DNA of 64,000 nt, from positions 1-64,000 of IMG/VR virus record IMGVR_UViG_3300035698_026680. One strand, 5' to 3'. Made by a program: the position numbers and the translations under genes. Positions 1-64,000 of this stretch are shown here, piece after piece. Within the stretch, counting starts at the first letter, position 1, and the number at the start of each line of letters is the position of its first letter. The notes beneath the pieces were generated by a model. That model had not been told where the DNA came from, did not search any database, and saw only the letters and a program-made list of their open reading frames with translations. This stretch comes from a virus.

Positions 1-150
1 TAATCAAGAGAGCGATGTTATCAGAGTATTAAGAAAGGACTGTCCGCCTATTGACTTTCCTGTAAGTAAATATTCGGGCTTGCCTAAAAAGTAAAAGTTA
101 ACGGTCATTTGCAATACAATGCGCCGACTTGTTCGGAGGAATACAATCCT

Positions 151-693
151 ATGGCTATAAAATCACCTGGAAAACTAAGTGACCCACTAGAGAGAAAAGC
201 TAGAAGGGAACTTAAATACGAATGGACTGCTCTATACGGAAACAAGGTAGAGTTAAAACAGTATGATGAAAAAAGGGGCTTAGTTCACAATTTCAGGCAT
301 ATAGACCAAAAGAAGGTACAAGAGTTTGTATTAAAATCGAAAACAGGGATGAGATTCACGATCTCTGTTAATCTTTTGACTGGACTTTTTTATATTAACG
401 AAAAACCAGTTAAAGAGATTTTAATAGAAAATACTCGCATTCCTCTTGGTCTATCTTTTTTTGGAAAAAGGATAGAATCCCCTTGGGGAAGAAAAGCGAA
501 GTTAATCTATGTGCGACATGTTAGGAGAGATTTCAATATGGGTTTTGGGACAACAAGCGTTGCGATGACCTATGAACTGGGATACGAAGCAGAAGTAAAC
601 GGAGAACATGAAAAGCACACCATCGTTATTGATGAAAGAGGACATTTCGGAATCCCTATGACTCTAGAACAAGAAGGCTTCAAAGCATTGTAG
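151..693 (+). CDS. hypothetical protein
   Basis: ORF with ATG at 151 after GGAGG; followed by a terminator. Confidence 0.7.
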   Translation: MAIKSPGKLSDPLERKARRELKYEWTALYGNKVELKQYDEKRGLVHNFRHIDQKKVQEFVLKSKTGMRFTISVNLLTGLFYINEKPVKEILIENTRIPLGLSFFGKRIESPWGRKAKLIYVRHVRRDFNMGFGTTSVAMTYELGYEAEVNGEHEKHTIVIDERGHFGIPMTLEQEGFKAL

Positions 694-716
694 AATTCAA
701 ATAAACCAAGTATAGG

Positions 717-757
717 CTCAGTTTAAGGCTAGTTTTAGTCTAGACTGAGTTTTTTTA
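717..757 (+). terminator. intrinsic terminator
   Basis: CTCAGTTTA..GGCTA/TAGTC..TAGACTGAG hairpin followed by T7. Confidence 0.7.
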
Positions 758-804
758 ATGAACTAATATGTTTAAATCTTTAATTTACTTTACCCATACC
801 TAAT

Positions 805-1803
805 ATGGCATTTAAAGACGGACTATCAGCATTTTTGACTACCTGGAGTGGTGTTCATACCGCTTTTTCGTTTAATCAATCTAATGCAAACACTGGTACA
901 GATACTAGCCATGACAGTAATGCGGCAAGTTTTTCCCAAGCTGATATTAGTGACTTCCCGAATTATGGTCAAAACGCAGATTGTAATCCCGCAAGTGGTG
1001 GGGATATGGACATATATTCAGTTGTTGACAACTGTATGATGTTGTATATTCCAGCCGCCCTTTCAACTGGTGTATATGGGCTTTGGTATAACGGTGGTGG
1101 AACAAACGCTCAGGGTGCTTTTATTAAGTCTGAGTCTAATGGAACGACAATTACGCTTGCAATTTCACACAACGCTAGTGGCACAAATCAGGATTACGAC
1201 ACCTATGTTATTACTGAGCGTGGCTGGGTTTGTGTGGGATTTCAGTTCGAAGATAACTCTGGCAATATGGCAATTTGGGTTAATGGGGTCAATGTTTCGG
1301 AAGTAGCTCGCTCTTACAATTTACTTTATGGTTCTGGAAACCCTGGCATTGGTGATAATAATGGTGATGGTATTCCCGGTTGGGCTGCGGAAAGTACAAT
1401 AAACGGCTCAGGCATAATTATTGCTAACTTTATAGCCGACAATAAAAATGATGATAATACCCAACCCGCCGGAAATGGTGATAGTTTTTATACAGATTAT
1501 TATGATGAACATTTAGCTGAAGAGACGATTACACAAACAATAACTGCTAAAGGGAATATTGCTGTTTTCATAGAAAAAATAAGAACCGTTACTGCAAAAG
1601 CGTCTATAAAAATATTTGCCCAACCAAGAACAATTTCAGCAAAGGCAAGTATTCGGTCAACAATAATTGATAAAACAATTTCTGCTAAAGCGGAAATTCA
1701 TATGTTCGTAGAATTATTTGATAGTGATACTTATAAAGATGCAGGAGAAACAGACGCAGATTGGGACACGGCAACTGAACGTGTTTATCTGCCCTTAATA
1801 TAA
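805..1803 (+). CDS. virion fibre/adhesin-like protein: LamG/concanavalin-like domain plus C-terminal 13-aa repeats
   Basis: WVCVGFQF..MAIWVNG LamG-like pattern; about 5 QTITAKGNI-type repeats. Confidence 0.6.
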   Translation: MAFKDGLSAFLTTWSGVHTAFSFNQSNANTGTDTSHDSNAASFSQADISDFPNYGQNADCNPASGGDMDIYSVVDNCMMLYIPAALSTGVYGLWYNGGGTNAQGAFIKSESNGTTITLAISHNASGTNQDYDTYVITERGWVCVGFQFEDNSGNMAIWVNGVNVSEVARSYNLLYGSGNPGIGDNNGDGIPGWAAESTINGSGIIIANFIADNKNDDNTQPAGNGDSFYTDYYDEHLAEETITQTITAKGNIAVFIEKIRTVTAKASIKIFAQPRTISAKASIRSTIIDKTISAKAEIHMFVELFDSDTYKDAGETDADWDTATERVYLPLI

Positions 1804-1804
1804 T

Positions 1805-4800
1805 ATGACAACATTAACAGTTTACGCCAGAGCTCATATTAGAAAATCTGATGATGCCTATAAGTTTAGAATTGTTCAGTCGATTGCCCTTGATGATCTT
1901 AATGGCTGGGCTCCAACTTCTTCGACAGCTCAAGGAGCTGGAAGGGTAGAGTTTGACCCAAGGCAATACCCAGGTGGAACCAAATTCTACTTTTGCGGAT
2001 GGATAAGGCAAACTGGTGCCGGAGAAACTGTCCATGTTGAATTATGGGACGATACCAATGGAGCAAGTCTTGGTGAAATAACAACCACTGCAACCAGTCT
2101 TGAATATAATGTAGTCGAAATTACTAGATGGACAAATGAAAGCAGAACCTTAACTCCAAGATTCTGGCGATCAAATAATGGCGGAACCGTTCAGATGTAT
2201 AACGCCTTTCTTTTGATTGTCGTCCCAACAGATAGAGATTTTCTATCTCTTTGGTCTTCACAATACTGGATGTGTTTTGGACAAGAATCAATTTCATCTA
2301 CCGATTATGACGATGAAGAATCGCAAGGATTAGGAAGATTCTACTACGACTCAAGTAAGTTTAAGGGGACAACAACAATTCGTTTTCAAGCAACATTTAG
2401 TTTTGGTGATAGCGATACAGCCTACGCACGGCTTTATAACCTAACTGATGAGTCAGAAGTAAGCGGATCTGAAGTTTCTCACACAGCAAGCAGTGGCACA
2501 TTTTCTGAACTATCAGACCCAATTACTCTTGTTACTGGCAAAGAATACATCGTTCAAATTAAATCGGACAATGAAGATTGCTATCTGAGACAATCAAATT
2601 TGATTATTGACCAGGAAGATGTTGCTGGAGATGGGTCAATCAATCAAGTAAGATCATACGAAAAGATAGTTAAAAGCGGAGCCACTTCAGGGACAACATG
2701 GATAGAGAGTGCTTATAATGCACTCTCTACTAGACCAGATCCCTATACATGGCAATTGGTTACTAGAGAGTCATTTTTGCAAGCCTTTATGAAGGTGGCA
2801 GGAGCCAGCGATGGCGGTTCTATAGCTGTTAAAGATGAAGACGAAGGGATTTATACAATTATTGGGGGAATTCTTGAAGAACAGCCATTAACGATATCTT
2901 TTCAGCGATTTACGACTAGAGTACACAGATTTCCAGTAACTTCAGTTAAATTTAATGCCCTGTCTTATATCAGAGAAAGACATGCAGGGGGAGCAAGTGA
3001 TTTGTTTTCCTTCTCTGCTTTTTACATAATCACTGACTCTTATCTTAATGGAAGCAGTGCTCGCTATGTTCAGGTAAAAGCTAATATTTTTGCCACAACG
3101 CCAAGACCAATCACAGCTAAGGCAAGAATTTTAAAACACGATGTCGTCCTAACCACTTACTATTTTGATGCTTCTGATGCTGGACCAAATGATCCAGATA
3201 CCGCCTGGGCTGATGATGCTAATGCTTTTAACGGAGAAACAGAAAATTATGCTTCTTGTTCAACTCGGAGAGTCGGAGATGATAATGGATTAAATGCTAC
3301 TGGTACAAATGCCCCTGCCAGTCACGAGAAGTCGGCGATTCAATTAGTGAAAATGCGGTTCTATATGCAGACTCCAGAAGGAACATTTGATTATCTTGAT
3401 TGGAAAGTTGAATCTGGGGCAGAGCATTTAATCACTACTTTTGGAACTTTTATAGATTCTTACTATACATCAAGCACAGATGCCCTTTGGACTCCTTATT
3501 ACCTTATAGAAGATCCAGCTGATGGTTGGACATGGGCAAAAATACAAGCATTAAAAATCACTCTTTGGAATGACAACTGGAATGATGCAGAAGATCGAGT
3601 ATTCAAAGTAGAGATACTTGTTTATCACAATACGCCAACCCCACAGACGATTCAAGCTAAGGGAAGAGTTGCTAGCTATTCTTTTCCAGCGACAGCCCAA
3701 TCAAGTGCAATTAAGACATTGGCAGGCGATCTTCAGTTTGCTACCGCAACCCTGACAGCAGTTGATAGTATTCCCGCTAATACTTCAATCACTTATTATC
3801 TTTCTGCCGATGGTGGGAATAATTGGGAAGAAGTTACAGATGAAGTAGAGCATTCTTTTGTAGATAAGGGCACTGACCTAAGATGGAAGGCAATTCTCAC
3901 AACAACCGACTCTAAAGTTACCCCATATATTGAGACAGTTTCCGTTGACTGGACAACCGAATCGGCAGCAGCGGCAGAACAAACTATCACAGCAAAAGGG
4001 CGAATTCAGAAGCAATTTACACAGACGATCACCGCCAAGGGTCGAATTCAAATAGTCACAACTCAAACAATAAGTGCGAAAAGCCGAATCCAAAAAGACA
4101 GAACAGAAACAATCACGACTAAAGGACGGATTCAAATTGGCTTAACTCAGACAATAACTGCCAAGGCCAATATAAAAGTTACTTCAACACAAACGATTGA
4201 AGCAAAAGCCTCATTGATGAGGGAATTCAGTCAAACGATTAGTGCTAAAGCAAGAATTGGCATTTCTTCATCCCAAACAGTTACCGCAAAAGCCAGAATT
4301 AAAAAGCAGTTTAATCAAACGATAACTACTAAAGGTCGAATTCAAATATCTGGTTTACAAACTATAACTGCCAAGGCTTTAATTAAAAAGGAAACAAGTC
4401 AAACGATAACTGCCAAAGGGGTAATTACTAAGTCTTTTTCACAAACAATCGAAGCTAAAGGAAGAATCCAAATAACCTTTACCCAAACAATCACTGCAAA
4501 GGGTAGAATTACTATTGCTTCAAGTCAAACCATCACGGCAAAGGGGAGAATCACAGCTTTGCAAACACAAACAATAACGGCAAAGGTTAGTATTAAAAAA
4601 CTATCTACTCAAACAATTTCGGCTAAAGGAAGCATAAAAAGAGAGTTTGAACAAACAATTAGTGCCAAAGCCAGAATTGGACTTTTAACAACTAAGACAA
4701 TTACAGCAAAGAGTCGAATCACAAAAGAATTCACACAGACGATAACTGCCAAAGGGAACATAAAAGCAACGCAAGATCAAACAATCGAAGCCAAGGCCGC

Positions 4801-6436
4801 CATTAAACTCACAACCACACAAACCATAAGTGCAAAAACGGCGATCCAAAGGACACTTACACAAACCCTAACAGCAAAAGGTCGAATAACTATTAGTGGA
4901 AGTCAGACCCTAACTGCCAAGGGGCGGATTCAAAAACAGTTTAGCCAAAGCATACAAGCAAAAGGACGAATAACGATTTCTAGTACTCAAGCGATTAGTG
5001 CAAAGGCTTCTCTTGAAAAACCAACCTATCAGTATATTTCTGCCAAAGGACGGATCGAAGTACAAAGTCAGCAAACAATTACGGCCAAGGGAAGAATAAC
5101 TATTTCTAGTGAACGAACCATCACTTCTAAGGGTGATATTAAAAAGCAAACTACCCAAACAATTGAAGCAAAAGGAAGAATTCAACTAGCGGGAATTGGG
5201 GTTACGATTGATGCTAAAGCAAGAATTGAAAAAGAAGAATCAAGAACAATTTCTGCAAAGGGAGCAATTTCACGAACGTTCGAACAAACGATTTCCGCTA
5301 AAGGCAAGATTCAGAAGATCTTTACTCAAACACTATCAGCTAAAGGAAGAATTAGAGCGACTACGAGTCAAACTATTCAAGCCCTAGCTTCAATAAAGCG
5401 ATTAGCGGTCACTAGAACCATTCAAGCTAAAGGAAGGATACAAATTGCCACAAGTCAGTCTATTCAGGCAATAGGTCGTATCCAACAAGCCAGAACACAG
5501 ACTATAGGCGCTCTTGGGCGCATCAAAAAGCAGTTTAGCCAAACTATTGAAGCCAAAGGAAGAATCGGAGTTTTTGGCGGAAAAACAATTGATTCTAAGG
5601 CAAATATTAGGACAAGTATTAGTCAAACAATAAATGCAAAGGGAAGAATAACTGATGTAGGAACTCAAACAATAGAAGCCAAAGGAAGAATAACAATACT
5701 TGGTTCGCAAACAATTCAAGCAAAGGCTTCAATACAAAAAACATCTAGCCGAACGATTGAAGCTGTTGGGCGAATCGAAACGATTAGTACACAAACCCTG
5801 AGTGCTAAAGGAAGAATTCAAAGACAATCTAGCCAAACAATAAGCGCTAAGGGTTACATTGAAATTGTTTCTGAAAAAACAATCAGCGCAAAAGGACGAA
5901 TTGAGAGAAGTCAAGAACAAACGGTTAATGCAAAGGGAAGAATTGGTATTGTTTCTCAACAAACGATAGATGCAAAAGCAAATATCACAACAACAATAAC
6001 TCAAACAATTAGTGCTTTGGCGAGAATTTGTCGCGGTCAAACAATCGAAGCAAAAGCAAACATAAAAGCGGTAGCGACTCAAAGCATTTCCGCTAAGGGA
6101 AATATTCTTCTAACACAAGAGAAAACTATACAAACAAAAGCAAGTATATTAAAATTATTTGCAAAGACTATTCAGGCCAAGGGTTACATAATAACCTGGG
6201 AAGTTATCGACATCATAGATCAGGTAAGAGATCAAAAGATTGTTGATGAAGTAACCTATGTCAAAGAAATTACTAGAGAAATAAGTTATACTAAGGTTGA
6301 GACAGTCAACATCGTTGACGAAAGGTCACAGGTTAAGGATCTTCCTAGAACAAGGCCAAGAGTTATTGAAATCACTGACCTAAGCAGAACCCAACAAATT
6401 AAATGGATTACTGCTAAGGCCAGAATAAGGAGTTAA
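1805..6436 (+). CDS. giant (1543 aa) repeat-rich virion fibre protein
   Basis: beta-rich N-terminal domains then a long run of tandem 13-aa repeats; lies just upstream of neck genes. Confidence 0.7.
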   Translation: MTTLTVYARAHIRKSDDAYKFRIVQSIALDDLNGWAPTSSTAQGAGRVEFDPRQYPGGTKFYFCGWIRQTGAGETVHVELWDDTNGASLGEITTTATSLEYNVVEITRWTNESRTLTPRFWRSNNGGTVQMYNAFLLIVVPTDRDFLSLWSSQYWMCFGQESISSTDYDDEESQGLGRFYYDSSKFKGTTTIRFQATFSFGDSDTAYARLYNLTDESEVSGSEVSHTASSGTFSELSDPITLVTGKEYIVQIKSDNEDCYLRQSNLIIDQEDVAGDGSINQVRSYEKIVKSGATSGTTWIESAYNALSTRPDPYTWQLVTRESFLQAFMKVAGASDGGSIAVKDEDEGIYTIIGGILEEQPLTISFQRFTTRVHRFPVTSVKFNALSYIRERHAGGASDLFSFSAFYIITDSYLNGSSARYVQVKANIFATTPRPITAKARILKHDVVLTTYYFDASDAGPNDPDTAWADDANAFNGETENYASCSTRRVGDDNGLNATGTNAPASHEKSAIQLVKMRFYMQTPEGTFDYLDWKVESGAEHLITTFGTFIDSYYTSSTDALWTPYYLIEDPADGWTWAKIQALKITLWNDNWNDAEDRVFKVEILVYHNTPTPQTIQAKGRVASYSFPATAQSSAIKTLAGDLQFATATLTAVDSIPANTSITYYLSADGGNNWEEVTDEVEHSFVDKGTDLRWKAILTTTDSKVTPYIETVSVDWTTESAAAAEQTITAKGRIQKQFTQTITAKGRIQIVTTQTISAKSRIQKDRTETITTKGRIQIGLTQTITAKANIKVTSTQTIEAKASLMREFSQTISAKARIGISSSQTVTAKARIKKQFNQTITTKGRIQISGLQTITAKALIKKETSQTITAKGVITKSFSQTIEAKGRIQITFTQTITAKGRITIASSQTITAKGRITALQTQTITAKVSIKKLSTQTISAKGSIKREFEQTISAKARIGLLTTKTITAKSRITKEFTQTITAKGNIKATQDQTIEAKAAIKLTTTQTISAKTAIQRTLTQTLTAKGRITISGSQTLTAKGRIQKQFSQSIQAKGRITISSTQAISAKASLEKPTYQYISAKGRIEVQSQQTITAKGRITISSERTITSKGDIKKQTTQTIEAKGRIQLAGIGVTIDAKARIEKEESRTISAKGAISRTFEQTISAKGKIQKIFTQTLSAKGRIRATTSQTIQALASIKRLAVTRTIQAKGRIQIATSQSIQAIGRIQQARTQTIGALGRIKKQFSQTIEAKGRIGVFGGKTIDSKANIRTSISQTINAKGRITDVGTQTIEAKGRITILGSQTIQAKASIQKTSSRTIEAVGRIETISTQTLSAKGRIQRQSSQTISAKGYIEIVSEKTISAKGRIERSQEQTVNAKGRIGIVSQQTIDAKANITTTITQTISALARICRGQTIEAKANIKAVATQSISAKGNILLTQEKTIQTKASILKLFAKTIQAKGYIITWEVIDIIDQVRDQKIVDEVTYVKEITREISYTKVETVNIVDERSQVKDLPRTRPRVIEITDLSRTQQIKWITAKARIRS
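3977..6190 (+). repeat. coding tandem repeat, 39-nt/13-aa unit xxxxQTI(T/S)AKGRI, roughly 55-57 copies
   Basis: directly visible in the translation. Confidence 0.95.
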
Positions 6437-6438
6437 AA

Positions 6439-7413
6439 ATGCTAGATCAAATTTTAAAAGACACGGCTGACAAAATCGAAGTTGATATCTACTACAATAA
6501 TGTTTTAACTGCACCCGATTCTATTAGCATCAGAGAAATCAGAGATCCTAACGGAGTTGTTATCCTTACCAGTCAGGCAGTAGTTGCAGGATCTACAACG
6601 GGAAGATATGAATACACAATGGCATCTGCCTATACATCGGTTTTGGGAGTTTATACTGCCATTTGGAGATTTGTAATTAATAGTGCGACCTACGAACACA
6701 CCCAATCCTTTGAAGTAGTATCTACGCTAAGACAAGGATATATTGTTCCCCAGGAAGTAAGAGATTTGTCTGTTTATCCAGAAATCACTGCCGATAAACC
6801 AGTAGACGCAGTTCTCCAAAAATACATTGATAGATCCACTAGTATTATGGATGCCTATTTTGGAAGTTCTATAAACTATGCTATTTACACAGAAAAAATT
6901 CGGTGCGTTTTAGACAAACCACACAATGGGGTTCATATTCAGCTTAGACATAGACCAATCATTAGCTTAACAAGTGTCCAATTAATGCAGGGGCCAACCA
7001 ATACCTTAGATTTAAATGTCGATTATATTAGGATCAACGAATTGGCGGGCTATCTTGAATACTTCCAAGATATTTCTGTTCCTACTCTAAGAATTTGTAT
7101 TTTTGATCCAACTAAAACACAGATTATTCCTGTCGCTACGGTTGTTTATACCGCAGGCTATATCACCGTCCCTGACAATGTAAAGATGGCGGCGGCGATG
7201 ATAGTTGAAGAATTGTATAAACAGACCAAAGGGGATGACCAAAAGTTAAGCAGATTTAAAATTCAGGATATTTCAGAAACATATAAAGATTCTAAGTCTT
7301 TACAGCAATCGAAAAAGGAAATAGGAATGGAAGGGGCAGATACAATTGTTAAATTATTAAGACCCTATGTACAACCATTTAGAAGATTTGGGTTTGCAGG
7401 GCCGTTAGGATAA
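6439..7413 (+). CDS. head-tail adaptor/connector (gp6/gp15-like) with N-terminal Ig-like domain
   Basis: VYTAGY..VPDNVKMAAAMIV..LY motif typical of connectors; synteny. Confidence 0.7.
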   Translation: MLDQILKDTADKIEVDIYYNNVLTAPDSISIREIRDPNGVVILTSQAVVAGSTTGRYEYTMASAYTSVLGVYTAIWRFVINSATYEHTQSFEVVSTLRQGYIVPQEVRDLSVYPEITADKPVDAVLQKYIDRSTSIMDAYFGSSINYAIYTEKIRCVLDKPHNGVHIQLRHRPIISLTSVQLMQGPTNTLDLNVDYIRINELAGYLEYFQDISVPTLRICIFDPTKTQIIPVATVVYTAGYITVPDNVKMAAAMIVEELYKQTKGDDQKLSRFKIQDISETYKDSKSLQQSKKEIGMEGADTIVKLLRPYVQPFRRFGFAGPLG

Positions 7414-7414
7414 A

Positions 7415-7846
7415 ATGTCAATTCGAAGAATACCAGACAGGTATCTAAAAGATACTCTTTATATTTATCGTGAATCGGCAACTATTGATGCAGTTGGAGA
7501 TTTTGATACTGTTAAAAGTCTTGCCTATGGGCAAATGAAGGCTAATGTCCAACCCCAAACTTCCGAAGCTGAATACGATATTCAAGGAACGATTCATAAA
7601 CAAACTCACTCTGCATATTTCAATAGATTCGTAGATGGAGTAAAAAGAGAAATTATTTTGGGAGACATTGTTTTGCGCGAAGATACTGGAAAAAGTTTTC
7701 TCGTCATAGGAATTCAGGAGTTAGAAGGGGCTAACCCAATGATTACTGATAGTCATCATTTCAAACTAATTCTAAAGAGAACAACTGGATATTTTGAAGG
7801 AATCACTCAATTTAAGATGGTTACTTCAAGAGCAAAAATAGTATGA
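7415..7846 (+). CDS. head-closure (stopper) protein
   Basis: size, D.VGD and ANVQP motifs, synteny. Confidence 0.6.
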   Translation: MSIRRIPDRYLKDTLYIYRESATIDAVGDFDTVKSLAYGQMKANVQPQTSEAEYDIQGTIHKQTHSAYFNRFVDGVKREIILGDIVLREDTGKSFLVIGIQELEGANPMITDSHHFKLILKRTTGYFEGITQFKMVTSRAKIV

Positions 7847-8352
7847 AAATAAGTTTGTCTATCTCAAATGTAAAAGAAACATTAAAAAACCTGAAGGAAG
7901 CTGGAATAGTTATTAAAAAGGACTTCCAGGGTGAATTAATCGAACATGGCAAAAGCCTTAGAGATCAGGCAAAAGAAATTCTCGAATCAGAGTCTCAAAT
8001 GAGAACAAATAAGAAATATTGGACAGGAAATTTAAAAGATTCGATAAAAATGAATATTATCGAAAGAGACGACGAAGTGGTTGGAATTTCCGTTGGTCCC
8101 GATATGAGAGTTGCTCCTTACGCTGAATGGATTGAAATTGGACATTTTACTGGATACGGGGCAAAACATGGGGGACAATGGTGGGAAGGTTATCATTATT
8201 TAGAACAAGCCTATCTTAGGGTCGCACCTGAAATAACCAATCAAATAGCAAAAACTTTAAGAGTTAGTTTGAATCGGTTCGAAAGAACCCATTTTAAGAG
8301 AACAAGACATAAAACAACTGGAAAATTTGTTAAAGGATTTGGAAACCTATAA
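7843..8352 (+). CDS. HK97 gp10-like neck/tail-completion protein
   Basis: TGNLKDSI..PYAEWIEIGH..YLEQA motif. Confidence 0.75.
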   Translation: MKISLSISNVKETLKNLKEAGIVIKKDFQGELIEHGKSLRDQAKEILESESQMRTNKKYWTGNLKDSIKMNIIERDDEVVGISVGPDMRVAPYAEWIEIGHFTGYGAKHGGQWWEGYHYLEQAYLRVAPEITNQIAKTLRVSLNRFERTHFKRTRHKTTGKFVKGFGNL

Positions 8353-8354
8353 AT

Positions 8355-8795
8355 ATGCCAACATACGATAAAAATCTACACTATTTAAAAGAAGCAATTT
8401 TTGCCAAATTAAACGATGATGCTACTTTAAAGAGCCTATTGGGTGCAACTGGAAGAATTTACCATAGAAATCCACCAAAAGCTCCCCAATACCCCAGCAT
8501 TGTGTATTCGATCATCTCTGATAGAGACAATGTTTTTAACGAAGATCGAAGCACTGGCGAAGTTACTGGAACATATTTCCGTACCACAATATTTAGTAAA
8601 AGTAAAAAAACAGAAGAGTTAGACAACTTAGAAGCGAGAGTAAAAGCGCTATTGCATGGTCAAACCAGCTTGAATACAAGTAAGGTAATCTGCTATAGTT
8701 GTTTTAGAGAAAATCTTTTGGAACCCAGGAAAGATCCCGATTTACAAATTTGGATTTATCCGATAAGATATAGAGTAGTCTGGGCAGTAAAGTAA
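8355..8795 (+). CDS. tail terminator (DUF3168-like)
   Basis: AIFAKL..L..RIY..PP....YP.IVY pattern; synteny. Confidence 0.7.
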   Translation: MPTYDKNLHYLKEAIFAKLNDDATLKSLLGATGRIYHRNPPKAPQYPSIVYSIISDRDNVFNEDRSTGEVTGTYFRTTIFSKSKKTEELDNLEARVKALLHGQTSLNTSKVICYSCFRENLLEPRKDPDLQIWIYPIRYRVVWAVK

Positions 8796-8824
8796 AAATA
8801 GTATTAGCAAAAGGAGGAAGTATT

Positions 8825-9190
8825 ATGACAAGCAATCTAAAGGTCAGTTCTGAGAATAAGGGAGCTTTAATTAAAAAACCGTCTTACCTTATTGAGATGG
8901 AAGCTAAGTGGAAAAGGTGGACTAAAATTGACGATAAAGAAGCCTTTGAAGCCTTAAAAGATTTAACGGGCGATCTTTGGGGAGAATTGAGAAAGCTACA
9001 AGCTATTCTTTGTAAAGAATGCGAGAATAGAAAACTCCCAGAAGATTTTAAAGAATTCGTCAAAGTCCAGATTCGGGATTCTTGGAGAGACATTATCGGG
9101 CATCAAAAAATTGGTTTAGATAAATTATGTATTGTCGTTCGAAAACATTTAAAGGAGGAAGATGGCAAGGAAGAAAAGAAAGTTTCATAG
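8825..9190 (+). CDS. hypothetical protein
   Basis: ORF with AGGAGG RBS. Confidence 0.7.
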   Translation: MTSNLKVSSENKGALIKKPSYLIEMEAKWKRWTKIDDKEAFEALKDLTGDLWGELRKLQAILCKECENRKLPEDFKEFVKVQIRDSWRDIIGHQKIGLDKLCIVVRKHLKEEDGKEEKKVS

Positions 9191-9542
9191 AACAATAAAA
9201 GGAAAAAAGACTGCCATTAGATCGTCTTTTGATAAAGTGAAAGTAAAAGAACCTAAGATTAAAGTAGAACCCAAAAGGGTTACTAGAAAAATTATCCGAC
9301 CTAGAGTACAATATAGAGAAATAGTTTATGTCGGAACCGCTAATAAATCCACAGTAGTAGGAAAAGTTACGGGCAAAAAGTATACATTTTTGAAGAATGC
9401 GTACAACATGCCAAAACCTACTAAAGTGAATGAGAGTGATTGTTTAGGTATATTAGCGATTAAAGGAAAAGGTTGTGCTCGTAGGAATCCCGAAGCACTC
9501 TTCATGTCAAAGCTTGATTGGGATCTCGAGTCAAAAGGTTAA
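9162..9542 (+). CDS. basic hypothetical protein
   Basis: ORF with GGAGG RBS; K/R-rich. Confidence 0.7.
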   Translation: MARKKRKFHRTIKGKKTAIRSSFDKVKVKEPKIKVEPKRVTRKIIRPRVQYREIVYVGTANKSTVVGKVTGKKYTFLKNAYNMPKPTKVNESDCLGILAIKGKGCARRNPEALFMSKLDWDLESKG

Positions 9543-9599
9543 GTAAAAGCTAAAGGATTAGGACTAGATTTATTAAAAAATATAGGAGGATTCTAATCC

Positions 9600-10160
9600 A
9601 TGGCTGTAACTGTAGCCAACATTAATGTTAAGGGCGCTGTGGTCAGAGTTGGGGGAACTGTCGCTGCCGATGGCGGAAACGCTGATTGGTTCGATGTTAG
9701 CCCACAAGGAACTGATGTCGGATGTACCCAGGGTGGAGTGACTGTAACTTACACTCTTGAGCAATCTGATATCTTCTGCGACCAAGTAACTGCCCCTGTC
9801 GATGTTGCTGTAACGGGTGAAACGGCTGTAGTTGAATTCTCGATGTTAGAGTCAACCGCTGAAAACATGAAGTTGGTTCTAGGCGATTTTGCTTCATCAG
9901 AAGACGAAGCAGGAATTGCTTACTGGCTTGGTGTCGGGGGAATTAATACAATTTCCTACACAGCGTTGGAACTAGAAGTATCGGATAACGATACAGGATT
10001 CCTAACTACTTGGACATTCTTTAGATGTATAAGTGGTGGGATCGAAGCTAACTTCGAGAGAGAGAATCCGACAGCATTTGGTGTAAGCTTTACTGCCTAC
10101 GCAGATACAACACATGCTAGCGGAAAACAGTTGTTCCAAGTAAGGCAAAACAAAGTATAA
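9600..10160 (+). CDS. major tail tube protein
   Basis: DVGCTQGGVTV..E.TAENMKL..V.FTAYAD siphoviral tube pattern; synteny. Confidence 0.8.
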   Translation: MAVTVANINVKGAVVRVGGTVAADGGNADWFDVSPQGTDVGCTQGGVTVTYTLEQSDIFCDQVTAPVDVAVTGETAVVEFSMLESTAENMKLVLGDFASSEDEAGIAYWLGVGGINTISYTALELEVSDNDTGFLTTWTFFRCISGGIEANFERENPTAFGVSFTAYADTTHASGKQLFQVRQNKV

Positions 10161-10185
10161 ACACCGACTGAGTAAGGAGGTTTTT

Positions 10186-10677
10186 ATGAATGAAGTAAAA
10201 GAACCCAAGAAAACTGGGACTATTTCTAGTGGTAAAAAAACCGCAGAAGTTACTTTTGGAGACAAGAAATATACTATTCACAAACTGAAAGCTGGCAAGT
10301 TCTATGATGCCATGCAGGTTTACATGGATATTATTAAAGAGATTGCTCCAAGCGTACCCCATGTGGATTCCAAAAAAGAAGAAGGAATTGATCTGGCAAA
10401 ACTGATTGTCAGCATGTTCAAGACTTGGCCAGAAAAGATGATAGGATTTATCGTTATTTGTTGTTCGACTATAGATATGGAAGAAAAAATAACGGTGGAA
10501 TTTGTCAAAGAAGAAGCCTATCCAGAAGAAATTTCGGCTGCTTTTAAAGTTTGTGAAAAGCTTAATAATGTAAAGGATAATCTAAAAAACTTCGTCGCCC
10601 CTATGCAAGAGTTGGGGGCCACGATCACAAGCCAAGTAAGAGCAAAACCCCAAACGAAAGCAGAGTCCCAAAAGTAG
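10186..10677 (+). CDS. tail assembly chaperone (gpG-like)
   Basis: between tube and tape measure; contains a slippery site. Confidence 0.75.
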   Translation: MNEVKEPKKTGTISSGKKTAEVTFGDKKYTIHKLKAGKFYDAMQVYMDIIKEIAPSVPHVDSKKEEGIDLAKLIVSMFKTWPEKMIGFIVICCSTIDMEEKITVEFVKEEAYPEEISAAFKVCEKLNNVKDNLKNFVAPMQELGATITSQVRAKPQTKAESQK

Positions 10678-10988
10678 CTTTCTTTCTTTGGTGCATTGAT
10701 TCAATAGCTTCTCGATACGGATGGACTAAAAAGTATATAGAGACAGAATTATACTGGGAAGAATTTTGTGACTTAGTCCAATTAACGGCCAATTTTGCAG
10801 TAGATGAAAAGAATGCTGATCTAAAGTTTCATTTCATGCTACACGCTGATAAGAAATCGGCAGGAAAATGGAAGGATTTTCCACTTCCTTTCCCAGAAAC
10901 AAAGGATAAAGTAAAAGTAAAAGAAGATGTAAGTGGGGTATCTCAATTACCGCCACATTTAAGAAAACTTGTTTTTAGGGAGAAATAA
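10584..10988 (+). CDS. -1 frameshift extension (gpGT-like) of the tail chaperone
   Basis: A AAA AAC at 10584-10590; -1 frame open to TAA 10986-10988 and encodes IASRYGWTKKYIE; no own start codon. Confidence 0.8.
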   Translation, partial: KKLRRPYARVGGHDHKPSKSKTPNESRVPKVAFFLWCIDSIASRYGWTKKYIETELYWEEFCDLVQLTANFAVDEKNADLKFHFMLHADKKSAGKWKDFPLPFPETKDKVKVKEDVSGVSQLPPHLRKLVFREK

Positions 10989-13900
10989 TGGCAACAGTCG
11001 GTCAACTCTTAATATCTCTTGCAGGTGATTCAAAACCGTATAGTCAGGCTATTAATGAATCAGGTAAACTTCTTCAAAGTTTTGTCAAGGAAGTAGAAAA
11101 AGCTGGCAAAAAAATAGAAGAAGTTAGCTATCAGTGGATTGCTGCACAAAAAAGATGGGGAAGCGATGCAGGAAAAGTCTGGAAGCAGTATAGCGATTCT
11201 TTGGGTGGCGTAAAGCAAGGACTCGTAGATACGGGGCGTGCGGTATCTTCAACACAGAGCGGAATTACCACTCTTGCCACTAAGGCAGTTACCGCCAATG
11301 AAGACCTAAAACAATTAACTAATACCCTTAAAGGTGTTTCTAATCAGCTATGGTTAATGACAATGGGTCTTCAGCAATTTGGAAGAACCATGACCACGGC
11401 CTTTACTGTTCCACTTGCCGCCGCCGCTGGACTATCAACTAAAGTATTCATGGATTGGGAAAGCGGATCAATCGCTATTCAAAGGGCGGCTGAAATTACC
11501 ACCGAAGAAGCAAAAAAGATTACAGATGCCTTTATAGAAATTTCTCAACAAGTCCCTATCACTGTTGAAGAATTACAAAAAGCGGGATACGCCGCCGCTC
11601 AAGCAGGAATTACAGGAGAAGAAGGAATCACAAACTTTGCCCTAGCAGCCGTTAAATTAAGCAAAGTTGGTGGTGATGCTTTTAGGGATCTTCCTATAGA
11701 AAAACTTGCCAATAATCTTGCCAAACTTTCTATCGCCTTTGGAGTCGCCGAAGACGACATGGAAGCGATTAATAATACTTCATCAATGATGCTAGCAGTC
11801 GCTAAAGCGGTTCCTGGTGGATTAGGAGAGATCGTAGAAGCAATGCGGAGAGTGGCTGGATCAGCCGCTACCTATGGAGTTTCAATGGAACAGGCCGCCG
11901 CCCTTACAGGAACGCTAGTGGCCGCAGGTGTACCCGCAGCGAGAGCCGGAACTGAACTGGCTAGAGTCTTTGAGAATATGGTTTCTAAAATTGATTTGGT
12001 TGGAGAAGTAATGGGATACACAGGAGACGAATTGATGATTCTTAAAGAAAGAATGGAAGAAGATATGGGTGAAGTTTTGAACGAATTGATCGGGCGATTG
12101 GGAGCAACTGAAGATATGTGGGTCAAAAATGCCGTTGCTTCAGAGATTTTTGGAGAAACTGGTAAAAAGGCACTACTTCCACTAATTAATAATTACGACT
12201 TGCTTCAGGATTTACAAGCAAGGGCTAATCAAGAATTAGAAAGTGGCGCTTTGTTATCAGCGGAATTTGATCTGGAAGCGAGTAGTTTAACGGGAACATT
12301 GAAAGTTTTTGCCAATAATCTGAGAGCCTTGGGTAAAGTTATTGGTGATGACCTAGCTCCCTATGTAAGCTACTTTTTAAAAACTTTTACATTAGGAGTA
12401 GTGGGACTTATTAAAGCATGGCAAAATTTAAGCCCAGCTTTTAAATTCGCAATCTTTTTACTTGGAAGCATGTTGGCGATAGTCGGGCCCCTGGCCCTTG
12501 CTTTAAACACAATGTTTCTTGCCCCGCTTTCAGGATTAATAACCTTCATCACCCATCAGGCAAGATTATTGGTTCAATTGGGAATTCAAACAGCCTTAAC
12601 AAATAGTGCCGCCGCCGCAAGTATTGGTTTTGGCGGTGCGATGGCCGCCGCCGCTACGGGAGTATTAACACTGGCTAAGGCAATGGCAATCTTATCATTG
12701 AAGTTTGTGGCAGTTTTGGGAGTCATAGGACTTGTAGCGGCAGCTCTATACGGAATAGGAAAACTTCTTGGAATTGGCTTTAAATTGCCAACACTGCCCA
12801 AAATCAATTTACCTAAATTTAACAAACTAAACCAACCTAAACTTGTTGGCGAAGGGGTCACAGGGGAAGAAGTAACCGAAAAAGATAAAAAAGCGGCCAA
12901 AAAACGACAAAAAGCAATCGAAAAAGATCTAAGAGATAAAAAGAGAGCTAGACAAAAAGAATTAAGAGAGTTGGAAAAGAGCATTGATGCTTATGAAAAA
13001 ATTAGAAAAGCAGAAATTAAAATAAGACAAAAATTGGTTAATGACCAAAAAGATGCCTTAGATTTAAGAAAAGAACAATGGGAAGATGAAAAAAGAATTG
13101 AAGATGAAAAAATTAGAGCCCAAGAAGAAACACTGGAAATTACCAAGGCAACTCTTAAAAAATCTAAAAGGGCATTAAGGGAATTGCAGGACGCACAAGA
13201 TCAAGAATTAGATAACGCTGAAAATAAAGCTGATTACGCAGAATTAAACTTAAAGGCCGCTCAAAACGCTCTTAAAAGAGAGAAGATTCTTGGTCGAGAC
13301 GAATTTGATGCTAGTTTCAGAGCCGCTGAAGCTAGGGTTAAAGCATGGGAAGATGCGGCCCAATTAGCCGATGAAAATGTAATTAAAGTCAAAAGAGTTT
13401 ATCAAAAACAAATAGAAGCTCAAAAAGATATTGTCGAAGCCAATCAAGATCAAGCCGATCTTGAAGTGGTCGCCTTAGATGATTTGAGAGATGCCCTAAA
13501 AGCAAGAAGGGCAATCGTAGATAAAGAAATTGATTTACTCAATGATGAGTTAAAAATTAGACAAAAGGCACTAAGCGTAACTAGAGATAATACTCAAGAA
13601 AAATTGGATTTACTAAGAGAAGAAAAACAGGTAAGACAAACTGCCTGGGATGATGAAATTTCCATTATTCAAGACCAGTTGGACGCAGCCAGAGATCAGG
13701 CACAGGCCATTTCTGATATGCCACTTCCCGAGCTACCCGATATAGCAGGGAGCTGGCAGGACATAAATGATGAGCTTGAAGATCAATATAAAGAATTGCA
13801 GGGAACAATGGGAGCATCATTTGATATGGGGGGACCAGAAGTAATTACTGGTGGATTAATAGATGATTATAAAAAAGCATGGGGAATGGCTAAAGAATCA

Positions 13901-14704
13901 GCCGAGATAGAAGGCAAAAGTGCTGGGTTTATATATGTAAAGGCCTTGTATGACAGTTTGGCTGAAACAACTAGACAACTACTTGAACCATATAATAAAC
14001 TTTGGATGGACTTTTTATTCGGTAAAGGGACTTGGGATAGATTAAATGAAGAAGCAGAAGAAAAAGGCAAATCACTTGTTGGATACTTATGGGGTGGATT
14101 TGTTGAAAAGATCGGAATCCTTTTATCTCAAGTAAAACAAGCGGGCAAAGACATTGTCGGCAATATCGCTCAAGGTATTTGGGATGGACTCGGTTGGGTT
14201 AGAGATGCAATCAGAGCAATTGGAACCTGGCCTATGGATGGATTAAAAAATGTAATAGGAAATGCTAAACAATGGGGCAAAGACATGATTGGCGGTTTTG
14301 CTCAAGGAATTTGGGATGGCATGATATGGGTTAAAGATGCTATTCGAAATATGGCTGATTGGATCAAAGGAATTCTTCACTTCTCTGAGCCAGATTTTGG
14401 ACCACTAAAAGGAATGAATAGTTGGGGCAAAGACATGATAAAGAGCTACATAGATGGAATTGAAAGTGAAATACCCAATCTAGAAAATGTGTTAAGTGAA
14501 ATAAATGTTGATAAAAATACTATTGGTAATAGTAATAACCTAGCGATAAAAAGACCAGGAACAGATTCAGCATCTACTCCCGTTGCACCATCGGTTGTCA
14601 AAAATTATTATATTCAACCAGGACAGATGATAGCAACAAGGGGAGAAGTTAGAAGTTTTGTAAGATTACTGAAAGAATATGAAACATTTGAAAAGGACAG
14701 ATAA
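10988..14704 (+). CDS. tape measure protein (TP901-type core)
   Basis: 1238 aa, Ala/Gly-rich helical, hydrophobic middle, coiled coil, Trp-spaced C-terminal repeats. Confidence 0.9.
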   Translation: MATVGQLLISLAGDSKPYSQAINESGKLLQSFVKEVEKAGKKIEEVSYQWIAAQKRWGSDAGKVWKQYSDSLGGVKQGLVDTGRAVSSTQSGITTLATKAVTANEDLKQLTNTLKGVSNQLWLMTMGLQQFGRTMTTAFTVPLAAAAGLSTKVFMDWESGSIAIQRAAEITTEEAKKITDAFIEISQQVPITVEELQKAGYAAAQAGITGEEGITNFALAAVKLSKVGGDAFRDLPIEKLANNLAKLSIAFGVAEDDMEAINNTSSMMLAVAKAVPGGLGEIVEAMRRVAGSAATYGVSMEQAAALTGTLVAAGVPAARAGTELARVFENMVSKIDLVGEVMGYTGDELMILKERMEEDMGEVLNELIGRLGATEDMWVKNAVASEIFGETGKKALLPLINNYDLLQDLQARANQELESGALLSAEFDLEASSLTGTLKVFANNLRALGKVIGDDLAPYVSYFLKTFTLGVVGLIKAWQNLSPAFKFAIFLLGSMLAIVGPLALALNTMFLAPLSGLITFITHQARLLVQLGIQTALTNSAAAASIGFGGAMAAAATGVLTLAKAMAILSLKFVAVLGVIGLVAAALYGIGKLLGIGFKLPTLPKINLPKFNKLNQPKLVGEGVTGEEVTEKDKKAAKKRQKAIEKDLRDKKRARQKELRELEKSIDAYEKIRKAEIKIRQKLVNDQKDALDLRKEQWEDEKRIEDEKIRAQEETLEITKATLKKSKRALRELQDAQDQELDNAENKADYAELNLKAAQNALKREKILGRDEFDASFRAAEARVKAWEDAAQLADENVIKVKRVYQKQIEAQKDIVEANQDQADLEVVALDDLRDALKARRAIVDKEIDLLNDELKIRQKALSVTRDNTQEKLDLLREEKQVRQTAWDDEISIIQDQLDAARDQAQAISDMPLPELPDIAGSWQDINDELEDQYKELQGTMGASFDMGGPEVITGGLIDDYKKAWGMAKESAEIEGKSAGFIYVKALYDSLAETTRQLLEPYNKLWMDFLFGKGTWDRLNEEAEEKGKSLVGYLWGGFVEKIGILLSQVKQAGKDIVGNIAQGIWDGLGWVRDAIRAIGTWPMDGLKNVIGNAKQWGKDMIGGFAQGIWDGMIWVKDAIRNMADWIKGILHFSEPDFGPLKGMNSWGKDMIKSYIDGIESEIPNLENVLSEINVDKNTIGNSNNLAIKRPGTDSASTPVAPSVVKNYYIQPGQMIATRGEVRSFVRLLKEYETFEKDR

Positions 14705-15075
14705 TGGCATCAATAAATAAACCAACGCTTGGGGCGGCAACAATGCCTTTCCCAGATGAAGCCAACATTAAGCCAGATTGGGTTTCTGCCGAAGTAACAA
14801 CTTTAGGCGGAAAAACTCGCCGAGATGTCATGGCAAGAAAATATCAATATACTCTGAAGTGGAACTACATGAAAGTCTCGGATTACGATTCTCTGGAGAC
14901 AGTGGTTAATGCTTTAGTTGCCGCAGATTTTACCTATGGCAAATGGCCCCAAAGCGCAGTTGCAGTAAGTTGTTTAGGTGCATTATCTGAAAGAAAATTA
15001 ATGCATGGCGTTGGGGATTCTGCCTTTTTTTCTGGGGTCACACTAACATTAATTGAAGTAGAGAGTCGTTTGTAA
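14704..15075 (+). CDS. distal tail (Dit-like) protein
   Basis: small protein after the tape measure; T..G..RRD...K....LKW pattern. Confidence 0.6.
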   Translation: MASINKPTLGAATMPFPDEANIKPDWVSAEVTTLGGKTRRDVMARKYQYTLKWNYMKVSDYDSLETVVNALVAADFTYGKWPQSAVAVSCLGALSERKLMHGVGDSAFFSGVTLTLIEVESRL

Positions 15076-15081
15076 AAATAT

Positions 15082-18000
15082 ATGTCAGGATTAGACGCTA
15101 ATACAAAATTGTTGCTTCATGGCGACGGAGCAGATACATCCACTAACTTTCCAGATGTTTCTCCTTCGGGTCATACTGTAACAGCCAATAATGGAGCAGA
15201 AGTAGATACCGCAGAGAAAAAATGGGGTACTGGATCTCTTAAATTAGATGGTGTAGATGATTACTTAATTTCTGCTGATAATGCTGACTGGGATTTATGT
15301 GGTAGTAATTCAGATGACTGGACCATAGACTTCTGGGTAAAACACACCGATCATGTTGGCAATGAGGCCTATCTTTCACAAACAGAAACTATTAATTCTG
15401 ATGAATGGCGCATCATACATCAGCATGGCACTGGTTTTATTTTTACTTTAAAGTCAGGTGGTGGTAATGTAATTATTTTAAGTGGTGGCGGGGAAATTAC
15501 TGATACTGATTGGCATCATATCGCTTTTATTAAGGTTGGGGATGAGTACGCATTCTATAAAGATGGTGTCCAAGTCAATTATGTGCAAGATAATAGTATT
15601 GATACCTTTGCTGCTTCATTGGGAATAGGTGTTCTCGAACCTGGGGGGAATAATTACGATCCCTTAGACGGATGGATGGATGAAATTAGGATTCAAAAAT
15701 CTAATTATTTTGGTGCTAGTCCAAATGCGGGAATTAGCAATACGATCACGATTCCAACAAAAGCATACGAATATAAAAGTGCGAGTTTTATTGATTACGG
15801 ACCAGAATATAATTTCAATGCTGAAGAAACCTTAACTATTGCAACTGTCTGGTTAGACAGTACTCACTTTGTTGTTGCTTATTACAGTAATGTTGCCGTT
15901 ACGGGTATTTACGCCAAAGTCGGAGTAGTTTCAAACGGAAATCAAATATCCTATGGATCTGAATATCTTATTGATAGTAGTGGCTTTGGTGGAAGTGGAA
16001 TTAGATCATTCGCCATAGATAGAATAGATGCTAATAATTTTGTCATTGTCTGGGTTGACGGATCTGGATTCAAATATGGTTTGGCTGCAATAGGAGTTGT
16101 CTCAAATGGTGATGAAATTGCCTTCGGAACCGCAGTTAAATTTAATAATGCGGCCACAGGGACAGATATTGATGTTGCTGTTCTAGATACTACACACTTC
16201 GTAGTGGCTTTCAGAGATGATGGGGGAAGCGACTACGGAATCGCCATGATCGGTGTTATTTCAAGCGGAGATGTAATTACCTTCGGAAGTGAATATAACT
16301 TCAATGAAACTAGCACTTATTGGATTAAGGTTGGAAAAATAGATGCTACTCACTTTGTCGTCATTTATGACGATGATGGTGGAGATGGTTATGGAGAGTC
16401 TAAAATTGGAACTGTATCTAGCGGCGATCAAATAGCCTATGGAAGCGAATTTACCTGGACTAGCACAGATAACCCCCAGCATCTTGGTATGGCAATGTTG
16501 GATTCAACACACTTCGTCATTGCCTATAGAAAAACAGTTGATACCTGGGATGGTAGAGTCAAAATAGGAACTATCAGTGGGGCTAATATTAGCTATGAAA
16601 GCGCCACTGTTTTTCTTTCTGGTTCAAGTCCCACAGAAACTACTGTTTGCGCATTAGATGCTACCCACTTTGTTATTGGTTATTCTGACCTTGGAGACTC
16701 TGGTAAGGGATTTTGTGTCTTTGGAATCGTTTCAGACGGAAATACAATAGCAGCTGGAGATGCATATGAATATAACGCAGTAGACACAAACTACAACGCA
16801 ATTACCAAACTAGACGCTACCCATTTTGTAATTGCCTTTATGGATGATGGCGGTAGTGATTACGGAATAGCCAGAATAGGCGATATTGAAAGGAATTTAA
16901 CTGCCAAAGGAAGTATCCAGCGTTTAGGAGTTCAAAAAACGATAACCGCCAAAGGAAGAGTTCAGCATACCAGGACAAATTCAATTACTGCAAAAGGGCA
17001 AATTGGAGCTGTTTCAACATCAACCATAAATGCTAAAGCAGATATTCTCGCTACTACGTCTAAGTCTATACAGGCAAAATCAGCAATACAAAAATCTTTC
17101 TCTAGGGAAATTAGTTCTAAGAGTCGAATAGAAAAACAATTTAGTCAGTCAATTCAGGCTAAGGCAAACTTATCCGCAGTCTTAACTCAAACAATTACTT
17201 CAAAAGCAAGCATATTTAAAGGTGGCACTCGAACAATATCGGCAAAAGCAGCTATTCAAAAAGAATTTACCAAAACAATCACTGCAACAGCATGGATTCA
17301 TAACCCGCTAGTTCCACCAACACCATTTATAGAAGAAATAAATAAAACAGTAAGACAATTATCATTTAAAGTTGAAATTCAATGGGACGGAATTTCTTGG
17401 ACAGATGAAAGCACCTATTTCGTTAGTGCCAGGGGAAATGAAAAGTTATCAAAAACTTCTGGAGAAGGAATCGCCGCTACCTTAGATGTTGAGCTAGATA
17501 ACACCACAGAAAGATTTACTCCTGATAATACATCATCACCACTTTATGGCTACTTGAAACCAAGAGTCCCAATTAGAATCTATGTTACTGCTGGTGGATA
17601 CGATTATAGAATCTTTACTGGCTACATAAAAAATCTTCATCCCGATACAAGAAGTAGAATTTGTAGTCTAGAATGTTTTGATAATCAAGTCCTGGTTTAC
17701 AACAAAAGAGCCAATGGAATAGTCTATGAAGATTATAGAAGCGATCAATTAATGGAAGCCCTGTCTGATCTAGCTGGCCTAACGGCAGATCAATATATTT
17801 TCAATGTTGGTACTCTTGTGGTTAATTTTGGTTACTTTGAAGATAGAAATGTTTGGCCGGTTATGGGAGAAATAGCAGTTGCAGAAAGAGGAAGAATCTT
17901 CTTTGATAGATATGGAATCTTAACATTTTGGAATAGAGATAAATTACATAATCAATCAGCACGAGCTATTTTACCTACAATTTCTTTATCTGAATGGGTC

Positions 18001-18762
18001 GTAGATTTAGATTATTCTGTCTCTGAGCATGAAATTAAAAACACTATTATTGTTCAAGCTAAACCTAGAGCAAGTGCTGGAGTACAGGTCGTTTGGTCAA
18101 GCGGAAATGCCGAATATTTAGATCCATACCAAGATACTCTAGTTTGGATTCCGGCAGGAAAGACTCAAATTGCCTTCCTTGAATTAGAAGACCCATGTAC
18201 TGCTTTCATCACTCCCGTTGCTAATACGGACTATACAGCTAATAGCGCCCAGGATGGCTCAGGAGATGATTTAACAAGCGATATCACTATTCACGAGTTC
18301 ATTAACTACGGGAATGCAATTTTCATTACTGTGCTTAATACAGGAGCTCAAGATGCTTATCTAACAAAATTCCAAGTTAGGGGCAATCCTGCTCAAGTGG
18401 TAAAATGGATTAGAGTTACTGCCACAGACGATACAAGCATAGCTTTTTATGGTAAACAGGATTTCAGTATAGAGAATCACTTTATTGATAGCGAAGGGGC
18501 AGCTACAGCAATCGCCAATGAAGAATTGTATCGAAGAAAAGAAGCAATTAATCTTTTTAAAATCAATATTGTGGGTATTCCGCATCTACTTTGCGGTGAT
18601 GTAATTAATTTAGAATATCGATCAGGCGAATTTAAAGACTACATGGTAGGCCAACTTGATTGGACATTCGATAGCGGCGGATTTAATCAAAAATTAATAT
18701 TAGTTAATCCATATATTTTCCCAAGCATTCAAACAGTTGATGCTAGGGCAAATATCATTTAA
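15082..18762 (+). CDS. multi-domain tail-tip/hub protein: LamG, ~51-aa propeller-like repeats, 13-aa repeats, hub domain
   Basis: TKLLLHGDG/WTIDFW/WHHIAF/GWMDEIRI; seven D(A/S)THFV-type repeats; TITAK repeats; FFDRYG and GD.I hub motifs. Confidence 0.75.
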   Translation: MSGLDANTKLLLHGDGADTSTNFPDVSPSGHTVTANNGAEVDTAEKKWGTGSLKLDGVDDYLISADNADWDLCGSNSDDWTIDFWVKHTDHVGNEAYLSQTETINSDEWRIIHQHGTGFIFTLKSGGGNVIILSGGGEITDTDWHHIAFIKVGDEYAFYKDGVQVNYVQDNSIDTFAASLGIGVLEPGGNNYDPLDGWMDEIRIQKSNYFGASPNAGISNTITIPTKAYEYKSASFIDYGPEYNFNAEETLTIATVWLDSTHFVVAYYSNVAVTGIYAKVGVVSNGNQISYGSEYLIDSSGFGGSGIRSFAIDRIDANNFVIVWVDGSGFKYGLAAIGVVSNGDEIAFGTAVKFNNAATGTDIDVAVLDTTHFVVAFRDDGGSDYGIAMIGVISSGDVITFGSEYNFNETSTYWIKVGKIDATHFVVIYDDDGGDGYGESKIGTVSSGDQIAYGSEFTWTSTDNPQHLGMAMLDSTHFVIAYRKTVDTWDGRVKIGTISGANISYESATVFLSGSSPTETTVCALDATHFVIGYSDLGDSGKGFCVFGIVSDGNTIAAGDAYEYNAVDTNYNAITKLDATHFVIAFMDDGGSDYGIARIGDIERNLTAKGSIQRLGVQKTITAKGRVQHTRTNSITAKGQIGAVSTSTINAKADILATTSKSIQAKSAIQKSFSREISSKSRIEKQFSQSIQAKANLSAVLTQTITSKASIFKGGTRTISAKAAIQKEFTKTITATAWIHNPLVPPTPFIEEINKTVRQLSFKVEIQWDGISWTDESTYFVSARGNEKLSKTSGEGIAATLDVELDNTTERFTPDNTSSPLYGYLKPRVPIRIYVTAGGYDYRIFTGYIKNLHPDTRSRICSLECFDNQVLVYNKRANGIVYEDYRSDQLMEALSDLAGLTADQYIFNVGTLVVNFGYFEDRNVWPVMGEIAVAERGRIFFDRYGILTFWNRDKLHNQSARAILPTISLSEWVVDLDYSVSEHEIKNTIIVQAKPRASAGVQVVWSSGNAEYLDPYQDTLVWIPAGKTQIAFLELEDPCTAFITPVANTDYTANSAQDGSGDDLTSDITIHEFINYGNAIFITVLNTGAQDAYLTKFQVRGNPAQVVKWIRVTATDDTSIAFYGKQDFSIENHFIDSEGAATAIANEELYRRKEAINLFKINIVGIPHLLCGDVINLEYRSGEFKDYMVGQLDWTFDSGGFNQKLILVNPYIFPSIQTVDARANII

Positions 18763-18764
18763 AA

Positions 18765-19574
18765 ATGGCAATAGAAGTCAGAGTACCAAGCGGATCAAAA
18801 ATTCCACCCCTATTTACACCTGTGGAAGTTTTTCAAATAGGGAATCCAGGGCAACCAACTCAGTTGATTGTCCATAACGGAATGCTTTATGTTTATAATC
18901 CCGCAGGACAAACATTAATTGATGGTGGAATTATCCAAACCCTGGGTGTAGCAGTTGGGCTAAAGGCTTGGGTACACGATATAGTCTTTAGTGCTACCGA
19001 CCAAGATACTGCCGACTGGGCTAGTGGGGCAATTTACTTTGGAGATGGTAGTACTCAAGCTATTGATGCTGGAGATACTGGAGATATCGGAGCTAAAACC
19101 TATATTTATTATGATGGAACTGCCACTCTCAAAAAGACCACTAATGCAAACTTTATAAGTGATAGTTTTATTCTTATTGCTACCGTAGAAGAAGGGGCTG
19201 CGAGTGAAAAATGTGTAATCACAGTTTCCCAGCTTCCTGGCGGAACAATCTCGGCGGAACAAGTAGTTACTGGATTCCTTGATGCTGACCGCATTGAAGC
19301 TCTAAGTATTGTAACAGCTAAATTGGCAGTAGGGGCTGTAACTGAAGCTAAACTAGGAACAGACTCCGTTACAGGATTAAAAATAAAAGATGGGGAAGTT
19401 GTAGATGCCAAAATAGGTTCTATGGCGGCAGGCAAACTTCTTACTGGAACTCTTACTGTTGCGGTAGATGTTGGAGAAGGAAATGTAAAAATTGATGGGG
19501 CTAATAAAAGAATTCTTATTAATGATGGAACAGATGATAGAATTTTAATGGGCTATCAAAGCGGGGGATTTTAA
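18765..19574 (+). CDS. minor tail/central fibre protein
   Basis: ITA.KI-type beta-helix repeats; synteny. Confidence 0.6.
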   Translation: MAIEVRVPSGSKIPPLFTPVEVFQIGNPGQPTQLIVHNGMLYVYNPAGQTLIDGGIIQTLGVAVGLKAWVHDIVFSATDQDTADWASGAIYFGDGSTQAIDAGDTGDIGAKTYIYYDGTATLKKTTNANFISDSFILIATVEEGAASEKCVITVSQLPGGTISAEQVVTGFLDADRIEALSIVTAKLAVGAVTEAKLGTDSVTGLKIKDGEVVDAKIGSMAAGKLLTGTLTVAVDVGEGNVKIDGANKRILINDGTDDRILMGYQSGGF

Positions 19575-19993
19575 TGGGTAATTATGGAGTCAAAATTACG
19601 AAAGATGGATTTGATATTGCTGATGGCGGATTAACTATTGATGATCTAGTCTTTAGTTCTGCTTATAATATTTTTAAAATAAGAGAACCACAAATAGGAA
19701 CTTGGGAAGTTACAAGCGGGAATCAATTCGGTACCAAGTCAATTGTATTAACAGGATACACAACCAAGCCAATTTACATGATCTTTGTTGAAGTAAATGG
19801 TAAAAATTACTATGTAGGCAATGGTGGATATATTGAAAATGTTGATGGAGCAAATGATATATTCTTATACACCTGGATAGACGATAGTATTCCGCCAGTT
19901 TTGAAAATTGGTGCTTCTCCTAATGCCAATCCTATTTTTGCTGACGATAGAGATTTAGATTATCTCTTATATTTAGGGATTGACGATATTTAA
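19574..19993 (+). CDS. tail-associated protein, YGxKI family paralog 1
   Basis: N-terminal YGVKITKDGFD..FSSAY. Confidence 0.65.
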   Translation: MGNYGVKITKDGFDIADGGLTIDDLVFSSAYNIFKIREPQIGTWEVTSGNQFGTKSIVLTGYTTKPIYMIFVEVNGKNYYVGNGGYIENVDGANDIFLYTWIDDSIPPVLKIGASPNANPIFADDRDLDYLLYLGIDDI

Positions 19994-19994
19994 T

Positions 19995-20357
19995 ATGGCT
20001 AACTACGGATTTAAAATCTCAAAACCAGGATTTGATGTAAAAACTTGTACCGATAAACAATGTATTTTTACTTCAAAATATGGCTCAATGAAGGTAAGAA
20101 TGTCTGGCATAAAAGCGTGTACTGCCGGTGTTTGGACAGATATTACTCATAGTTTTGGCTATAATCCTAATTATTTCTGTTTTATTGATGATGTCGATTC
20201 GGAAGGCAGTAACGGTATTTTTCCAATGGGATTTCTTGATACAGTTTTTGATGCGGGGCTTTATTTACATACCTACACTACCACTGCAAAATTATATTTA
20301 AAGTCAAAAAATACAAAAAACGTTTATTATTATTTATTTGCCGAAAAAGGTGCTTAA
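19995..20357 (+). CDS. tail-associated protein, paralog 2
   Basis: YGFKISKPGFDV..FTSKY; HSFGYNP. Confidence 0.65.
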   Translation: MANYGFKISKPGFDVKTCTDKQCIFTSKYGSMKVRMSGIKACTAGVWTDITHSFGYNPNYFCFIDDVDSEGSNGIFPMGFLDTVFDAGLYLHTYTTTAKLYLKSKNTKNVYYYLFAEKGA

Positions 20358-20972
20358 ATGGATTATGGGGTCAAAATTTCTAAAGCAGGAATAGATGTAC
20401 TAAGCGCAGATCCAGAAGAATTATATTTTTCTTCTAAATATTTTAATTTGAAAGTAAAGAATTCAGGGGAATATAGTTTTATTTCTGGACAAGAAACGAC
20501 TTTAAGCGCCAATATAGATAATGCTGTTACCACTATTCCAGTTAATGCTCCAATCACCGATTATCCTAGTACTGGTGTTATTTGGATTGGTGATGGGGGA
20601 TTTGGTCATTACGAAGCAATAAAATATACTGGAAAAACAGCTACGAGCTTCACAGGCTGTACAAGGGGACATTGGGGAACATCAAAAGATTCTTGGAGCA
20701 GTGGAGATGATGTCGCACCTGGCTATACTAAAAAAACTGTTTATACACATTCATTAGGGTATTCTCCTGTCGTCTTTTGTTGGGAAACAAATGCTTTAAA
20801 TGATTTTACATATCAAATGCCAATATTCACCGCTACTTCAGCTTTTTATTACATTATCACCACTAATACGATAGAAATTGCTCTGCAAGTTAGTGCTTAT
20901 ATTAGTATTCCTTCAGGTGGACATGAATTTACTATAAATTATAGTTGTATGTATGATAAGATAAAAGCATGA
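20358..20972 (+). CDS. tail-associated protein, paralog 3 with inserted domain
   Basis: YGVKISKAGIDV..FSSKY; E.IKYTG..FTGCTRG insert; HSLGYSP. Confidence 0.65.
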   Translation: MDYGVKISKAGIDVLSADPEELYFSSKYFNLKVKNSGEYSFISGQETTLSANIDNAVTTIPVNAPITDYPSTGVIWIGDGGFGHYEAIKYTGKTATSFTGCTRGHWGTSKDSWSSGDDVAPGYTKKTVYTHSLGYSPVVFCWETNALNDFTYQMPIFTATSAFYYIITTNTIEIALQVSAYISIPSGGHEFTINYSCMYDKIKA

Positions 20973-21340
20973 TTATCTTTTATGATAAAAAATCAGGTAA
21001 AATAGTCGGAAGTATACTTGGACGAGTACATGATAAACACACCCTGGAAAAGTCATGGGTTGGAGATAAGAAAAAAACAAAAAGATATATCATTCCTTTT
21101 GTCCCAATTATTAAAGAAGTAGAAGTACCAATTAAAGAAATGCGTGTGGTTGATAAAAAAACATTGCGTGTTGAAGAAGTGGTAATTGGTAAGAAAAAAA
21201 TAAAAGTTAGAAAAGGAATGAAACCTTCAGGTTGTATAAAAGATTTAGTTTTGGATTTTGAATCTAAAAAGAAAAGAATATTTGACTACAGGGCAAAATT
21301 AAACAAAAAGAAAGAGCTTATCGGTTTAGTAAAAATTTAA
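20969..21340 (+). CDS. hypothetical protein (possible fibre chaperone)
   Basis: MIIFYDKKSGKIVG start; ends the tail module. Confidence 0.55.
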   Translation: MIIFYDKKSGKIVGSILGRVHDKHTLEKSWVGDKKKTKRYIIPFVPIIKEVEVPIKEMRVVDKKTLRVEEVVIGKKKIKVRKGMKPSGCIKDLVLDFESKKKRIFDYRAKLNKKKELIGLVKI

Positions 21341-21370
21341 TTAGTTTATTATAGAATAAGGAAAGGAAAA

Positions 21371-21646
21371 GTGGCAAGTAAATCAGCCTATCAACGTATT
21401 GCCGATGCTACAGAATTAATTTCTGGAACATTGGGAAAGATGGAAGAAAACCTAAAAACACTGAATGACTCAAATATTTTACACCAAGCCAGAGTAGAAG
21501 AAGAACACAAAACTTTTGGAGAAAAGTTAAAGGAGTTGACCACCAAATATTGGTATCTAGTATTAATAGCCTTTATTCTTTTGGCTTTGTTAGCAGGAAT
21601 TAAGGAAGCGGTCAACCTAATTCCCTTAGCCACAGGAGGGGGCTAA
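21371..21646 (+). CDS. membrane protein, holin/XhlA-like
   Basis: coiled N-terminus plus one C-terminal TM; lysis-cassette position. Confidence 0.55.
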   Translation: MASKSAYQRIADATELISGTLGKMEENLKTLNDSNILHQARVEEEHKTFGEKLKELTTKYWYLVLIAFILLALLAGIKEAVNLIPLATGGG

Positions 21647-21649
21647 CAA

Positions 21650-22009
21650 ATGGAGCAGTCAATGATGCTCGACCCACTTTTTAAAATAGGTGCAATAACC
21701 GCTCTTGTAGAAAGTTCTGTTTTGATAGTCGCATCAGTTTTATACTGGGGAGCATATAAGGAAATGAAGCGCTCTCCCATTATTGGTTCGATTGCTACAA
21801 CAACAGGGGCAGGAGCAATTACCGCCTTTTTAGTAGCAGTAAACTGGCTCTTTCCTGCAAAAATTTGTCTTGTCATTCTTTTATTTTCGAGACTTGTCTT
21901 GATAGTTAGTGTTATAATGTTTATTAAATGTTCTCTAACTTCTGAGCCAATGAAAAAATTTGAAAAAGATATTAAAAATATAAAAAAGGAGAAAAATGGA
22001 AAGGCCTAA
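21650..22009 (+). CDS. multi-TM membrane protein (holin candidate)
   Basis: three hydrophobic segments and a basic tail. Confidence 0.5.
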   Translation: MEQSMMLDPLFKIGAITALVESSVLIVASVLYWGAYKEMKRSPIIGSIATTTGAGAITAFLVAVNWLFPAKICLVILLFSRLVLIVSVIMFIKCSLTSEPMKKFEKDIKNIKKEKNGKA

Positions 22010-22256
22010 ACTAGAAGCTCTTAAAACTCTTGTAAGATGGACGCTCTTTTTTCTTACTGGTGCAACGCTTAGGGGAGTTTTAGTACAGTTAGAAATGCTT
22101 CCTGAGCTACTAAAACCAACAGTTAGCTATGCTGTCCCGCTTTTGATCGGTGCTTTAGACAACTATAAGCACGAATTAGGCAAAGCGAAGGTAAAAGCAT
22201 CGCTAAAAGCCAATGAAGTAGTTGAGTCAAAATCTTATGGAATTTTACCTTTTTAA
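21996..22256 (+). CDS. small membrane protein (holin candidate)
   Basis: two hydrophobic segments; directly upstream of the endolysin. Confidence 0.5.
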   Translation: MERPKLEALKTLVRWTLFFLTGATLRGVLVQLEMLPELLKPTVSYAVPLLIGALDNYKHELGKAKVKASLKANEVVESKSYGILPF

Positions 22257-22328
22257 GAGTAAAAATTAAGAATAAAAGCAAAAATAATCAAATTACTCAT
22301 CAATGAGTGAAATGATGCTTGTTAAGCT

Positions 22329-23129
22329 ATGTTAAAACGACCCGTTGGCAAAAAATACAGAGTTTCACAGAAATTTGGCAATAAACTATACCTAAATGGT
22401 AAGGATATTTACGGTCAATGGGGTTTAAAGGGTCATAATGGTATAGATTATGCTACTCCAATAGGGACACCCCTTTATGCCGCTCACGATGGAATTGTCA
22501 AAGAAAAAAGATACGATACCAATGGATACGGAAAATACCTAAAAATTGAAAGCGCAACACAGGGTTCAATCTATGCCCACTTGTCAGATCGAAAAGTTAA
22601 TATTAATCAAAGAGTCGAAGAAGGACAATTAATTGGTTATACGGGGAATACTGGATTTTCTACCGCACCGCATTTGCATTGGGGCTGGTATCCAGTTCCA
22701 AGAAATCGCAAAAACGGGTATAATGGCTATGAAGATCAAGAGCCCTATATAGAAAATGAGGTGGATATTATGATTCGCAAATTTCTTGTTAGTAAAGGGT
22801 ATATTAGTCCTAAAGCCCATCTTGGTGTTGTTAAAGCAATGCACAAGTCAGACTTGGATTTGAAGTCTGGAAAATATATAATAAAAACGGAATGCGAGCA
22901 ACAACTTAGAGCAACGGAAAATAAACTAAGAAGGGAATTTAAGGGAGAAACAGAAAAAGCAGTTGAAAGTGCTATTAAGCAAGCGAAAAAGGATTGTAAG
23001 GATGAGAATGAGAAACAGACAAAGGAAATAAAAGAGATCAAAAAAAGTACTGTCTATAAAGTGGTAGTCTTTATTAAAGGTCTTCTTAAAGTATTAAAGA
23101 TTCAAGCGTTAAAAATTATTAAAAAATAG
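22329..23129 (+). CDS. M23 peptidase endolysin
   Basis: HNGIDY, YAHL and GNTGFSTAPHLH motifs. Confidence 0.9.
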   Translation: MLKRPVGKKYRVSQKFGNKLYLNGKDIYGQWGLKGHNGIDYATPIGTPLYAAHDGIVKEKRYDTNGYGKYLKIESATQGSIYAHLSDRKVNINQRVEEGQLIGYTGNTGFSTAPHLHWGWYPVPRNRKNGYNGYEDQEPYIENEVDIMIRKFLVSKGYISPKAHLGVVKAMHKSDLDLKSGKYIIKTECEQQLRATENKLRREFKGETEKAVESAIKQAKKDCKDENEKQTKEIKEIKKSTVYKVVVFIKGLLKVLKIQALKIIKK

Positions 23130-23140
23130 GAGAAAGATAA

Positions 23141-23413
23141 ATGGCCGATACTGTACCTGGAAGTTTAACATCTCAAAGGGGCCAAGTAACCAAATATCTT
23201 TATTATCGGGAAGATTCGGAACTTAACGAGCCTAACTACAATCATAATGCCGAAGCAACGGGGAAACAGGGAAGCGATTCGCTTCAAGGTATTCCACAAG
23301 CTGAAGTAGATGCTTTTTTGGCTGCCTATGGTTGGACTTCGGGTGGAGAAGTTTTATCTTATAATCCGATAACCGATAGATATGCGGTTAAAAATGGTTC
23401 GTATGTTTTATAG
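23141..23413 (+). CDS. hypothetical protein
   Basis: ORF with AGGAG RBS. Confidence 0.65.
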   Translation: MADTVPGSLTSQRGQVTKYLYYREDSELNEPNYNHNAEATGKQGSDSLQGIPQAEVDAFLAAYGWTSGGEVLSYNPITDRYAVKNGSYVL

Positions 23414-23455
23414 CAAAAGGTTTAGTTTTATTTATTAATTAATCAGGAGGAAGAT

Positions 23456-23662
23456 ATGACTGGAAGTACACCAAATACTCCAACCAGAATGCCAAATGTC
23501 CCAACTGGGCCAAGAGCGACTTCTAAAGGATCTAAAAGCAAGGTCATGCGACCTATGCCAAAGGCAGGGGGAACTACCATGGGTAAAACTCCACCTTCAA
23601 ACAAGAGATCAGTAAGTCCTAAATCCCAAAGTCAGACCGTTCAGGGTGGACCAAAGAAATAA
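23456..23662 (+). CDS. small basic P/T/S/K-rich disordered protein
   Basis: AGGAGG RBS; no acidic residues. Confidence 0.65.
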   Translation: MTGSTPNTPTRMPNVPTGPRATSKGSKSKVMRPMPKAGGTTMGKTPPSNKRSVSPKSQSQTVQGGPKK

Positions 23663-23690
23663 TTCTTTTCATTAGTGCACTGGTGAGAAG

Positions 23691-23732
23691 AAAAAAGAAT
23701 AGGGTAGTTTTTAAGCTACCCTATTTTTATTT
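23691..23732. terminator. bidirectional intrinsic terminator between the converging late and tRNA operons
   Basis: AATAGGGTAG/CTACCCTATT stem flanked by an A tract and a T tract. Confidence 0.85.
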
Positions 23733-23751
23733 CACTTATTGATGAGTAAAT

Positions 23752-23827
23752 TGGAGCTAGTGGTTGGTCTCGAACCAACTGCCTTCTCGTTACAAAGGAG
23801 ATGCTCTGCCAGATGAGCTACACCAGC
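23752..23827 (-). tRNA. tRNA-Thr(TGT)
   Basis: cloverleaf; loop TTTGTAA; CCA encoded; C31-C39 mismatch. Confidence 0.9.
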
Positions 23828-24084
23828 TTATAAGTTCTTCCTGGGAACAAGACTGTAGCAATGTTCCCTGCATTCGTATCATAAACCACTATAAACTTCT
23901 TTCCTAGTAGAGAAACTTGATGGACTGTTCTACTAGGTGTTTGTCTTCCTAAAAAGATACTAATTCCGTTTTTAACCTGTTGGCAAAGTTTTCGATATTC
24001 TTTTCCGCTAATCCTAATATCATATCTCTCTAATAATCTTCTCCTAAAATGGATATGATTATTTCTCTTTTTTGATCTACCCAT
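23818..24084 (-). CDS. 88-aa tRNA-embedded protein, possible DUF4258/BECR-fold RNase
   Basis: ATG one base after the tRNA-Phe discriminator; HFRRRLLER and IVVYD..IATV motifs; stop inside tRNA-Thr. Confidence 0.6.
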   Translation of the reverse strand: MGRSKKRNNHIHFRRRLLERYDIRISGKEYRKLCQQVKNGISIFLGRQTPSRTVHQVSLLGKKFIVVYDTNAGNIATVLFPGRTYKLV

Positions 24085-24085
24085 G

Positions 24086-24160
24086 TGGGACTTTGTGGAA
24101 TCGAACCACAGCTTTCTGTTTTTCAGACAGACGCGCAATAACCAACTACGCTAAAGTCCC
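24086..24160 (-). tRNA. tRNA-Phe(GAA)
   Basis: TCTGT CTGAAAA ACAGA. Confidence 0.9.
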
Positions 24161-24165
24161 CTTTG

Positions 24166-24239
24166 AGCCCTGAGTCAGAATCGAACTGACGCATAGTGGG
24201 TTTGCAAGCCACCGCGTTAAACCACTTCGCCACCAGGGC
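24166..24239 (-). tRNA. tRNA-Cys(GCA)
   Basis: loop TTGCAAA; U73; C31-C39 mismatch. Confidence 0.9.
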
Positions 24240-24243
24240 TTAG

Positions 24244-24314
24244 TGACCCTACGGGGTTACGATCCCCGCCTTCTGGTTAGAAAGACCAGCGTCCTGCCAT
24301 TAGACTATAGGGCC
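24244..24314 (-). tRNA. tRNA-Glu(TTC), atypical
   Basis: CTGGT CTTTCTA ACCAG; U37; T-loop ATCGTAA. Confidence 0.75.
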
Positions 24315-24318
24315 TGAG

Positions 24319-24390
24319 TGACGCTACAGGGAATCGAACCCTGCCTGCTAAGTTGAGAACCTAGTGTCCTAACCGATAGACGATAGCGCC
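24319..24390 (-). tRNA. tRNA-Glu(CTC)
   Basis: CTAGG TTCTCAA CTTAG. Confidence 0.9.
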
Positions 24391-24394
24391 TTAG

Positions 24395-24485
24395 CGGAAG
24401 CAATAGGACTCGAACCTATGTTGCTGTTTGACGAGCAAACCAGTTTAGCAAACTGGCACGGCTAGCCTTCACCGAAACTACTTCC
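24395..24485 (-). tRNA. tRNA-Ser(GCT)
   Basis: CCAGT TTGCTAA ACTGG; long variable arm; G73; atypical D-arm. Confidence 0.85.
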
Positions 24486-24489
24486 ATGT

Positions 24490-24548
24490 AGCAGCGATAG
24501 ATTTTGTTCCAAACCGATCAAAATTCAGAAGTGTTCTCTATCGTTGCT
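24490..24548 (-). ncRNA. structured spacer hairpin (candidate ncRNA)
   Basis: 12-bp terminal stem AGCAACGATAGA/TCTATCGCTGCT with one mismatch; fills the Val-Ser spacer. Confidence 0.4.
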
Positions 24549-24549
24549 G

Positions 24550-24622
24550 TGCTCGATGACGGATTCGAACCGCCGACGCTCGGTATGTAAAACCGACGCT
24601 CTGGCCACTGAGCTAATCGAGC
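24550..24622 (-). tRNA. tRNA-Val(TAC)
   Basis: TCGGT TTTACAT ACCGA. Confidence 0.92.
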
Positions 24623-24626
24623 ATTG

Positions 24627-24698
24627 TAGGCCAAGTTGGGATCGAACCAACGACTCCCACTTCATCAGAGTGGTACTCTGCCACTGAGTTACTGGCCT
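24627..24698 (-). tRNA. tRNA-Ile(GAT)
   Basis: CCACT CTGATGA AGTGG; G37. Confidence 0.9.
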
Positions 24699-24703
24699 AT
24701 GTG

Positions 24704-24778
24704 TGCACCTAGTAGGACTCGAACCTACAGCCTACTGTTTCGAAGACAGTCGGCTCTGTCCAATTGAGCTATAAGTGC
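24704..24778 (-). tRNA. tRNA-Arg(TCG)
   Basis: ACTGT CTTCGAA ACAGT. Confidence 0.9.
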
Positions 24779-24782
24779 TTTG

Positions 24783-24856
24783 TGAGTCTGGATGGATTCG
24801 AACCATCGACACCCTAGTTAAGAGCTAGGTGCTCTGGCCAACTGAGCTACAGACCC
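24783..24856 (-). tRNA. tRNA-Lys(CTT)
   Basis: CCTAG CTCTTAA CTAGG. Confidence 0.95.
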
Positions 24857-24972
24857 TTGTTGAAATGATATCTAAGCCACCATTTATGAATCATTCTTGA
24901 CCAAAAGCCGTTTTTAGGAATCCTTTTATTTTTCCTTGTATTCCTGCTTTTGTTTTTCTTTTTATGATTCAT
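24847..24972 (-). CDS. 41-aa basic peptide between the two tRNA-Lys genes
   Basis: MNHKKKNKSRNTRKNKRIPKNGFWSRMIHKWWLRYHFNKGL; ATG right after tRNA-Lys(TTT); stop is T8-A9-G10 of tRNA-Lys(CTT). Confidence 0.5.
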   Translation of the reverse strand: MNHKKKNKSRNTRKNKRIPKNGFWSRMIHKWWLRYHFNKGL

Positions 24973-24973
24973 G

Positions 24974-25047
24974 TGAGTCCAGATGGAATCGAACCATCGA
25001 CCTGCAGGTTAAAAGCCTGTTGCTCTGCCGGACTGAGCTATGGACCC
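24974..25047 (-). tRNA. tRNA-Lys(TTT)
   Basis: CAGG CTTTTAA CCTG. Confidence 0.92.
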
Positions 25048-25049
25048 AA

Positions 25050-25292
25050 TTATCCGCTACTTAGGAAAATTCCTGGCATACAAGGACATTCAAAAGTATA
25101 AGGATCGCCCTTGACTTGTTTCAGCTTTTTTCCACAATTAGCGCATTTATTATTTTTTACTAGACTAAGAAGGTACTTGTTTGCCTTTTGGCAATCTTTA
25201 CAAGTATCTTGATTATGCCCCTTTTTCTTGCCAAGATTTTTCGTCAAATGTTCTAAACAAGGCTTAATTTTTTTCGGTGCATGCTTAATCAT
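25050..25292 (-). CDS. 80-aa Cys-rich (zinc-binding) tRNA-embedded protein
   Basis: CxxH, CxxC, CxxC, CxC; the A of ATG is the terminal A of the tRNA-Ser CCA. Confidence 0.6.
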   Translation of the reverse strand: MIKHAPKKIKPCLEHLTKNLGKKKGHNQDTCKDCQKANKYLLSLVKNNKCANCGKKLKQVKGDPYTFECPCMPGIFLSSG

Positions 25293-25381
25293 GGCGGAAG
25301 GTGTAGGACTCGAACCTACACGACCTTGCGGCCTGCTTGTTTTCAAGACAAGGGCGATATCCAATTACGCTTTAACCTTCC
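25292..25381 (-). tRNA. tRNA-Ser(TGA)
   Basis: CTTGT CTTGAAA ACAAG; long variable arm; G73; CCA encoded. Confidence 0.9.
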
Positions 25382-25385
25382 TTTG

Positions 25386-25456
25386 TCGCTAGGTCGGGAG
25401 TCGAACCCGAACTTTCAGATTATGAGCCTGATGTGCGGCCTTTACACTACCCAGCA
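25386..25456 (-). tRNA. tRNA-Met(CAT)
   Basis: TCAGG CTCATAA TCTGA; U1-G72. Confidence 0.85.
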
Positions 25457-25460
25457 TTTG

Positions 25461-25534
25461 TGCCTGAAAAGAGATTCGAACTCTTACAGTACCGGTTTTA
25501 AGCCGATTGTGTCTACCAATTGCACCATTCAGGC
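25461..25534 (-). tRNA. tRNA-Leu(TAA), short variable loop
   Basis: ATCGG CTTAAAA CCGGT; 5-nt variable loop. Confidence 0.88.
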
Positions 25535-25540
25535 TTTAGG

Positions 25541-25625
25541 CCAAGGAGTCGTAAGACCTTTCGCCAGAGCTAATTTTTATCTAGAAACAATTAGCAACTT
25601 CATCATCCATTTCAAGATGCCTTGG
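25541..25625. ncRNA. multi-stem structured spacer (candidate ncRNA)
   Basis: closing stem CCAAGG/CCTTGG enclosing three hairpins. Confidence 0.4.
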
Positions 25626-25698
25626 TAGGCGGGGCAGGAGTTGAACCTGCTTCCTTCTCTTTATAAGAGAGATGCTCCTTCCGTCAAGCTGACCGCCT
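25623..25698 (-). tRNA. tRNA-Ile(TAT)
   Basis: TCTCT CTTATAA AGAGA; CCA encoded. Confidence 0.85.
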
Positions 25699-25702
25699 AT
25701 AG

Positions 25703-25775
25703 TGCCTTCAACAGGAATCGAACCTGTAGTCTACTCCTTAGAAGGGAGTTGCTTTATCCGTTAAGCTACAAAGGC
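25703..25775 (-). tRNA. tRNA-Arg(TCT)
   Basis: ACTCC CTTCTAA GGAGT. Confidence 0.92.
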
Positions 25776-25779
25776 TTAG

Positions 25780-25851
25780 TGCGCCGACCAGGAATCGAAC
25801 CTGGGTCTAGGGCTTAGGAAGCCCCCATTCTATCCGCTAAACTACCAGCGC
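25780..25851 (-). tRNA. tRNA-Arg(CCT)
   Basis: GGGGC TTCCTAA GCCCT. Confidence 0.9.
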
Positions 25852-25853
25852 AT

Positions 25854-25946
25854 TCCTTGGCTTATTAATAAGTGACAGTGGCCGTCTGTCATGCAGTGGG
25901 AACTGCTCGTATTTTTTGACCCAGTGTTTCGCTGGGCTCCTTGGCT
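25854..25946. ncRNA. structured spacer bracketed by TCCTTGGCT direct repeats
   Basis: hairpins TGACAG/CTGTCA, GCAGT/ACTGC and CCCAG/CTGGG. Confidence 0.4.
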
Positions 25947-25947
25947 G

Positions 25948-26021
25948 TGCCTAAGATTGGATTCGAACCAACACTGTCGGGGTTTTGAATCCCGTATCTC
26001 TACCGATTGGATTACTTAGGC
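25948..26021 (-). tRNA. tRNA-Leu(CAA), short variable loop
   Basis: CGGG A TTCAAAA C CCCG; A31-C39 mismatch. Confidence 0.88.
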
Positions 26022-26025
26022 TTAA

Positions 26026-26121
26026 AAGAACTATGGGGGCGACAATCCCCATCGTACCGCTTTCGTTATCTTGCGACCTACTCACGACCCGCAGTAGAGC
26101 CTTTCTGCATTTATAGTTCTT
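26026..26121 (-). ncRNA. tRNA-like ncRNA without an anticodon arm
   Basis: AAGAACT/AGTTCTT acceptor-like stem; D-like GCAG/CTGC arm; T-like ATGGGG/CCCCAT arm. Confidence 0.45.
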
Positions 26122-26123
26122 AG

Positions 26124-26198
26124 TAGCCGATACAGGACTCGAACCTGTAAAACCTTGTTTCTAAAACAAGTATGTATACCAAATTCCATCAATCGGCC
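26124..26198 (-). tRNA. tRNA-Leu(TAG), short variable loop
   Basis: CTTGT TTTAGAA ACAAG; A37. Confidence 0.88.
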
Positions 26199-26245
26199 AT
26201 AAAGTGAGATATTATCAAAAAGAGAGATATTTTAAAGTGCAAATG

Positions 26246-26328
26246 TGCCGCCTATAGGAATCGAACCTATCTGGCCTTACGACAACAGCTTTACAGGCTG
26301 CCCCACCTCCTTAATGGACTACGACGGC
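26246..26328 (-). tRNA. tRNA-Tyr(GTA)
   Basis: GCAGC CTGTAAA GCTGT; long variable arm. Confidence 0.85.
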
Positions 26329-26370
26329 ATTAATCTATTTTAACACACCATTTCAATTAACCGCTTAAAA

Positions 26371-26468
26371 GAGACTCTCTAGTGTGGCTACTTCTACCAT
26401 TCTAGAGCGGTATGAATTTATCGAAACACGTGAAGGGCAAGTACTTCCCGACCTTCTCAAGCAGTCTC
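26371..26468. ncRNA. structured element upstream of the tRNA array
   Basis: GAGACT/AGTCTC closing stem; CTCTAG/CTAGAG and GAAGG/CCTTC arms. Confidence 0.3.
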
Positions 26469-26482
26469 ATCCAAATTGTTAA

Positions 26483-26614
26483 TTACTTTTTAACCCAAAG
26501 TCCATATTTCCCACAATTAGGACATTTAATTTGATAATGAGTTTTGCTCATTTTTTCAGCCCATGCATGAAATTGAATATATCCCTGTGGTTTTTTGGTA
26601 TGTTTACATTTCAT
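26483..26614 (-). CDS. 43-aa zinc-finger-like protein
   Basis: MKCKHTKKPQGYIQFHAWAEKMSKTHYQIKCPNCGKYGLWVKK. Confidence 0.6.
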   Translation of the reverse strand: MKCKHTKKPQGYIQFHAWAEKMSKTHYQIKCPNCGKYGLWVKK

Positions 26615-26783
26615 ATTGTCAATTGAAAGAAACAATCCCAGGGTAAGCATAATAAAAGTTACGATGATATCCCCGCGGATTCACCCAAACCGATTTTATT
26701 TTTGCCATTCGTATCGGACAAAACAAAACCGATGTCATTTCAAAGAGCAATTCCTTCTTACTTCCTTTTATCATATTACTTAT

Positions 26784-26812
26784 ATTATATCAAAAAGAGA
26801 GATATTTATCAC
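26784..26812 (-). promoter_or_regulatory. promoter of the minus-strand tRNA operon
   Basis: GTGATA-17-TATAAT with extended -10 TG. Confidence 0.7.
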
Positions 26813-26988
26813 GAGTTAGTTAGGCTTATGAGGGAGACACCACCCCACGCCTAGTAAATAATTCTAACAATAGCCCCCCCCGTCTAAATAGCGAGCATTA
26901 GCTAGTCTTTTCGTGAGTTTGAGTCCTAAGCCCTTATTTTACTTATAGGCAGTCTTGCTATGGAATAGTTTTATATAGTAATTGACAG

Positions 26989-27017
26989 TTGATTCTTATC
27001 TCCCCATTTGATATGAT
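26989..27017 (+). promoter_or_regulatory. divergent early promoter
   Basis: TTGATT-17-TATGAT with extended -10 TG. Confidence 0.65.
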
Positions 27018-27088
27018 ATATATAGAATACAAACAAAGCAAACAAATTAAATTACTTTTATCTCAGCTTATGAAAGGAGAATTATAAA

Positions 27089-27229
27089 ATGATTGCTAAA
27101 GATATATTCAAAGTTCAAAAGGCGCTTGCGCAGCAAGACGAATTTTACGAAGAAAATAAGTATATTTTTGAAGAAATAGTCAAGCTATTAAATGCAACAA
27201 GTCTTGACTTAAAGTTAATTAAAAAATAA
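27089..27229 (+). CDS. 46-aa hypothetical protein
   Basis: AAGGAG RBS; first ORF after the promoter; not in the track. Confidence 0.6.
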   Translation: MIAKDIFKVQKALAQQDEFYEENKYIFEEIVKLLNATSLDLKLIKK

Positions 27230-27303
27230 TTCGAGCTTGTTTTAGCTTACTAGCAATAGCGAGCTAAGACAAATTCAAATAACATAATTATTAAATTCAA
27301 ACT

Positions 27304-27504
27304 ATGAAAGTAGCAGACTTAAATATCAATCAATCGCTGAAAACTAAACGCATTCTTCTTCATCTTGCTTATCTTCTAGAAGAGAAAGTCAAAAACAAAA
27401 ATTGTAATTGCAAAGAGCATTACAATGGCATTATCAAAGATGCTTACGAATTAAACGATTTCTTTAATAAAAAGATTCAAGCTTATAAAGACGCAAGAGA
27501 ATAA
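27304..27504 (+). CDS. hypothetical protein
   Basis: ORF in a co-oriented run. Confidence 0.6.
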   Translation: MKVADLNINQSLKTKRILLHLAYLLEEKVKNKNCNCKEHYNGIIKDAYELNDFFNKKIQAYKDARE

Positions 27505-27540
27505 AAAGATAAATAAACAGATTGGGGGTGAGACACAAAT

Positions 27541-27750
27541 ATGATAGTAAAAGAGTTTAAAGCAAAAGCTAAAAAAGAAAACGGCTATACAGCTAATGGC
27601 GAATACAGAAAGTTCTATAATCAAGCGAAAAACGAGCTAGTTAAGCGCCATAACGACGAACACAAAGCGATTATGCTTGAGCTAGGCTATAAACCAGCGC
27701 CTAAGAAAGTAAAGAAAATAGAGAAGAAAGAAGTAGTTAAGAAACAATAA
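27541..27750 (+). CDS. hypothetical protein
   Basis: GGGGGTGA RBS. Confidence 0.65.
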   Translation: MIVKEFKAKAKKENGYTANGEYRKFYNQAKNELVKRHNDEHKAIMLELGYKPAPKKVKKIEKKEVVKKQ

Positions 27751-27913
27751 GAGCTTTATCTAGCTCTTTATACGCATAGAGAGCTAGGATAAGCCCCTTA
27801 AACTATAGGCTAAAACAGTTTTATGGTTTACCCCTATAGAAACTTAATGAATTAGGCTTAAAACGAGAAATAGCAAGAATTAACTATAGGATAACAGAAA
27901 GGAGATAATAGGC

Positions 27914-28159
27914 GTGGAATACACAAACAGCATATTCGTATTAGCTTTTACAGCAGGACTCTTTTGCTTAATAAGCGGAATAGAGATGAGCGTAGCAGAC
28001 GCTAGAAAGAAACTTAATAAACGCAATTACATGAGAGCTTATAGAGCTAATAAAAGCGTTAAAAGCGTTAAAATCAAGGCTAAAAGCGTTAAAAAAGATA
28101 TATTAGTAAATGATTTTAATGGAGAGAGTTTTAAGATTAAAAGGATAGCCTTAGCTTAA
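27914..28159 (+). CDS. small membrane-anchored basic protein
   Basis: AAGGAG RBS; N-terminal hydrophobic segment; KSV repeats. Confidence 0.6.
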   Translation: MEYTNSIFVLAFTAGLFCLISGIEMSVADARKKLNKRNYMRAYRANKSVKSVKIKAKSVKKDILVNDFNGESFKIKRIALA

Positions 28160-28254
28160 TTTTACAATCCTTTTACTCATTCTCTATAGTATTCTAGGTA
28201 GCAGAGATTAGCTATAAAACCTGCTACAAAAGCGTCATAAGACGAAAACAACGA

Positions 28255-28284
28255 GTGACTTTTTATCTCGGCTTATGATAAGAT
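28255..28284 (+). promoter_or_regulatory. probable phage promoter
   Basis: GTGACT-18-TAAGAT; ACTTTTATCTCRGCTTATGA core also at 27054-27073. Confidence 0.45.
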
Positions 28285-28331
28285 TATATAAATTAACAAT
28301 CTATAGCTAAAAAGAAAGAGGTGACGACTTT

Positions 28332-28550
28332 ATGCAGGATACAGACAATTTAAAGAAAGAGATTAGGCGATTTCGATGGTTGCTACAAGTAAAGAAAAAT
28401 GCTGTCGCATTGCCATCAAGGACGAGGCGATACTTAAATAGTGCGCGAGATAAACAAATTCTAGTATTGAAAGGCCAAGGGCTTTCCTATCACAAGATTT
28501 GCGGAATAGCTAGCCAGAAACAAAGCGAATTAGAATTGCTTTTCGATTAG
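28332..28550 (+). CDS. hypothetical protein, possible HTH
   Basis: GAGGTG RBS; RDKQILVLKGQGLSYHKI. Confidence 0.55.
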   Translation: MQDTDNLKKEIRRFRWLLQVKKNAVALPSRTRRYLNSARDKQILVLKGQGLSYHKICGIASQKQSELELLFD

Positions 28551-28644
28551 GGTTTTCCTTTGCCCATCTTCTTGGTGGGCAGAGATAAGATTCTAAAAGA
28601 GCTCTTTAATAATTAAATACTAAAGACGAGAGAAGGGAGAGTCT

Positions 28645-29199
28645 ATGACAACTTGGCAAGAAGAAAAAAATGCAGTAACCAAGGCACTATTCAATGAGTT
28701 AAAAGCGCTTACAAAAGAAAAAGTAACGCTTGAGAAAAAGGATGAACTCTTGCGTGTTAGGCTAACCACTGATTATCCAATCTATGTTAGACCAAAAGGC
28801 TACGACAATCGATATTCTTTTACTTTAAGTAATCAACTACCTTTTATTGGTAGCGGAGATTTTGGTACTAAAGTAGAAAAAGCGCCCAATAAAGTAGGAG
28901 TCCTGAGTGCTAAGAAGATTAGTGATTGGGTTGAGTATCTCAGCAAGGGCCATGATGTCTTAGTCAAAGAGAGTGCAATTCGCGGAGCTAAGGTCGACGC
29001 TTTTTTGGTTAGAATCAACAAGATAAAGGGAGTACGCTTCGGGGACGACAGTATGTCGGGCGAAATTATCAGAAACGGACTTGTATTCAAATTTGAGATC
29101 AGTAATTGTGGTTACATTAGCCAGAAGATTAAAGTCCGCTATACGATTGAAAATAATCTTGATAGTTTCTTGAAACTATCGAAGAACAAGCTCACTTAG
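28645..29199 (+). CDS. hypothetical protein
   Basis: 184-aa ORF with RBS. Confidence 0.75.
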   Translation: MTTWQEEKNAVTKALFNELKALTKEKVTLEKKDELLRVRLTTDYPIYVRPKGYDNRYSFTLSNQLPFIGSGDFGTKVEKAPNKVGVLSAKKISDWVEYLSKGHDVLVKESAIRGAKVDAFLVRINKIKGVRFGDDSMSGEIIRNGLVFKFEISNCGYISQKIKVRYTIENNLDSFLKLSKNKLT

Positions 29200-29251
29200 T
29201 TATTTTAAAGCGCTTGTCTTTAGTATTTAGCTATTAAAAGGAAAGGAGAAT

Positions 29252-29434
29252 ATGAAAAGCTGTAAACAATGCGGAAATGCCTGTAAGAACGAGTCAGTCT
29301 TAGAGTCTTGCGGTCAATTTTGCTCTATTAACTGCGCTCAGATCGACTACGAAGATAAGTGCCTACAAGATGAATTAAGATCGAGTAATCCAAGTATGGA
29401 AGGTCTAGAAGAAGCAGTTATGAGAATGATTTAA
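29252..29434 (+). CDS. small Cys-rich zinc-finger protein
   Basis: CxxC..FCSxxC. Confidence 0.65.
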   Translation: MKSCKQCGNACKNESVLESCGQFCSINCAQIDYEDKCLQDELRSSNPSMEGLEEAVMRMI

Positions 29435-29461
29435 TTAAATCAGATTGGGGGTGATACGAGT

Positions 29462-29671
29462 ATGATGACAGCAAAAGAATTAAAAGAAGCTGGTCTTTAC
29501 AAAGAAGCAAGCAAAAATTTATTTGTGGCTGTTGGGAAAAGTCTTAATGCTATGATTGATCCTTTTTGCATGAGTCAATTAACTTCAGACGAAACAATAG
29601 TTCACCAGCCTATAATTAAAAAGTTTGTTGATTTTATTAAAAGCGGTGGAAGCTGGGAGTTTAAGGGTTAA
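29462..29671 (+). CDS. hypothetical protein
   Basis: GGGGGTGA RBS. Confidence 0.65.
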   Translation: MMTAKELKEAGLYKEASKNLFVAVGKSLNAMIDPFCMSQLTSDETIVHQPIIKKFVDFIKSGGSWEFKG

Positions 29672-29757
29672 AGTAAGGATTTGACTGATAAGATAAAATA
29701 ATTTGTCTTATCAGATGAAACCATTACCAAGTTGATTAGATCGGGGTGATTACAAGT

Positions 29758-29937
29758 ATGGAAAAGACCACTATTGAGTATTACGCTAGGCAGAATTATG
29801 GAAAAACCCAGTTCTATATCAAAAACGAAAGAGAGAATAGGATCATCGGCCAGTTGTTAAGGCAGAAGACGATTAGCAGAGATCAGATTAGATCCTTTGA
29901 GCAATTGGGACTCAAGTTTGAGTTGGTTCTCGAATGA
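29758..29937 (+). CDS. hypothetical protein
   Basis: GGGGTGA RBS. Confidence 0.65.
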   Translation: MEKTTIEYYARQNYGKTQFYIKNERENRIIGQLLRQKTISRDQIRSFEQLGLKFELVLE

Positions 29938-29970
29938 TTAAAATTAAATTGAGATTGGGGGTAAGAATTT

Positions 29971-30162
29971 ATGAAATGTACTAAATGTGATGAAGACGCG
30001 ATTAAAGTAGATGACGAGTCTCACTATTGCAGTGCTTGCGAAAAGTGTTTTCCGCCAACCGAACAAACCTATGTCGAGAAAATACTTAACTGTAGCGACA
30101 CTAAGGCTATTGAAAAGGAAATAGTTAATTGTGGCTCGACAATCGGATTTCGAGTGTGTTAG
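29971..30162 (+). CDS. small Cys-rich protein
   Basis: CxxC..CxxC; GGGGGT RBS. Confidence 0.6.
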   Translation: MKCTKCDEDAIKVDDESHYCSACEKCFPPTEQTYVEKILNCSDTKAIEKEIVNCGSTIGFRVC

Positions 30163-30203
30163 TTCAATTCACTCTTTGATGAGTGGAATCAGAAAGGAGA
30201 ATT

Positions 30204-30362
30204 ATGGCTACTTATAATGTGATTTGGGAAGAAAAGCATAGTGTCAATGTTGAAGCCAAGAGCGAAAACGAAGCGATTGATAAGATTCACAGAAGTGATT
30301 ACGACCAGGGCGAAACATCGGCAGAAGTTTCTGTACCGCCTAAAGCCTACAAAATGGATTAA
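30204..30362 (+). CDS. 52-aa DpnD/PcfM-like small protein
   Basis: AAGGAG RBS; YNV.......VEAKSENEAI motif; not in the track. Confidence 0.65.
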   Translation: MATYNVIWEEKHSVNVEAKSENEAIDKIHRSDYDQGETSAEVSVPPKAYKMD

Positions 30363-30421
30363 GGGCTTGATAGGGGAGCCAAGGCTACTTGACTCTCCTA
30401 ATGAAGCACTTAGTTTCCCGA

Positions 30422-30450
30422 GTGATTTTTGGGAAAAAATAAGTTATAAT
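30422..30450 (+). promoter_or_regulatory. phage promoter motif
   Basis: GTGATT-17-TATAAT with TAAGT before the -10. Confidence 0.8.
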
Positions 30451-30488
30451 TATTATTAGAGAATAGAAAATTTAAAAAGGAGAATTTA

Positions 30489-30953
30489 ATGAAAATTGAT
30501 CTTCAAGAATGTAAAACTTCCGCTCAAGCAATGATTAAGCTTGGTTTTAATGAAGCAACTCGCAATCTCCAGTTTCGTGTTAACTGCGAAGATTTAAGTG
30601 ATTTGAGAAATTGTGTTTCTCTTATCAACGAATATAACAGTTTCAATTGGATAACAGTAAATAAGGCGATTGATTCTTTCCTATCCGATAAACATCATTC
30701 TAAAAAGGAGTATCTCCTTGATTTCGATATTGGCAGAGAGTTTAAGCCAGTATTGTATGTCAAGTGCTGGGCATACGATATCTCCAAACAGGATTTTGTT
30801 AAAAAAATGGAGACTTTTATGTCTGTGTCTGGGGCAAACGAGTGTGAATTTAATTTCGAAACGCCCGTGCCCGATAGCGATCAATTCAAGTTTAGAAAAG
30901 CGCCAGCTTTAACTATAAATAGATTTGAGTGTCGTATCTGTTGGAATAATTAG
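30489..30953 (+). CDS. hypothetical protein
   Basis: AAGGAG RBS. Confidence 0.75.
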   Translation: MKIDLQECKTSAQAMIKLGFNEATRNLQFRVNCEDLSDLRNCVSLINEYNSFNWITVNKAIDSFLSDKHHSKKEYLLDFDIGREFKPVLYVKCWAYDISKQDFVKKMETFMSVSGANECEFNFETPVPDSDQFKFRKAPALTINRFECRICWNN

Positions 30954-30965
30954 AAAGGAGAAACT

Positions 30966-31253
30966 ATGGCCGCGAATCACCCACTTAAAAAGGAATGGGA
31001 TAAGGCAGGTGGTAAGCTAGCTCGTAAGTGTAGAATCTGTGGAGTAGAGTTTAAGCCCGAAAGATGGGGAATCACTCTCTGTGACTCAGAGCTTTGTAAG
31101 AAGGTTAGTTTTACTATTTCGCATACTCTAGCTAGTATTAAGCGCTTTCACGCTTCGTCTAAGGAAGCTAAAGACGTAGATGCTTATAAAATACTAATGA
31201 GTGAAGCAAAGCGCAAAAAGATCAGTCTAAACCTAGAAGGGAGTAAAAAATGA
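30966..31253 (+). CDS. zinc-finger protein
   Basis: CxxCG..F.P....C...C. Confidence 0.65.
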   Translation: MAANHPLKKEWDKAGGKLARKCRICGVEFKPERWGITLCDSELCKKVSFTISHTLASIKRFHASSKEAKDVDAYKILMSEAKRKKISLNLEGSKK

Positions 31254-31444
31254 AGTTTATTCAAAAACAAACAGATAAGGAACTAAAAGAATTGGCAATT
31301 AATTTGTGGAGTTCAATCTATCAGACGGAGTGTTATGGAGTGAAAGACTATCAGGTTTACTGGATGACAGTCGCAGAACTAGAGAAACGTGGCTACTCTC
31401 TAGAAGCAAACACTAGACTGACCATTAAGCACCTTGAAAACTAA
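31250..31444 (+). CDS. hypothetical protein
   Basis: ATGA overlap with the upstream gene. Confidence 0.65.
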   Translation: MKFIQKQTDKELKELAINLWSSIYQTECYGVKDYQVYWMTVAELEKRGYSLEANTRLTIKHLEN

Positions 31445-31500
31445 GAGCTTGATAGGGTGCGTTTGCCAAAGCCCGCAAGCGCGTCCTAATGAATCTCTGA

Positions 31501-31529
31501 GTGATTTTTTAGGCAATTTAAGTTATAAT
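31501..31529 (+). promoter_or_regulatory. phage promoter motif
   Basis: GTGATT-17-TATAAT. Confidence 0.8.
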
Positions 31530-31588
31530 ATAAAAAGAGAATAGAGAATTTAAGGAGAATTTATGTCAAAACCTATACATTATAACTT

Positions 31589-31616
31589 AAATGGCTCTAC
31601 GGAAGCCATTTTTTTA
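31589..31616 (+). terminator. terminator/attenuator inside a 27-codon leader ORF (31563-31646)
   Basis: AAATGGCT-C(TACG)G-A-AGCCATTT followed by a T run. Confidence 0.6.
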
Positions 31617-31632
31617 TTGGAAAGGATGGACA

Positions 31633-32001
31633 ATGAGAAAAAATAGTCTAACTTTTTTAATAGAAATCAGTTTAATAATTTGGGCCTTTTCAAAATCAAT
31701 AATTTTAGGAATTTTTATCTTAGTCTATATAATTCACATAAACGGACACATAAAAAACTTGCTAGAGCAGATACTAGCAGGGGATGAAGAAAAGAAAGAT
31801 CCAGAAGATCCTTTCCGAATCCCAAAGATGACACCGAATAAGATTTATCCTTACCGTGGTTGTGTCATCGAACACTATCCGAATCTTTTTTTAATTATAA
31901 AACAGAATGGGCAAAGATTAGAGCGATATTTCTTCGATATAGAAAAGGCTAAAGAAGAAATTGACTTAATTTCCCCTAGCTCTGAGAGAGAAAGAAAATG
32001 A
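31633..32001 (+). CDS. membrane protein
   Basis: two N-terminal TM segments. Confidence 0.65.
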   Translation: MRKNSLTFLIEISLIIWAFSKSIILGIFILVYIIHINGHIKNLLEQILAGDEEKKDPEDPFRIPKMTPNKIYPYRGCVIEHYPNLFLIIKQNGQRLERYFFDIEKAKEEIDLISPSSERERK

Positions 32002-32177
32002 CTAAATTAAAAAACAGATTCTATCACTGTCCGAAGTGTGGGCTAAAAACATACTTGTATGTAAAAGTAGTTAGGGGATATAAAAAATGTCCTATCTGCA
32101 AAGAAAATATAATGCATCAGGAAAAGGATCATGGTGGAAGCCAATGTAATGCTCATTATGAGAAAGACAAAAGATGA
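31998..32177 (+). CDS. zinc-ribbon protein
   Basis: CPKCG..CPIC; ATGA overlaps at both ends. Confidence 0.6.
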   Translation: MTKLKNRFYHCPKCGLKTYLYVKVVRGYKKCPICKENIMHQEKDHGGSQCNAHYEKDKR

Positions 32178-32371
32178 AATTTTTGATAAACGTACACCTA
32201 GGACTCTTTATAGTTGAAGCAGAAAGTGCAACAAAAGCATTGGCTAACTATCTGACAATACAAAAGCCAGATATGAAAAACTCGTTTCTTAATAGAAAAG
32301 ACTTATTAAAAATGGGCTACAAATATCTTTTTACGACAGCACACAAAGAAGTGTTTTATTTACGAAACTAA
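32174..32371 (+). CDS. hypothetical protein
   Basis: translationally coupled ORF. Confidence 0.6.
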   Translation: MKFLINVHLGLFIVEAESATKALANYLTIQKPDMKNSFLNRKDLLKMGYKYLFTTAHKEVFYLRN

Positions 32372-32383
32372 AAAGGAATAATT

Positions 32384-32560
32384 ATGAAAACACACTATGT
32401 ACAATCGCACAGTGATCCAAAAGTAGCTTACAAAGTAGAATACTATCCAGAAGGCGATAAGTTTGTTTGCAAGTGCAAAGACTACAAGCATCGCTCTTAC
32501 CGCTTTGATAAGTACGAATGTAGGCATATTAAAGAAGTAAAAGGAGATTTGAAAAAATGA
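32384..32560 (+). CDS. SWIM zinc-finger protein
   Basis: YKV..CKCKDY..CRHI; not in the track. Confidence 0.7.
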   Translation: MKTHYVQSHSDPKVAYKVEYYPEGDKFVCKCKDYKHRSYRFDKYECRHIKEVKGDLKK

Positions 32561-32913
32561 AGCCAACCAATGAGAGCGTAAAAAGAATCATTCTCGAACT
32601 TAGTACTGGCAAGAAGTTTAAGATTAAAAACCCTGCAGGGTCAGTCGTAACCTATACTACAAAAGAAGTACGCAAACTGGCTACAAAAAAAGGCATTCAA
32701 GCTGTAAAGGGTGGAATTCATTTCTTTGGTACAAAAGACGATATTCTATTTAACCTTTTTCTACTAATCCAGGAGTTAATAAAAAAGTTTGGAGATGAAT
32801 CAGTAGTTAGGGTATTTAACATTATTTTTGATAAAAAAGTTAATAGTATGAAAAAAGAAGCTTTAGTACAAGCAATGATGCAAAGATCGACAGAAGAAGG
32901 GAAAGTTCACTAA
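32557..32913 (+). CDS. hypothetical protein
   Basis: coupled ORF with RBS. Confidence 0.7.
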   Translation: MKPTNESVKRIILELSTGKKFKIKNPAGSVVTYTTKEVRKLATKKGIQAVKGGIHFFGTKDDILFNLFLLIQELIKKFGDESVVRVFNIIFDKKVNSMKKEALVQAMMQRSTEEGKVH

Positions 32914-33296
32914 TGATAAAAAATATGCCTGGTGCAATTATAGATATACCAACAAAGCAAACTCTTTTAAATCAATTTCCTGAGTTCGAAGTGATAGTAA
33001 AACGGGATGGAGAGACTATCTATCACAATAAAACCTATGCGGTAGTGATGAACCTAGTGCAATCAGTTACTAAACTACACATGGATACAGTTGAATTAGA
33101 AGGTGACACTCAGATTTTGGGAGTAGGCCACCCAATTGTTCAGTATTTCGCTCTACTTCAGTTAAGAGACAAGATGAAAAAGGCAGGAATAGTAAATATG
33201 GCTCTTGGTATGATAAACCAAGTTATGAAGAATCCTAAACTAAAAAAGAAAATAGCGGCAATCGCTAAGAAAGTAAAAGATGGGCCAACTACATAG
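32913..33296 (+). CDS. hypothetical protein
   Basis: TAATG overlap. Confidence 0.7.
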   Translation: MIKNMPGAIIDIPTKQTLLNQFPEFEVIVKRDGETIYHNKTYAVVMNLVQSVTKLHMDTVELEGDTQILGVGHPIVQYFALLQLRDKMKKAGIVNMALGMINQVMKNPKLKKKIAAIAKKVKDGPTT

Positions 33297-33522
33297 ATGT
33301 CATAGTTGCAATGGCTCTTTCCCGGACAATATGATGGCCGATTGGACTATTTGTGCAGGATGCAAGCAAAGAGAAATGGAAAAAATTTCTGGAGAATCAG
33401 TTTTTGTTGATTCTCTCGGAATAGCCTGGACTAAAAGCGAACTGGAAGAAGCTGGCGGAATGGATGAAGTTGTAAAAATGGCTAAAGAAGCCGATGTTAG
33501 AAATAATTTTAATAAGGAGTAA
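33280..33522 (+). CDS. Cys-motif hypothetical protein
   Basis: CxxC..CxxC. Confidence 0.6.
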   Translation: MGQLHRCHSCNGSFPDNMMADWTICAGCKQREMEKISGESVFVDSLGIAWTKSELEEAGGMDEVVKMAKEADVRNNFNKE

Positions 33523-33524
33523 GT

Positions 33525-33674
33525 ATGGACAATTTAGAAAAAGCATTAAAAAAATTGCTAGATGCCTGTAAAAAACTAGGAGAAGACAAGGTACTCAATG
33601 CAATCTATGAAGCGTATGATAACGGAGCCAAAGCCGAAGAAATTATTTATAACGCAATAGAATTACTACCATAA
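33525..33674 (+). CDS. 49-aa hypothetical protein
   Basis: TAAGGAG RBS. Confidence 0.6.
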   Translation: MDNLEKALKKLLDACKKLGEDKVLNAIYEAYDNGAKAEEIIYNAIELLP

Positions 33675-33832
33675 CAAACAAGAAAGGAATTATGTCTATC
33701 ACAAAATGTCACCTTTGCAAGAAAAGGCTTGTCGGTTTTCAGAAATGTCTCGTAGTAAAGAAAAAAAGAGTCTCTTTTCATATACTTTGTTTTGATAAAT
33801 TTTTAGCTAGAAGAAAAAGAAAGGTAAATTAA

Positions 33833-34213
33833 ATGTCTTACAACATAACAACTTTAGATATCAAAGAATTGAGCGTTAATGTTCCGCTTTCAGAATTTCT
33901 GATGGAATTTATCGGGAGTGCCTTTCGTGAAAAATATTCATTATCAGAGTATTGTGGAATGACGTGGAATGAAAAAGGATTTGTTTTTTCTTTAGATGGA
34001 GAGAATGAGGTTCACGGAAAACTAAAGGATAAAGACACTATTAATATTTTTGATCTAGGTGTTTCATCTTCCTACTCGTCAGACTTGCTAGAAATAGTTA
34101 AAAGCTGGTGTAAGAAATATAAAGGCACCATAAAGGGTGTTGCTGTTTGGGAAGGTGGCGATAGCATAGAAAAAATTTCTATTAAAAATGGCACAGTTAA
34201 AAAAGGGAAATAG
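33833..34213 (+). CDS. hypothetical protein
   Basis: 126-aa ORF. Confidence 0.7.
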   Translation: MSYNITTLDIKELSVNVPLSEFLMEFIGSAFREKYSLSEYCGMTWNEKGFVFSLDGENEVHGKLKDKDTINIFDLGVSSSYSSDLLEIVKSWCKKYKGTIKGVAVWEGGDSIEKISIKNGTVKKGK

Positions 34214-34231
34214 ATTTATAGAAAGAATTTT

Positions 34232-34426
34232 ATGTCTTATACAAAAAGCAAGATAGAAGATTGGAAAGAATTTGAACGAACTTGTTTAATAATAGAGATA
34301 AGAAGCTGGGAAGAATTTGAACAAGCCTGTCTGATGTCAGGCATTGACGCAGAGAGTTTCTGTGACACAGATGATCTCTTTGAAGAATTCGAGAAATATA
34401 AAAAGTGGAGAGCAAAGAAAGGTTGA
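34232..34426 (+). CDS. hypothetical protein with internal duplication
   Basis: WKEFERTCL / WEEFEQACL. Confidence 0.55.
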   Translation: MSYTKSKIEDWKEFERTCLIIEIRSWEEFEQACLMSGIDAESFCDTDDLFEEFEKYKKWRAKKG

Positions 34427-34427
34427 A

Positions 34428-34781
34428 ATGAAAAAACAAAGATTTTTTGTCATATCTAAAATGGGAAGCTACGATACACTTAATCCTTTAATTTGGTTTG
34501 AGAGCTTAGAACATGCAATGACAATGTTCAAAATCTTAACTGAAGGCAAAACCATAGAACTTGGAGCCAAAGATATTAAAAAGGTAAGAAAGAAGAAAAA
34601 TGAATTTCGCGACTACGATACATTTCGTTTTATGAAAAGGGACTCGGTTTATCACTTAGAGAGCAAATTTGTTGATGTTTATACTGAAGAAGAACTTAAT
34701 AAGACAAAAAAAGCAAGGGAAAGTCAATTAAAAGATATAGCCAAAGCTAAAAAGGCTAGGAAAAGGAAAAAAGTAAAATGA
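34428..34781 (+). CDS. hypothetical protein
   Basis: ATG at 34428 follows the upstream stop. Confidence 0.65.
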   Translation: MKKQRFFVISKMGSYDTLNPLIWFESLEHAMTMFKILTEGKTIELGAKDIKKVRKKKNEFRDYDTFRFMKRDSVYHLESKFVDVYTEEELNKTKKARESQLKDIAKAKKARKRKKVK

Positions 34782-35110
34782 CTTTATTTGACAAAGACAA
34801 AATGAAACTAGAAAGTGTAATTGATGTTGGCGAGACAGTGCTTTGCGACATCTGCAATGCTGACTATAGTTATTCTGAAAGAAAAGGCGGATTTCTTTTT
34901 AATAGCAAGAGTGTTTGTCCAAGATGTGAGCCCAGAATGAGAGAAAACATTGCCAAGCACAAAGAAGAAAGGTTTATCAAAGCAGAATGTCCTAAAGAGA
35001 TGAGTTTTAGAGAGTTTGTTTTAAAATGTCGCAAGGGAGATAACACTATTAAAATTTATGTTGAGAAAGGGAAAAATGAGTCAAGCAAAAGTAACCAAAA
35101 AAGCTATTGA
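34778..35110 (+). CDS. Cys-motif hypothetical protein
   Basis: CDIC..CPRC. Confidence 0.65.
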   Translation: MTLFDKDKMKLESVIDVGETVLCDICNADYSYSERKGGFLFNSKSVCPRCEPRMRENIAKHKEERFIKAECPKEMSFREFVLKCRKGDNTIKIYVEKGKNESSKSNQKSY

Positions 35111-35648
35111 GAATATTTTTAGTGGCATATTGTCGGGCGTTTCAAAAGAAACTAAAGAAACATATCCAAGGCTTATTGAAATGTTGGGCAAACTTAAAGA
35201 TGCAGACGATTTCTATATGACCTTTATGTATCCTGTCGAAAATTGCCTGGATGAAGCAATAATAAAAAGGATTGATTTTGCTAAGGTAAAAGATGTTAAT
35301 GATTCAAAATCTAAGCTGGGTTTTATATATCGCAATCATGGTTTTATAGAAAACCATCTAACAAAACTTATAGTTAGTCTTGAAGGGAGTGCATGTTCGG
35401 CTGATAAATCGAGATACATTATCAAGGCTTATGAAAAGTATTTCTTTGCAGGTGTGCCACTAGGACTTCCGAGAAGCAAGAAAGATGATAAAAAGGGTTG
35501 CTATTGGAAACCCAAATTTTGGAATGATAAAAAATGGTTAGAATATCTTGGAACGTTGGTTTCGTTGTACTATGGAGAGTTCAAACCATATGTAGTGTTT
35601 ATAAAAGAAAATTATTTACCATTACTCACGAAAGGAAAAAATGAGTAA
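35076..35648 (+). CDS. hypothetical protein
   Basis: 190-aa ORF. Confidence 0.7.
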   Translation: MSQAKVTKKAIENIFSGILSGVSKETKETYPRLIEMLGKLKDADDFYMTFMYPVENCLDEAIIKRIDFAKVKDVNDSKSKLGFIYRNHGFIENHLTKLIVSLEGSACSADKSRYIIKAYEKYFFAGVPLGLPRSKKDDKKGCYWKPKFWNDKKWLEYLGTLVSLYYGEFKPYVVFIKENYLPLLTKGKNE

Positions 35649-35889
35649 AAGATATGTTTGGTGGATTGAAAATAATAAGGGTGGATGGGGACAATGGAAT
35701 ACTGAAAAGAAGGCCCAAAAAGCTATTGATCTTGCTGTACAATACGGCTTTTTAAGAGAAGACTTTAGATCGGTTAAATATGAAGCCGAGCAGTGTTCTT
35801 GTGGCAGATATACTAGAAAAGACCTTTTAGAAAGTTTAGGAGAGTGTTTGTGCTGTGACCACGTTCATGGTGATGTTACATGCGAATAG
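35641..35889 (+). CDS. Cys-motif hypothetical protein
   Basis: CxCG..CxxC. Confidence 0.6.
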   Translation: MSKRYVWWIENNKGGWGQWNTEKKAQKAIDLAVQYGFLREDFRSVKYEAEQCSCGRYTRKDLLESLGECLCCDHVHGDVTCE

Positions 35890-35950
35890 TGAGTCCAGGG
35901 CGGGTTTGAGTGTAGATAACACTTAACTCGGACCCGGCCTAGGCTCACTA
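35887..35950 (+). other. long imperfect intergenic hairpin
   Basis: TAGTGAGTC..CGGGTTTGAG / CTCGGACCCG..GGCTCACTA. Confidence 0.7.
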
Positions 35951-35980
35951 TCAAACCTTTTAATTATGGGAATTATACTT

Positions 35981-36262
35981 ATGAGTACTCAAAGATATGT
36001 TTACTGGGAAAATACCGATAATGGGCATAGTAAGTTTTGGGCGGCTCAAATTATTGAAAAGAGAGAGTGTGCTGGTTATTCAGGCAGGGTTGTTAATGGA
36101 GTAAACATAGTAATCAAATATGTTCTAGTTAGAAAGTGGGGAGCAATAAATACCAAAGGACAAGGCATGGAGCAAGAATTTGATAATAAGATTGATGCAC
36201 AAGAAACTCTCAATAAATTAGTTTGGGAAAAAGAAGCTAAAGGCTACACAGGAAAGTTTTAA
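35981..36262 (+). CDS. stand-alone WGR-domain protein
   Basis: SKFW..KWGAI.TKGQ..K..KGY pattern. Confidence 0.75.
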   Translation: MSTQRYVYWENTDNGHSKFWAAQIIEKRECAGYSGRVVNGVNIVIKYVLVRKWGAINTKGQGMEQEFDNKIDAQETLNKLVWEKEAKGYTGKF

Positions 36263-36263
36263 T

Positions 36264-36620
36264 ATGAAAAAAGTAGATAGAATTAAAGCACTAGACAAAC
36301 TAGCCGATAAACTAGATGGTAAAAACCTTTTAACAAATGGGGTTTGGTTAATTATGGACAAAAAAAGAGGAGTGGTAGCTAAGGGTGTACCAAGAAATAG
36401 GTATCTCTGTCTAGTCACTGATCTAAAAGACCGAAAAAGGCTTTTAACATACAGTTCTGAAGCAATGGCAAGAAATGGTTTTAAACTTAGCGGGTTCTAT
36501 AATGAAAAAGGAGTAAGTGAGTATTTTCAGAAGACATATGGAATAAGCAAAGAAGCTTATCGCTCTAGTTATAAAAAATATCTTGAACCAGTAAAAGCAG
36601 TTTTATCGATAAAAATATGA
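36264..36620 (+). CDS. hypothetical protein
   Basis: ORF in a co-oriented run. Confidence 0.7.
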   Translation: MKKVDRIKALDKLADKLDGKNLLTNGVWLIMDKKRGVVAKGVPRNRYLCLVTDLKDRKRLLTYSSEAMARNGFKLSGFYNEKGVSEYFQKTYGISKEAYRSSYKKYLEPVKAVLSIKI

Positions 36621-36841
36621 ATGAAGAAACTGGAAAACTATTTAACTATAAAGGAAAAGACATTGTAGTCAAGCAAGTTGACAAGGGCTTTTATATTGGA
36701 ATAAAGGGTAAAACAACGATTTGGTTTGAGTCAATATTATATAATAGCTTTAAATTAGTTAGTACTAGCGGGCGAGAATATGCTCGAAATATGATCGACA
36801 AAATGCTTGTCGCTAGAAGAAGGGAAAGACATAATGAGTAG
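36617..36841 (+). CDS. hypothetical protein
   Basis: ATGA overlap. Confidence 0.6.
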   Translation: MNEETGKLFNYKGKDIVVKQVDKGFYIGIKGKTTIWFESILYNSFKLVSTSGREYARNMIDKMLVARRRERHNE

Positions 36842-36941
36842 CTGGGATAGATTATTTGAAAGTTGGGCTGGGTTCAGACCCGACAATGACCTATATGCTC
36901 AAAAGAAGATTAAAAAAAGAAAAAAGAAAGGAAAAAATCTA

Positions 36942-37694
36942 ATGAGTAACAACAATGACCCCTTGATAAGTATCAATTGGTCTAAAATAAAGCGCTACCT
37001 GGGCGCACTATTAAAAACAGGAGTAGGTTTAGTAAGGGGAGTAGTAGAAGGGATAGCCAAGGGAATTTTAAAGATTCTGACACTCTTTGTGCGTGGCCTT
37101 TTCGAAATTTATAAAGGCTTTAGCAAGTTTGCCAAAAGCAAACAAAAGGGAGTCTGGATACTTCTCTTAATCTTTTTTCTATTTTTCTTAGCTTTTCGGG
37201 TTTATGCTCAAGGATCTGAAAAACAAGACCTACAAAAAAAGTTAGAAATTAGAAACGAAGAGTTCCAAAACTCGCTTGATAAATATGACGAGTTAATAGA
37301 TACAATAGGAGATTTGGACGACAAGATTCAGGTGTACAATACCCAGAAGCAGAAATTGGCAAAAGCACAGGCGCAACTGGCATACAGTATACCTGAACCA
37401 GAATTGAAAGCAAAAATCACCAAGTATGCCATTGCAAACAATGTTAATATCCCGATGAGCGAGTGTGTTGTAATGCGTGAGAGTGGGGGACGACCAAACG
37501 CCGTAGGAGACAATGGAAAGGCTGTCGGGCTGGCTCAATACTGGTTAGCCACTTGGCAAAGGCATAGACGACAGATGGGGCGTTCTACTGAAGATTTAAG
37601 GAGAGATCCTGATGAAGCCCTAGATACTATGACTTGGGCAATATCTCAAGGTATGGGTAGAGAATGGACTGCCTATCGAAAGTTTTGTACTTAA
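36942..37694 (+). CDS. membrane-anchored SLT/lytic transglycosylase-domain protein
   Basis: TM, coiled coil, then RESGG.PNA..AVGLAQY...TW; start could be 36834. Confidence 0.75.
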   Translation: MSNNNDPLISINWSKIKRYLGALLKTGVGLVRGVVEGIAKGILKILTLFVRGLFEIYKGFSKFAKSKQKGVWILLLIFFLFFLAFRVYAQGSEKQDLQKKLEIRNEEFQNSLDKYDELIDTIGDLDDKIQVYNTQKQKLAKAQAQLAYSIPEPELKAKITKYAIANNVNIPMSECVVMRESGGRPNAVGDNGKAVGLAQYWLATWQRHRRQMGRSTEDLRRDPDEALDTMTWAISQGMGREWTAYRKFCT

Positions 37695-37703
37695 AACTAA
37701 CGA

Positions 37704-37732
37704 TTGATTTTTACTCATTTATAAGTTAAAAT
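37704..37732 (+). promoter_or_regulatory. phage promoter motif
   Basis: TTGATT-17-TAAAAT. Confidence 0.75.
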
Positions 37733-37780
37733 AGATATTAGGAAAATTAAGACAATATATTAAGACAATAAGGAGAATTT

Positions 37781-38956
37781 ATGACAAACCAGACCCCCAT
37801 TATTCCAAGCGATCTTTTCACAGGCAAGATTTTAGGTCTTGTTGATAGAGAAAGAGAAGTTAAACAATTCATGTATGCTCTCTATACTAAGGAGCACATG
37901 ATTCTCATGGGACCCCCAGGAACAGCTAAGTCTCAATTCGCTGTTAACGCATTTTCGGCTATTGCCAAAGCAGAAACTTTTCAAATCCACCTGACTAAAC
38001 AAACTACCGAAGAATATGTCTTTGGTCCTTTGAATATACTTGAGTTAAAGAAAGGGAATCTTGTTCATAATACAAAAGGCAGTATGCTTACGGCTGACTT
38101 TGCTTTCCTTGACGAATTCTTTGACGCTTCTGATGTTTTGTTAAGATCACTGCTCGGCATTTTAAACGAGAGAGTTTGGTTAAAGGGGTCACAAAGAATA
38201 AAAGCCAAATTGCACACGGCTGTTTTAACTTCAAACTACCAAAGAGAAAATAAAGTTACCGAAGCCGTTTTAGATAGAATCATTTTTAAGTGTGATATTA
38301 AAGCTATTACTGCTCGCGGCAAAAGACTAAAAGTCTATCGAAATGCTATCAAGCATCCCGTTTTTAATTCAAAGCAAGTCTTGGATCTAGATAAGCTAAA
38401 GAAGTTTACCGATTTAGTAGAAGATCCTAACTCTGTTAAATTCTCAAAAGAACTTTTGGGAACCTATGACCGATTTTTGGGGGAATTCCAAAAAGAAAGC
38501 AAAAAGTATATTTCTCAACGAACTGCAAATAAGGCTCTCAAAGTATTAAAAGTATCGGCTTTGCTAGACAACAGGGACGAAGCTAGTTACAAAGACCTAG
38601 AAGAACTGCGCTATGTTCTTTGTGTCTTAAATCGAAGAATGGAAGAAGCAATCTTTGACGCTGTTTATGAGAAACATATTGGCAAGGCAGAAGAAGAAAG
38701 AGTTACGCTTCAAGACCTAAAAAATGTAGAAGAAAAAGTCAAAAAAATGCCTGATAATTTCGATGGTCTGCCAGATAAAGAATTTATTGGCAAAATGAGA
38801 GAATTGAATGAGTATGTCCACTTACTTGAAGGCATTGATAGTCCAACTCAAAGGACTTCGCAAAAAAGAGATACGATTCTTACAGAGATAAGAAAGTTAA
38901 TCGCTGACAATAGGGACAAGTTATTTAAAAAACAACAGGCAAACCCAACGCCATAA
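37781..38956 (+). CDS. MoxR/RavA-like AAA+ ATPase
   Basis: GPPGTAKS Walker A; FLDE Walker B; FGP and A..DR motifs. Confidence 0.9.
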   Translation: MTNQTPIIPSDLFTGKILGLVDREREVKQFMYALYTKEHMILMGPPGTAKSQFAVNAFSAIAKAETFQIHLTKQTTEEYVFGPLNILELKKGNLVHNTKGSMLTADFAFLDEFFDASDVLLRSLLGILNERVWLKGSQRIKAKLHTAVLTSNYQRENKVTEAVLDRIIFKCDIKAITARGKRLKVYRNAIKHPVFNSKQVLDLDKLKKFTDLVEDPNSVKFSKELLGTYDRFLGEFQKESKKYISQRTANKALKVLKVSALLDNRDEASYKDLEELRYVLCVLNRRMEEAIFDAVYEKHIGKAEEERVTLQDLKNVEEKVKKMPDNFDGLPDKEFIGKMRELNEYVHLLEGIDSPTQRTSQKRDTILTEIRKLIADNRDKLFKKQQANPTP

Positions 38957-39400
38957 GGAGAAAATATGAAAAGAAAAACTTTAAATGAAGATAGGGTTCC
39001 ATACTTTTTGCACGCTGTGATAGATTTTATTGCTTATTTCACAATATACAAAGTATTTGGCTTTGAAATCTGTGTAGTTTTTGCCCTATCCAATATTAGC
39101 ACAGACATCTCAAGAAGAAATAAATGGCTAGGAAGGTAAATATCTATGAGTAATACTTGTATGACAAAAAAGGAACAGTTGGATTGGAGCAAACAAAAGC
39201 ATAAGGAAACTGTTCATAACACAATTTGTACTTTTCATTTAGACAAAAATTGTGGTTGTTTAAGATGCAGGGGAAAACATGAAAAATAAAGACAACAAGT
39301 CCTATATATTCAAAAGAATGGACACCGTAATAGAGAAATTTTATCGTGATTGCGATAATTTTAAAGAGAAGTTAAGTGAAAAAACTAAAAAGGAGAAAAC

Positions 39401-39892
39401 ATGAAAAATAGTGCTTGTGATTGTAGAAGGTGTAAAAATTGTTGTTGGCGCAGTATGGGATGGTTTGGATCAATTAAAGAAGTTAGGAGTGCGGCTAAGA
39501 TTCTAAAAATGTCGGTAAGAAAATTTGCTAAAAAATACTTAATCAGAGAGTGGCACGCAGGGAAAGACGAGATAATGGTTCCTGCTCCTAGAAAAAACTT
39601 TAATAGAGAACCAAAAGCAATAAAAGAAATGGAAGTAGAAGGTAGAGATGCCTGGAAAGATGAAAAATTAAGGAATGGTAAGGGATTTATTCTGGCTAGT
39701 TGGGGACACAACCTTATGACAGGATTCGCTTGTATTTTTTTAACCAAAGATGAAAGATGTGGCATTCATAAAAGTAAGCCAACAGAATGTAGGGAGTCTT
39801 TTGCTTGTAAAAAAAGTAGCTTTAATAAAAGAAAACCCCTTTTATCTTATTGGAAAAAACATCAGGACTTTATTAGATATTTAACGGAGTAA
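39401..39892 (+). CDS. CxxCxxCC (YkgJ-like) Fe-S/Zn protein
   Basis: CRRCKNCC..CIFL....CGIH..KP.ECR. Confidence 0.8.
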   Translation: MKNSACDCRRCKNCCWRSMGWFGSIKEVRSAAKILKMSVRKFAKKYLIREWHAGKDEIMVPAPRKNFNREPKAIKEMEVEGRDAWKDEKLRNGKGFILASWGHNLMTGFACIFLTKDERCGIHKSKPTECRESFACKKSSFNKRKPLLSYWKKHQDFIRYLTE

Positions 39893-39894
39893 AC

Positions 39895-41352
39895 ATGAGA
39901 ATAACTAAAAAAAGACTGCTTAAAAGAGAAGGCAAAAAAATAGTCAAAATGGTTGATAATCTAGTGACTGTTAAAGACTTCACTTTGTCCGTTGATTTTG
40001 CCAAAGATGCTTTTGCTCTATTCAAAGAAGAAATCAGCAAGCGCAAGATGCTTAAAAGCTATTGGGAACTCTTTCAAGATGTTCGAAAGCTATATGCTAG
40101 GTATCAAATAGGCGACTTGATTAAGAATGTCAATTTTTATGTGAAGACTCGGAGTTTTTTCCGCGACTTCATTTATTCTAGCCTATTCCACGAGCTAGAC
40201 AAGCTAGACCCAGTGGAAGCCTTAGAGAAGTTTCTAAAGATGTTCCAGCCACCACCACCGCCGCAACCACAGCCTAAGCCACAACCAAAGAAGGGGCCAA
40301 AAGGGGGCAAAGGGAAGGGTAAGGGTAAGGGAAAAGGGCAAGGCCAGCCACAACAAAAACAGGGAAAAGGGGGAAAACAGGGGCAAACTCAGAAACAGGG
40401 AAGCGGCAGTCCAAGCGGTAAATCACAAGACAAAAAGGGTCTTAGTGCCAACGAAGCTAATCTGCCAATCGACATGACTAAATTTCGCAAAAATCTGCCT
40501 AAAATAGAAAAGGCTCTTGATAGTGGCATTCTTAATAAGGGTGATTTTCAAAAATATTTAAGTAAGAGTGCCGGAATTGGACATAAAGAAATCGAAATCG
40601 GGAATATTGTTAAATTAATTGAAAAGATAGCAACTGAATTACATGAAAGGGAACTAGATATATTTTATATTGCTAGAAAGAAAGAACTTACAGAAAAGTA
40701 TCGCAGGGAAAAGGTGCTTAAAAGCGTTCCTTTTCCTGACAATGAAATGTCAGTTGATCGTCTTAAAAAACATGAAGATTTATTAAAAACTGTTCCCACA
40801 CAGTTTGCTCTTGACGATGACCTTTTCTTTCAGAAGTTCTTAAAGAAGGAGCTTCTAGTAAGAGACTATCAATCAAGAAGACTCAAGAAGCAGGCTCTAT
40901 ACATGCTAATTGATGTTTCGGGAAGCATGAGATCTGCGAGAAATACTTATGCTTCAGGAGTTAGTTTATCTCTTGTTAGACAGGCCATTGATGAAGGAGC
41001 GACATACTTTTTAAGATTCTTTGATGGTAGTCCGCATGATCTACATAAAATCACAACTAAAAAGGAAGCAGAAGAAATGGCGAGTGTTTTAGTGAAGCAA
41101 CCCTATTCAGGTGGTGGAACCAATATTGAAGCGGCTATTGAAAAAGCGATAATAGATATTAAGAAAGATCCTATCAAGTTTGAAAAGGCAGAAATCATGG
41201 TGATTACTGATGGCGAAGATGGTGTTAATTTAAGTAAAAAAGACTTAAAAGGGATCAAGGTTCACTCTACTATTATTGATGGGGATAACAGTGGCTTAGA
41301 AGATATTTCAGAAACCTATACTAAGTTGGATTCCAACGACATTGAAAATTAG
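39895..41352 (+). CDS. vWA-domain protein (ViaA-like) with P/Q/G/K linker
   Basis: DVSGSM, GGGTN and ITDG MIDAS motifs. Confidence 0.88.
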   Translation: MRITKKRLLKREGKKIVKMVDNLVTVKDFTLSVDFAKDAFALFKEEISKRKMLKSYWELFQDVRKLYARYQIGDLIKNVNFYVKTRSFFRDFIYSSLFHELDKLDPVEALEKFLKMFQPPPPPQPQPKPQPKKGPKGGKGKGKGKGKGQGQPQQKQGKGGKQGQTQKQGSGSPSGKSQDKKGLSANEANLPIDMTKFRKNLPKIEKALDSGILNKGDFQKYLSKSAGIGHKEIEIGNIVKLIEKIATELHERELDIFYIARKKELTEKYRREKVLKSVPFPDNEMSVDRLKKHEDLLKTVPTQFALDDDLFFQKFLKKELLVRDYQSRRLKKQALYMLIDVSGSMRSARNTYASGVSLSLVRQAIDEGATYFLRFFDGSPHDLHKITTKKEAEEMASVLVKQPYSGGGTNIEAAIEKAIIDIKKDPIKFEKAEIMVITDGEDGVNLSKKDLKGIKVHSTIIDGDNSGLEDISETYTKLDSNDIEN

Positions 41353-41360
41353 TAGAAACG

Positions 41361-41389
41361 TTGATTTTCACTTATAAATAAGTTATAAT
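41361..41389 (+). promoter_or_regulatory. phage promoter motif
   Basis: TTGATT-17-TATAAT. Confidence 0.8.
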
Positions 41390-41410
41390 TAAAGCAGAGA
41401 AGGAGAATTT

Positions 41411-41710
41411 ATGAAATATAGAGAAGCAGATTTGGACTACATCTTCATAAGAGCCCAAGACCAAGACGGTAAGTGGCAAAACCTATCCCTTAATGCAATT
41501 TCTGACGAGCAATTTCTTGATTGGGCTGAAAGAAGGTTTGGGATAGAAGTTAAAGACGATGCTAACGCAACTGGAACCCCTTGGACATCCGCACAAAAAG
41601 TAGATTTCCTTAATGATATGAATAAGCGCTTAGGCAATAAGCCTTGTGTTACTATGATTAGAAAAGAAGCAAGAAACAAGTGGGGTAAAAATGAAAAAGA
41701 AGGAGCCTAG
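41411..41710 (+). CDS. hypothetical protein
   Basis: AGGAGAATTTATG. Confidence 0.7.
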   Translation: MKYREADLDYIFIRAQDQDGKWQNLSLNAISDEQFLDWAERRFGIEVKDDANATGTPWTSAQKVDFLNDMNKRLGNKPCVTMIRKEARNKWGKNEKEGA

Positions 41711-41930
41711 AAAACAAATTAGCCTAGACAATGGAGTTTTAGTTACTATCCCTGTTAGATTCAGCTACGCTAGTTGTCGGTGTGGAAAAAAAGATATTGT
41801 TTGGGCGATAACAGAAAAGAATAAAAGGCCGACTCCTGTTCGCTGGAGTGAGCTTAAAGAAGCCTGGATTAGCCATTTTGCAGATTGTCCATTAGCAAAA
41901 GATTTCAGAAAGAAAGGAAACAAAAAATGA
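41691..41930 (+). CDS. small zinc-binding protein
   Basis: CRCG..I.W..SHFADCP. Confidence 0.65.
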   Translation: MKKKEPRKQISLDNGVLVTIPVRFSYASCRCGKKDIVWAITEKNKRPTPVRWSELKEAWISHFADCPLAKDFRKKGNKK

Positions 41931-42361
41931 GTTTTAAAAAAGGCGATAAGGTTAAAATAACTAAATGTACCCATGTGTATGAAAATGGAAAAGACAATAG
42001 GCCTTGTAAGCTTTGCAAGGGCAAAGAAGGAACTATCAAGAGCGTTGATCTTAGTGAGCTCTGTCCTTATACAGTTAAATTTAAAAAGGAAATTGCCATA
42101 GGACACAGTCCGATATACGAAGCAAAAGAATTGCAATTGCTTAAAAGAAAACAAATTAAGTATGTTGTTCTTTATGACGAAGAAGATGGAGATCCAGCTA
42201 AAACATTCTCTAATCTCTTGAGTCTCAAAACTTGGTTATTTACTGCTCTTTTCAAAAGTGAAATTAAATACGAGACAATTCAGATCTTTGAAGTAAAAGA
42301 TGAGTTTCAACCAAAGAATGTAGTTGGTTTAACTAAAATGAGTAATGATGAAAATGTCTAA
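41927..42361 (+). CDS. hypothetical protein with KOW/SH3-like N-terminus
   Basis: FKKGDKVKI..G..GTI. Confidence 0.65.
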   Translation: MSFKKGDKVKITKCTHVYENGKDNRPCKLCKGKEGTIKSVDLSELCPYTVKFKKEIAIGHSPIYEAKELQLLKRKQIKYVVLYDEEDGDPAKTFSNLLSLKTWLFTALFKSEIKYETIQIFEVKDEFQPKNVVGLTKMSNDENV

Positions 42362-42463
42362 TTGGCTTAGACACTCAGTTCAATGGTTTTTAGAATTAAT
42401 TAATAAATTAACAGGCTGGCCGTGGGGAGACAATGTGCCAGAAATGAAATAAAGGAGACTATT

Positions 42464-42760
42464 ATGGCCTATATGCGCGGCACTTGGTACATTTTTAAAG
42501 ATTGGAGTGAAATATTCCATATTCACGGACAAGATGGAGAATTTTATCTTCCAAAAGAGATATTGGATCAACTTGTGGTAATGAGATTCGCTCAACTGAG
42601 TCCCGAAGAAGTAGAGAAAGCAGAAAAAAAAGCTGTCACTAATCACGCTGGAAATATTGGTTGTGATGCTCTTTGTAAAAAGCATGGCCTACCAACTGCG
42701 ACAGAAATCATTGATAGAAGAACTGAAGAAGCATTAAAAAAGAAAAAGAAAGGAAAATAA
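42464..42760 (+). CDS. hypothetical protein
   Basis: AAGGAG RBS. Confidence 0.65.
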   Translation: MAYMRGTWYIFKDWSEIFHIHGQDGEFYLPKEILDQLVVMRFAQLSPEEVEKAEKKAVTNHAGNIGCDALCKKHGLPTATEIIDRRTEEALKKKKKGK

Positions 42761-43273
42761 ATGGAGAATTTAAACGCTCTCACAGAAGAATTAGGACTAG
42801 ACACAAATACTATAGTCCCTATTAAAAGAAATGTTGGCTTGATCGCCTATCGAAAATACCTTTGGGCCTTAAAGTTTATCGGGGAAAAGGTCGTTAAGTT
42901 AAAGGAATACCGATCTCAAATCGTTGAAGATGTTGATATTGAGATTAAAAAGCAAGAAGCGAATATCGACAGGATCAAAGAAGAAATTAAGCAAAATGCT
43001 CTCGTTGATCCAATATCCGAAAGAACAAAAACAAAGGGAAGAAAGCTAGTTTTGCCTGACATTGCAACTGTGTCGGTAAGCAAAGAAAATAGAAAAGTCG
43101 ACATAAACGATTCAGAAGCAGTTTTGGACGAATTAGGCAACGAGTTCATAAGAGAAACAAGGCCATCTCTCGATACTACTAAGGCCAAGCAACACATTTT
43201 GGAAACAAATCAAGTTCCAAAAGGGGCAACCATAGAATCCAGTCGCACATTATCAATTAGATTTAAGAAGTAG
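42761..43273 (+). CDS. Gam/Gp157-like host-nuclease inhibitor
   Basis: coiled coil, K..LP..TVS, P.LD...K, VPKGA. Confidence 0.6.
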   Translation: MENLNALTEELGLDTNTIVPIKRNVGLIAYRKYLWALKFIGEKVVKLKEYRSQIVEDVDIEIKKQEANIDRIKEEIKQNALVDPISERTKTKGRKLVLPDIATVSVSKENRKVDINDSEAVLDELGNEFIRETRPSLDTTKAKQHILETNQVPKGATIESSRTLSIRFKK

Positions 43274-43605
43274 TTGGGTGTATCAATCGTATCCTGAGAA
43301 GTCGCTAGATTCACCCTTGTGTATCCCAACGCTTTTCGGGGTACGGTTAATGTAAAACTATGCCAGAACCAATAGCCTACGAAGATTTAGACATAACAGA
43401 AAAAATTCCGCTTTGTCAAAGGTGTTATAAAAAAGTGGGCTTTAAATTCCATAACGAAGTTTGGCTTTGCAAAGGTTGCTATAAAATTGCCGAAAGAAAG
43501 GATATAGTTCATTAATGGCTGGTAAGTCTAGAAAAAAGAAGAATCTTGCTAAAAGAAGAAGGAAAAGGTTAAAGAAAAAGTTAAAAAAGTTAGGAGTTAA
43601 ATAGT

Positions 43606-43983
43606 ATGAAAGGTGAAAAAGTTGTTGCCCAAAGAATTCTGAAAGATTTTATTTGGCAAGTGACTAGCAAAAGAAGGGTCATTTGTCGTAATAAAAAATC
43701 AAAAGGATACTTCGCTTTCGACATTACTCGATACATTTCTTTTCTTAAATTCGCGCCTAGTGTTTTGAATAAGATGCGAATAGAGATCAGCAAAGAACTG
43801 CGCTTAAATTTAAGGGGAAAGATTCAAGATATCAGATTATTGAGACAAGATATCAAAAAACTGAAAAAAGAGATTCGGGAATTAAAAAAGGAAGTCAGAG
43901 TAACGAAAAAGCAAAGACCAGTACAGCAAAGCGTCTTTGCTCGCGCCAGAAAGGTTAAAAGTGAAAAAAGCGATAATAATTAA
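43606..43983 (+). CDS. basic coiled-coil protein
   Basis: AGGAG RBS. Confidence 0.6.
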   Translation: MKGEKVVAQRILKDFIWQVTSKRRVICRNKKSKGYFAFDITRYISFLKFAPSVLNKMRIEISKELRLNLRGKIQDIRLLRQDIKKLKKEIRELKKEVRVTKKQRPVQQSVFARARKVKSEKSDNN

Positions 43984-44106
43984 AAAGTTAGAAAAAATGC
44001 TTCGTCATTCTGAAGCTCGCTGTGCTAATCTAAAATGTAGTCAAGATGGCTACGAATTTGGATTAGAAGACGCATTACAAGCTATTAAATCCCAAGGAAG
44101 GAAAAC

Positions 44107-44343
44107 ATGACTGACCTAACAAAAGAAGAAAAAAAAGAAATAGACACAGAAATTTTTAGTATTATTCGTTTCCACTTAATGGCCTTAAAAATGCCAGCTA
44201 CAAAAGAAAATGTCAACGCAGGAACTGTGATGTTTATTGAAGGCGTTAAGTACATAAGGAAAAAATTAGAAACAGAACAAGAAAAGTTATTAGAAGGTTT
44301 TAGTTACAAGAAAAAGAAAAATGGGAAGAAAAGGACTACTTAA
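44107..44343 (+). CDS. hypothetical protein
   Basis: RBS and ORF. Confidence 0.6.
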   Translation: MTDLTKEEKKEIDTEIFSIIRFHLMALKMPATKENVNAGTVMFIEGVKYIRKKLETEQEKLLEGFSYKKKKNGKKRTT

Positions 44344-44818
44344 TTACACTACTCAAATAGAGCCTGGAAAAACGATTGCCGAGATTCAGGCTGAGTTGGT
44401 AAAGCACGGGGCTAAGTCTATCATGTGCAATTACGATGATGATGGGAAAATTGAGTCTCTTTCTTTCGGTATAAAAATGGATAAGAAGGAGCTTGGAATA
44501 AAGCTCCCTTGCGACCCTGGGCCAGTTTTAAAGGTGCTAGAGCAACAAGTTGAAGAAAGATTGATTCCTAGAAGTTTTGCTAACGAACACCAAGCTCTTA
44601 GAGTAGCCTGGAGAATAACTAAAAACTGGGTAGAAGCTCAAATGGCTATTTTGGAAACAAGGATGGTAAAAATGGAGCAAATCTTCTTACCTTATGCGAT
44701 TATGAGAGATGGAAAAACTTTGTTTGAAACTATGAAAAAGAAGGGGTTTGCCTTACTAGAAGCTAAAATTACAACATTTAGGCCTGAAGCCGAAGAAGGA
44801 GAAGTTGAACATGAATGA
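44321..44818 (+). CDS. phage hypothetical protein
   Basis: 165-aa ORF; QA.RVAWR..K.WVEAQMA segment. Confidence 0.75.
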   Translation: MGRKGLLNYTTQIEPGKTIAEIQAELVKHGAKSIMCNYDDDGKIESLSFGIKMDKKELGIKLPCDPGPVLKVLEQQVEERLIPRSFANEHQALRVAWRITKNWVEAQMAILETRMVKMEQIFLPYAIMRDGKTLFETMKKKGFALLEAKITTFRPEAEEGEVEHE

Positions 44819-45122
44819 TTTTTTTTCAAAAATAAGTGAGTTTGTCGGCATAGCATTAATAATTCTTGCGTCGGGTTTTGTTCTTTGGATAGCACTGCCA
44901 TACATCTCAAACGAAAGCGAAAAGTTTAAAAAGACCATCGCTCAGACTTATGAAGATGGATTTCGTGATGGCTGGAGAAACAATACCGACATGGAATTGT
45001 GCATGTTGGGTGGCAAGTTTGCAGTAGAATCGCTAGAAATACCTTTTTATAGAGATTGTATCCCATTGGAAGACAAAGAAGGTCACTCAGGTTCTTATTT
45101 AACAGATGAAGGCCCAGAATAA
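44811..45122 (+). CDS. single-TM protein
   Basis: N-terminal TM. Confidence 0.6.
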   Translation: MNDFFSKISEFVGIALIILASGFVLWIALPYISNESEKFKKTIAQTYEDGFRDGWRNNTDMELCMLGGKFAVESLEIPFYRDCIPLEDKEGHSGSYLTDEGPE

Positions 45123-45124
45123 AA

Positions 45125-45559
45125 ATGAATTCTAAAAATTTAGTAACCAGTTTAAAGCTCAGTAAACGCCTAGCCAAACTCTTGAAAGAGAAGGGGATGG
45201 AAGTGGAGACTTTATTCTCCTATGCTCTTTGGAACAAAAAAGAATGGAAATTGCAATATAATCCCAACATTGAATTGCCCACGCTTCCAGAAAATACTAT
45301 ACCCGCCTTTCTTTCAGTAGAGTCAGGGGAGTTGTTGCCAGCAATTCTAACTAAAACAACCTTAAATAATTATGAGCTTAGAACTCAAAAGCTAGACGAT
45401 AATGGAAAATGGGAGTGTTTTTATAAAGATTGGAATGTTCCTGAAATCGGACATGGACACCTTAAAGGGCAGACCTTTAAAGCCAAAACCGAAGCAGAAG
45501 CCCGTGGCCTGCTTTACGAATACCTACTTAAAAATAATTTAATAGAGAATGACAAATAA
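45125..45559 (+). CDS. hypothetical protein
   Basis: 144-aa ORF in a co-oriented run. Confidence 0.7.
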   Translation: MNSKNLVTSLKLSKRLAKLLKEKGMEVETLFSYALWNKKEWKLQYNPNIELPTLPENTIPAFLSVESGELLPAILTKTTLNNYELRTQKLDDNGKWECFYKDWNVPEIGHGHLKGQTFKAKTEAEARGLLYEYLLKNNLIENDK

Positions 45560-47552
45560 ACAAAAGTTCAAATTCTTAATAGGAGACTTCCTAGTAGACC
45601 TACGAATACTAAGAGCCAACATTCCCATCACTAAGGGGCTAGGCGGTGGCAAGATAGCTAGGGGAATGATTAAAAAGTTGATTGAGAAGTGGGAGAAACA
45701 TGAAAAAATGACTGGCGGCTGCCATGGTTACCATGATGTAGGGGAGTTTTATAAAGAATGAAAAATAAATCAACTGTAAAACTAGAGTATGCAAACCCAG
45801 ACTGGTTCATAACCATTGGTGATAATGATGTTGAACACACCTGGGCTGTTTCAAGCGAAGAACTGGCTGAACTAAAGCGTAAATTAAATAATATTAATTT
45901 CGATGAAAACTAATAAAGAGCTGATAAACTGGGAAAAAGAATTTGATCAAATAGGCTTCGGCAATCAAGCTAGAATTGTCGGGGTAAAGAGAGTAGAGCT
46001 AAAAGATTTTATAATAGAAGCCCTGGATAGAGCAAGAGAAGAAGGCTGGCAAATAGGACACAAGCAAACCAAGGAAGACTATCAAGACTTCCTAATAAAG
46101 ATAATCAAAAACAACACAGATAGACTCGATCAGGTAGACTATGACGGAATAGCGAAAGATATTATAAAAATAGCGGAGGGAAAATGAAAAACAAACTGTT
46201 GTGCTTACTGCTAGGTCATGTTGTTCATACATATAATAAGGGTAGACCTGATAATCCGGAGCAGGCATGGGGTTGTTTGGTATGTGGAAAAGAGTTATTA
46301 GGTGAAGAGAAAATAAGCAGTTTTTTTGAATATATAAAATACGTTAAGGAAAAAAGAGAAAAAAAGCTTGAAAAGGTGAAAGATTCAGAAAATCTCCCAT
46401 TCTAACAGCTAGAAAGATTATTAAAATAGCAAAAGGAGGATAAGGTGATTATAATACACAGTTGTCCGCATTGTGGTTCCGGCGATATTCTCTCTAACAC
46501 AGGTGGTTATTATTGCAATTCATGTTATCAGTGGCTAGGGCTTGGACAACAAAAAGAAAAGCACTTTATGAAACGATATTATGAGAAAACAAGTGCCATT
46601 AATAGCTAAAACAAATACTATAAAGATTTAATTAGTTATACAAAATGAGAAGAAAAATGAAAACAGTAGAGAAGATTAAAGAATTCAACAATGGAGTCTG
46701 GAATGCTGGTGGCGGCCCAGAGTCGAGTATTAGTCCGAGTGGTTTTTTGACTAATTCTTCATATAAGAATAAGCAAAAGTTAGACATGATTAGACTAAAG
46801 ATAAACGAAATGATAGGGGTTCTAAATGAGAAAAAATAAAACTAAGAAAATGAAGAAGAAAAAACTTACAGAACAGATATTAGCAGAACTTTGGGACGTT
46901 ATTAACGAAAAGGGACTAGGTGTTTGGGGGAATATAGGGTCAGATGATTGGAAGTTGGCTAGAGAACTATTTAGGCTAGAAAATTTAAATAAAGAAAAAA
47001 TAGAAAAGAGTATCAATGACTAAATGTAAACGCAAACTAAAAGGAGGGGAGAAAATGAAGAAAGTAAAGAAAAAGGTTATCTTTGGGAAAAAGTGTAGCC
47101 TTTGTAGAAGGGAGCCAATAATTGGGTTGATTGACTTGACTGAAAAGGGAGACAATATTTGTTTGTGCGAGAAGCATATAAAAGAGTTTTGTAAAAAAAC
47201 ACTAAAATCAAAATGACCAACTGTAAATGCAAACCAACCGACATGGCGACAGGAAAAAGTATTTCTGGGGAGTGTCCGGTGTGTGAGAAGGGGAAGGGGA
47301 AAAATAATTGTCCCAGGTGTGGATCAAAAGTTAACTGGATAAATAAAAATGTTTATGTTTGCCCTGATTGTAATTGGGGGGAAGGAAAAGATGAACAAAA
47401 AAATAGTTTACTTAATTAAATTTGGCCTGATTTACTTGATACTGTTAGCAATTCTTATCAATATTTTAAGGCATATCAGGATAGATTTTATAACTTACTG
47501 TCCGACTGGATGTCTTAGAGCGTGGGAGTTCCGTTTTATTTGGTTAAGATAA
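45549..47552 (+). other. run of about 11 tiny (45-95 aa) hypothetical ORFs, several Cys-rich
   Basis: 45549-45761, 45903-46187, 46184-46405, 46645-46839, 46826-47023, 47016-47216, 47213-47419, 47391-47552, with overlapping starts and stops. Confidence 0.6.
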
Positions 47553-47693
47553 TGCCATGACTAAACCCAAACACAAGATTAGTAAGGAACATGAAAAACC
47601 AAAAAAATTATCCAAGGAAGTGACTAGGGTGTTAGCAAAAATTATAATTAAAGATAAGTCGTTGTTTAAAAGTTTTATTTTGAGTTTTTAAAA

Positions 47694-48452
47694 ATGAGTA
47701 AAATATTCGCAATATCCGATATTCATGGGTGCTATGATGAATTGATGGCTTTAATGAAAAAGCTACCCTTGAATCCAATAAAAGACAAAATGGTCTTTCT
47801 TGGTGACTATATTGATCGTGGTCATCAGTCAATGCAGGTAGTCAAGCAATTAATAAAATGGGATAAGAAGTATCCCCATTGGGAATTTCTCTATGGGAAC
47901 CACGAAGACCTGATGCTTGATGCTTTAGTCTATAAAGGTCGGATCTATCATTCCTACGATCTCTGGTACGGTCAGGGGGGCAAAGAAACAGCTAAGAGTT
48001 ACTTTCGTAAGAACATGAATAAATACGACATGGCTATTAGTCAACCGAAGGATCACATAAAATGGAAACATTTAGATTGGCTCAGAAAACGACCAATTTA
48101 TCACGAAACGGAGAAATACTTTTTTGTCCACGCTGCGGTTTTGCCAAATATAACCCTGGCGGAGTTCAAGCATCATATTGATAATAACGAAGCTCCTGTT
48201 AGGGGAGCGGCGATTTGGGCAAGAGAAGACTTTATTAATTGTAAATACGATTGGGGGAAAAAGATTATTTTTGGACACACCGCCAATAGTAGCAATCGAA
48301 AATGGGGAAAACCTTTTGAGCCGATTGTGATGGAAAACAAAATAGGAATAGATACGGCAGTTTGTCCAGGTCGATGCAATAAATTAACGGCAGTCGAATT
48401 GCCAATAGAAAAGTTTTACTTTCAGGAGTACATATGGAAAAACAAAATATAA
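47694..48452 (+). CDS. metallophosphoesterase (Ser/Thr phosphatase-like)
   Basis: DIHG, GDYIDRG, GNHE, HA, GHT and IDT motifs. Confidence 0.92.
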   Translation: MSKIFAISDIHGCYDELMALMKKLPLNPIKDKMVFLGDYIDRGHQSMQVVKQLIKWDKKYPHWEFLYGNHEDLMLDALVYKGRIYHSYDLWYGQGGKETAKSYFRKNMNKYDMAISQPKDHIKWKHLDWLRKRPIYHETEKYFFVHAAVLPNITLAEFKHHIDNNEAPVRGAAIWAREDFINCKYDWGKKIIFGHTANSSNRKWGKPFEPIVMENKIGIDTAVCPGRCNKLTAVELPIEKFYFQEYIWKNKI

Positions 48453-48805
48453 CTGTTTTCAAAATCAGAATAGATAGCATTAAAAAACACGCAATAGGTT
48501 TTGAGTTATTCTCAGGGGAAAGAGTCCAAGATACCTATGTTAATGTTTTGGCTAAAGGCGGCTATGGAGTTAAGGGAAGATTTCTACTTACTCCTAAACA
48601 ATTTGCCGATTTCGCCAATAGACTAATTGCCTATGTCTATCTCAGTCCCAAAGCTTTCAATGACGAAGAACTCTTTGTTCTCTGGGGATTGAGATTGAAT
48701 ATTTTTGATTGTGAAACACAACAGATGTCAGGGACTATTTTTACACATGAAAGACTAAGAAGAATCAAGGAAATATTAAAAACATTAAAAAATAAAAAGA
48801 CCTAA
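48434..48805 (+). CDS. hypothetical protein
   Basis: AGGAG RBS. Confidence 0.65.
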   Translation: MEKQNITVFKIRIDSIKKHAIGFELFSGERVQDTYVNVLAKGGYGVKGRFLLTPKQFADFANRLIAYVYLSPKAFNDEELFVLWGLRLNIFDCETQQMSGTIFTHERLRRIKEILKTLKNKKT

Positions 48806-48814
48806 GGAGGCCAC

Positions 48815-49441
48815 ATGTCAGAAAATGAAGTAAAAGTAAAAGTAAAATATCCTTCTGATGAAGCGATAGTTTTAGACCCAAGGCTTATCAAGCAAGCTAA
48901 GGATTGGGAAGAAATTGTTAGTCTTTGGACTATTTCCAAAGAAATTGATATTAAAAATCAATGGATCAAGGGCGACATTATTAATCGGGCGATTGCTGTT
49001 CATGGAGAAGGCTGTCTAAAAAAGTTTGCCGAACAAGTCAACGAGTCGATTAGAACAATAGAGAATTATCGTAGAGTAGCAAGGGCATTTCCCGCATCAA
49101 TGAGGAATTTGAATATTAGTTGGACCCATTATCTTATTTCTTCTTACTCTGATTCTTATAATCGAAAACTAAAGAAGTTCGTTACTAGAAATCGGTTTGA
49201 CTGGCTTAGGAAAGCTCACGATAATAGCTGGTCTTGTCCCAGGCTAACACAAGAGATTAAAAAGTCTGGAGCAATAGTTGATAGGGGCGATGTCTTTAAC
49301 TATTACGAAGCCTATATCAAAAAGGTCAGACACGTCTTGCTTCATATCGAAAAAGACAAGCTTAAACCAGTAGAAAAGAAAAGGTTAATCGGTATATTAT
49401 TGCACGTCTATAACGAGTTCATGGTTTATCTTGCAAGCTGA
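48815..49441 (+). CDS. putative HTH DNA-binding protein
   Basis: W..GD..FA......RTI.NY.RVA..F..ISWTH. Confidence 0.6.
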   Translation: MSENEVKVKVKYPSDEAIVLDPRLIKQAKDWEEIVSLWTISKEIDIKNQWIKGDIINRAIAVHGEGCLKKFAEQVNESIRTIENYRRVARAFPASMRNLNISWTHYLISSYSDSYNRKLKKFVTRNRFDWLRKAHDNSWSCPRLTQEIKKSGAIVDRGDVFNYYEAYIKKVRHVLLHIEKDKLKPVEKKRLIGILLHVYNEFMVYLAS

Positions 49442-49449
49442 TTTCAGCG

Positions 49450-49478
49450 TTGATTTTAGCCTTGAAATAAGTTATAAT
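49450..49478 (+). promoter_or_regulatory. phage promoter motif
   Basis: TTGATT-17-TATAAT. Confidence 0.8.
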
Positions 49479-49502
49479 TAATATAGAAAATTAGGAGAAT
49501 AA

Positions 49503-50546
49503 ATGGAAAAAAAATACGGTCTAAAACTTGTGGAAGAGTTAAAAAGCGGGAAGAGAAAGAAACTTAAACAAAGTGATACGATTCCCTTCAAATGCACTGC
49601 TTGTGGTAAATGCTGTTTTAACACTGATATTTTATTAAACGCTTACGACATAATTCGATTAAGACATGGGCTTGGAATTTCGACAAAAGAACTACTCCAG
49701 AAAAAATACATTTCTTTTCATATTGGGCCAAGTTCTGGCTTGCCAGTTGCTATGATTGAATTTCAGCAAGTAGACGAAAAACTGTTTCGATGTCCTTTTC
49801 TTTCTCCTGCAATAAGAGCGCAAGTAATAATGGAAGAATTGAAAAAGCTGAAAAAGGTAAAGAGCAAATCAGAAATGAAAAGACTAATGACGATTTTTAA
49901 AGAAAATCCAAGTCAAATAATGAAGGAAATTGGCAAAGTTAAAATTGAAAGATGGCTTTGCTCTGTTCATTCCGATCGACCAATTGTTTGTCGCTTTTAT
50001 CCAACGGGAAGAATTAAATCTGGTAAGAAAAACCAAGAAATTCGAGATTATGAAAACACCTTCTTTCTTCAAGATCCGCCAAAATATTGCAATGGATTCA
50101 AAACTAAGGAAAAACAGACCTTAAAAAAGTTTTTAAAAGATGCTAACTTCTATCAGTATGACGAAGGAAGTGCCAAGTTCTATGAAATCATAGAAAAGCT
50201 AGCTAAATCAGGCCTTTTTGCATCTACAAAAGAGAACAGTAAAAAGTTAGCGACCCATAAACCACTATTATCTGATGGTTCAAAAGTATTTTTCATTATT
50301 GCTAATATGCTCTACAACTTTGATTCCTTCATTTTTTTCTCGGAAGATAACTTGGTTCAAAGAACAATTACTGAAAAAGATCAGACACACGAAAATTTTA
50401 TGTATGTCCTTAGAAAAATAGAAATGATGATTAATTTGCTAATCAAAATTTATAAAACACAGGGCGGAGAAGCCGCCTTTGATCAATTTACAAACATGAT
50501 GCCTAACAAAGGGGGTGAATCGAACAATGGCAAAAGCCAAAACTAA
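49503..50546 (+). CDS. CxxCxxCC (YkgJ-like) protein
   Basis: FKCTACGKCC..CPFL..CSVH.DRPIVCRFYP. Confidence 0.85.
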   Translation: MEKKYGLKLVEELKSGKRKKLKQSDTIPFKCTACGKCCFNTDILLNAYDIIRLRHGLGISTKELLQKKYISFHIGPSSGLPVAMIEFQQVDEKLFRCPFLSPAIRAQVIMEELKKLKKVKSKSEMKRLMTIFKENPSQIMKEIGKVKIERWLCSVHSDRPIVCRFYPTGRIKSGKKNQEIRDYENTFFLQDPPKYCNGFKTKEKQTLKKFLKDANFYQYDEGSAKFYEIIEKLAKSGLFASTKENSKKLATHKPLLSDGSKVFFIIANMLYNFDSFIFFSEDNLVQRTITEKDQTHENFMYVLRKIEMMINLLIKIYKTQGGEAAFDQFTNMMPNKGGESNNGKSQN

Positions 50547-51276
50547 AACTATGAGTAGTTTAACGAAAAAACTAAACGAACCTTTACCAAAAGAAGCTAT
50601 TAAGCAAAGAGAAGGTGGTCGTGGCATGATGCTCGATTACCTAGAAGGCTGGTGGGCGATTAAAAACGCTAACAAGCTTTTTGGTATTGATAATTGGAGT
50701 TACGAAGCTGTTTGGGAGAGATTAGAACACATCACTTTGCCTAATACAGCAAAGGGCAAAAAATCAGGTCTTTACACTGTTCCCGTGATTCTTAAAGTCA
50801 AAATTGGTGATAAAGAAGTAGTTAGAAGCGATATTGGAATGACGCAGTACTACGGAGAACAAGGTAAGGAAATGGCGATTAAAGGTTGTGTTACCGATGC
50901 TCTAAAGAGATGTCTTAGAACCTTTGGTGCTCAATTCGGATTGGAGCTTTACGACAAAGGAGATATTACTCCGCCAACTACCAGGGTTCAGGGTAGAAAG
51001 CCTTATTTATCTCAACAGCAATTAATGGAGCAGTTCAAAATGGATGTTAACCAAAAACCGCCAACTTGCCCTGATTGTCAGTCGGGAATGAAGTTAGTGC
51101 CGAGAAAAGACGGATCTAGTCTATTTTGGAGTTGTCCAAATTGGAGAAGTAAGGGTTGTAAGGGTTACAATGTCGATGATGTCGATATTGATGGAAACCT
51201 TACTCCAAAAAAAGGGGCTATTCCAAAAAAGCCCGTAAAAAAGGATGATGTCAAGACAGACGACATCCCATTCTAA
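50527..51276 (+). CDS. Rad52/Sak-like ssDNA-annealing protein with C4 zinc ribbon and DDIPF tail
   Basis: YLEG....ANKLFG..NWS; A.KG.VTDALKR.LR.FG..FG..LY; CPDC..WSC. Confidence 0.88.
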   Translation: MAKAKTKTMSSLTKKLNEPLPKEAIKQREGGRGMMLDYLEGWWAIKNANKLFGIDNWSYEAVWERLEHITLPNTAKGKKSGLYTVPVILKVKIGDKEVVRSDIGMTQYYGEQGKEMAIKGCVTDALKRCLRTFGAQFGLELYDKGDITPPTTRVQGRKPYLSQQQLMEQFKMDVNQKPPTCPDCQSGMKLVPRKDGSSLFWSCPNWRSKGCKGYNVDDVDIDGNLTPKKGAIPKKPVKKDDVKTDDIPF

Positions 51277-51328
51277 TTAAAAACTGGGGGGTTTGTTAAA
51301 ACTCACAAGCCCCCCTTGGATCATTACT

Positions 51329-51712
51329 ATGAAAAAAACACATAAACAACTATTCGAAATACTTATCAAATTTTTAGACGTTAAGTCATGGGATTTTATG
51401 GGGTGGAAGGAGAAAATGGTGTATTGGAGAGTTGGTAACTATTCAGCATCAGACTTACTTTCATTGATGATTTTATGCGATTTTGACTCCAAGGAAATAA
51501 TTTACGACCTTGCAACAATCCTAGGCCAGGAGGAAGTAAGGAAGTTGGTTTTTGGGGAAGAGATATTAGACATTGAAGAACTAGGATTTGAAGCAATTAC
51601 CGATAAGACAAAGACGGTATCTTTTAAATTTCACTCACTCGCTATGATTCTCACCGGCAACCCCATAGACTGGTTAAAATATGCAATCAGGTTTATTGAA
51701 GGGAAAAAATGA
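51329..51712 (+). CDS. hypothetical protein
   Basis: ORF after hairpin 51286-51315. Confidence 0.6.
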   Translation: MKKTHKQLFEILIKFLDVKSWDFMGWKEKMVYWRVGNYSASDLLSLMILCDFDSKEIIYDLATILGQEEVRKLVFGEEILDIEELGFEAITDKTKTVSFKFHSLAMILTGNPIDWLKYAIRFIEGKK

Positions 51713-51891
51713 AAAAAATACTTGTCTATCGCCGAACAGTTATCTGGGAATTCAAATTCAAAAGATGCTTTAGATGCAAAAGAAGGGTTTGGCCTTTCGA
51801 AAAAAGGGCAAAATCAATAGTATTTTATAAACATAAAAAGAAGCGAAAAAGATTAACTTATTGTATTAAATGTTTAAAGGAGCTAGCATGA
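51709..51891 (+). CDS. small basic zinc-finger protein
   Basis: CFRC..CIKC. Confidence 0.55.
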   Translation: MKKILVYRRTVIWEFKFKRCFRCKRRVWPFEKRAKSIVFYKHKKKRKRLTYCIKCLKELA

Positions 51892-52646
51892 GAAATTATG
51901 ATTGCCAAGATTCACATAATGAAGGACAGTTCCCGGGGTTCCCAGAGAAGCTACAATATCAATCATGGCAATTTCCATCTATCATTAATGGTTTTGTTCA
52001 TTCGTTAACAGGGGCAGAATTTAAGGTTCTTTGGTACATTTTACGACACACTTTTGGATGGCAAAAAAACACCGATAGACTATCAATTTCACAGATACAA
52101 AAAGGAATTACTAAAAAAAACGGGGAAATTCTCGATAGTGGAACAGGCCTATCACGACCTAGCGTTATAAAATCAGCTAGTAATTTAGAAACAATGGGGT
52201 TTATTGAGACTAAAAAAGCCCCGGGGAAAGTAACTGTTTATACAGTTCGACTAGTAAAGAATTTTAACCAGACTAGTAAAAAAAGTTTACCAGTCGCTAG
52301 TAAAGAAATTTTACCCACAATAAATAATAATACAAAAAATAATAATACAAATATTCACGAACAAAAAATTCGTGTGTATAAAAGATTCCCAAAAGAGAAA
52401 CAACAATGCGTTCATAGACTTTGTTATCACTTAGAAGATTTGACTGGAACAAGAATCGTTAATTGGGGCAAGCAAGGAAAAGCGATGAGTGCAATGTTAA
52501 GAGCTGGTTTTACCGAAGAAGAAATTAAAAGAACAATCACTTATATGGCTAAAGGCGATGAATTTTTTAGCGATAAAGGTTTTGATCTCGTAACTGTAAG
52601 CAATAGCATTGGCCGTTATAAATCAATGTCAGAAAGGAAATTATGA
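51888..52646 (+). CDS. replication initiator (lambda O-like winged HTH)
   Basis: E.KVL.YI.R.TFGWQK..D.LS.SQ..TGLSR.SV. Confidence 0.8.
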   Translation: MRNYDCQDSHNEGQFPGFPEKLQYQSWQFPSIINGFVHSLTGAEFKVLWYILRHTFGWQKNTDRLSISQIQKGITKKNGEILDSGTGLSRPSVIKSASNLETMGFIETKKAPGKVTVYTVRLVKNFNQTSKKSLPVASKEILPTINNNTKNNNTNIHEQKIRVYKRFPKEKQQCVHRLCYHLEDLTGTRIVNWGKQGKAMSAMLRAGFTEEEIKRTITYMAKGDEFFSDKGFDLVTVSNSIGRYKSMSERKL

Positions 52647-52939
52647 AACTAACAAAAGAAGAAAGAAACCTTTTACTGTTTCTCGAATACACTGCAGTAG
52701 ATCAATGGGGCTGGGTCAAAGACATAAGACATTTAAACGCAGGAGATCTTGAGATTATGAAACAGTGGAATAAGTCTGGTTTTGTTTTATCAAAGCGAGC
52801 CCATAAAAGTAAAGGCAAGCTAACCCAACTCACCTATGTTGTTAAACTTTCTCCTGAAGCATGGGGGATGGCTCACAAGCTAAGGAGAGAAAAAGCAGAA
52901 AGACATATTCCAGAAAAATTTAATAAGGAGAAAATATGA
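52643..52939 (+). CDS. hypothetical protein
   Basis: coupled ORF. Confidence 0.7.
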   Translation: MKLTKEERNLLLFLEYTAVDQWGWVKDIRHLNAGDLEIMKQWNKSGFVLSKRAHKSKGKLTQLTYVVKLSPEAWGMAHKLRREKAERHIPEKFNKEKI

Positions 52940-54117
52940 AAGTAATAAACAAAAAAAACTATAAAGTACCAGTTTTTAATTGGTGTCCAGAAATTGAAGA
53001 TGGTGCTATGGCTCAAATAGACAACTTGGCACAATTGCCATTTGTATTTAAAAGAATTTCAATAATGAGTGACTGCCATCAAGGGTACGGGATGCCTATT
53101 GGTGGAGTTATGGCCGCCGAAGGCGTAATAGTTCCAAATGCTGTCGGTGTCGATATTGGTTGCGGAATGTGTGCGGTCAAAAGCAATTTGCGAGCAATTG
53201 ATACCGATTTGCTTAAAAAGATAATGGGGGAGATTAGGAAAGTAATTCCTTTGGGATTTAATAAGCATGATAAAGAACAAGATATCAAATTAATGCCCGA
53301 CAATGAAGAATTAAAGCTAATAGTTTATCAAGAGTATAACAACGCCCTAAAATCTCTCGGCTCTCTCGGTGGTGGTAACCACTTTATCGAAATCCAAAAA
53401 GGCGACGATGGTCATATTTGGATTATGATTCATTCTGGAAGTAGAAACTTGGGGTTCAAGGTAGCCCAACACTACAACAAACTGGCGGTTGAATTAAACG
53501 AAAAATGGAAAAGCGAAGTTCCTAAGAGTTGGGGGTTAGCTTTTTTACCAGTGGATTCTCAGGAAGGTCAAGACTACATAAAAGAAATGCAATACTGTGT
53601 TGACTTTGCTTTGGCCAATCGCAAGTTGATGATGGAAAGAGTGAAGGGAATTGTTGCTAAGGTTATTCAGGAAAGTTGGATTGATGGAATAATATCTATT
53701 GGATTCGAGCCAATGATAAATATAGCCCACAACTATGCTTCTTTAGAGAATCACTTTGGGAAGAATGTATGGGTACATAGAAAAGGGGCCACAAAAGCGA
53801 CCAAGGGGTTAGTAGGCATAATTCCTGGCTCACAAGGGACTAAAAGCTATATTGTCGAAGGCTTGGGCAATAAAGAGTCGTTTATGTCTTGTTCTCATGG
53901 AGCGGGTAGAAAAATGAGTCGAAGCCAAGCAAGGAAAGAACTAAGCCTTGTGGAAGAACAATACAAAATGGAAGGTATTGTTCACGGGATCAGAAGCGCT
54001 CAAGACTTAGATGAAGCCCCAGGATCTTATAAAGACATTGGCAAAGTGATGGAAAATCAAAAAGACCTAGTTAAAATTTTAGTTGAGTTAACACCACTAG
54101 CTGTTATTAAAAGTTAA
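52936..54117 (+). CDS. rtcB: RtcB RNA ligase
   Basis: DCHQGYG.PIG, VGVDIGCG, GGGNHFIE, HSGSR, HRKGA and SCSHGAGR motifs. Confidence 0.97.
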   Translation: MKVINKKNYKVPVFNWCPEIEDGAMAQIDNLAQLPFVFKRISIMSDCHQGYGMPIGGVMAAEGVIVPNAVGVDIGCGMCAVKSNLRAIDTDLLKKIMGEIRKVIPLGFNKHDKEQDIKLMPDNEELKLIVYQEYNNALKSLGSLGGGNHFIEIQKGDDGHIWIMIHSGSRNLGFKVAQHYNKLAVELNEKWKSEVPKSWGLAFLPVDSQEGQDYIKEMQYCVDFALANRKLMMERVKGIVAKVIQESWIDGIISIGFEPMINIAHNYASLENHFGKNVWVHRKGATKATKGLVGIIPGSQGTKSYIVEGLGNKESFMSCSHGAGRKMSRSQARKELSLVEEQYKMEGIVHGIRSAQDLDEAPGSYKDIGKVMENQKDLVKILVELTPLAVIKS

Positions 54118-54126
54118 AGGAGAATT

Positions 54127-54564
54127 ATGTATAACCAAGGCCAACAATCAAACAGGGCTTTAAAGCAAGAAAAAGATAAACTTGAAATGCGGAAAACAAT
54201 GCTTGAAAGAACAACCGAAGTTACGACCTATCTGGCTTGGGGTCAATTACCACCATTAGAAAAGCTAAGGATTAAAAATGAATGGATTGCCTATTATGCA
54301 AAAGTTTCCCAAACTCAATCTTTTAAAGAGTTTATGGAAATGAGAGACGCTTACAAAGAAAACAAAATGGCCAGAGTAAAAGAATTGACTCTTAAAGCTA
54401 AGAAAAGAAGGGAAGATAAAAACTTTATGCCCAAACCACAAGATACTGATCCCTGGGAATTCTCTCATGGAGTGTGTGGAACCTATCAGGGTGTTTGCAA
54501 CCGAATTGAACAAATTAGTTTAAAGTTAACAGGAGTTAAAGATGTCCAAGAAATTTTTAAATAA
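54127..54564 (+). CDS. hypothetical protein
   Basis: AAGGAG RBS. Confidence 0.7.
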   Translation: MYNQGQQSNRALKQEKDKLEMRKTMLERTTEVTTYLAWGQLPPLEKLRIKNEWIAYYAKVSQTQSFKEFMEMRDAYKENKMARVKELTLKAKKRREDKNFMPKPQDTDPWEFSHGVCGTYQGVCNRIEQISLKLTGVKDVQEIFK

Positions 54565-54690
54565 AGTTAATATTCTGAATCGCTGGGTAATAACCAGGAT
54601 TCCGGTAGGGAAAGATGCTGTTCCACTAAAGTGGCGAGTTAGCACTAGGTATAATATCTTAGGTTTTAAATTTATTATTTGGGAGTTAAA

Positions 54691-55149
54691 ATGAAAAAAA
54701 GAAAAAGTAAAATATTAAAAATCGCTCTCGTTTTTCTAATTCTTGGTCTATATGTAGATGTTCGAATGATGCGTAAAGGCGATGGTATTTGTGTTGGGAC
54801 TGCCAAACAAAGGACTTTTAACATTCAAGTTATCGTTCCTTTTAGACCCCAAAGAGAAATATTTTATTTTGGAGTCGGAAATAGACACTACAATCATAAT
54901 CGTTATACTACTTATTACATTGACAAAGAAAGAGTTGACGATGAAGGATCGCCTATTGTTTTAGGAAAAAAGACTATTGAAAATGGCTGTTCTGTAAGAT
55001 ACGAAGGAGAAGATAGAAGTTGGTTTGGCCGCCATGCTCATTATATTAATTTAAGACCCTTTAATCGAATCAGAGAAGACGGGATAGTTGATTGGCATTT
55101 TGACGAAAGATACATGACTCAAGAAGATTACAAGGAGTGGTACAAATAA
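54691..55149 (+). CDS. membrane-anchored or exported protein
   Basis: basic N-terminus plus TM. Confidence 0.65.
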   Translation: MKKRKSKILKIALVFLILGLYVDVRMMRKGDGICVGTAKQRTFNIQVIVPFRPQREIFYFGVGNRHYNHNRYTTYYIDKERVDDEGSPIVLGKKTIENGCSVRYEGEDRSWFGRHAHYINLRPFNRIREDGIVDWHFDERYMTQEDYKEWYK

Positions 55150-55505
55150 TGTACGGAAAAGTAGCTATCGACCAATTCGGATTGTTTATTTGCGAGTTTC
55201 CCGTTAGGGGGGCGAATGGCGAACTGGAAACTTGCAAGCATAGGGCCAAAGATCTAGTAAGGCATCTTAGAAGTCATGGAATAAGCTCCAAAGACTATAA
55301 AAAGATGCTCGGGCTAAATCGGAAGGAGTCGCTCCTTAGTGAAGAAACACTAAAAAGTCTCAGGAAGGCCAACATCAAGTACAAAAATTATGAGAATCTC
55401 GAAAAGGGCAAACCGTTTAGATTTAGAAAGGGCAGTTCCCATGCACAAAAGTATGATCGAAGCGAACAAACAAAAAAGAGATTACGGGGCTTGCGAAAAA
55501 AGTAA
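55149..55505 (+). CDS. MucR/Ros-like zinc-finger protein
   Basis: ICE..C..L.RHLRSHGI...DYKK..GL. Confidence 0.65.
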   Translation: MYGKVAIDQFGLFICEFPVRGANGELETCKHRAKDLVRHLRSHGISSKDYKKMLGLNRKESLLSEETLKSLRKANIKYKNYENLEKGKPFRFRKGSSHAQKYDRSEQTKKRLRGLRKK

Positions 55506-55519
55506 AAAAAGATTATAAT
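55491..55519 (+). promoter_or_regulatory. sigma70-type promoter
   Basis: TTGCGA-17-TATAAT. Confidence 0.6.
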
Positions 55520-55539
55520 ATACTCAGAAAAGGAAAATT

Positions 55540-55824
55540 ATGAAAACAGAAGAAAAAGAGAAGAAATCCTACGATACGACCAACTTCCACATTTTTGTTT
55601 GGCTTTTAATGAACGATGTTCCCTTGATTAAAGTCTTTTGGGCCAGTGATAAATCGGGTGACAGAGATCAGGCACATTTTGTTTTTGAAGACTTCCCTAA
55701 AAGAAAAGAATTGATTGACAAGTTTTTTGAACAAAAGCAATTACAAAAGTGGATTATAACTACTCAGGAAGCTAAGTCTCGAATGTACGCCAATCGGACA
55801 CCTGTTGAATATGACCGTAAATAG
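55540..55824 (+). CDS. DUF5659-like protein
   Basis: Y.T.NF.I...L......L..FVF pattern. Confidence 0.55.
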   Translation: MKTEEKEKKSYDTTNFHIFVWLLMNDVPLIKVFWASDKSGDRDQAHFVFEDFPKRKELIDKFFEQKQLQKWIITTQEAKSRMYANRTPVEYDRK

Positions 55825-56794
55825 CCTAGACAAAGTTGTTCTGAAATTAAACAAGAAATTCGGCCAAAACACTATCGGCAGGGTTAATGTAATGCCGGAT
55901 CTTAAAATCAAAAAGATTTCTTCTGGATCTCCCTATCTTGATTGGGCTCTTGGTGGTGGTTGGCCTTTAGGTAGGTCAATCGAACTATATGGCCCTGCTT
56001 CCGCAGGCAAATCTCTAACTGCTCTAAGAACCATTATCGAAGCTCAGAAATTAGGCAAAAGATGCGTTTATTTAGATGCTGAAAATACCTTCGATCCCGA
56101 CTTCGCTAAGTCAGTTGGCGTTGACACTGATAAGCTAGTTGTCTCTCAAATGACGGGGGGAGAAAATGTATTTGATACAATTAATCTTCTTTTAGAATCC
56201 GATGTTTCTATTATTGTTGTTGATACTGTGGCTTCATTACTTCCTGAATACGAAGAAAACGAAGAAACGGGGAAAATGACAATAGGCTTGCATGCTCGAT
56301 TGATGAGTAAGGCAATGAGAAAAATAACAGGGAAAGCTTCTAAAAACAAGACTCTCATTTTTTTCATTAATCAGATAAGAGAGAAAATAGGGGGCTATGG
56401 AAATCCTGAAATAACAACAGGTGGTAGAGCCTTAACATTTTATGCTTCGTTAAGAGTTGAAGTTAGGCGCGGTGAATTTTTAACTGAAGGCAAGAAAAAA
56501 ATCGGCCATCAAATCAAATTTAAGGTTACTAAATCTAAAATCGGCCAACCCTGGCGAAATGGCTACTTCTTATTTTACTGGCCTGACTCTCAAAATCCCA
56601 ATCTTGAATTATTTGATAATGCCGATGAGTTAGTCTCAATGTTGCTAATTCAAGGTAAAATTAAAAGGCGTGGGGCTTACTATGATGTTGTTGGTAAGAC
56701 TTTTCAGGGCAGAGAAGAATTAGAACAGGAAGTTAGAAGTAATCCAAAATTTAATAAAAAATTAACAGAGCTATGGAATCCACAGGACCAGTAA
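55811..56794 (+). CDS. recA: RecA-family recombinase
   Basis: GPASAGKS, YLDAE, ARLMSKAMRK, FINQIR and TTGGRALTFYAS motifs. Confidence 0.95.
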   Translation: MTVNSLDKVVLKLNKKFGQNTIGRVNVMPDLKIKKISSGSPYLDWALGGGWPLGRSIELYGPASAGKSLTALRTIIEAQKLGKRCVYLDAENTFDPDFAKSVGVDTDKLVVSQMTGGENVFDTINLLLESDVSIIVVDTVASLLPEYEENEETGKMTIGLHARLMSKAMRKITGKASKNKTLIFFINQIREKIGGYGNPEITTGGRALTFYASLRVEVRRGEFLTEGKKKIGHQIKFKVTKSKIGQPWRNGYFLFYWPDSQNPNLELFDNADELVSMLLIQGKIKRRGAYYDVVGKTFQGREELEQEVRSNPKFNKKLTELWNPQDQ

Positions 56795-57327
56795 GTATCT
56801 TTGAAGAAGACCTAAAATTTAGCGAAGATGCAACAACAGAACAAATTATCAAAGAGATTTTGCTTAAATACATTCCTGGGGCAATCGAAGTAAAAAAAGC
56901 CGAGAAATGGCAAGATAAACAGGGAACGGATTATTGGGTTCATTGCGGTACTAAAAGACCACCTTTATCAATAGATGCAAAGGTAAGAAGTGTCGATCCC
57001 GTAGAAGAAATGAATAAGGGAAAAATGGGATTTAAGGACGATTTAGCACTTGAAACATGGAGCAAAATTGGAACACAGGTTGGCTGGACAAGAGACAGAA
57101 AAAAAAGAACCGATTATATTCTTTGGTTTTTTGAGTCAACTAGAAGATGGGCTCTTGTTCCGTTCATAATGTTATGCGGAGTTTTTGAAAAATATTGGGA
57201 AGAATGGAAAGGAATTTATAAGGTGAAGACCCACACCTGCAGGGGAGATCTTGACACTTGGGAAAGTGAATGCGTTTTTGTTCCTAGACAAGTAATTTGG
57301 GACAAAATGCAAGAAATGTATGGTTAA
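56773..57327 (+). CDS. PD-(D/E)xK nuclease-like protein
   Basis: DKQGTD..IDAK.R..LETWS..GW. Confidence 0.6.
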   Translation: MESTGPVSIFEEDLKFSEDATTEQIIKEILLKYIPGAIEVKKAEKWQDKQGTDYWVHCGTKRPPLSIDAKVRSVDPVEEMNKGKMGFKDDLALETWSKIGTQVGWTRDRKKRTDYILWFFESTRRWALVPFIMLCGVFEKYWEEWKGIYKVKTHTCRGDLDTWESECVFVPRQVIWDKMQEMYG

Positions 57328-57350
57328 TTAATAAACGAAAGGGGGCTAAA

Positions 57351-57512
57351 ATGGGACCATCATTAGAAAAACAAATTGAATCAATAATGAAAAAAGTGAG
57401 AGATTATCAAAAAGAAGCTGGTCGATCAGAAAAAGGAAGAATGTGGGCGATTGTTAACACTCATTTAGAAACAGCAAAACTGTACGCTAAAGAAATTAAA
57501 ACAATAGAATAA
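57351..57512 (+). CDS. small helical hypothetical protein
   Basis: GGGGG RBS; GR..AI..T.LETA. Confidence 0.55.
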   Translation: MGPSLEKQIESIMKKVRDYQKEAGRSEKGRMWAIVNTHLETAKLYAKEIKTIE

Positions 57513-57546
57513 ACTAATCATTATATTAAAACGAAAGGATATTGAA

Positions 57547-58047
57547 ATGTCACGATCATTAAACAGAATAGAATTAATTGGGAACTTGACGAGAGATGTA
57601 GAGTTAAAATATACTCCACAGGGAACAGCGGTCTGTACTTTTTCAGTCGCTACCAATAGGCAATGGACTGATTCTCAGGGAAATAAAAAGGATGAAGCAA
57701 CCTTTCACCGAATAGTTGCTTGGGCTAAACTAGCTGAGATTTGTTCCCAATATCTTGCTAAGGGAAGAAAAGTCTATATCGCAGGTCGATTATCTAATAG
57801 ACGATGGAAAGACGATCAGGGAGTTGACCATTTCGCGACAGAAACAGTCGCTTCTGATATGATTATCTTAGATCGAAAAGATCAAGGGGCAGGTCAACCA
57901 CCCGCTCCCCAGCCACCCGCTCCAACTCAAGGAGTAGCACAATCTGAGCCTGCACAAGCAGCCCCAGAGCCTGCTCCTGCTCAACCAGAGCCAGAGCAAA
58001 CAAGTATTAAACAGGCTGAAAAAGTCTTTAAAGCAAAAGCAGTTTAA
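57547..58047 (+). CDS. ssb: single-stranded DNA-binding protein
   Basis: LNR..LIGNL.RD.E..YT..G; FHRIVAW.KLAE; KG.KVY..GRL; P/Q linker. Confidence 0.95.
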   Translation: MSRSLNRIELIGNLTRDVELKYTPQGTAVCTFSVATNRQWTDSQGNKKDEATFHRIVAWAKLAEICSQYLAKGRKVYIAGRLSNRRWKDDQGVDHFATETVASDMIILDRKDQGAGQPPAPQPPAPTQGVAQSEPAQAAPEPAPAQPEPEQTSIKQAEKVFKAKAV

Positions 58048-58066
58048 TTGTTAACAACCTAAGGGG

Positions 58067-58333
58067 GTGATAGTTATGGTGTTTTTAGCAAGCGGAAATG
58101 GTCCTGGCAGTAAAGTTGGACCTATTGTGGTGGTAGAAGAAACTCCAACAGCGGTTCCAACAGAAACCCTTGAAGTTAAGCCTACAGAAATTGCTACCGA
58201 ATCAGCTCAATCAACTCCATTACCTACCCCAACTCCCGAAGACGGTGGTCTTGGCGTTGTTGGTTGGTGTCTTTTAGGAATAGTCGGATTGTTCGTTTTG
58301 GTTTTAGGTGCGAAAGCAGTTTTTAAGAAATAA
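58067..58333 (+). CDS. P/T-rich stalk protein with C-terminal TM anchor
   Basis: PTPTP run, then a hydrophobic helix and KK. Confidence 0.65.
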   Translation: MIVMVFLASGNGPGSKVGPIVVVEETPTAVPTETLEVKPTEIATESAQSTPLPTPTPEDGGLGVVGWCLLGIVGLFVLVLGAKAVFKK

Positions 58334-58641
58334 TGGAGAAGTGGCAAAAAAAGGAAAAGGATGATGCTAAATCTTTTGGTGGTAAAAGAACTCCCAAAAG
58401 CGGTGGTTATTGGTCTTTCCCTGGAGATGTAACCACCAAGCATTTCCTTATTGATAGTAAAACTACAGAAAAAAAAGGCTTTAGAGTTACAGAAAGCATG
58501 TGGAAAAAGATCTACTATGAAGCCCTAAAAGCAAGAAAGCTACCAGTTCTTTCAATTTCACTTATCAATGAGGATATCGAACTGGTAGTTCTTGATAAGA
58601 ACGATTTTATTTCTTTTCTTAAAGATGATAGGATGAAATAG
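58333..58641 (+). CDS. Holliday-junction-resolvase-like PD-(D/E)xK nuclease
   Basis: E...A...GG...P.SG..GDV....IDSK. Confidence 0.75.
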   Translation: MEKWQKKEKDDAKSFGGKRTPKSGGYWSFPGDVTTKHFLIDSKTTEKKGFRVTESMWKKIYYEALKARKLPVLSISLINEDIELVVLDKNDFISFLKDDRMK

Positions 58642-58891
58642 ATATGAAAAACAATGTACTCACTAACAATTTTGATTTAGTTATTTATAGTAAAGAATAT
58701 CCCCAAGTCCCTGAAGGCTCACTAATTCCTAAAGTTAAAAACTCTCCTGTAATTTCCGATGATGTGCTAAAATAAGCGACTATAATGCTTATTCTTCTTG
58801 CAGGAATAGGAGTGTCAATCTTGTTTGTGATAGTCTTTATTTTTCTCTTTAAAGGAGAGCAAAGATTCCCGCCACAAGAAAAATAGAAGAC

Positions 58892-58920
58892 TTGAGTAAA
58901 AGAATACTTTGCTGTACTAT
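58892..58920 (+). promoter_or_regulatory. sigma70-type promoter
   Basis: TTGAGT-17-TACTAT. Confidence 0.45.
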
Positions 58921-58948
58921 GTTCCTATAGTTATAGAAAGGAGATATA

Positions 58949-59188
58949 GTGAGACTTTATCAATACGACGATATTAAAAAACTCAATCAAGCACTAGGAA
59001 GTTTTAAAAGAAATACACTCAAAGTAATTGATGTTAAAATCATAACAGTCGAAGGTAAGAATCAATTTTTCGTAGTGGCAGATCCGCCTTACGACTCAAA
59101 ACCAAAGAAAAAGAAGGCCGAAAAGGAAAAGGTAGAGAAAAAAGTAGAAGTAAAAGAGCCCGCTAAGAAGAAAACGGAGAAAAAATGA
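58949..59188 (+). CDS. hypothetical protein with K/E-rich tail
   Basis: AAGGAG RBS with GTG start. Confidence 0.65.
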   Translation: MRLYQYDDIKKLNQALGSFKRNTLKVIDVKIITVEGKNQFFVVADPPYDSKPKKKKAEKEKVEKKVEVKEPAKKKTEKK

Positions 59189-59451
59189 AAGAAATTAAAT
59201 ATGTAGAATGTCAGGGTTGCGGACAAATTCATTACATTGTCGGTAAAAAAGAAGCAGAAACTTTGAAGAAAAAGGGTTATAAAGCAGACGGATTTTCCGA
59301 TAGAAATATGCAGCACTGTTCAAACTGTGGTTCAAAAAAGCAATTCTCAGGAGTAACTCAATCTTATGCGAATCAATATTCGCCAGGTGGAGAAATTCAC
59401 CCGATTCTCTTAACCGATGAGAAGCTTAAAGAACCAAAAGTCAAACCTTAG
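59185..59451 (+). CDS. zinc-ribbon protein
   Basis: CQGCG..CSNCG. Confidence 0.65.
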   Translation: MKEIKYVECQGCGQIHYIVGKKEAETLKKKGYKADGFSDRNMQHCSNCGSKKQFSGVTQSYANQYSPGGEIHPILLTDEKLKEPKVKP

Positions 59452-59624
59452 CGAGTTTCTGGAAGAAATGGCACAATTAGAAGGACTCTTGAAGTCTTCT
59501 ATTAAAGTGTCATTAAAAAGAAACATTGAGTGGTATTGTAGTAATAGGATTAAACGATACTACAGACAGTACCGAAAGAATCGTGGTGAAAGCTAGACAG
59601 ATAGTGTATAATAAAAAACAATAA

Positions 59625-59692
59625 AGGTCGGGCGCTGGGCGCAAGAAGCACTCCAAACGCTTCTCCGCCGGGTTCAATCCCTGGACGGCCTG
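59625..59692 (+). tRNA. tRNA-Trp(CCA) with miniature D-arm
   Basis: loop CTCCAAA; G73; D-arm GCGC-TGG-GCGC; 68 nt. Confidence 0.7.
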
Positions 59693-59747
59693 CAAAAACT
59701 TAACGGGCAACTATTGAGAAGTGTGAGAGCAGGCCACTTCTCAAAAA

Positions 59748-59818
59748 GCGGGGTTAGTTGATTGGCTCAACGAGTCCCTTCCAAGGATTAAAAGCGAGTT
59801 CGATTCTCGCATCCCGCT
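59748..59818 (+). tRNA. tRNA-Gly(TCC)
   Basis: AGTCC CTTCCAA GGATT; U73. Confidence 0.9.
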
Positions 59819-59868
59819 CTATGAGTATTAAAGGAGAGTTTTACCATCGAAGCACAATCACCAAACAT

Positions 59869-59941
59869 GGTGTCGGTAGCTTAGTGGTTGAAGCGCTGGC
59901 CTGTGAAGCCAGAGACGGGAGTTCGATTCTCCTTCGATACC
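59869..59941 (+). tRNA. tRNA-His(GTG)
   Basis: CTGGC CTGTGAA GCCAG; G-1:C73. Confidence 0.92.
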
Positions 59942-59988
59942 CAAGTAGCACTTTAAATCAACAGAATTAATTACATTAAATCGGATAT

Positions 59989-60059
59989 TCCGAGATAGTG
60001 TAATGGCAGCACGGCTGGCCTTGGACCAGCTAATGTAGGTTCGACTCCTACTCTCGGAA
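59989..60059 (+). tRNA. tRNA-Gln(TTG)
   Basis: GCTGG CCTTGGA CCAGC; C33. Confidence 0.85.
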
Positions 60060-60068
60060 CACAGAAAA

Positions 60069-60139
60069 TGGCGTGTAGTATAACGGCAACACGCTCGGCT
60101 GTTAACCGAGAAATCTGGGTTCGATTCCCAGCGTGCCAG
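60069..60139 (+). tRNA. tRNA-Asn(GTT)
   Basis: CTCGG CTGTTAA CCGAG; G73. Confidence 0.9.
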
Positions 60140-60144
60140 CAAAT

Positions 60145-60321
60145 GCGGCGATGGTGTAGTGGTAGCACATCCTTTATCGAGCAACACCCTGGGACAAGCT
60201 CCCCAGTTCGGTACCGCTCACAATATAAATTCACTAGGTTTAAAGGTCTAGAGTTTTCTCGAGAACCTTTAAGCGGATGAAGTTACAATGGAAGACAAGG
60301 GTTCGAATCCCTTTCGCCGCT
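60145..60321 (+). ncRNA. tRNA-Gly-like RNA with a 113-nt structured segment in place of the anticodon loop
   Basis: perfect acceptor GCGGCGA/TCGCCGC plus U73; normal D-arm; T-arm AAGGG TTCGAAT CCCTT; insert 60175-60287. Confidence 0.8.
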
Positions 60322-60327
60322 CAAAAT

Positions 60328-60400
60328 GGGCTTGTAGCTCAGTCGGAAGAGCATTCGCTTTGCAAGCGAAAGGCCGAGAGTTCGATTCTCTCCAGGTCCA
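60328..60400 (+). tRNA. tRNA-Ala(TGC)
   Basis: TTCGC TTTGCAA GCGAA; G3-U70. Confidence 0.95.
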
Positions 60401-60405
60401 CATAT

Positions 60406-60479
60406 CAGGGATTGGCGGAGTTGGCCACCGCGCTCGGTTTGGAACCGAGAGATCATAGGTTCGAATCCTGTATCCCTGA
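60406..60479 (+). tRNA. tRNA-Pro(TGG)
   Basis: CTCGG TTTGGAA CCGAG; A37. Confidence 0.92.
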
Positions 60480-60484
60480 CTAAA

Positions 60485-60555
60485 GGCTTGTTGATTTAAT
60501 GGTAGAATGTCGTCTTGTCAAGGCGATTGCAGGAGTTCGATTCTCCTACAGGCCG
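60485..60555 (+). tRNA. tRNA-Asp(GTC)
   Basis: TCGTC TTGTCAA GGCGA; G73. Confidence 0.9.
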
Positions 60556-60587
60556 CTAAGTAATGAGTATTAGGAAAAGGAGAAGAA

Positions 60588-60920
60588 ATGGGCAAAGCAT
60601 GGAAAGATTTAGAAAGAACTGCCGCTAAAATTCTTGGTGGCAAAAGAATAATCAGAGAACATTTTGGCGTTAAAAAGCCGGATGTAAAACTAAAAGACTT
60701 CCCTAACTTCAAGATTGATACTAAACGCTATAAAAAGTTTAGAGTTTTTTCTTTATACGAAGAAGTCAAAAAGAGATATTGCAAAAAGCCTGTAGATCAG
60801 GTTATTCTTGTTTTAAGACAACACAATAAACAAACCAAATTAGCAGTCATAGACTTAAATCTATTGGCAAAGCTTATTAATTTTGTAAGAGAAAAGGAAG
60901 GTCAAAATGGTTTTCGTTAA
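60588..60920 (+). CDS. resolvase-like PD-(D/E)xK nuclease
   Basis: WK.LER..A..LGG.R..PDV..IDTK. Confidence 0.7.
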   Translation: MGKAWKDLERTAAKILGGKRIIREHFGVKKPDVKLKDFPNFKIDTKRYKKFRVFSLYEEVKKRYCKKPVDQVILVLRQHNKQTKLAVIDLNLLAKLINFVREKEGQNGFR

Positions 60921-61407
60921 AAATTTACTTTCTAGATTTCGAAAGGATAAAATGAGAGATAAAAGATATTTCTTAAATGCGGAAATAAAGTTTGATTCCG
61001 CTCATCGTTTGTCTAATTATAAGGGAAAATGTAGCAATCTTCATGGTCATACTTACCGGGTCATAATCACTGTTAGTTCAAACAAATTGAATAATTGGGG
61101 AGCCGTAATGGATTTTGGTAAATTAAAGCATCTTCTAAAAGAGAAGGTTGATGAAAAATACGACCATAAAACGATTCTCTATATCGGAGATAAAGAAAAC
61201 CAAGTTATTGGCAATGTCTTAACAGAAGATGCTATTGCTTGGATGAACAGCAATCCAACTGCCGAAAATATGGCAAGAGAGATTTTTCAAGACTTAGTTC
61301 CAAGCATAAAGGCAGAAAGAAAAAATATTAAATTAGAAGTAGTGGCAGTTTACGAAACAGAGACAAATGTTGCCCGCTATTCAGAAGACTATGAAAAAAA
61401 CAAATAA
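60907..61407 (+). CDS. queD: 6-carboxytetrahydropterin synthase
   Basis: FDSAH, C..LHGHTY, DFG..K, DH, PTAEN and ET motifs. Confidence 0.93.
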   Translation: MVFVKNLLSRFRKDKMRDKRYFLNAEIKFDSAHRLSNYKGKCSNLHGHTYRVIITVSSNKLNNWGAVMDFGKLKHLLKEKVDEKYDHKTILYIGDKENQVIGNVLTEDAIAWMNSNPTAENMAREIFQDLVPSIKAERKNIKLEVVAVYETETNVARYSEDYEKNK

Positions 61408-62098
61408 AAAACTTCTAGTAAGTAAAGATGGTGTTTTCTTCTCTTTACAAGGAGAAGGCCCGACAATGGGAAAGCCCGCTATTTTTTTGAGACTTCAATT
61501 ATGCAATCTTCATTGTGCATGGTGCGATACTAAACACACCTGGAATTCGCAAGATGGCGAGTCTTGGAGTATCACTAAAACAGTAATAAAGCTAGGCAGA
61601 TACATGGATAGCGAGCGCTATCGTTATCAGCGTATTGTTATTACAGGCGGCGAGCCACTTCTTCAATCAGATGCGATAGATGAGCTTTTAGGCCAATTTT
61701 GCTATCCACATAGAGTAGAGATTGAAACAAACGGAACAATTAGTCCAAGTCAGGCGATGATTAGTGATGGAGTTAGATTTAATGTTTCTCCAAAATTAGA
61801 AAATTCTGGCAACCTAAAGGAATCAAGATACGCACCTGCAATTCTTCAAGTATTTAATGAAGTGAAAAAGACGAGTTTTAAATTTGTTGTTACTGGACCA
61901 AAAGACATTGCTGAAATTGAAAGAATAGTTAGAGAATGCGATTTGGATTCTGAAAAGATTATTTTAATGCCCGAAGGCAGAAGCCAAGAAGCCATTTCTA
62001 AGCATGGAAAAGCAGTCGCTGAAATATGCAAAGAAAAAGGCTGGCAGTTAATTCCGAGATTACAAGTTATGCTTTGGGGAGACGAAAGGAAAAAATGA
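61391..62098 (+). CDS. queE: 7-carboxy-7-deazaguanine synthase (radical SAM)
   Basis: SLQGEG, CNLHCAWCDT, ITGGEPL, IETNG and SPK motifs. Confidence 0.95.
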   Translation: MKKTNKKLLVSKDGVFFSLQGEGPTMGKPAIFLRLQLCNLHCAWCDTKHTWNSQDGESWSITKTVIKLGRYMDSERYRYQRIVITGGEPLLQSDAIDELLGQFCYPHRVEIETNGTISPSQAMISDGVRFNVSPKLENSGNLKESRYAPAILQVFNEVKKTSFKFVVTGPKDIAEIERIVRECDLDSEKIILMPEGRSQEAISKHGKAVAEICKEKGWQLIPRLQVMLWGDERKK

Positions 62099-62925
62099 AA
62101 AGAGCAATAGCAGTAATTGGATATACAGGTATGGTTGGCAACCCTACTTATAGATGGTTGCATAAGCAAGGACACGAAGTAATGGGAATGGCTCTTGAAA
62201 GCAAAACGCATAGTTGGGACGAGATTAATGCTCGTGCTGAATACATTATTGTCGCAGTCCCGACTCCTTTTGATTGGAAAACAAAAAAATATAAATTAGA
62301 TATTCTTGAAGAAGTTTTGGAAAAGATAGGCAAAAACAAGAAGGTAATTATTAAGTCAACTATTGTACCAGGAACAACCGACAGACTTCAGGCGAAATAC
62401 CCAGAAATGTTCCTTTTCTTTAACCCAGAGTTTTTAAGTGTAAAAACTGCATGGGAAGACTTTGTTAATCCCGATAGACAGATAATTGGACACACACAAA
62501 AGAGTTATAAATACGCCCAAGATGCTTTAAGTCTACTACCCCAAAGTCCATTTGATGTAATTATGAGAGCTAGTGAAGCTGAAATTTGTAAGTATGTCAA
62601 TAATTTCCACGGAGCATTAATGGTAATGTTTACTAATTTATTCTACGATATTTCTCAAAAAATTGGAGCACAATATGAAATGGTTAAAAAAGGAAGCCTT
62701 GCTTCTAAATGGGTAGGATCACCAATGGGAAGAATGTATTGGGACGTGTTTCACAAAGGCAAAAGGGGCTATGGGGGTGGATGTTTCCCTAAAGATATTA
62801 ACAGTCTAATTCAGTGGTGTAAAGAAAACAAAATTGATGCTGAAATTCTTGAAGCCACTAAAAAAGCCAATATGCGTATATTAAAAACTCAGGGCTTGAC
62901 TGAAGAAGCCGCGGAGAAAAAATGA
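62095..62925 (+). CDS. UDP-glucose/GDP-mannose dehydrogenase family protein (short form)
   Basis: Rossmann N-terminus, VPTP, KSTIVPGT, NPEFL, GYGGGCFPKD. Confidence 0.9.
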   Translation: MKRAIAVIGYTGMVGNPTYRWLHKQGHEVMGMALESKTHSWDEINARAEYIIVAVPTPFDWKTKKYKLDILEEVLEKIGKNKKVIIKSTIVPGTTDRLQAKYPEMFLFFNPEFLSVKTAWEDFVNPDRQIIGHTQKSYKYAQDALSLLPQSPFDVIMRASEAEICKYVNNFHGALMVMFTNLFYDISQKIGAQYEMVKKGSLASKWVGSPMGRMYWDVFHKGKRGYGGGCFPKDINSLIQWCKENKIDAEILEATKKANMRILKTQGLTEEAAEKK

Positions 62926-63074
62926 AAGAACTATTTTTATCAACTTTAACAGGAAGTGTTTGCGGATTTATTTTTAGCAAACTAGGACTTCCTATTCCTG
63001 CCCCTGGCGTATTAGCAGGGATCATGGGAATTATAGGAATCTTTCTAGGTTATAAACTTGCAGGATTAATATGA
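62922..63074 (+). CDS. XapX/DUF1427-like small membrane protein
   Basis: MKELFLSTLTGSVCGFIFSKLGLPIPAPGVLAGIMGIIGIFLGY; ATGA overlaps on both sides; not in the track. Confidence 0.75.
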   Translation: MKELFLSTLTGSVCGFIFSKLGLPIPAPGVLAGIMGIIGIFLGYKLAGLI

Positions 63075-63739
63075 AAACCAAAAAAACAATTTTAGTTATG
63101 TCGGGCGGAATTGATTCTTCAACTCTTGCCTATTACCTAAAAGACAAGGGACATGAAGTTAAAGCCCTAACTTTTAACTATGGCCAAAAACATGATAATG
63201 AAATAGATGCTGCGGCTAAAATTTGCGTAGAAGCAGAAATTCCCTGGAAACTCGTTGATATTTCTGCGGTGAAATATCTTCTTGATTCAGCTTTAACCAA
63301 CGATAAAAGAAAAATTCCCGAAGGCCATTATGCTGATAAAAACATGGAATCAACGGTTGTTCCAAACAGAAATATGATTATGCTATCAATCGCTGCGGGC
63401 TATGCCAAGTCGATTGGGTTTGATTATATTGCTTTTGCTGCTCATGGTGGTGACCATTTTATCTATCCTGATTGTCGCCCTGGATTTGTTGATATACTTA
63501 CTGCCGCCATTAGGTCTGCTTTTGGACACTCAGACGATGCCCCTAAATTAATCGCTCCCTTTGTCGATTTCGACAAAACAGATATTGTTAGAATGGGCCA
63601 CATGTTAAAAGTCCCTTTTAAAATTACTTGGTCTTGTTATAAAGGAAGGGTAAAGCACTGCGGCAAATGTGGGACTTGCGTTGAGCGCAAAGAAGCGTTC
63701 AAGCTCGCTAAAGTGTCTGATCCAACAAAATATGAATAA
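63071..63739 (+). CDS. queC: 7-cyano-7-deazaguanine synthase
   Basis: SGGIDS, YGQKH, VPNRN, YPDCR, TWSCY and CGKCGTC motifs. Confidence 0.96.
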   Translation: MKTKKTILVMSGGIDSSTLAYYLKDKGHEVKALTFNYGQKHDNEIDAAAKICVEAEIPWKLVDISAVKYLLDSALTNDKRKIPEGHYADKNMESTVVPNRNMIMLSIAAGYAKSIGFDYIAFAAHGGDHFIYPDCRPGFVDILTAAIRSAFGHSDDAPKLIAPFVDFDKTDIVRMGHMLKVPFKITWSCYKGRVKHCGKCGTCVERKEAFKLAKVSDPTKYE

Positions 63740-63769
63740 ATATTACTATCCATGGGAGATTAACGAAAA

Positions 63770-64000
63770 ATGAGCTTACAAAGCGGATCAACCAAACCAT
63801 CTAAAAACAAAATTAATAGCGTAAAGCTTTTTAAAGCGGCAGAGATGCTTCTAGATGCAATAGAAGGGCCAAACAGGAGAGAAGGAACGGAAAGAACACC
63901 AGAAAGAATAGCCCGTGATTGGCCAGAGATTTTTGAAGGCTATAATTACAAAGCAAAAGATGTTCTTAATAGGACATTTCAGGCAGAGCGCTATGATGAA
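63770..64000 (+). CDS. folE: GTP cyclohydrolase I (partial; runs off the window)
   Basis: REG..RTP.R.A....E.F.GY..YDE N-terminus; que-cluster context. Confidence 0.8.
   Translation, partial: MSLQSGSTKPSKNKINSVKLFKAAEMLLDAIEGPNRREGTERTPERIARDWPEIFEGYNYKAKDVLNRTFQAERYDE

What the first reader, a model, noticed from the sequence alone, without database searches (positions are those of the whole stretch)
23818..25292. Three ORFs welded to tRNA 3' ends, two using the next tRNA's U8-A9-G10 as stop codon
Seen: all three ORFs inside the array start at a tRNA 3' end: Phe ..A73-C-ATG (24084), Lys(TTT) ..A73-C-ATG (24972), and Ser(TGA), where the A of CCA is the A of ATG (25292). There is no room for a Shine-Dalgarno outside the folded tRNA. 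Two ORFs read into the next tRNA and stop on TAG at its positions 8-10 (Thr; Lys CTT). Inference: cleavage after the discriminator would release near-leaderless mRNAs, while RNase P cleavage of the downstream tRNA would remove the stop codon. Protein output would then be gated by tRNA processing. Caveat: a degenerate CCA (CA) supplies the A, so some chance contribution is possible.
Basis: partly seen in the sequence, partly recalled or inferred. Interest (0 to 1): 0.82.

Follow-up and report, generated by a model that had tools for sequence, protein, structure and literature searches.

The report
Phage genes starting flush on tRNAs
In this uncultured 102-kb phage, three small genes inside a 20-tRNA operon begin one or two bases after a tRNA's discriminator base with no ribosome-binding site, so cutting out the tRNA probably frees an almost leaderless message as in mitochondria, although no RNA data show this yet.

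Summary
ORF1 (24084-23818), ORF2 (24972-24847) and ORF3 (25292-25050) each start at tRNA position 75 or 76 and fill their tRNA-tRNA gaps completely. ORF1 and ORF2 stop on the TAG at positions 8-10 of the next tRNA. Shuffles give such an arrangement in 5, 459 and 17 of 200,000 trials.

- **ORF1** is a real gene: 386 homologues, AF2 pLDDT 95, and a RelE/colicin-type (BECR) RNase-like fold.
- **ORF3** is probably real. **ORF2** is uncertain.
- **Stop inside the next tRNA** is ordinary tight packing. Phage T5 and relatives of this phage do the same.
- **Flush start** is not T5-like. Twelve T5 genes that follow tRNAs start 13-34 nt after CCA, each behind a purine-rich, Shine-Dalgarno-like stretch.

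A related 115-kb phage has three more starts 5-6 nt after CCA. In unrelated IMG/VR contigs, long frames after discriminator-C-ATG lie in the ATG's frame 15 times, against 1 and 1 in the other frames. Relatives also start promoter-proximal genes 5-6 nt after a -10 box.

Best reading (about 0.5): tRNA 3' processing releases near-leaderless mRNAs. No RNA data were obtainable. This scan has noted the same arrangement in at least seven other phage genomes, and I found no paper on it.

The parts
26784..26812 (-). Promoter P1 of the only minus-strand transcription unit (GTGATA, 17-nt spacer, TATAAT with TG; preceded by the motif ATATCTCTCTTTTT)
   Evidence: Best hit of the promoter scan. The motif occurs only twice in the 102-kb genome, both times on the minus strand. 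The same motif precedes the Fic genes of relatives.
26483..26650 (-). 55-aa CxxC (zinc-ribbon-like) ORF upstream of the array, no Shine-Dalgarno sequence
   Evidence: Codon-usage score 0.073. Weak, below-cutoff CapR-like Pfam hit.
26211..26227 (-). Second copy of the promoter motif (P2), about 10 nt upstream of tRNA-Leu(tag)
   Evidence: and the sequence.
23752..26328 (-). Array of 20 tRNA genes. Neighbours are spaced 4-5 nt after the discriminator. C74 is present in all; CCA is encoded in only three.
   Evidence: ARAGORN, Rfam, junction table.
25292..25381 (-). tRNA-Ser(tga). Its A76 is the A of ORF3's ATG.
25050..25292 (-). ORF3, 80 aa, four Cys pairs or CxxH (zinc-ribbon-like). Its own TAA ends 2 nt before tRNA-Lys(ttt).
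   Evidence: Shuffle test 17/200,000. Codon score 0.035, like ORF1. No homologue except itself in the word-seeded search. AF2 single-sequence pLDDT 59.5.
24973..25047 (-). tRNA-Lys(ttt): discriminator A, then C, then the ATG of ORF2
24847..24972 (-). ORF2, 41 aa, very basic. Its stop TAG is positions 8-10 of tRNA-Lys(ctt). Coding status uncertain.
   Evidence: Shuffle test 459/200,000. Codon score -0.037, ambiguous. No family hit.
24782..24856 (-). tRNA-Lys(ctt), whose U8-A9-G10 is ORF2's stop
24085..24160 (-). tRNA-Phe(gaa): discriminator A, then C, then the ATG of ORF1
23818..24084 (-). ORF1, 88 aa. Member of a widespread unnamed family with a BECR/RelE-like RNase fold. Its last three codons (K-L-V) and its stop overlap tRNA-Thr positions 1-10.
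   Evidence: 386 homologues at E<=1e-3, aligned over the full length. Invariant His12. AF2 pLDDT 95.3. Top structural matches are CdiA-CT toxins (Z 6.9 and 5.9), MqsR, colicin D, BrnT and RelE. Tails of close relatives are conserved.
23752..23827 (-). tRNA-Thr(tgt), last gene of the array, CCA encoded. Its U8-A9-G10 is ORF1's stop.
23695..23728 (.). Bidirectional intrinsic terminator between the plus-strand structural genes and the minus-strand tRNA operon
   Evidence: and the sequence.

Best explanation
The three ORFs are genes carried inside a single minus-strand tRNA operon. ORF1 is certainly a gene, ORF3 probably, ORF2 possibly. The operon runs from promoters near 26.8 and 26.2 kb to a terminator at 23.7 kb.

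Each AUG lies at tRNA position 75 or 76, so there is no space for a Shine-Dalgarno sequence. A folded acceptor stem 2-3 nt upstream should block the ribosome's mRNA path.

The most likely route to translation is that endonucleolytic 3' maturation of the upstream tRNA creates the 5' end of the message:
- an RNase Z-type cut after the discriminator would give C-AUG or CC-AUG;
- a cut after C74, as mapped in actinobacteria, would give AUG or C-AUG.

The released message would then be read by the leaderless pathway, a phage counterpart of mitochondrial tRNA punctuation.

The 3' overlap with the next tRNA is tight packing. It implies that ORF1 and ORF2 must be translated before, or in competition with, RNase P cleavage of the downstream tRNA.

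Shown here: the junction anatomy, that ORF1 is real, that the junction type recurs, and that no upstream site or nearby promoter exists. Inferred: the cleavage, the leaderless initiation and the order of events.
For: - Junction anatomy.
- Not chance.
- ORF1 is real and its N-terminus fits this ATG. The invariant His is residue 12, and there is no other in-frame start.
- Cloverleaf folds end 2-3 nt before the AUG.
- No convincing promoter lies before any of the three ORFs. There is one strong promoter upstream and one terminator downstream.
- The related phage (L039/L137) has three more same-strand ORFs starting 5-6 nt after CCA without a Shine-Dalgarno sequence. The tRNAs concerned were confirmed with Rfam.
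- IMG/VR survey: of 47 confirmed tRNAs followed by C-ATG, the flush frame is open for 50 codons or more in 15, against 1 and 1 in the other frames.
- Among unselected tRNAs of those contigs, gene-start offsets are bimodal: a peak at +2, none at 11-14, then 15-60.
- Contrast with T5: 12 of 12 post-tRNA genes start 13-34 nt after CCA, each behind a purine-rich, Shine-Dalgarno-like stretch. This phage's own plus-strand gene after tRNA-Asp starts 31 nt on, with AAAGGAG.
- Relatives start promoter-proximal genes of the same operon 5-6 nt after TGATATAAT or CGATATAAT. That spacing suggests leaderless transcripts and hence a host able to translate them (Fic confirmed).
- Cleavage between C74 and C75 is documented by dRNA-seq in S. 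coelicolor (PMC4681348) and P. acnes (PMC3848588).
Against: - There are no RNA 5'-end, ribosome-profiling or proteomic data.
- The host is unknown, so its tRNA 3'-processing route and its capacity for leaderless translation are unknown.
- About 40% of this phage's first-ATG ORFs lack a clear Shine-Dalgarno core, so initiation without one is common here.
- A cut after the discriminator leaves a 1-2 nt leader. In E. coli even short 5' extensions lower leaderless translation (from my own knowledge).
- Complete punctuation would strip the stop codons of ORF1 and ORF2.
- ORF2's coding status is ambiguous, and ORF3 has no detected homologue.
Confidence: 0.5

Rival explanations
1. Compaction only. 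The genes are translated from the unprocessed or nascent precursor by initiation without a Shine-Dalgarno sequence, relying on A-rich, weakly structured coding starts, before or instead of tRNA folding. The flush position would reflect only deletion of all spare bases in a densely packed array.
For:
- The first 20 nt after the AUGs are A-rich, with mean unpaired probability 0.52-0.96.
- tRNA-tRNA spacers are only 4-5 nt, showing strong compaction.
- ORF 3' ends also overlap tRNAs.
Against: - The acceptor stem ends 2-3 nt before the AUG. From established ribosome structure, the mRNA upstream of the P site runs through a narrow path, so a folded tRNA there should clash.
- T5, equally compact, keeps 13-34 nt with a purine-rich stretch.
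- The offsets in other phages are bimodal with a gap at 11-14 nt, not a smooth decay toward zero.
Confidence: 0.25
2. Processing-gated output. RNase P cleavage of the downstream tRNA removes the stop codon of ORF1 and ORF2. Fully processed messages then become non-stop substrates for trans-translation, and protein yield is set by the race between ribosomes and RNase P.
For: The stops of ORF1 and ORF2 lie at positions 8-10 of the next tRNA, so an RNase P cut would leave messages ending in a partial codon AA. ORF1's last residues K-L-V, which match the tails of close relatives, are encoded by tRNA-Thr positions 1-7.
Against: - The same overlap is common and variable in register: 6-24 nt in T5, and TGA at positions 3-5 or exact abutment in relatives.
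- ORF3 keeps its own stop.
- Two of two ORFs landing on positions 8-10 is expected about one time in nine, given read-through.
- Nothing indicates regulation rather than tolerance.
Confidence: 0.12
3. Some or all of the ORFs are unexpressed passengers or decaying remnants. This applies above all to ORF2, and perhaps to ORF3.
For: - ORF2 and ORF3 have no homologues or family hits.
- ORF2's codon score is within the spurious range: 10.7% of spurious ORFs score as high or higher.
- ORF content of the gaps differs between related phages.
Against: - ORF1 has 386 homologues, intact conserved residues and pLDDT 95.
- Open frames spanning the whole gap are very unlikely by chance.
- ORF3 scores like ORF1.
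Confidence: 0.1

Closest known systems
tRNA punctuation of animal mitochondrial transcripts (Ojala, Montoya and Attardi 1981, from my own knowledge; reviewed in PMC8601606 and PMC11112384, whose abstracts appear)
   Same: Coding sequences butt directly against tRNAs in a polycistronic transcript. The start codon lies at or within a few nucleotides of the tRNA 3' cleavage site. There is no upstream ribosome-binding sequence.
   Different: This is a bacterial virus, so host RNase P and RNase Z (or another nuclease) would act, and none of this has been shown. Stop codons here are complete: they lie inside the next tRNA or just before it, and are not truncated codons finished by polyadenylation. 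Only 3 of 20 tRNAs are followed by a gene.
Phage T5 tRNA region (NC_005859, 28-41 kb)
   Same: Small ORFs, stable RNAs of unknown function and more than 20 tRNAs are interleaved on one strand. Several ORFs run 6-24 nt into the next tRNA, or abut it.
   Different: All 12 T5 ORFs that follow a tRNA start 13-34 nt after CCA, behind a purine-rich, Shine-Dalgarno-like stretch. Here the ATG sits at tRNA position 75 or 76.
Leaderless mRNAs made at promoters (lambda cI from PRM; common in actinobacteria: PMC4681348, PMC3848588, PMC4633059)
   Same: An AUG start with no 5' untranslated region. Relatives of this phage appear to use this mode for the first gene of the same operon.
   Different: Here the 5' end would come from RNA processing and carry a monophosphate, possibly with 1-2 extra nucleotides, rather than from transcription initiation.
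BECR/RelE-fold RNase toxins (CdiA-CT, colicin D and E5, MqsR, BrnT, RelE), for ORF1 only
   Same: Predicted two-helix plus four-strand fold. The best structural matches are almost all RNase toxins of this fold. His, Arg, Tyr and Thr residues are conserved.
   Different: No sequence-level membership in any Pfam family and no match to a solved structure. All Z scores are below 8. No neighbouring immunity or antitoxin gene was identified. Activity is unknown.

Membership tests
Mitochondrial-type tRNA punctuation | The coding sequence abuts the 3' end of an upstream tRNA with no spacer to hold a ribosome-binding site | tested here: met
   The ATG lies 1, 1 and 2 nt after the discriminator.
Mitochondrial-type tRNA punctuation | tRNAs and mRNAs are made as one polycistronic precursor | tested here: inconclusive
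   There is one strong promoter upstream, a second copy of its motif inside the array, one terminator downstream, and no good promoter before the ORFs. No RNA data.
Mitochondrial-type tRNA punctuation | Cleavage at the tRNA ends releases the mRNA | not testable with these tools
Mitochondrial-type tRNA punctuation | Incomplete stop codons are completed by polyadenylation | tested here: not met
   ORF3 has a full TAA. ORF1 and ORF2 use a full TAG inside the next tRNA. An RNase P cut would leave ...AA out of register for UAA.
Leaderless mRNA | AUG start codon and no Shine-Dalgarno sequence upstream | tested here: met
   All three start with ATG. Upstream is tRNA acceptor and T-arm sequence with no core of 4 nt or more.
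Leaderless mRNA | The start codon is at the physical 5' end of the RNA | not testable with these tools
   This needs 5'-end mapping.
T5-type ORFs in phage tRNA regions | ORFs interleaved with tRNAs on the same strand, with 3' ends that may overlap the next tRNA | tested here: met
T5-type ORFs in phage tRNA regions | The ORF's own ribosome-binding site lies in a 13-34 nt spacer after the tRNA | tested here: not met
BECR/RelE-fold RNase (ORF1) | Two helices packed on a four-stranded antiparallel sheet, matching solved toxins of this fold | tested here: inconclusive
   pLDDT 95.3. Best Z 6.9 with rmsd 2.5 over 74 residues to 7m5f_C. The top of the list is dominated by RNase toxins, but all Z scores are below 8. 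Foldseek probability 0.90 to 8ey4_A, at E 0.14.
BECR/RelE-fold RNase (ORF1) | Sequence membership in a named family such as DUF4258 | tested here: not met
   No Pfam family was found for ORF1 or for 58 of the other 59 aligned homologues; two unrelated DUFs hit at most two members. No PHROG hit.
BECR/RelE-fold RNase (ORF1) | Ribonuclease activity | not testable with these tools
   This needs an assay.

The most novel reading that the evidence does not exclude
Phage tRNA operons work as mitochondria-like punctuated transcripts. Host tRNA-maturation enzymes cut out the tRNAs and thereby create translatable leaderless messages. In this phage, that would couple synthesis of an RNase-toxin-like protein (ORF1) to the moment its own, unusually built tRNA set matures. 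For example, host tRNAs or RNAs could be attacked only once the phage's replacements are in place, with the phage's RtcB ligase as a possible repair arm.
Probability: 0.15. Interest if true: 0.8.

Novelty: new variant of a known kind. Interest (0 to 1): 0.6.

Why it matters
If tRNA excision really creates the 5' ends of these messages, bacteria-infecting viruses use a gene-expression logic so far described for mitochondria. RNA processing, rather than a promoter or a ribosome-binding site, would decide which small genes are read.

- It would explain how genes survive in tRNA arrays without translation signals.
- It would improve gene calling next to tRNAs, where such starts are easily missed or mis-set.
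- It would offer a compact design rule for tRNA-flanked expression cassettes.

The arrangement recurs in many uncultured phages (my survey, and earlier notes of this scan), so one well-chosen experiment would settle a general question. For this phage it also ties an RNase-like protein to the tRNA operon.

Tried and rejected
- **RNA evidence.** I obtained no read data and no DNA for the closest ORF1 relative, P0122 (69% identity, on a 1,283-bp contig).
- **Close relatives of the array.**
  - INPHARED has no similar phage at DNA level and no ORF1 homologue by tblastn.
  - Two IMG/VR contigs with 80%-identical terminase do not reach array A.
- **ORF1, ORF2 and ORF3** have no homologues in any of the syntenic loci fetched.
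- **Family searches.**
  - Pfam and PHROGs gave nothing for the three ORFs.
  - A PDB sequence-profile search gave nothing.
- **ORF3.**
  - The word-seeded search found only ORF3 itself.
  - Atlas look-alikes are unnamed viral clusters scoring below 0.9.
  - The single-sequence AF2 model is poor, pLDDT 59.5.
- **Toxin-inhibitor idea.** I tested whether ORF3 could be a zinc-ribbon inhibitor of ORF1, by analogy with MqsR/MqsA. Complex prediction gave no verdict. The idea is left open, neither supported nor refuted.
- **Host inference from RtcB.** The nearest genomic homologues are scattered over Chitinivibrionales, Acidobacteria, Patescibacteria, Desulfobacterota and others, so no host could be named.
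- **Rfam.** No family matches the non-coding gaps.
- **Lack of a Shine-Dalgarno sequence as an argument.** I considered whether it was remarkable on its own and rejected that. About 40% of first-ATG ORFs lack a clear core. The argument rests on position and structure, not on the missing motif.
- **Literature.** Five full-text searches found no paper on tRNA-punctuated or tRNA-released leaderless mRNAs in phages. This covers only the open-access library.
Full report
**What the window is.** The window is the first 64 kb of a 102,499-bp virus record with 36.6% G+C and a roughly 127-bp terminal overlap. All genes of 250 codons or more lie on the plus strand. The one minus-strand unit is a tRNA operon: 20 tRNA genes at 23752-26328. 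A strong extended -10 promoter lies upstream at 26812-26784, and a second copy of its upstream motif sits at 26227-26211. That motif occurs nowhere else in the genome. A bidirectional terminator at 23695-23728 closes the unit. A second array of seven or more tRNAs lies on the plus strand at 59748-60556.

- ORF1 runs 24084 to 23818 (88 aa). It starts one base (C) after discriminator A of tRNA-Phe.
- ORF2 runs 24972 to 24847 (41 aa). It starts one base (C) after discriminator A of tRNA-Lys(ttt).
- ORF3 runs 25292 to 25050 (80 aa). It starts on the A of the encoded CCA of tRNA-Ser(tga).
- ORF1 and ORF2 end on the TAG at positions 8-10 of tRNA-Thr and tRNA-Lys(ctt). ORF3 has its own TAA, ending 2 nt before the next tRNA.
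- Each ORF fills its gap completely.
- Shuffling each gap gives an early ATG with the frame open to the end in 5, 459 and 17 of 200,000 trials.
- All 27 tRNAs carry C74 and only three encode CCA. Neighbouring tRNAs are 4-5 nt apart, with spacers such as CAAA or CTAA. The ATG therefore occupies the first position that keeps C74.

**Are the ORFs genes?**
- **ORF1: yes.**
  - An exhaustive HMMER search found 386 proteins at E<=1e-3. Most are 80-110 aa and align from about residue 3 to about residue 80.
  - His12 is invariant, and Arg16, Arg20, Tyr68, Thr77 and Leu79 are nearly so.
  - No other in-frame start precedes His12, so the flush ATG is the start.
  - With this alignment AF2 gives pLDDT 95.3, with two helices and four strands.
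  - Foldseek and VIA-align list almost only RNase toxins of the Barnase-EndoU-colicin-RelE fold at the top. These are CdiA-CT 7m5f_C (Z 6.9, rmsd 2.5, 74 residues), 8ey4_A (Z 5.9), MqsR, MafB-CT, colicin D, BrnT and RelE.
  - All Z values are below 8 and no Pfam family fits. I call it RNase-like, not a member of a named family.
  - Close relatives end PGKTYKLVF, PCKTYHF, PCRSYKFQ and PGGSYNLV. ORF1's tail TYKLV therefore resembles the family's own, although its K-L-V codons are tRNA-Thr positions 1-7. That would be a real dual-coding overlap.
- **ORF3: probably.** Its codon-usage score is like ORF1's (0.035 against 0.046). Both are in the top 5% of spurious ORFs and the bottom 13% of accepted small genes. 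It has four Cys or His pairs, but no homologue was found.
- **ORF2: ambiguous.** Its score is -0.037.

**The 3' overlap is ordinary.** In phage T5, ORFs T5.069, hegC, hegD and T5.057 run 6-24 nt into the next tRNA, and T5.065 abuts one. In relatives of this phage a Fic-domain gene (Pfam Fic, E 2.6e-12) occupies the slot before tRNA-Thr. It ends either exactly at position +1 or on TGA at positions 3-5. In the related 115-kb phage one ORF ends on TGA at positions 3-5 of tRNA-Ile. Two ORFs both landing on positions 8-10 needs no special explanation.

**The 5' weld is not ordinary.**
- All 12 T5 ORFs that follow a tRNA start 13-34 nt after CCA, each behind a purine-rich, Shine-Dalgarno-like stretch.
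- In this phage, the plus-strand gene after tRNA-Asp starts 31 nt on, behind AAAGGAG.
- The flush type recurs in the clade.
  - I found relatives with an alignment of the neighbouring M23 peptidase.
  - A syntenic 115-kb phage (L039/L137) encodes CCA on all its tRNAs. It has three same-strand ORFs that start 5-6 nt of pure A/T after CCA, with no Shine-Dalgarno sequence.
  - The same phage also has one ORF with a strong site, so both modes coexist.
- The flush type recurs outside the clade.
  - Of 47 ARAGORN-confirmed cases with no tRNA next, the frame of the flush ATG is open for 50 codons or more in 15. The other two frames are open in 1 each. Taken at face value this is a binomial p of about 5e-6 (my arithmetic), although some contigs may be related.
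  - I then looked at 154 tRNAs of those contigs that the pattern had not selected. Starts of long ORFs peak at +2 after the discriminator (6 cases), with 2 at +3, none at 11-14, and a broad class at 15-60. That sample is biased toward phages with at least one flush junction.

**Why processing-coupled leaderless translation is the best reading.**
- Predicted folds keep the cloverleaf, with the acceptor stem ending 2-3 nt before the AUG. From established ribosome structure, a folded tRNA there should clash with the mRNA path upstream of the P site.
- No usable promoter precedes the ORFs.
- In relatives, the first gene of the same operon starts 5-6 nt after TGATATAAT or CGATATAAT. This applies both to Fic and, in one relative, to a different gene. 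The spacing matches lambda PRM-cI (own knowledge), so these phages seem to rely on leaderless translation anyway.
- An endonucleolytic cut after the discriminator would leave C-AUG or CC-AUG.
- A cut between C74 and C75 has been mapped in S. coelicolor (PMC4681348) and P. acnes (PMC3848588). It would leave AUG for ORF1 and ORF2 and C-AUG for ORF3.
- The universal C74 is compatible with, but does not prove, such a cut.

**What weakens it.**
- No RNA data could be obtained.
- The host is unknown, and RtcB homologues are taxonomically scattered.
- About 40% of the phage's ORFs lack a clear Shine-Dalgarno core, so another mode of initiation without one exists here.
- Complete excision of the flanking tRNAs would leave ORF1 and ORF2 without stop codons. 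At most the 5' side behaves like punctuation, and translation must precede or compete with RNase P.

**Prior notes and literature.** This scan has recorded the same arrangement in at least seven other phage genomes, each read as mitochondria-like punctuation and none with RNA data. I treat these as leads. My own survey and the T5 control are the evidence used here. Five full-text searches found no paper that describes it in phages.

**Verdict.** It is a recurrent, apparently unpublished variant of tRNA punctuation whose mechanism is inferred, not shown.

Noticed in passing
window 24486-24548, 25535-25622, 25852-25946, 26022-26122 (minus strand): The four ORF-free gaps of 64-102 nt inside the array fold into closed stem structures. 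The Val-to-Ser(gct) gap is a long hairpin (z = -4.4). The others score z = -1.1 to -2.2. None matches an Rfam family. They recall the 'stable RNAs of unknown function' annotated between the T5 tRNAs. The related phage has a structured stretch of about 150 nt before its DUF7448 gene (L039 about 14815-14969).
   Followed up: partly
L058 2756-3217; L062 2771-3229; L059 1834-2292; L060 11776-12234; L065 2139-2998: Relatives carry a 152-aa Fic-domain gene in the slot where this phage has ORF1, directly before tRNA-Thr. The promoter-proximal gene starts 5-6 nt after an extended -10 box, which suggests leaderless transcripts. The gene cargo of this slot is swapped between relatives, while the tRNA-Thr 5' end (GCTGGTGTAG) is kept.
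   Followed up: partly
window, all 27 tRNAs; L039 and L137, all tRNAs: Every tRNA of this phage has C74, but only three encode CCA. The related 115-kb phage encodes CCA on every tRNA. So 3'-end design differs sharply between relatives with syntenic arrays.
   Followed up: partly
window 52936-54117 (+): An RtcB-type RNA ligase (PHROG 1075, E 2e-118) is encoded in the same genome as the RNase-like ORF1. It is a possible RNA cleavage-and-repair pair. The nearest genomic RtcB homologues (up to 68% identity) are scattered over many phyla.
   Followed up: partly
window 60141-60327 (+): The 188-nt gap between tRNA-Asn and tRNA-Ala begins with a perfect tRNA 5' half and ends with a T-arm and acceptor strand, with a long insert between them. 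ARAGORN does not call it.
   Followed up: no
L039 about 15466-15540 and about 15048-15125: Two tRNAs of the related phage (anticodons CAT and CTC) are missed by ARAGORN but found by Rfam (48 and 50 bits). They have non-canonical T-loops.
   Followed up: partly
window 27541, 29462, 29758, 29971 (+): Several small early genes share an unusual upstream motif, GATTGGGGGTGA or GATCGGGGTGA, 8-10 nt before the ATG. It is probably an extended Shine-Dalgarno variant that pairs with the 16S 3' tail.
   Followed up: no
window 26619-26774 (-): A 51-codon ORF starts 7-9 nt after the P1 -10 box, but its codon-usage score is poor (-0.099). It may be a non-coding leader rather than a gene.
   Followed up: partly

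Follow-up and report, generated by a model that had tools for sequence, protein, structure and literature searches.

A tRNA set comparable to the one analysed here is carried by bacteriophage T5 (Tequintavirus; NC_005859), like our phage a long-tailed phage of about 100–120 kb. Its 25 annotated tRNA genes cover all 20 amino acids and include UNN tRNAs for Thr, Gly, Ser, Leu, Ala, Val and Pro (an Arg anticodon is absent from the annotation); small ORFs are scattered between them, and T5 also has tRNA-like stable RNAs of unassigned function. Individual T5 tRNAs neutralise tRNA-cleaving defences (PMC11464382, PMC11555353), and infection is rescued from such defences by phage tRNAs (PMC10264068, PMC11464382, PMC11555353). 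Other phage clusters comprise 15–37 tRNA genes at 2–10 per kb in genomes of 72–617 kb, and in eight cases they include the complete set of 20 isotypes (Morgado and Vicente 2019; PMC6409571), and Xanthomonas phage XacN1 has 56 tRNA genes for 20 amino acids (PMC5852040). The L-arrays of bacteria, for example the trn operon of Anabaena PCC 7120, are long, horizontally mobile collections of supernumerary tRNAs, tied to rtcB by neighbourhood and regulation and active under translational stress; arrays resembling them have been noted in phages (PMC8421152).

Results

The phage is uncultured and comes from salt lakes. Its genome of 102,499 bp (36.6% GC) ends in an exact terminal repeat of 127 bp, which indicates that it is complete; its terminase is unrelated to that of T5 at the sequence level and has a best cultured match of only 34% identity. 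The whole genome holds 28 tRNA genes in two arrays of opposite orientation, with 28 distinct anticodons for 20 amino acids: 20 genes on the minus strand (23752–26328) and eight decoding genes on the plus strand (59625–60556; Table 1). With default settings, ARAGORN returns 27 genes both for the window (the whole 64,000-nucleotide stretch analysed) and for the complete genome, 20 on the minus strand (23752–26328) and seven on the plus strand (59748–60556), tRNA-Trp being called at a relaxed threshold only. The Rfam tRNA model places 25 of these 27 above the gathering score; the two ARAGORN-only calls, Ser(GCU) and Tyr, both have a long variable arm and yield only a sub-threshold tRNA-Sec match. 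From 64 to 102.5 kb there is no further tRNA and no other Rfam family. Pieces of the minus array recovered in contigs from four salt-lake runs tile most of it without a single difference; the phage sequence is present in no RNA run.

The amino acids and anticodons listed in an earlier note on this DNA agree exactly with the ARAGORN output, and so do its single CAT tRNA and its one UNN tRNA for each of the eight four-codon boxes. Also as it had stated, the two arrays have no amino acid in common (P=0.009 for a random 20/8 split of these genes), and the whole-genome scan that it had proposed finds no redundant gene outside them. Its plus-array list holds for the eight decoders but had overlooked a ninth gene, a conserved tRNA-like RNA in which the acceptor, D and T arms are intact and a structured insert replaces the anticodon loop.

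The atypical tRNA-Trp combines a tiny D arm (a 4 bp stem with a 3-nt loop) with a 6 bp anticodon stem, and an Rfam search for it gives no match even at E<=10. Across four lineages, compensatory changes occur at ten of its 21 base pairs, and 97.6% of the cells are paired, compared with 31–45% in slid controls. This covariation supports a conserved tRNA and would indicate purifying selection on its function.

Table 1. Coordinates of the array genes and associated features in the window.
Feature	Position	Strand	Evidence or remarks
Two-way intrinsic terminator	23695–23728		Between late M23-peptidase operon and minus-array end
tRNA-Thr(UGU)	23752–23827	-	ARAGORN, Rfam 55.5 bits; CCA encoded; final gene of leftward unit
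88-aa ORF	23818–24084	-	Within minus array; no family match
tRNA-Phe(GAA)	24085–24160	-	ARAGORN, Rfam 65.4 bits
tRNA-Cys(GCA)	24165–24239	-	ARAGORN, Rfam; U73
tRNA-Glu(UUC)	24243–24314	-	ARAGORN, Rfam; unusual U37 and T-loop AUCGUAA
tRNA-Glu(CUC)	24318–24390	-	ARAGORN, Rfam
tRNA-Ser(GCU)	24394–24485	-	ARAGORN; Rfam tRNA-Sec sub-threshold only; long variable arm, G73
tRNA-Val(UAC)	24549–24622	-	ARAGORN, Rfam
tRNA-Ile(GAU)	24626–24698	-	ARAGORN, Rfam
tRNA-Arg(UCG)	24703–24778	-	ARAGORN, Rfam
tRNA-Lys(CUU)	24782–24856	-	ARAGORN, Rfam; 77% identical to Lys(UUU)
41-aa basic ORF	24847–24972	-	Within minus array; no family match
tRNA-Lys(UUU)	24973–25047	-	ARAGORN, Rfam
80-aa cysteine-rich ORF	25050–25292	-	Within minus array; likely paralogue of 55-aa ORF
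tRNA-Ser(UGA)	25292–25381	-	ARAGORN, Rfam 34 bits; long arm, CCA encoded
tRNA-Met(CAU)	25385–25456	-	ARAGORN; elongator type: U1-G72, anticodon stem without GGG/CCC
tRNA-Leu(UAA)	25460–25534	-	ARAGORN; 75 nt, variable loop 5 nt, A73 and D-loop AAUUGGUAGA kept
tRNA-Ile(UAU)	25623–25698	-	ARAGORN, Rfam 45.9 bits; for AUA; CCA encoded
tRNA-Arg(UCU)	25702–25775	-	ARAGORN, Rfam 69.6 bits
tRNA-Arg(CCU)	25779–25851	-	ARAGORN, Rfam
tRNA-Leu(CAA)	25947–26021	-	ARAGORN; 75 nt, no long arm
tRNA-Leu(UAG)	26123–26198	-	ARAGORN; 76 nt, no long arm
Repeat copy 2 (20 nt), then GATAAT	26209–26232	-	Presumed internal promoter, immediately upstream of Leu(UAG)
tRNA-Tyr(GUA)	26245–26328	-	ARAGORN; Rfam tRNA-Sec sub-threshold only; bacterial type, long arm; first tRNA of leftward unit
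Two overlapping ORFs, 51 and 55 aa	26483–26774	-	Between promoter-like site and first tRNA
Promoter-like site, GTGATA-17-TATAAT with TG	26784–26812	-	Overlaps copy 1 of exact 20-nt repeat; presumed start of leftward unit
RtcB RNA ligase	52936–54117	+	tRNA repair/splicing type; early region; matches 2e-118, 3.7e-111
TATAAT hexamer	59608–59613	+	12 nt upstream of tRNA-Trp, found by eye; possible plus-array promoter
tRNA-Trp(CCA)	59625–59693	+	Relaxed ARAGORN and covariation; atypical, 69 nt, G73
tRNA-Gly(UCC)	59748–59819	+	ARAGORN, Rfam; U73, G1-C72, C2-G71, G3-C70
tRNA-His(GUG)	59870–59942	+	ARAGORN, Rfam; G-1 encoded at 59869, C73
tRNA-Gln(UUG)	59989–60060	+	ARAGORN, Rfam; C33 replacing U33
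tRNA-Asn(GUU)	60069–60140	+	ARAGORN, Rfam
tRNA-like RNA	60145–60322	+	Insert of ~105 nt; ninth plus-array gene, excluded from decoder count
tRNA-Ala(UGC)	60328–60401	+	ARAGORN, Rfam 71.3 bits; G3-U70
tRNA-Pro(UGG)	60406–60480	+	ARAGORN, Rfam; C1-G72
tRNA-Asp(GUC)	60485–60556	+	ARAGORN, Rfam; G73

Tail and M23 peptidase genes lie to the left of the arrays, the terminase gene to the right, and genes for MoxR/VWA, Rad52, RtcB, RecA and SSB between them; outside the minus array, every ORF of at least 150 aa is on the plus strand. The tRNA set is split over two conserved hot spots at both borders of the early/replication region. We infer that no other transcription unit of the genome runs leftward than the 20-gene array, which would start at two copies of a promoter-like element diverging from the rightward early genes and stop at the two-way terminator behind the final late gene. 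The eight-gene array has the sense orientation and lies where the early region ends, directly ahead of the DNA-modification and packaging genes; here a promoter scan lists only a weaker site overlapping the TATAAT hexamer, and not the hexamer itself. Among the small ORFs of the leftward unit, that of 55 aa shows a CxxC zinc-ribbon-like motif and likely has a paralogue in the 80-aa one; the array ORFs gave no match to a homing endonuclease domain.

In two complete relatives (G003, with 8–9 tRNAs, and G004, with 30), the arrays occupy the same two sites in the same orientations. Their content is variable: relatives carry from 1–2 up to 30 tRNAs, the sense site holds from one to 16 or more among 37 terminase relatives, and contents at both sites differ greatly between close relatives whose terminases are 63–84% identical. 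Since amino acids switch arrays in relatives (His, Asp and Cys in G004) or sit in both (Pro(UGG) in G004), the clean partition that the earlier note had described is not a conserved design.

RtcB is found in both full-set genomes of the family and is missing from G003, and at only five of 47 other phage RtcB loci are there at least five tRNAs within 10 kb, so that the link between RtcB and tRNA arrays is weak. In phage T4, the repair enzymes Pnkp and Rnl1 counter the anticodon nuclease PrrC. As in T4 and in bacterial RtcB repair operons, a ligase able to seal cleaved tRNAs is encoded in this tRNA-bearing phage, but its chemistry differs from that of T4 (RtcB seals 3'-P to 5'-OH), and no kinase/phosphatase partner for it was clearly identified.

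Decoding capacity and host dependence

If U34 reads four ways, all 61 sense codons are in principle within reach of the 28 anticodons, as previously proposed. The set is nevertheless near-minimal rather than minimal, as superwobble needs 24 elongators and four C34 tRNAs are added here (Leu CAA, Lys CUU, Glu CUC and Arg CCU). The use of one U34 tRNA per four-codon box is shared with Mycoplasma/Mollicutes, plastids and mitochondria, and tRNA-Leu without a long arm with animal mitochondria (PMC9976931). The superwobble pattern seen by the earlier note is also the ordinary phage tRNA pattern, as in T5. In Mycoplasma/Mollicutes and the organelles, the sets are the sole tRNAs of their compartments and include an initiator, whereas our phage meets a full host pool at infection and has the four additional C34 species.

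Measured against identity-element rules for bacterial synthetases (PMC9976931), the genes match for Ala (G3-U70), His (G-1/C73), Gly (U73 with G1-C72, C2-G71 and G3-C70), Pro (C1-G72), G73 in Trp, Asp, Asn and Ser, the long arm in Ser and Tyr, and A73, A15, G18G19 and U48 in the three Leu tRNAs. The anticodon loop has 7 nt in 27 of the 28 genes, with U33 and a purine at 37 in all except Gln and Glu(UUC). Three tRNAs depart from the canonical form and may function poorly: Trp, Gln with its C33, and Glu(UUC) with its U37 and unusual T-loop.

Phage codons tend to end in A or U (AGA makes up 57% of Arg codons, AUA 28% of those for Ile and UUA 33% of those for Leu), and each phage tRNA corresponds to an NNA codon or to some other codon in use. 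NNU, however, is used most often in five of the eight four-codon boxes, and since U34 tRNAs read NNU least well, the phage probably still benefits from host tRNAs. The host is also needed for translation initiation and would be needed for tRNA processing and charging. The CAT tRNA is not initiator-like, because it has a U1-G72 pair and its anticodon stem lacks the three G-C pairs; only three of the 28 genes, those for Thr, Ser(UGA) and Ile(UAU), include the CCA end, and neither an aminoacyl-tRNA synthetase nor a CCA-adding enzyme was found among the ~40 larger ORFs scanned. These features speak against the full replacement of the host pool that the earlier note had envisaged.

Discussion

In its strong form, that proposal would have the host elongator pool eliminated or lost and late genes translated on the 28 phage tRNAs by four-way U34 wobble. 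The complete, non-redundant coverage, the similar 30-tRNA set of a second complete relative and the RtcB gene of both genomes are in its favour; yet we consider it improbable, given the missing initiator and the 25 genes without CCA, the inefficient superwobble reading of abundant NNU and NNC codons, the same genome architecture in family members with 1–9 tRNAs, and the failure to identify a tRNA nuclease or host-shutoff gene among the ORFs scanned. Pure codon compensation, in which the tRNAs would only supplement decoders of NNA/NNG and AUA/AGR that are scarce in a higher-GC host, and completeness would follow incidentally from a wide gap in composition, is a possible though rather doubtful account. 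The low GC of the phage and of every sampled relative (32.5–36.6%) and the A/U-ending codons of the phage suit it, UNN, UAU and UCU tRNAs being classic compensating species, as in T5, but relatives of equal GC make do with 1–9 tRNAs, and it does not require Met, Trp, Phe or Cys tRNAs (unsplit or unbiased boxes).

The variability of both sites between relatives, the 55–83% identity of their same-anticodon tRNAs and the interspersed small ORFs, comparable with the HNH genes of the T5 tRNA region, could also reflect selfish or neutral accretion, with tRNA cassettes building up at hot spots of recombination or insertion, perhaps with the aid of the small ORFs, and completeness of little selective value. 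This is hard to reconcile with the zero redundancy of anticodons, the intact identity elements, the purifying selection suggested by the Trp covariation and the lack of a detected homing endonuclease domain in array ORFs, and we give it little credence. Least probable of all would be mainly non-decoding roles, either in regulation or in occupying host tRNA nucleases as decoys or sponges: a conserved tRNA-like RNA that lacks a usable anticodon loop does lie in the plus array, such stable RNAs also occur in T5, and a sponge has been proposed for bacterial arrays (PMC8421152), but the anticodon loops and synthetase identity elements are, with the exceptions given above, those expected of decoders.

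The set is a real feature, but of an already known kind. We favour, as the probable explanation, a T5-type complete elongator tRNA complement, accessory and prone to gain and loss, that buffers an AT-rich phage against mismatch, depletion or cleavage of host tRNAs. There are differences from T5, which has one tRNA region with early genes instead of two arrays on opposite strands, an initiator tRNA and HNH endonucleases (neither detected here), a long-arm tRNA-Leu (85 nt) instead of short-arm ones, some redundancy (three Ser, two Gln) instead of unique anticodons and, as annotated (one Leu, one Arg), no full codon coverage. Unlike the sets of PMC6409571 and XacN1, mostly redundant or in a single cluster, ours needs both arrays and duplicates no anticodon.

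Under this T5-type explanation, maturation and charging of the transcripts would fall to the host, through RNase P, trimming of 3' ends, CCA addition, modification enzymes and synthetases, and RtcB would possibly re-ligate cut tRNAs. Such a set does not decode autonomously, since initiation requires the host initiator tRNA. Elongation on A/U-ending codons would nonetheless become largely independent of which tRNAs the host pool contains and of whether they are intact, with a dual benefit for the phage: codon compensation, and insurance against tRNA depletion or cleavage.

tRNA gene inventory and completeness of the genome

At its default threshold ARAGORN calls the same 27 tRNA genes in the window and in the whole 102,499-bp genome, 20 on the minus strand and seven on the plus strand, and at a relaxed threshold it adds a tRNA-Trp(CCA) at the head of the plus array. 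The tally of the earlier note thus proves right: 28 distinct anticodons cover 20 amino acids, with one CAT tRNA (anticodon CAU) and one UNN tRNA (anticodon beginning with U) for each four-codon box (UAG, UAC, UGA, UGG, UGU, UGC, UCG and UCC). The two arrays have no amino acid in common, as the note had also observed, and a random 20/8 split would avoid sharing with P = 0.009. The whole-genome search leaves this set unchanged, with no further accepted tRNA gene in the rest of the genome and no Rfam match in the remaining 38.5 kb. A weak ARAGORN 'Ser(GCU)' call was rejected as a false positive, since it lies inside a plus-strand ORF and is without Rfam support. The gathering score of Rfam RF00005 is reached by 25 of the 28 genes; the Trp gene is missed by Rfam, and the long-arm Ser(GCU) and Tyr genes, both called by ARAGORN at default, match only a sub-threshold tRNA-Sec. 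By the published definition of a tRNA gene cluster (at least 15 tRNA genes at two or more per kb; Morgado and Vicente 2019, PMC6409571), the minus array qualifies, its 20 genes being spread over 2,577 bp at a density of 7.8 per kb, and the plus array, with eight in 932 bp, is by itself dense enough but too small in number.

The genome is that of a tailed phage, with tape measure, head-tail adaptor, tail proteins and terminase all present. Its exact 127-bp terminal direct repeat is consistent with a complete genome, circularly assembled or terminally redundant. All 16 sequencing runs containing its DNA are salt-lake metagenomes, with no RNA run listed among them, and contig pieces from four salt-lake DNA runs reproduce the minus array without differences. 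No reliable structural variant over this array was found in these contigs; the candidate 'joints' have short sides only and were read as tRNAs of other organisms.

Positions of the features discussed in the phage genome and in related or sampled loci
Feature	Genome or locus	Position	Strand	Remark
Terminal direct repeat	this phage	1-127 and 102373-102499		exact, 127 bp
Two-way intrinsic terminator	this phage	23695-23728		after M23 peptidase gene
Minus array	this phage	23752-26328	-	20 tRNA genes
tRNA-Glu(UUC)	this phage	24243-24314	-	U37, T-loop AUCGUAA
Cysteine-rich ORF	this phage	25050-25292	-	
tRNA-Leu, three genes	this phage	25460-25534, 25947-26021, 26123-26198	-	75-76 nt
Cysteine-rich ORF	this phage	26483-26650	-	
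Promoter-like GTGATA-17-TATAAT site	this phage	26784-26812		contains a copy of the 20-nt element
Calcineurin-like phosphoesterase	this phage	47694-48452	+	
tRNA-Trp(CCA)	this phage	59625-59693	+	ARAGORN relaxed threshold only
Plus array, default calls	this phage	59748-60556	+	seven tRNA genes
tRNA-Gln(UUG)	this phage	59989-60060	+	C33
tRNA-like RNA	this phage	60145-60322	+	178 nt, between Asn and Ala
'Ser(GCU)' call	this phage	65375-65469		rejected
tRNA-like RNA copy	L015	3426-3596		
tRNA-like RNA copy	L048	8104-8274		
tRNA-like RNA copy	L052	748-925		
Initiator-like CAT tRNA	L037	3150-3219		C1xA72
Initiator-like CAT tRNA	L017	2579-2653		
RtcB homologue	G004	G004:C1:12355-14457	-	two matching parts, 714-aa frame
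Terminase	G003	G003:C1:58296-62018	+	three parts, 1250-aa frame

Structure and identity elements of the tRNAs

The completeness of the set for 20 isotypes rests on the atypical Trp gene. A Trp gene of 69-71 nt also stands first in the array in three other lineages, and the resulting four-sequence alignment was scored for a cloverleaf with a D stem of 4 bp, a D loop of 3 nt and an anticodon stem of 6 bp. In this fold 97.6% of the cells are paired, with both sides changed in 10 of the 21 base pairs, compared with 31-45% pairing and 0-1 doubly changed pairs in slid controls. All four sequences agree in the anticodon loop, CUCCAAA, and in the discriminator, G73. The presence of the same gene in other lineages and its covariation argue that Trp(CCA) is a genuine tRNA gene, and we count it as real.

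The anticodon loops carry Y32, U33 and R37 in all tRNAs except Gln(UUG), for which the relatives have U33, and Glu(UUC); these two may be impaired or specially adapted. Bacterial identity elements are found in Ala (G3-U70), His (encoded G-1 with C73), Gly (U73 with G1-C72, C2-G71 and G3-C70) and Pro (C1-G72), together with the discriminators G73 in Trp, Asp, Asn and both Ser tRNAs and U73 in Cys. The His, Asn and Asp tRNAs normally carry queuosine, and their three genes all lie in the plus array. CCA is encoded by three of the 28 genes (Thr, Ser(UGA) and Ile(UAU)).

Long arms are kept in the Ser and Tyr tRNAs; a 73-nt tRNA-Tyr occurs in the sampled phage loci L025-L029. The three tRNA-Leu are without a long arm, having a 5-nt variable loop, and retain A73, U48 and a D loop of AAUUGGUAGA type (A15, G18G19, A20a). 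These elements (A73, D loop and U48) are the determinants of the E. coli LeuRS, for which the long arm is dispensable, and the same source describes animal mitochondria as the one exception to a universally long-armed tRNA-Leu (PMC9976931). Short tRNA-Leu are also present in G004, a complete genome of a relative, and in four other sampled phage lineages. The loci with such tRNA-Leu, of 73-79 nt and with A73 and a Leu-type D loop but no long arm, are L017, L036, L068, L072, L082 and L103, so that these genes recur in several unrelated phage arrays. The tRNA-Ser of those sampled arrays are nearly always long-armed, and the loss of the arm in Leu with its retention in Ser matches the requirements of LeuRS and SerRS.

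A tRNA-like RNA with an insert

The earlier note had missed a tRNA-like RNA in the plus array, in which a perfect 7-bp acceptor stem and normal D and T arms accompany an insert of about 105 nt in place of the anticodon loop. Copies stand at the corresponding place in G003, the other complete relative, and in the loci L048/L049 and L052; their inserts measure about 100 nt, and they always lie directly 3' of a tRNA in the sense array. The acceptor and T stems of the copies diverge in sequence with pairing kept, the acceptor changes being compensatory, and a hairpin CUAGG-ACAAGCUC-CCUAG is nearly invariant among them (CUGGG/CCCAG in the copy of this phage). ARAGORN calls this RNA an intron-containing Ser(CGA), a reading that we rejected, as its acceptor stem is Gly-like and the copies share no anticodon. 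A group I intron would need more room than the insert of about 105 nt offers. The sole Rfam match is YrlA, at 17.6 bits. We did not count this RNA among the decoders.

Genomic surroundings of the arrays

Every ORF of at least 150 aa lies on the plus strand, so that the 20-gene array is the sole leftward unit. The last late gene, which codes for an M23 peptidase, borders the array on the left and is followed by the terminator. On the right side of the array, an exact 20-nt element occurs in two copies and nowhere else in the genome, one just before Leu(UAG) and the other in the promoter-like site, and the early plus-strand genes begin near 27089. The plus array is preceded by RtcB, RecA and SSB and followed by a resolvase-like gene and, further on, by the terminase. 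One array thus stands at one border of the early region and the other at its opposite end, and together they flank the early module.

None of the five small minus-strand ORFs of the array unit matches a Pfam or PHROG family, nuclease families included. Two cysteine-rich ORFs share a CxNCGK motif and a 22-nt stretch that is 86% identical and are likely to be paralogues; the only domain match of the pair is a sub-threshold CapR. The calcineurin-like phosphoesterase best matches NinI-type phosphatases; it is also similar to the phosphoesterase portion of an 'RNA ligase' family of phages, and as judged from these matches it is a possible candidate for an end-healing partner of RtcB. We also considered a leader peptide containing all 20 amino acids that would gate the array. 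The two minus-strand ORFs that lie upstream, 51 and 55 aa long, contain 18 and 19 kinds of residue, no more than chance when set against same-length windows of the phage's proteins (P = 0.38 and 0.20), and a 42-aa ORF before the plus array contains 15 (read by eye); the idea was rejected.

Conserved sites and variable contents in relatives

Terminase relatives comprise 37 IMG/VR loci, 63-84% identical to this phage, which form an uncultured family with a GC content of 32.5-36.6%; the best cultured terminase match, from actinobacterial and Vibrio phages, is 34% identical. Both array sites, and both orientations, are kept in the two complete relatives. G003 (100.8 kb) has antisense Asp, Cys and Ser and sense Trp, Gly, His, Gln and Asn with the tRNA-like RNA, and G004 (115 kb) has 22 antisense and eight sense tRNAs. 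In other relatives the sense site carries a lone tRNA-Pro, a lone tRNA-Gly, or two, three, six, seven or at least 16 tRNAs, and a 55-kb fragment expected to span both sites has two. The hot spots are thus conserved, but their content, completeness and partition are not. In particular, the clean separation of amino acids that the earlier note had singled out breaks down in G004, whose arrays each contain a Pro(UGG); the large array there includes His and Asp, and the small one Cys. G004 also has two Gly and two CAT tRNAs. Same-anticodon tRNAs are only 55-83% identical between genomes. Recent duplication does not explain the separation, given that isoacceptor pairs within this genome are 58-77% identical and the median over all pairs is 60%.

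Within the family RtcB goes with the large arrays: this phage and G004 encode it, and G003 does not. In bacteria, long arrays share their regulation with rtcB (PMC8421152). Among 47 other phage RtcB loci, however, only five have at least five tRNAs within 10 kb, and we therefore treat the link between RtcB and the arrays as weak. The G004 RtcB homologue and the G003 terminase are each split within a single open frame, and from this arrangement they look like intein insertions. As regards the host, a DNA search against cultured phages returned generic tRNA matches only and a RecA Atlas look-up viral clusters only; Shine-Dalgarno motifs precede 44% of the ORFs, against a background of 10%, a weak hint that the host uses such sites.

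Decoding capacity and comparison with known systems

One U34 tRNA gene per four-codon box is the pattern of the superwobble systems of Mycoplasma, mitochondria and plastids, and this phage has the same gene pattern. In those systems, however, the set is the sole decoder and includes an initiator, whereas the host cell of the phage has tRNAs of its own and the phage encodes no initiator: the U1-G72 pair and the anticodon stem UCAGG/UCUGA mark the single CAT tRNA as an elongator. Candidate initiator-like CAT tRNAs do occur in relatives, with C1xA72 in L037 and a GGG/CCC anticodon stem in G004. A strict superwobble scheme requires 24 elongators, and the phage has 28, the four superwobble-dispensable C34 tRNAs being Leu(CAA), Lys(CUU), Glu(CUC) and Arg(CCU); 'minimal', as the earlier note had put it, is thus too strong. 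All 61 codons are used by the phage, with NNU the most frequent in five of the eight four-codon boxes. NNU is the codon least well read by U34.

Large phage complements have precedents. Among the clusters of 15-37 tRNA genes described in phages, eight contain every one of the 20 isotypes (PMC6409571), and the 56 tRNA genes of XacN1 likewise serve all 20 amino acids (PMC5852040). The annotation of T5 lists 25 tRNA genes, which cover fMet and the 20 amino acids and include UNN tRNAs for Thr, Gly, Ser, Leu, Ala, Val and Pro; T5 resembles this phage in completeness and differs in having an initiator. Its tRNA region is interspersed with small ORFs and 'tRNA-like stable RNAs with unknown functions', to which the insert-bearing RNA may be analogous. 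Bacterial long arrays come with an HNH homing endonuclease nearby and with promoter repeats that respond to stress (PMC8421152), and this phage lacks both: no HNH or other endonuclease domain was found in its array ORFs, and the 20-nt repeat is single at each promoter-like site, not tandem.

Discussion

Together the two arrays make up a complete elongator tRNA complement of the T5 type, divided between two hot spots that are conserved in the family. The set is non-redundant and near-minimal, with initiation, maturation and charging left to the host. We consider it probable that its role is accessory, buffering the phage against host tRNAs that are mismatched, depleted or cleaved. For phage tRNAs, an action against tRNA-cleaving defences has been demonstrated or suggested (PMC10264068, PMC11464382, PMC11555353).

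The earlier note had gone further and seen in the completeness of the set a full replacement of the host pool. This overreaches: no initiator is encoded, CCA is present in few of the genes, and no synthetase, CCA-adding enzyme or tRNA nuclease was found among the approximately 40 larger ORFs scanned, which include RtcB, RecA, SSB, Rad52, MoxR/VWA and the phosphoesterase. Strict replacement is accordingly unlikely. We hold it equally doubtful that late elongation runs essentially on the streamlined tRNAs of the phage (the three short-arm Leu and the Trp with a 3-nt D loop), whose shapes would evade host tRNA nucleases, with RtcB re-sealing cuts and the tRNA-like RNA acting as a decoy or regulator. 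If true, this would amount to a coordinated module for substitution of the tRNA pool, beyond supplementation.

No new principle emerges from this genome. Among its details, the Leu tRNAs with short arms, the Trp with its mini-D arm and the tRNA-like RNA with its insert are the more unusual, and the first two provide testable cases of phage tRNA trimming with synthetase identity kept. Why phages carry tRNAs is debated, the explanations being codon compensation, host tRNA decay and escape from tRNA-cleaving defences. The family forms a natural series of 1-2, 8-9, 28 and 30 tRNAs, with the same two sites, architecture and GC content, which could separate these explanations once the hosts are known.

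What the first reader, a model, noticed from the sequence alone, without database searches (positions are those of the whole stretch)
60145..60321. Natural tRNA-scaffold RNA: intact tRNA-Gly body carrying a 113-nt structured domain instead of an anticodon loop
Seen: perfect 7-bp acceptor with Gly-type G1-C72, C2-G71 and U73, canonical D- and T-arms, a 4-nt variable loop and a TCCTT/ATGGA anticodon stem. Positions 60175-60287 replace the 7-nt loop. The insert folds into a CTGGG/CCCAG hairpin and a long TTCA..TTAAAGGT/ACCTTTAA..TGAA hairpin, with a possible CCGCT/AGCGG pairing. No simple excision that I tried regenerates a U33-NCC loop. It is much shorter than typical group I introns, and I see no canonical bulge-helix-bulge. 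Inference: either a non-standard intron needing cleavage plus the phage RtcB, or a cargo RNA (decoy, aptamer, guide) that uses RNase P and 3' processing for stability. The undegraded tRNA body suggests selection.
Basis: partly seen in the sequence, partly recalled or inferred. Interest (0 to 1): 0.9.

Follow-up and report, generated by a model that had tools for sequence, protein, structure and literature searches.

The report
Phage tRNA-shaped RNA carrying invariant hairpin
This phage gene makes a tRNA-shaped RNA that cannot read codons; it holds out a small hairpin kept letter-for-letter in related phages, so it joins the old, still unexplained class of phage "tRNA-like stable RNAs" (T5 RNA1) rather than being a spliced tRNA.

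Summary
Window 60145-60321 (+) is a complete tRNA body (acceptor, D and T arms, 4-nt variable loop) whose anticodon loop is replaced by 113 nt.

I found 11 further distinct copies in uncultured phage contigs, nearly all at the same place in the tRNA cluster. In all of them an 18-nt hairpin (stem CURRG/CYYAG, 8-nt loop ACAAGCUC) is kept: the loop is invariant and the stem covaries. The rest of the insert ranges from 33 to about 113 nt. Acceptor stems and discriminator bases differ freely. One copy (L119) carries the identical hairpin in a different tRNA body type.

- No single excision restores a U33/purine-37 loop in 6 of 10 members, and no anticodon is shared.
- A complete relative keeps the RNA without RtcB.
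- L104 has it next to both normal tRNA-Glu genes.

The intron-plus-RtcB reading is therefore disfavoured and the "cargo on a tRNA scaffold" reading is supported.

The design is not new. T5 RNA1 (annotated, function unknown) has the same layout and the same pattern of invariant loop and covarying stem. This scan has noted tRNA-shaped phage RNAs on other DNA before, but not this hairpin. The partner and the function remain unknown.

The parts
60145..60321 (+). Whole tRNA-shaped RNA gene, 177 nt, with no encoded CCA. It lies 4 nt after tRNA-Asn (ends 60140) and 6 nt before tRNA-Ala (starts 60328).
   Evidence: Sequence; flanking tRNAs; family covariance model R1 scores 102.9 bits, E = 1.1e-21, and finds a single copy in the 102.5-kb genome.
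60145..60151 (+). Acceptor stem, 5' strand (GCGGCGA). It pairs with 60314-60320 (TCGCCGC); the discriminator is U at 60321.
   Evidence: Seven of 7 pairs. All seven acceptor pairs change on both sides across the homologues.
60154..60168 (+). D arm: stem GTGT/GCAC, loop AGTGGTA with G18 and G19.
   Evidence: The D stem is 100% paired in 10 homologues.
60170..60174 (+). 5' strand of the anticodon-like closing stem (TCCTT). It pairs with 60288-60292 (ATGGA) in 4 of 5 positions. The alternative closing helix is 60172-60178 with 60276-60282.
60179..60219 (+). Arm A, the conserved payload. It consists of lower helix GAGC/GCTC, an internal loop, CC/GG, a 3-nt bulge, and the hairpin CTGGG-ACAAGCTC-CCCAG (60189-60206; loop 60194-60201).
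   Evidence: The 10-mer GACAAGCTCC is identical in all 12 members, and the stem covaries: CTAGG/CCTAG, CTGGG/CCCAG, CTAAG/CTTAG. The lower helix is present with a different sequence in every member.
60238..60274 (+). Arm B, a variable second hairpin (GTTTAAAGGT...ACCTTTAAGC). It is not conserved and is absent from the minimal relatives L104 and L002.
60293..60313 (+). Variable loop AGAC and T arm AAGGG-TTCGAAT-CCCTT.
   Evidence: The T stem is 100% paired, with 3 pairs that change on both sides.

Best explanation
This is a non-decoding, tRNA-shaped small RNA, not a tRNA gene with an intron.

Proposed working, with the status of each step:
1. It is transcribed as part of the phage tRNA operon. 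This is inferred from 4-6-nt spacers to the flanking tRNAs and the absence of a convincing internal promoter or terminator.
2. It is cut out by the enzymes that mature tRNAs: RNase P at the 5' end, then 3' trimming and CCA addition. This is inferred from the intact acceptor, D-arm, T-arm and elbow nucleotides.
3. It then persists as a molecule of about 177 nt. This is inferred by analogy with the stable T5 and T4 RNAs.
4. The tRNA body serves only as a processing and stability scaffold. Shown by comparison: its helices are kept by compensatory changes, while its sequence, acceptor identity and even tRNA type are free to change.
5. The working part is arm A, a hairpin with the invariant 8-nt loop ACAAGCUC closed by G-C. 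It sits on a helix and asymmetric internal loop where the anticodon loop should be. Shown by comparison: the loop is invariant and the stem covaries.
6. An invariant single-stranded loop on a covarying stem is the signature of sequence-specific recognition. I infer that the loop is read by a protein, host or phage, with the RNA acting as a decoy, sponge or adaptor. No partner was identified.
For: (1) Twelve distinct copies were found: the window, L002, L014, L024, L025/L159, L030, L034, L091, L104, L119 and L125. All are in phage tRNA clusters. Almost all follow tRNA-Asn and precede the same Holliday-junction-resolvase-like gene.
(2) The tRNA helices and the hairpin are 97.3% paired, 14 pairs change on both sides, and 0 of 500 shuffles match.
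(3) The payload is the most conserved part. GACAAGCTCC is identical in every copy, including the two found without using it as a query (the window itself, and L002 by protein synteny). A scan that left the loop free (GCGCTAGG-N8-CCTAGAGCA) returned only ACAAGCTC loops, 4 of 4.
(4) The insert varies from 33 nt (L104) to about 113 nt. Arm B is optional.
(5) Acceptor stems and discriminators (A, G or U) are not conserved.
(6) L119 carries the identical hairpin in a Thr/Pro-type body (GCTCAGTTGGTAGAGC D arm, AGGTC variable loop). The other copies have Glu/Gln-type bodies.
(7) No single excision gives a 7-nt loop with U33 and purine 37 in 6 of 10 members, and no anticodon is shared.
(8) L104's copy lies directly upstream of normal tRNA-Glu(CTC) and tRNA-Glu(TTC). 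The window phage also has both Glu tRNAs.
(9) T5 RNA1 has the same layout. Across 8 phages of 3 genera it shows the same pattern of invariant loop (ACATCCRC) and covarying stem.
Against:
- No partner was identified.
- Loop invariance is partly ascertainment, because most copies were found with a pattern that contained the loop.
- The complete relative G002 has only 7 ordinary tRNAs and no tRNA-Glu. There, a decoding role after some unknown processing cannot be excluded on the grounds of redundancy.
- The phage does encode RtcB 6 kb upstream.
- Symmetric changes in an inverted repeat would also fit a DNA operator.
Confidence: 0.6

Rival explanations
1. It is an intron-containing tRNA. A protein endonuclease cuts out the insert, and RtcB (phage or host) joins the halves to give a working tRNA.
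For: The phage encodes RtcB at 52936-54117 (372.8 bits). The tRNA body is intact and under selection. ARAGORN -i can force an intron model. Small unexplained introns are reported in Lak megaphage tRNAs (PMC6784885). G002 has no ordinary tRNA-Glu.
Against: - In the best-paired register, 6 of 10 members cannot regenerate a loop with U33 and purine 37, and there is no common anticodon.
- Identity elements vary while the 'intron' is the conserved part, the opposite of what orthologous intron-bearing tRNAs show.
- G002 keeps the RNA without RtcB or an Rnl2-type ligase. G001 has RtcB but no such RNA in its tRNA cluster upstream of queD.
- I saw no bulge-helix-bulge, and there is no group I or group II match in Rfam.
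- The copy is supernumerary beside both Glu tRNAs in L104.
Confidence: 0.12
2. It is an antisense or kissing-loop regulator. The exposed loop ACAAGCUC pairs with a complementary RNA (GAGCUUGU) of the phage or the host.
For: An invariant loop on a stable hairpin is also typical of loop-loop antisense RNAs. The loop contains the self-complementary AGCU.
Against: The complement occurs only twice on the coding strand of the 102.5-kb genome, which is the chance level; the backwards control gave 1 and 1. There is no match to the 10-mer with up to 1 mismatch elsewhere in the window. The host is unknown, so host targets could not be tested.
Confidence: 0.1
3. It is processing punctuation (a 't-element'). 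The tRNA shape only directs RNase P and 3' processing to free the downstream mRNA, and the insert has no function of its own.
For: In 8 relatives the element ends 20-30 nt before the start codon of the next gene.
Against: Ordinary tRNAs fill that position in other relatives (L256, L261). In the window, three tRNAs follow the element. A functionless insert would not keep an 18-26-nt core identical while everything around it diverges.
Confidence: 0.07
4. It is a DNA-level element lodged in a decaying tRNA gene: the inverted repeat CTAGG-N8-CCTAG is an operator or a homing-endonuclease site.
For: The half-sites are palindromic. Homing endonuclease genes are common in these tRNA clusters: a LAGLIDADG-like insertion next door in L024, and HNH-like ORFs in other relatives.
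Against: The tRNA body is not decaying. Every acceptor pair covaries and the elbow nucleotides are kept. The lower helix of arm A covaries with unrelated sequences, which only an RNA structure explains.
Confidence: 0.04
5. It is an aminoacylated tRNA mimic (tmRNA-like, alanine-accepting) that acts on ribosomes or on aminoacyl-tRNA-using enzymes.
For: Four members (L014, L025/L159, L034, L104) have G3.U70 with A73, the main AlaRS identity set (the identity rule is established knowledge).
Against: The window copy has G3-C70 and U73, and other copies have C-G, U-A or a mismatch at 3:70. ARAGORN finds no tmRNA in the window. No tag reading frame is evident by eye.
Confidence: 0.04

Closest known systems
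Phage T5 RNA1 (rna1, T5s03; NC_005859 30501-30644), annotated 'tRNA-like stable RNA with unknown functions' and present in 487 T5-like phage records
   Same: - A full tRNA body in a phage tRNA cluster, with the anticodon loop replaced by a closing stem, a short helix, an asymmetric A/U-rich internal loop and a 5-6-bp hairpin with an 8-nt loop.
- The loop is invariant (ACATCCRC) while the stem covaries.
- In T5 itself the stem is CTAGGA/TCCTAG, and the loops share 5 of 8 bases (ACA..C.C).
- Model R1, with filters off, aligns T5 RNA1 end to end with the two hairpins in register (15.7 bits).
   Different: - The T5 body is Leu-type, with a long variable arm; here it is Glu/Gln-type (Thr/Pro-type in L119).
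- The loop sequence differs.
- There is no BLAST match, and R1 misses T5 RNA1 with default filters.
- Five of 8 loop identities has a chance probability of about 0.03 (my binomial estimate). Common descent is therefore unproven.
Phage T5 RNA2 (T5s06) and T4 species 1 and 2 RNAs (rnaC, rnaD)
   Same: They are stable RNAs inside phage tRNA clusters with a tRNA-like acceptor and T arm and no anticodon. T5 RNA2 holds an internal T-arm-like hairpin (GCTCGTTCGATTCGAGT). This resembles arm B of L014, L025, L030 and L125, whose loop is CGTTTCGAATG.
   Different: There is no shared sequence with the window's insert, and the window's own arm B lacks the T-loop motif. Their functions are equally unknown.
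tRNA genes with introns: bacterial group I introns in anticodon loops, archaeal bulge-helix-bulge introns joined by RtcB, and the 'enigmatic' tRNA introns of Lak megaphages (PMC6784885)
   Same: Extra sequence sits in the anticodon loop of an otherwise normal tRNA gene, and the phage encodes RtcB.
   Different: There is no group I core and no Rfam match. The insert can be as short as 33 nt. No anticodon loop can be restored. RtcB does not track the element.
tmRNA and bacterial Y RNA-like YrlA (tRNA-mimicking non-coding RNAs)
   Same: Both are non-decoding RNAs that reuse the tRNA acceptor, T arm and elbow.
   Different: ARAGORN finds no tmRNA here. YrlA scores 16.6 bits against a gathering score of 69, and that match rests on T- and D-arm pieces of two neighbouring genes. 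No Ro/TROVE protein is encoded in the genome. The topology also differs: by my recollection YrlA's ends lie at the anticodon side.
Engineered 'tRNA scaffold' for producing recombinant RNA (an insert placed in the anticodon stem; recalled from memory, not checked here)
   Same: The same logic: cargo replaces the anticodon loop, and the tRNA body gives processing and nuclease resistance.
   Different: That is a laboratory design. This is a natural, evolving gene family.

Membership tests
Canonical elongator tRNA (Rfam RF00005) | Acceptor, D and T arms with the elbow nucleotides (U8, A14, G18 G19, T-loop TTCGA) | tested here: met
   Sequence. Helices kept by covariation. The relatives L014 and L104 reach 44.1 and 49.4 bits on RF00005.
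Canonical elongator tRNA (Rfam RF00005) | A 7-nt anticodon loop with U33 and purine 37 on a 5-bp stem | tested here: not met
   The loop is replaced by 113 nt. Standard ARAGORN and the RF00005 gathering search skip the locus. The only RF00005 match there is a 3' fragment (60273-60321) at 15.9 bits.
Intron-bearing tRNA (any splicing route) | Excision restores a functional anticodon loop, and orthologues share the same anticodon | tested here: not met
   Enumerating all single excisions gave no valid loop in 6 of 10 members and no shared anticodon.
Group I intron in a tRNA | Conserved P3-P9 catalytic core, usually 200 nt or more, matching Rfam Intron_gpI | tested here: not met
   No match even at E up to 10. 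Inserts of 33 and about 42 nt exist in the family.
Archaeal-type protein-spliced intron (bulge-helix-bulge plus RtcB) | A bulge-helix-bulge motif at the exon-intron junctions | tested here: not met
   By inspecting the folds I found no pair of 3-nt bulges separated by 4 bp at the junctions. No dedicated BHB scanner was run.
Archaeal-type protein-spliced intron (bulge-helix-bulge plus RtcB) | Co-occurrence with the ligase | tested here: not met
   G002 has the element but no RtcB or Rnl2 family hit. G001 has RtcB but no element in its tRNA cluster upstream of queD. A host ligase is not excluded.
T5 RNA1 family | A tRNA body whose anticodon loop is replaced by a helix, internal loop and hairpin with an invariant 8-nt loop | tested here: met
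T5 RNA1 family | Detectable sequence or profile homology to T5 rna1 | tested here: inconclusive
   No BLAST match. R1 hits T5 RNA1 only with filters off, at 15.7 bits, below ordinary tRNAs. Loop identity is 5 of 8.
T5 RNA1 family | Accumulates as a stable small RNA in infected cells | not testable with these tools
tmRNA | A tRNA-Ala-like domain (G3.U70) plus a tag reading frame and pseudoknots | tested here: not met
   ARAGORN finds no tmRNA in the window. The window copy has G3-C70 and U73.
YrlA / bacterial Y RNA | Rfam RF02553 match and a Ro (TROVE) partner gene | tested here: not met
   16.6 bits against a gathering score of 69. No TROVE domain in the genome.
RNA anti-CRISPR (CRISPR-repeat mimic) | The hairpin matches a repeat that occurs in arrays in prokaryote genomes | tested here: not met
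   All 95 genome-contig loci and all 118 metagenome loci with the 18-nt pattern hold a single match each; there are no arrays.

The most novel reading that the evidence does not exclude
Arm A is a portable payload module that phages graft onto whatever tRNA body is at hand: Glu/Gln-type in most copies, Thr/Pro-type in L119 and, in diverged form, Leu-type in T5 RNA1. Its invariant loop would neutralise or recruit one specific host factor, for example a defence nuclease or an RNA-binding protein. Under this reading the 40-year-old 'tRNA-like stable RNAs' of T5-like phages and this family are one functional class of tRNA-scaffolded decoys.
Probability: 0.18. Interest if true: 0.8.

Novelty: new variant of a known kind. 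Interest (0 to 1): 0.5.

Why it matters
Phage tRNA clusters have long been known to hold tRNA-like stable RNAs (T5 RNA1 and RNA2, T4 species 1 and 2) whose function has never been found.

This family gives an unusually clean comparative handle on that class:
- the tRNA body behaves as an interchangeable scaffold;
- an 18-nt hairpin with an invariant 8-nt loop behaves as the payload.

That turns 'function unknown' into a concrete experiment: pull down whatever binds the loop, and mutate the loop while keeping the stem. T5 RNA1 offers a culturable model of the same design.

It also has a practical use for annotation. Such loci should not be called pseudo-tRNAs, intron-bearing tRNAs or 'tRNA-Ser(cga)'.

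Tried and rejected
- Rfam, both at gathering thresholds and at E up to 10, on the window and on four relatives. Nothing matched but tRNA. Faint matches to plastid UTRs, mir-5045 and YrlA rest on T-arm or hairpin fragments.
I rejected this because bacterial tRNA-Ser has a long variable arm and the splice site is non-canonical.
- BLAST of the element and of its surroundings against 50,697 phage records found no cultured relative; only T-arm matches came back.
- RtcB as the splicing partner: it does not co-vary with the element. For other ligases, Rnl2 is absent; the Rnl1 search was uninformative because its control rang nowhere.
- Ro/Y-RNA module: no TROVE protein.
- Antisense target: the complement of the loop occurs at chance frequency in the genome.
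- CRISPR-repeat mimic: the pattern is never in arrays.
- Prophage or host copies: none of the 76 genome-contig loci scanned with R1 (of the 95 that matched the pattern) holds a tRNA-embedded copy. The other matches in those loci are chance hits in coding DNA.
- The same 10-mer next to GOLLD RNA in Lactobacillales-type prophages (L013, L016-L018, L020, L027) does not form the hairpin and is probably coincidence.
- Downstream 110-aa protein as partner: it is a weak Holliday-junction-resolvase relative and is also present in relatives that lack the RNA.
- PreQ1 riboswitch, considered because queD/E/C lie downstream: no Rfam match.

Full report
**What is there.** The window is the first 64 kb of a complete 102.5-kb phage record with direct terminal repeats, about 37% G+C. 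It carries 27 ARAGORN tRNAs in two clusters. It also encodes RtcB, RecA and SSB, and a queD/queE/queC block just downstream. No cultured phage is close.

- a 7-bp acceptor stem and U73;
- canonical D and T arms with the elbow nucleotides;
- a 4-nt variable loop;
- 113 nt where the 7-nt anticodon loop should be.

The TCCTT/ATGGA stem has one U.U mismatch. The fold is more stable than shuffles, z = -3.64. Standard tRNA finders skip the locus. ARAGORN with introns forces a 'tRNA-Ser(cga)' model, which does not fit a tRNA with a short variable loop. Rfam has no family for the insert.

**Relatives.**
- A queD-based search brought in L002. Upstream of queD it has a second interrupted tRNA whose roughly 42-nt insert shares the loop ACAAGCTC on a stem with compensatory changes: CTAAG/CTTAG against the window's CTGGG/CCCAG.
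- Pattern scans of IMG/VR and metagenome contigs, filtered for tRNA context, added more copies.
- A covariance model built from the alignment added the rest.

The total is 12 distinct copies: the window, L002, L014, L024, L025/L159, L030, L034, L091, L104, L119 and L125. The genome-contig scan gave no tRNA-embedded copy among the loci I screened. Nearly all copies follow tRNA-Asn and precede the same 110-aa Holliday-junction-resolvase-like gene. Each complete genome has one copy. Other relatives have ordinary tRNAs at that position (L256: Asp, Glu, Ile).

**What is conserved.** In the 10-sequence alignment the acceptor, D, T and hairpin helices are 97.3% paired. Fourteen pairs change on both sides, including all seven acceptor pairs, and 0 of 500 shuffles match. 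The tRNA fold is therefore under selection, so this is not a pseudogene. The sequence conservation is unusual:
- the 10-mer GACAAGCTCC is identical in every copy, and in six copies an invariant block GCGCTAGGACAAGCTCCCTAGAGC (24 nt);
- acceptor stems share almost nothing, and the discriminator is A, G or U;
- a scan that left the 8 loop positions free returned only ACAAGCTC.

Folding the middle parts alone gives a common plan: a closing stem, then arm A, then an optional and variable arm B. Arm A is a 3-6-bp helix that differs in sequence in every member, an asymmetric internal loop, and the hairpin. L104 (33-nt insert) and L002 lack arm B. In four members arm B ends in a T-loop-like CGTTTCGAATG.

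**Swappable body.** Under the family model the best ordinary tRNAs are tRNA-Glu (41.2 bits; the window's own tRNA-Glu(CTC) scores 33.6). Arm-by-arm comparison puts ten members nearest Glu/Gln-type tRNAs. L119 carries the identical hairpin, at the same genomic position, in a body with a GCTCAGTTGGTAGAGC D arm and an AGGTC variable loop, nearest Thr/Pro types. It folds as a clean cloverleaf with a 9-bp closing stem, arm A and arm B, z = -5.05. So the payload is constant and the scaffold is exchangeable.

**Intron or cargo?** Five points argue against an intron.
1. Enumerating every single excision, 6 of 10 members cannot regain a 7-nt loop with U33 and purine 37, and no anticodon is shared.
2. 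In an intron-bearing tRNA the exons, not the intron, should carry the conserved identity. Here it is the reverse.
3. RtcB does not track the RNA. The complete relative G002 has the RNA but no RtcB or Rnl2-type ligase. G001 has RtcB but no such RNA in its tRNA cluster upstream of queD.
4. L104's copy sits immediately 5' of normal tRNA-Glu(CTC) and tRNA-Glu(TTC). The window phage also has both.
5. There is no group I, group II or ribozyme match, and I saw no bulge-helix-bulge.

A long arm with an internal loop in place of the anticodon arm would also put any 'anticodon' far from where the ribosome needs it; this is an inference from tRNA geometry. Two caveats remain: G002 has only seven ordinary tRNAs and no tRNA-Glu, and I could get no RNA data.

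**How it most likely works.** By inference, the RNA is co-transcribed with its neighbours; spacers are 4-6 nt and there is no convincing internal promoter or terminator. It would be released by RNase P and 3' processing, receive CCA, and persist because it is folded like a tRNA. Comparison shows that the working part is the arm A loop. An invariant single-stranded loop on a covarying stem is how sequence-specific RNA-binding proteins, or loop-loop partners, are usually addressed. I favour a protein partner, with the RNA acting as decoy, sponge or adaptor, and I cannot name the partner. These checks for specific partners were negative:
- no Ro protein;
- the loop's complement is at chance frequency in the genome;
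- the hairpin is not a CRISPR repeat.

Four members have G3.U70 with A73, the alanine identity set. The window copy does not, so charging is not a family trait.

**Comparison with what is known.** Following a lead from earlier notes of this scan, I read the T5 tRNA region.
- T5 RNA1, annotated 'tRNA-like stable RNA with unknown functions', is a Leu-type tRNA body. Its anticodon loop is replaced by a closing stem, helix AGGT/ACCT, an asymmetric A/U-rich internal loop, and hairpin CTAGGA-ACATCCGC-TCCTAG.
- It is present in 487 T5-like records. Across eight phages of three genera the loop is invariant (ACATCCRC) while three stem pairs change on both sides. This is the same evolutionary signature as here.
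- The two loops share 5 of 8 bases. The family model aligns T5 RNA1 with the hairpins in register, but only weakly (15.7 bits, filters off). I therefore call it the same design, with possible but unproven homology.
- T5 RNA2 has an internal T-arm-like hairpin resembling arm B of some relatives. T4 rnaC and rnaD are further analogues.
- Lak megaphage tRNA 'introns' are the nearest published intron-type case (PMC6784885).

**Verdict.** The locus is a new family, not in Rfam and with no cultured member, of a known but unexplained kind. Earlier notes of this scan describe many tRNA-shaped phage RNAs on other DNA. A sequence look-up with this element found only this same stretch.

Noticed in passing
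window 59627-59697 (+); also L003:3476-3546 and L002:3268-3337: A tRNA-Trp(CCA)-like gene with a reduced D arm (3-4-bp stem, 3-nt loop UGG) and loop ACUCCAAAC. ARAGORN and Rfam miss it in the window, so the phage is not lacking tRNA-Trp. ARAGORN does call a 69-nt tRNA-Trp of this kind in L104 (1329-1397).
   Followed up: partly
L024:4066-4899 (-): In this relative the gene after the element starts with the same MSQAWK motif as the 110-aa resolvase-like gene but runs to 278 aa and contains a LAGLIDADG-like motif (LHGDGY). It looks like a homing-endonuclease or intein-type insertion.
   Followed up: no
L104:1505-1790 (+): A phage-borne tmRNA (Rfam RF00023, 76.3 bits) sits inside a tRNA array in which ARAGORN tRNAs, on the same 6-kb metagenome contig as the minimal 98-nt family member.
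   Followed up: no
L014, L025/L159, L034, L104 (acceptor stems): Four family members have G3.U70 together with discriminator A73, the alanyl-tRNA synthetase identity set also used by tmRNA. The window copy has G3-C70 and U73.
   Followed up: partly
L016:1883-2042 (and L013, L017, L018, L020, L027): In the prophage-type contigs L013, L016-L018, L020 and L027 (L013 carries a GOLLD RNA, RF02032, 207.8 bits), L016 shows an unannotated 160-nt stretch between tRNA-Asn and tRNA-Met. It contains a D-loop-like segment and the same 10-mer GACAAGCTCC, but not as a hairpin loop.
   Followed up: no
L297:1065-1072 (E. coli rrsH, 16S positions 994-1001): The invariant loop of most T5-like RNA1 genes, ACAUCCAC, is identical in sense orientation to a stretch of E. 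coli 16S rRNA at the start of V6. Ten of 200 shuffles give such a match, so this is a weak lead at best. The window's loop has no such match in E. coli 16S, and its host is unknown.
   Followed up: partly
window 47694-48452 and 52936-54117 (+): A NinI-like phosphoesterase (PHROG 246, with a weaker match to an RNA-ligase-annotated PHROG) lies 4.5 kb upstream of RtcB. Together they may form an RNA end-healing and sealing repair pair, independent of the tRNA-like RNA.
   Followed up: no
L272 and L034, upstream of the resolvase-like gene: Other relatives carry different conserved non-tRNA stretches in the same slot, for example gtaacctaaactg(a/c)aagcatggtt in L272, L034 and L038. The end of this tRNA cluster looks like a cassette site for small structured RNAs.
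   Followed up: no
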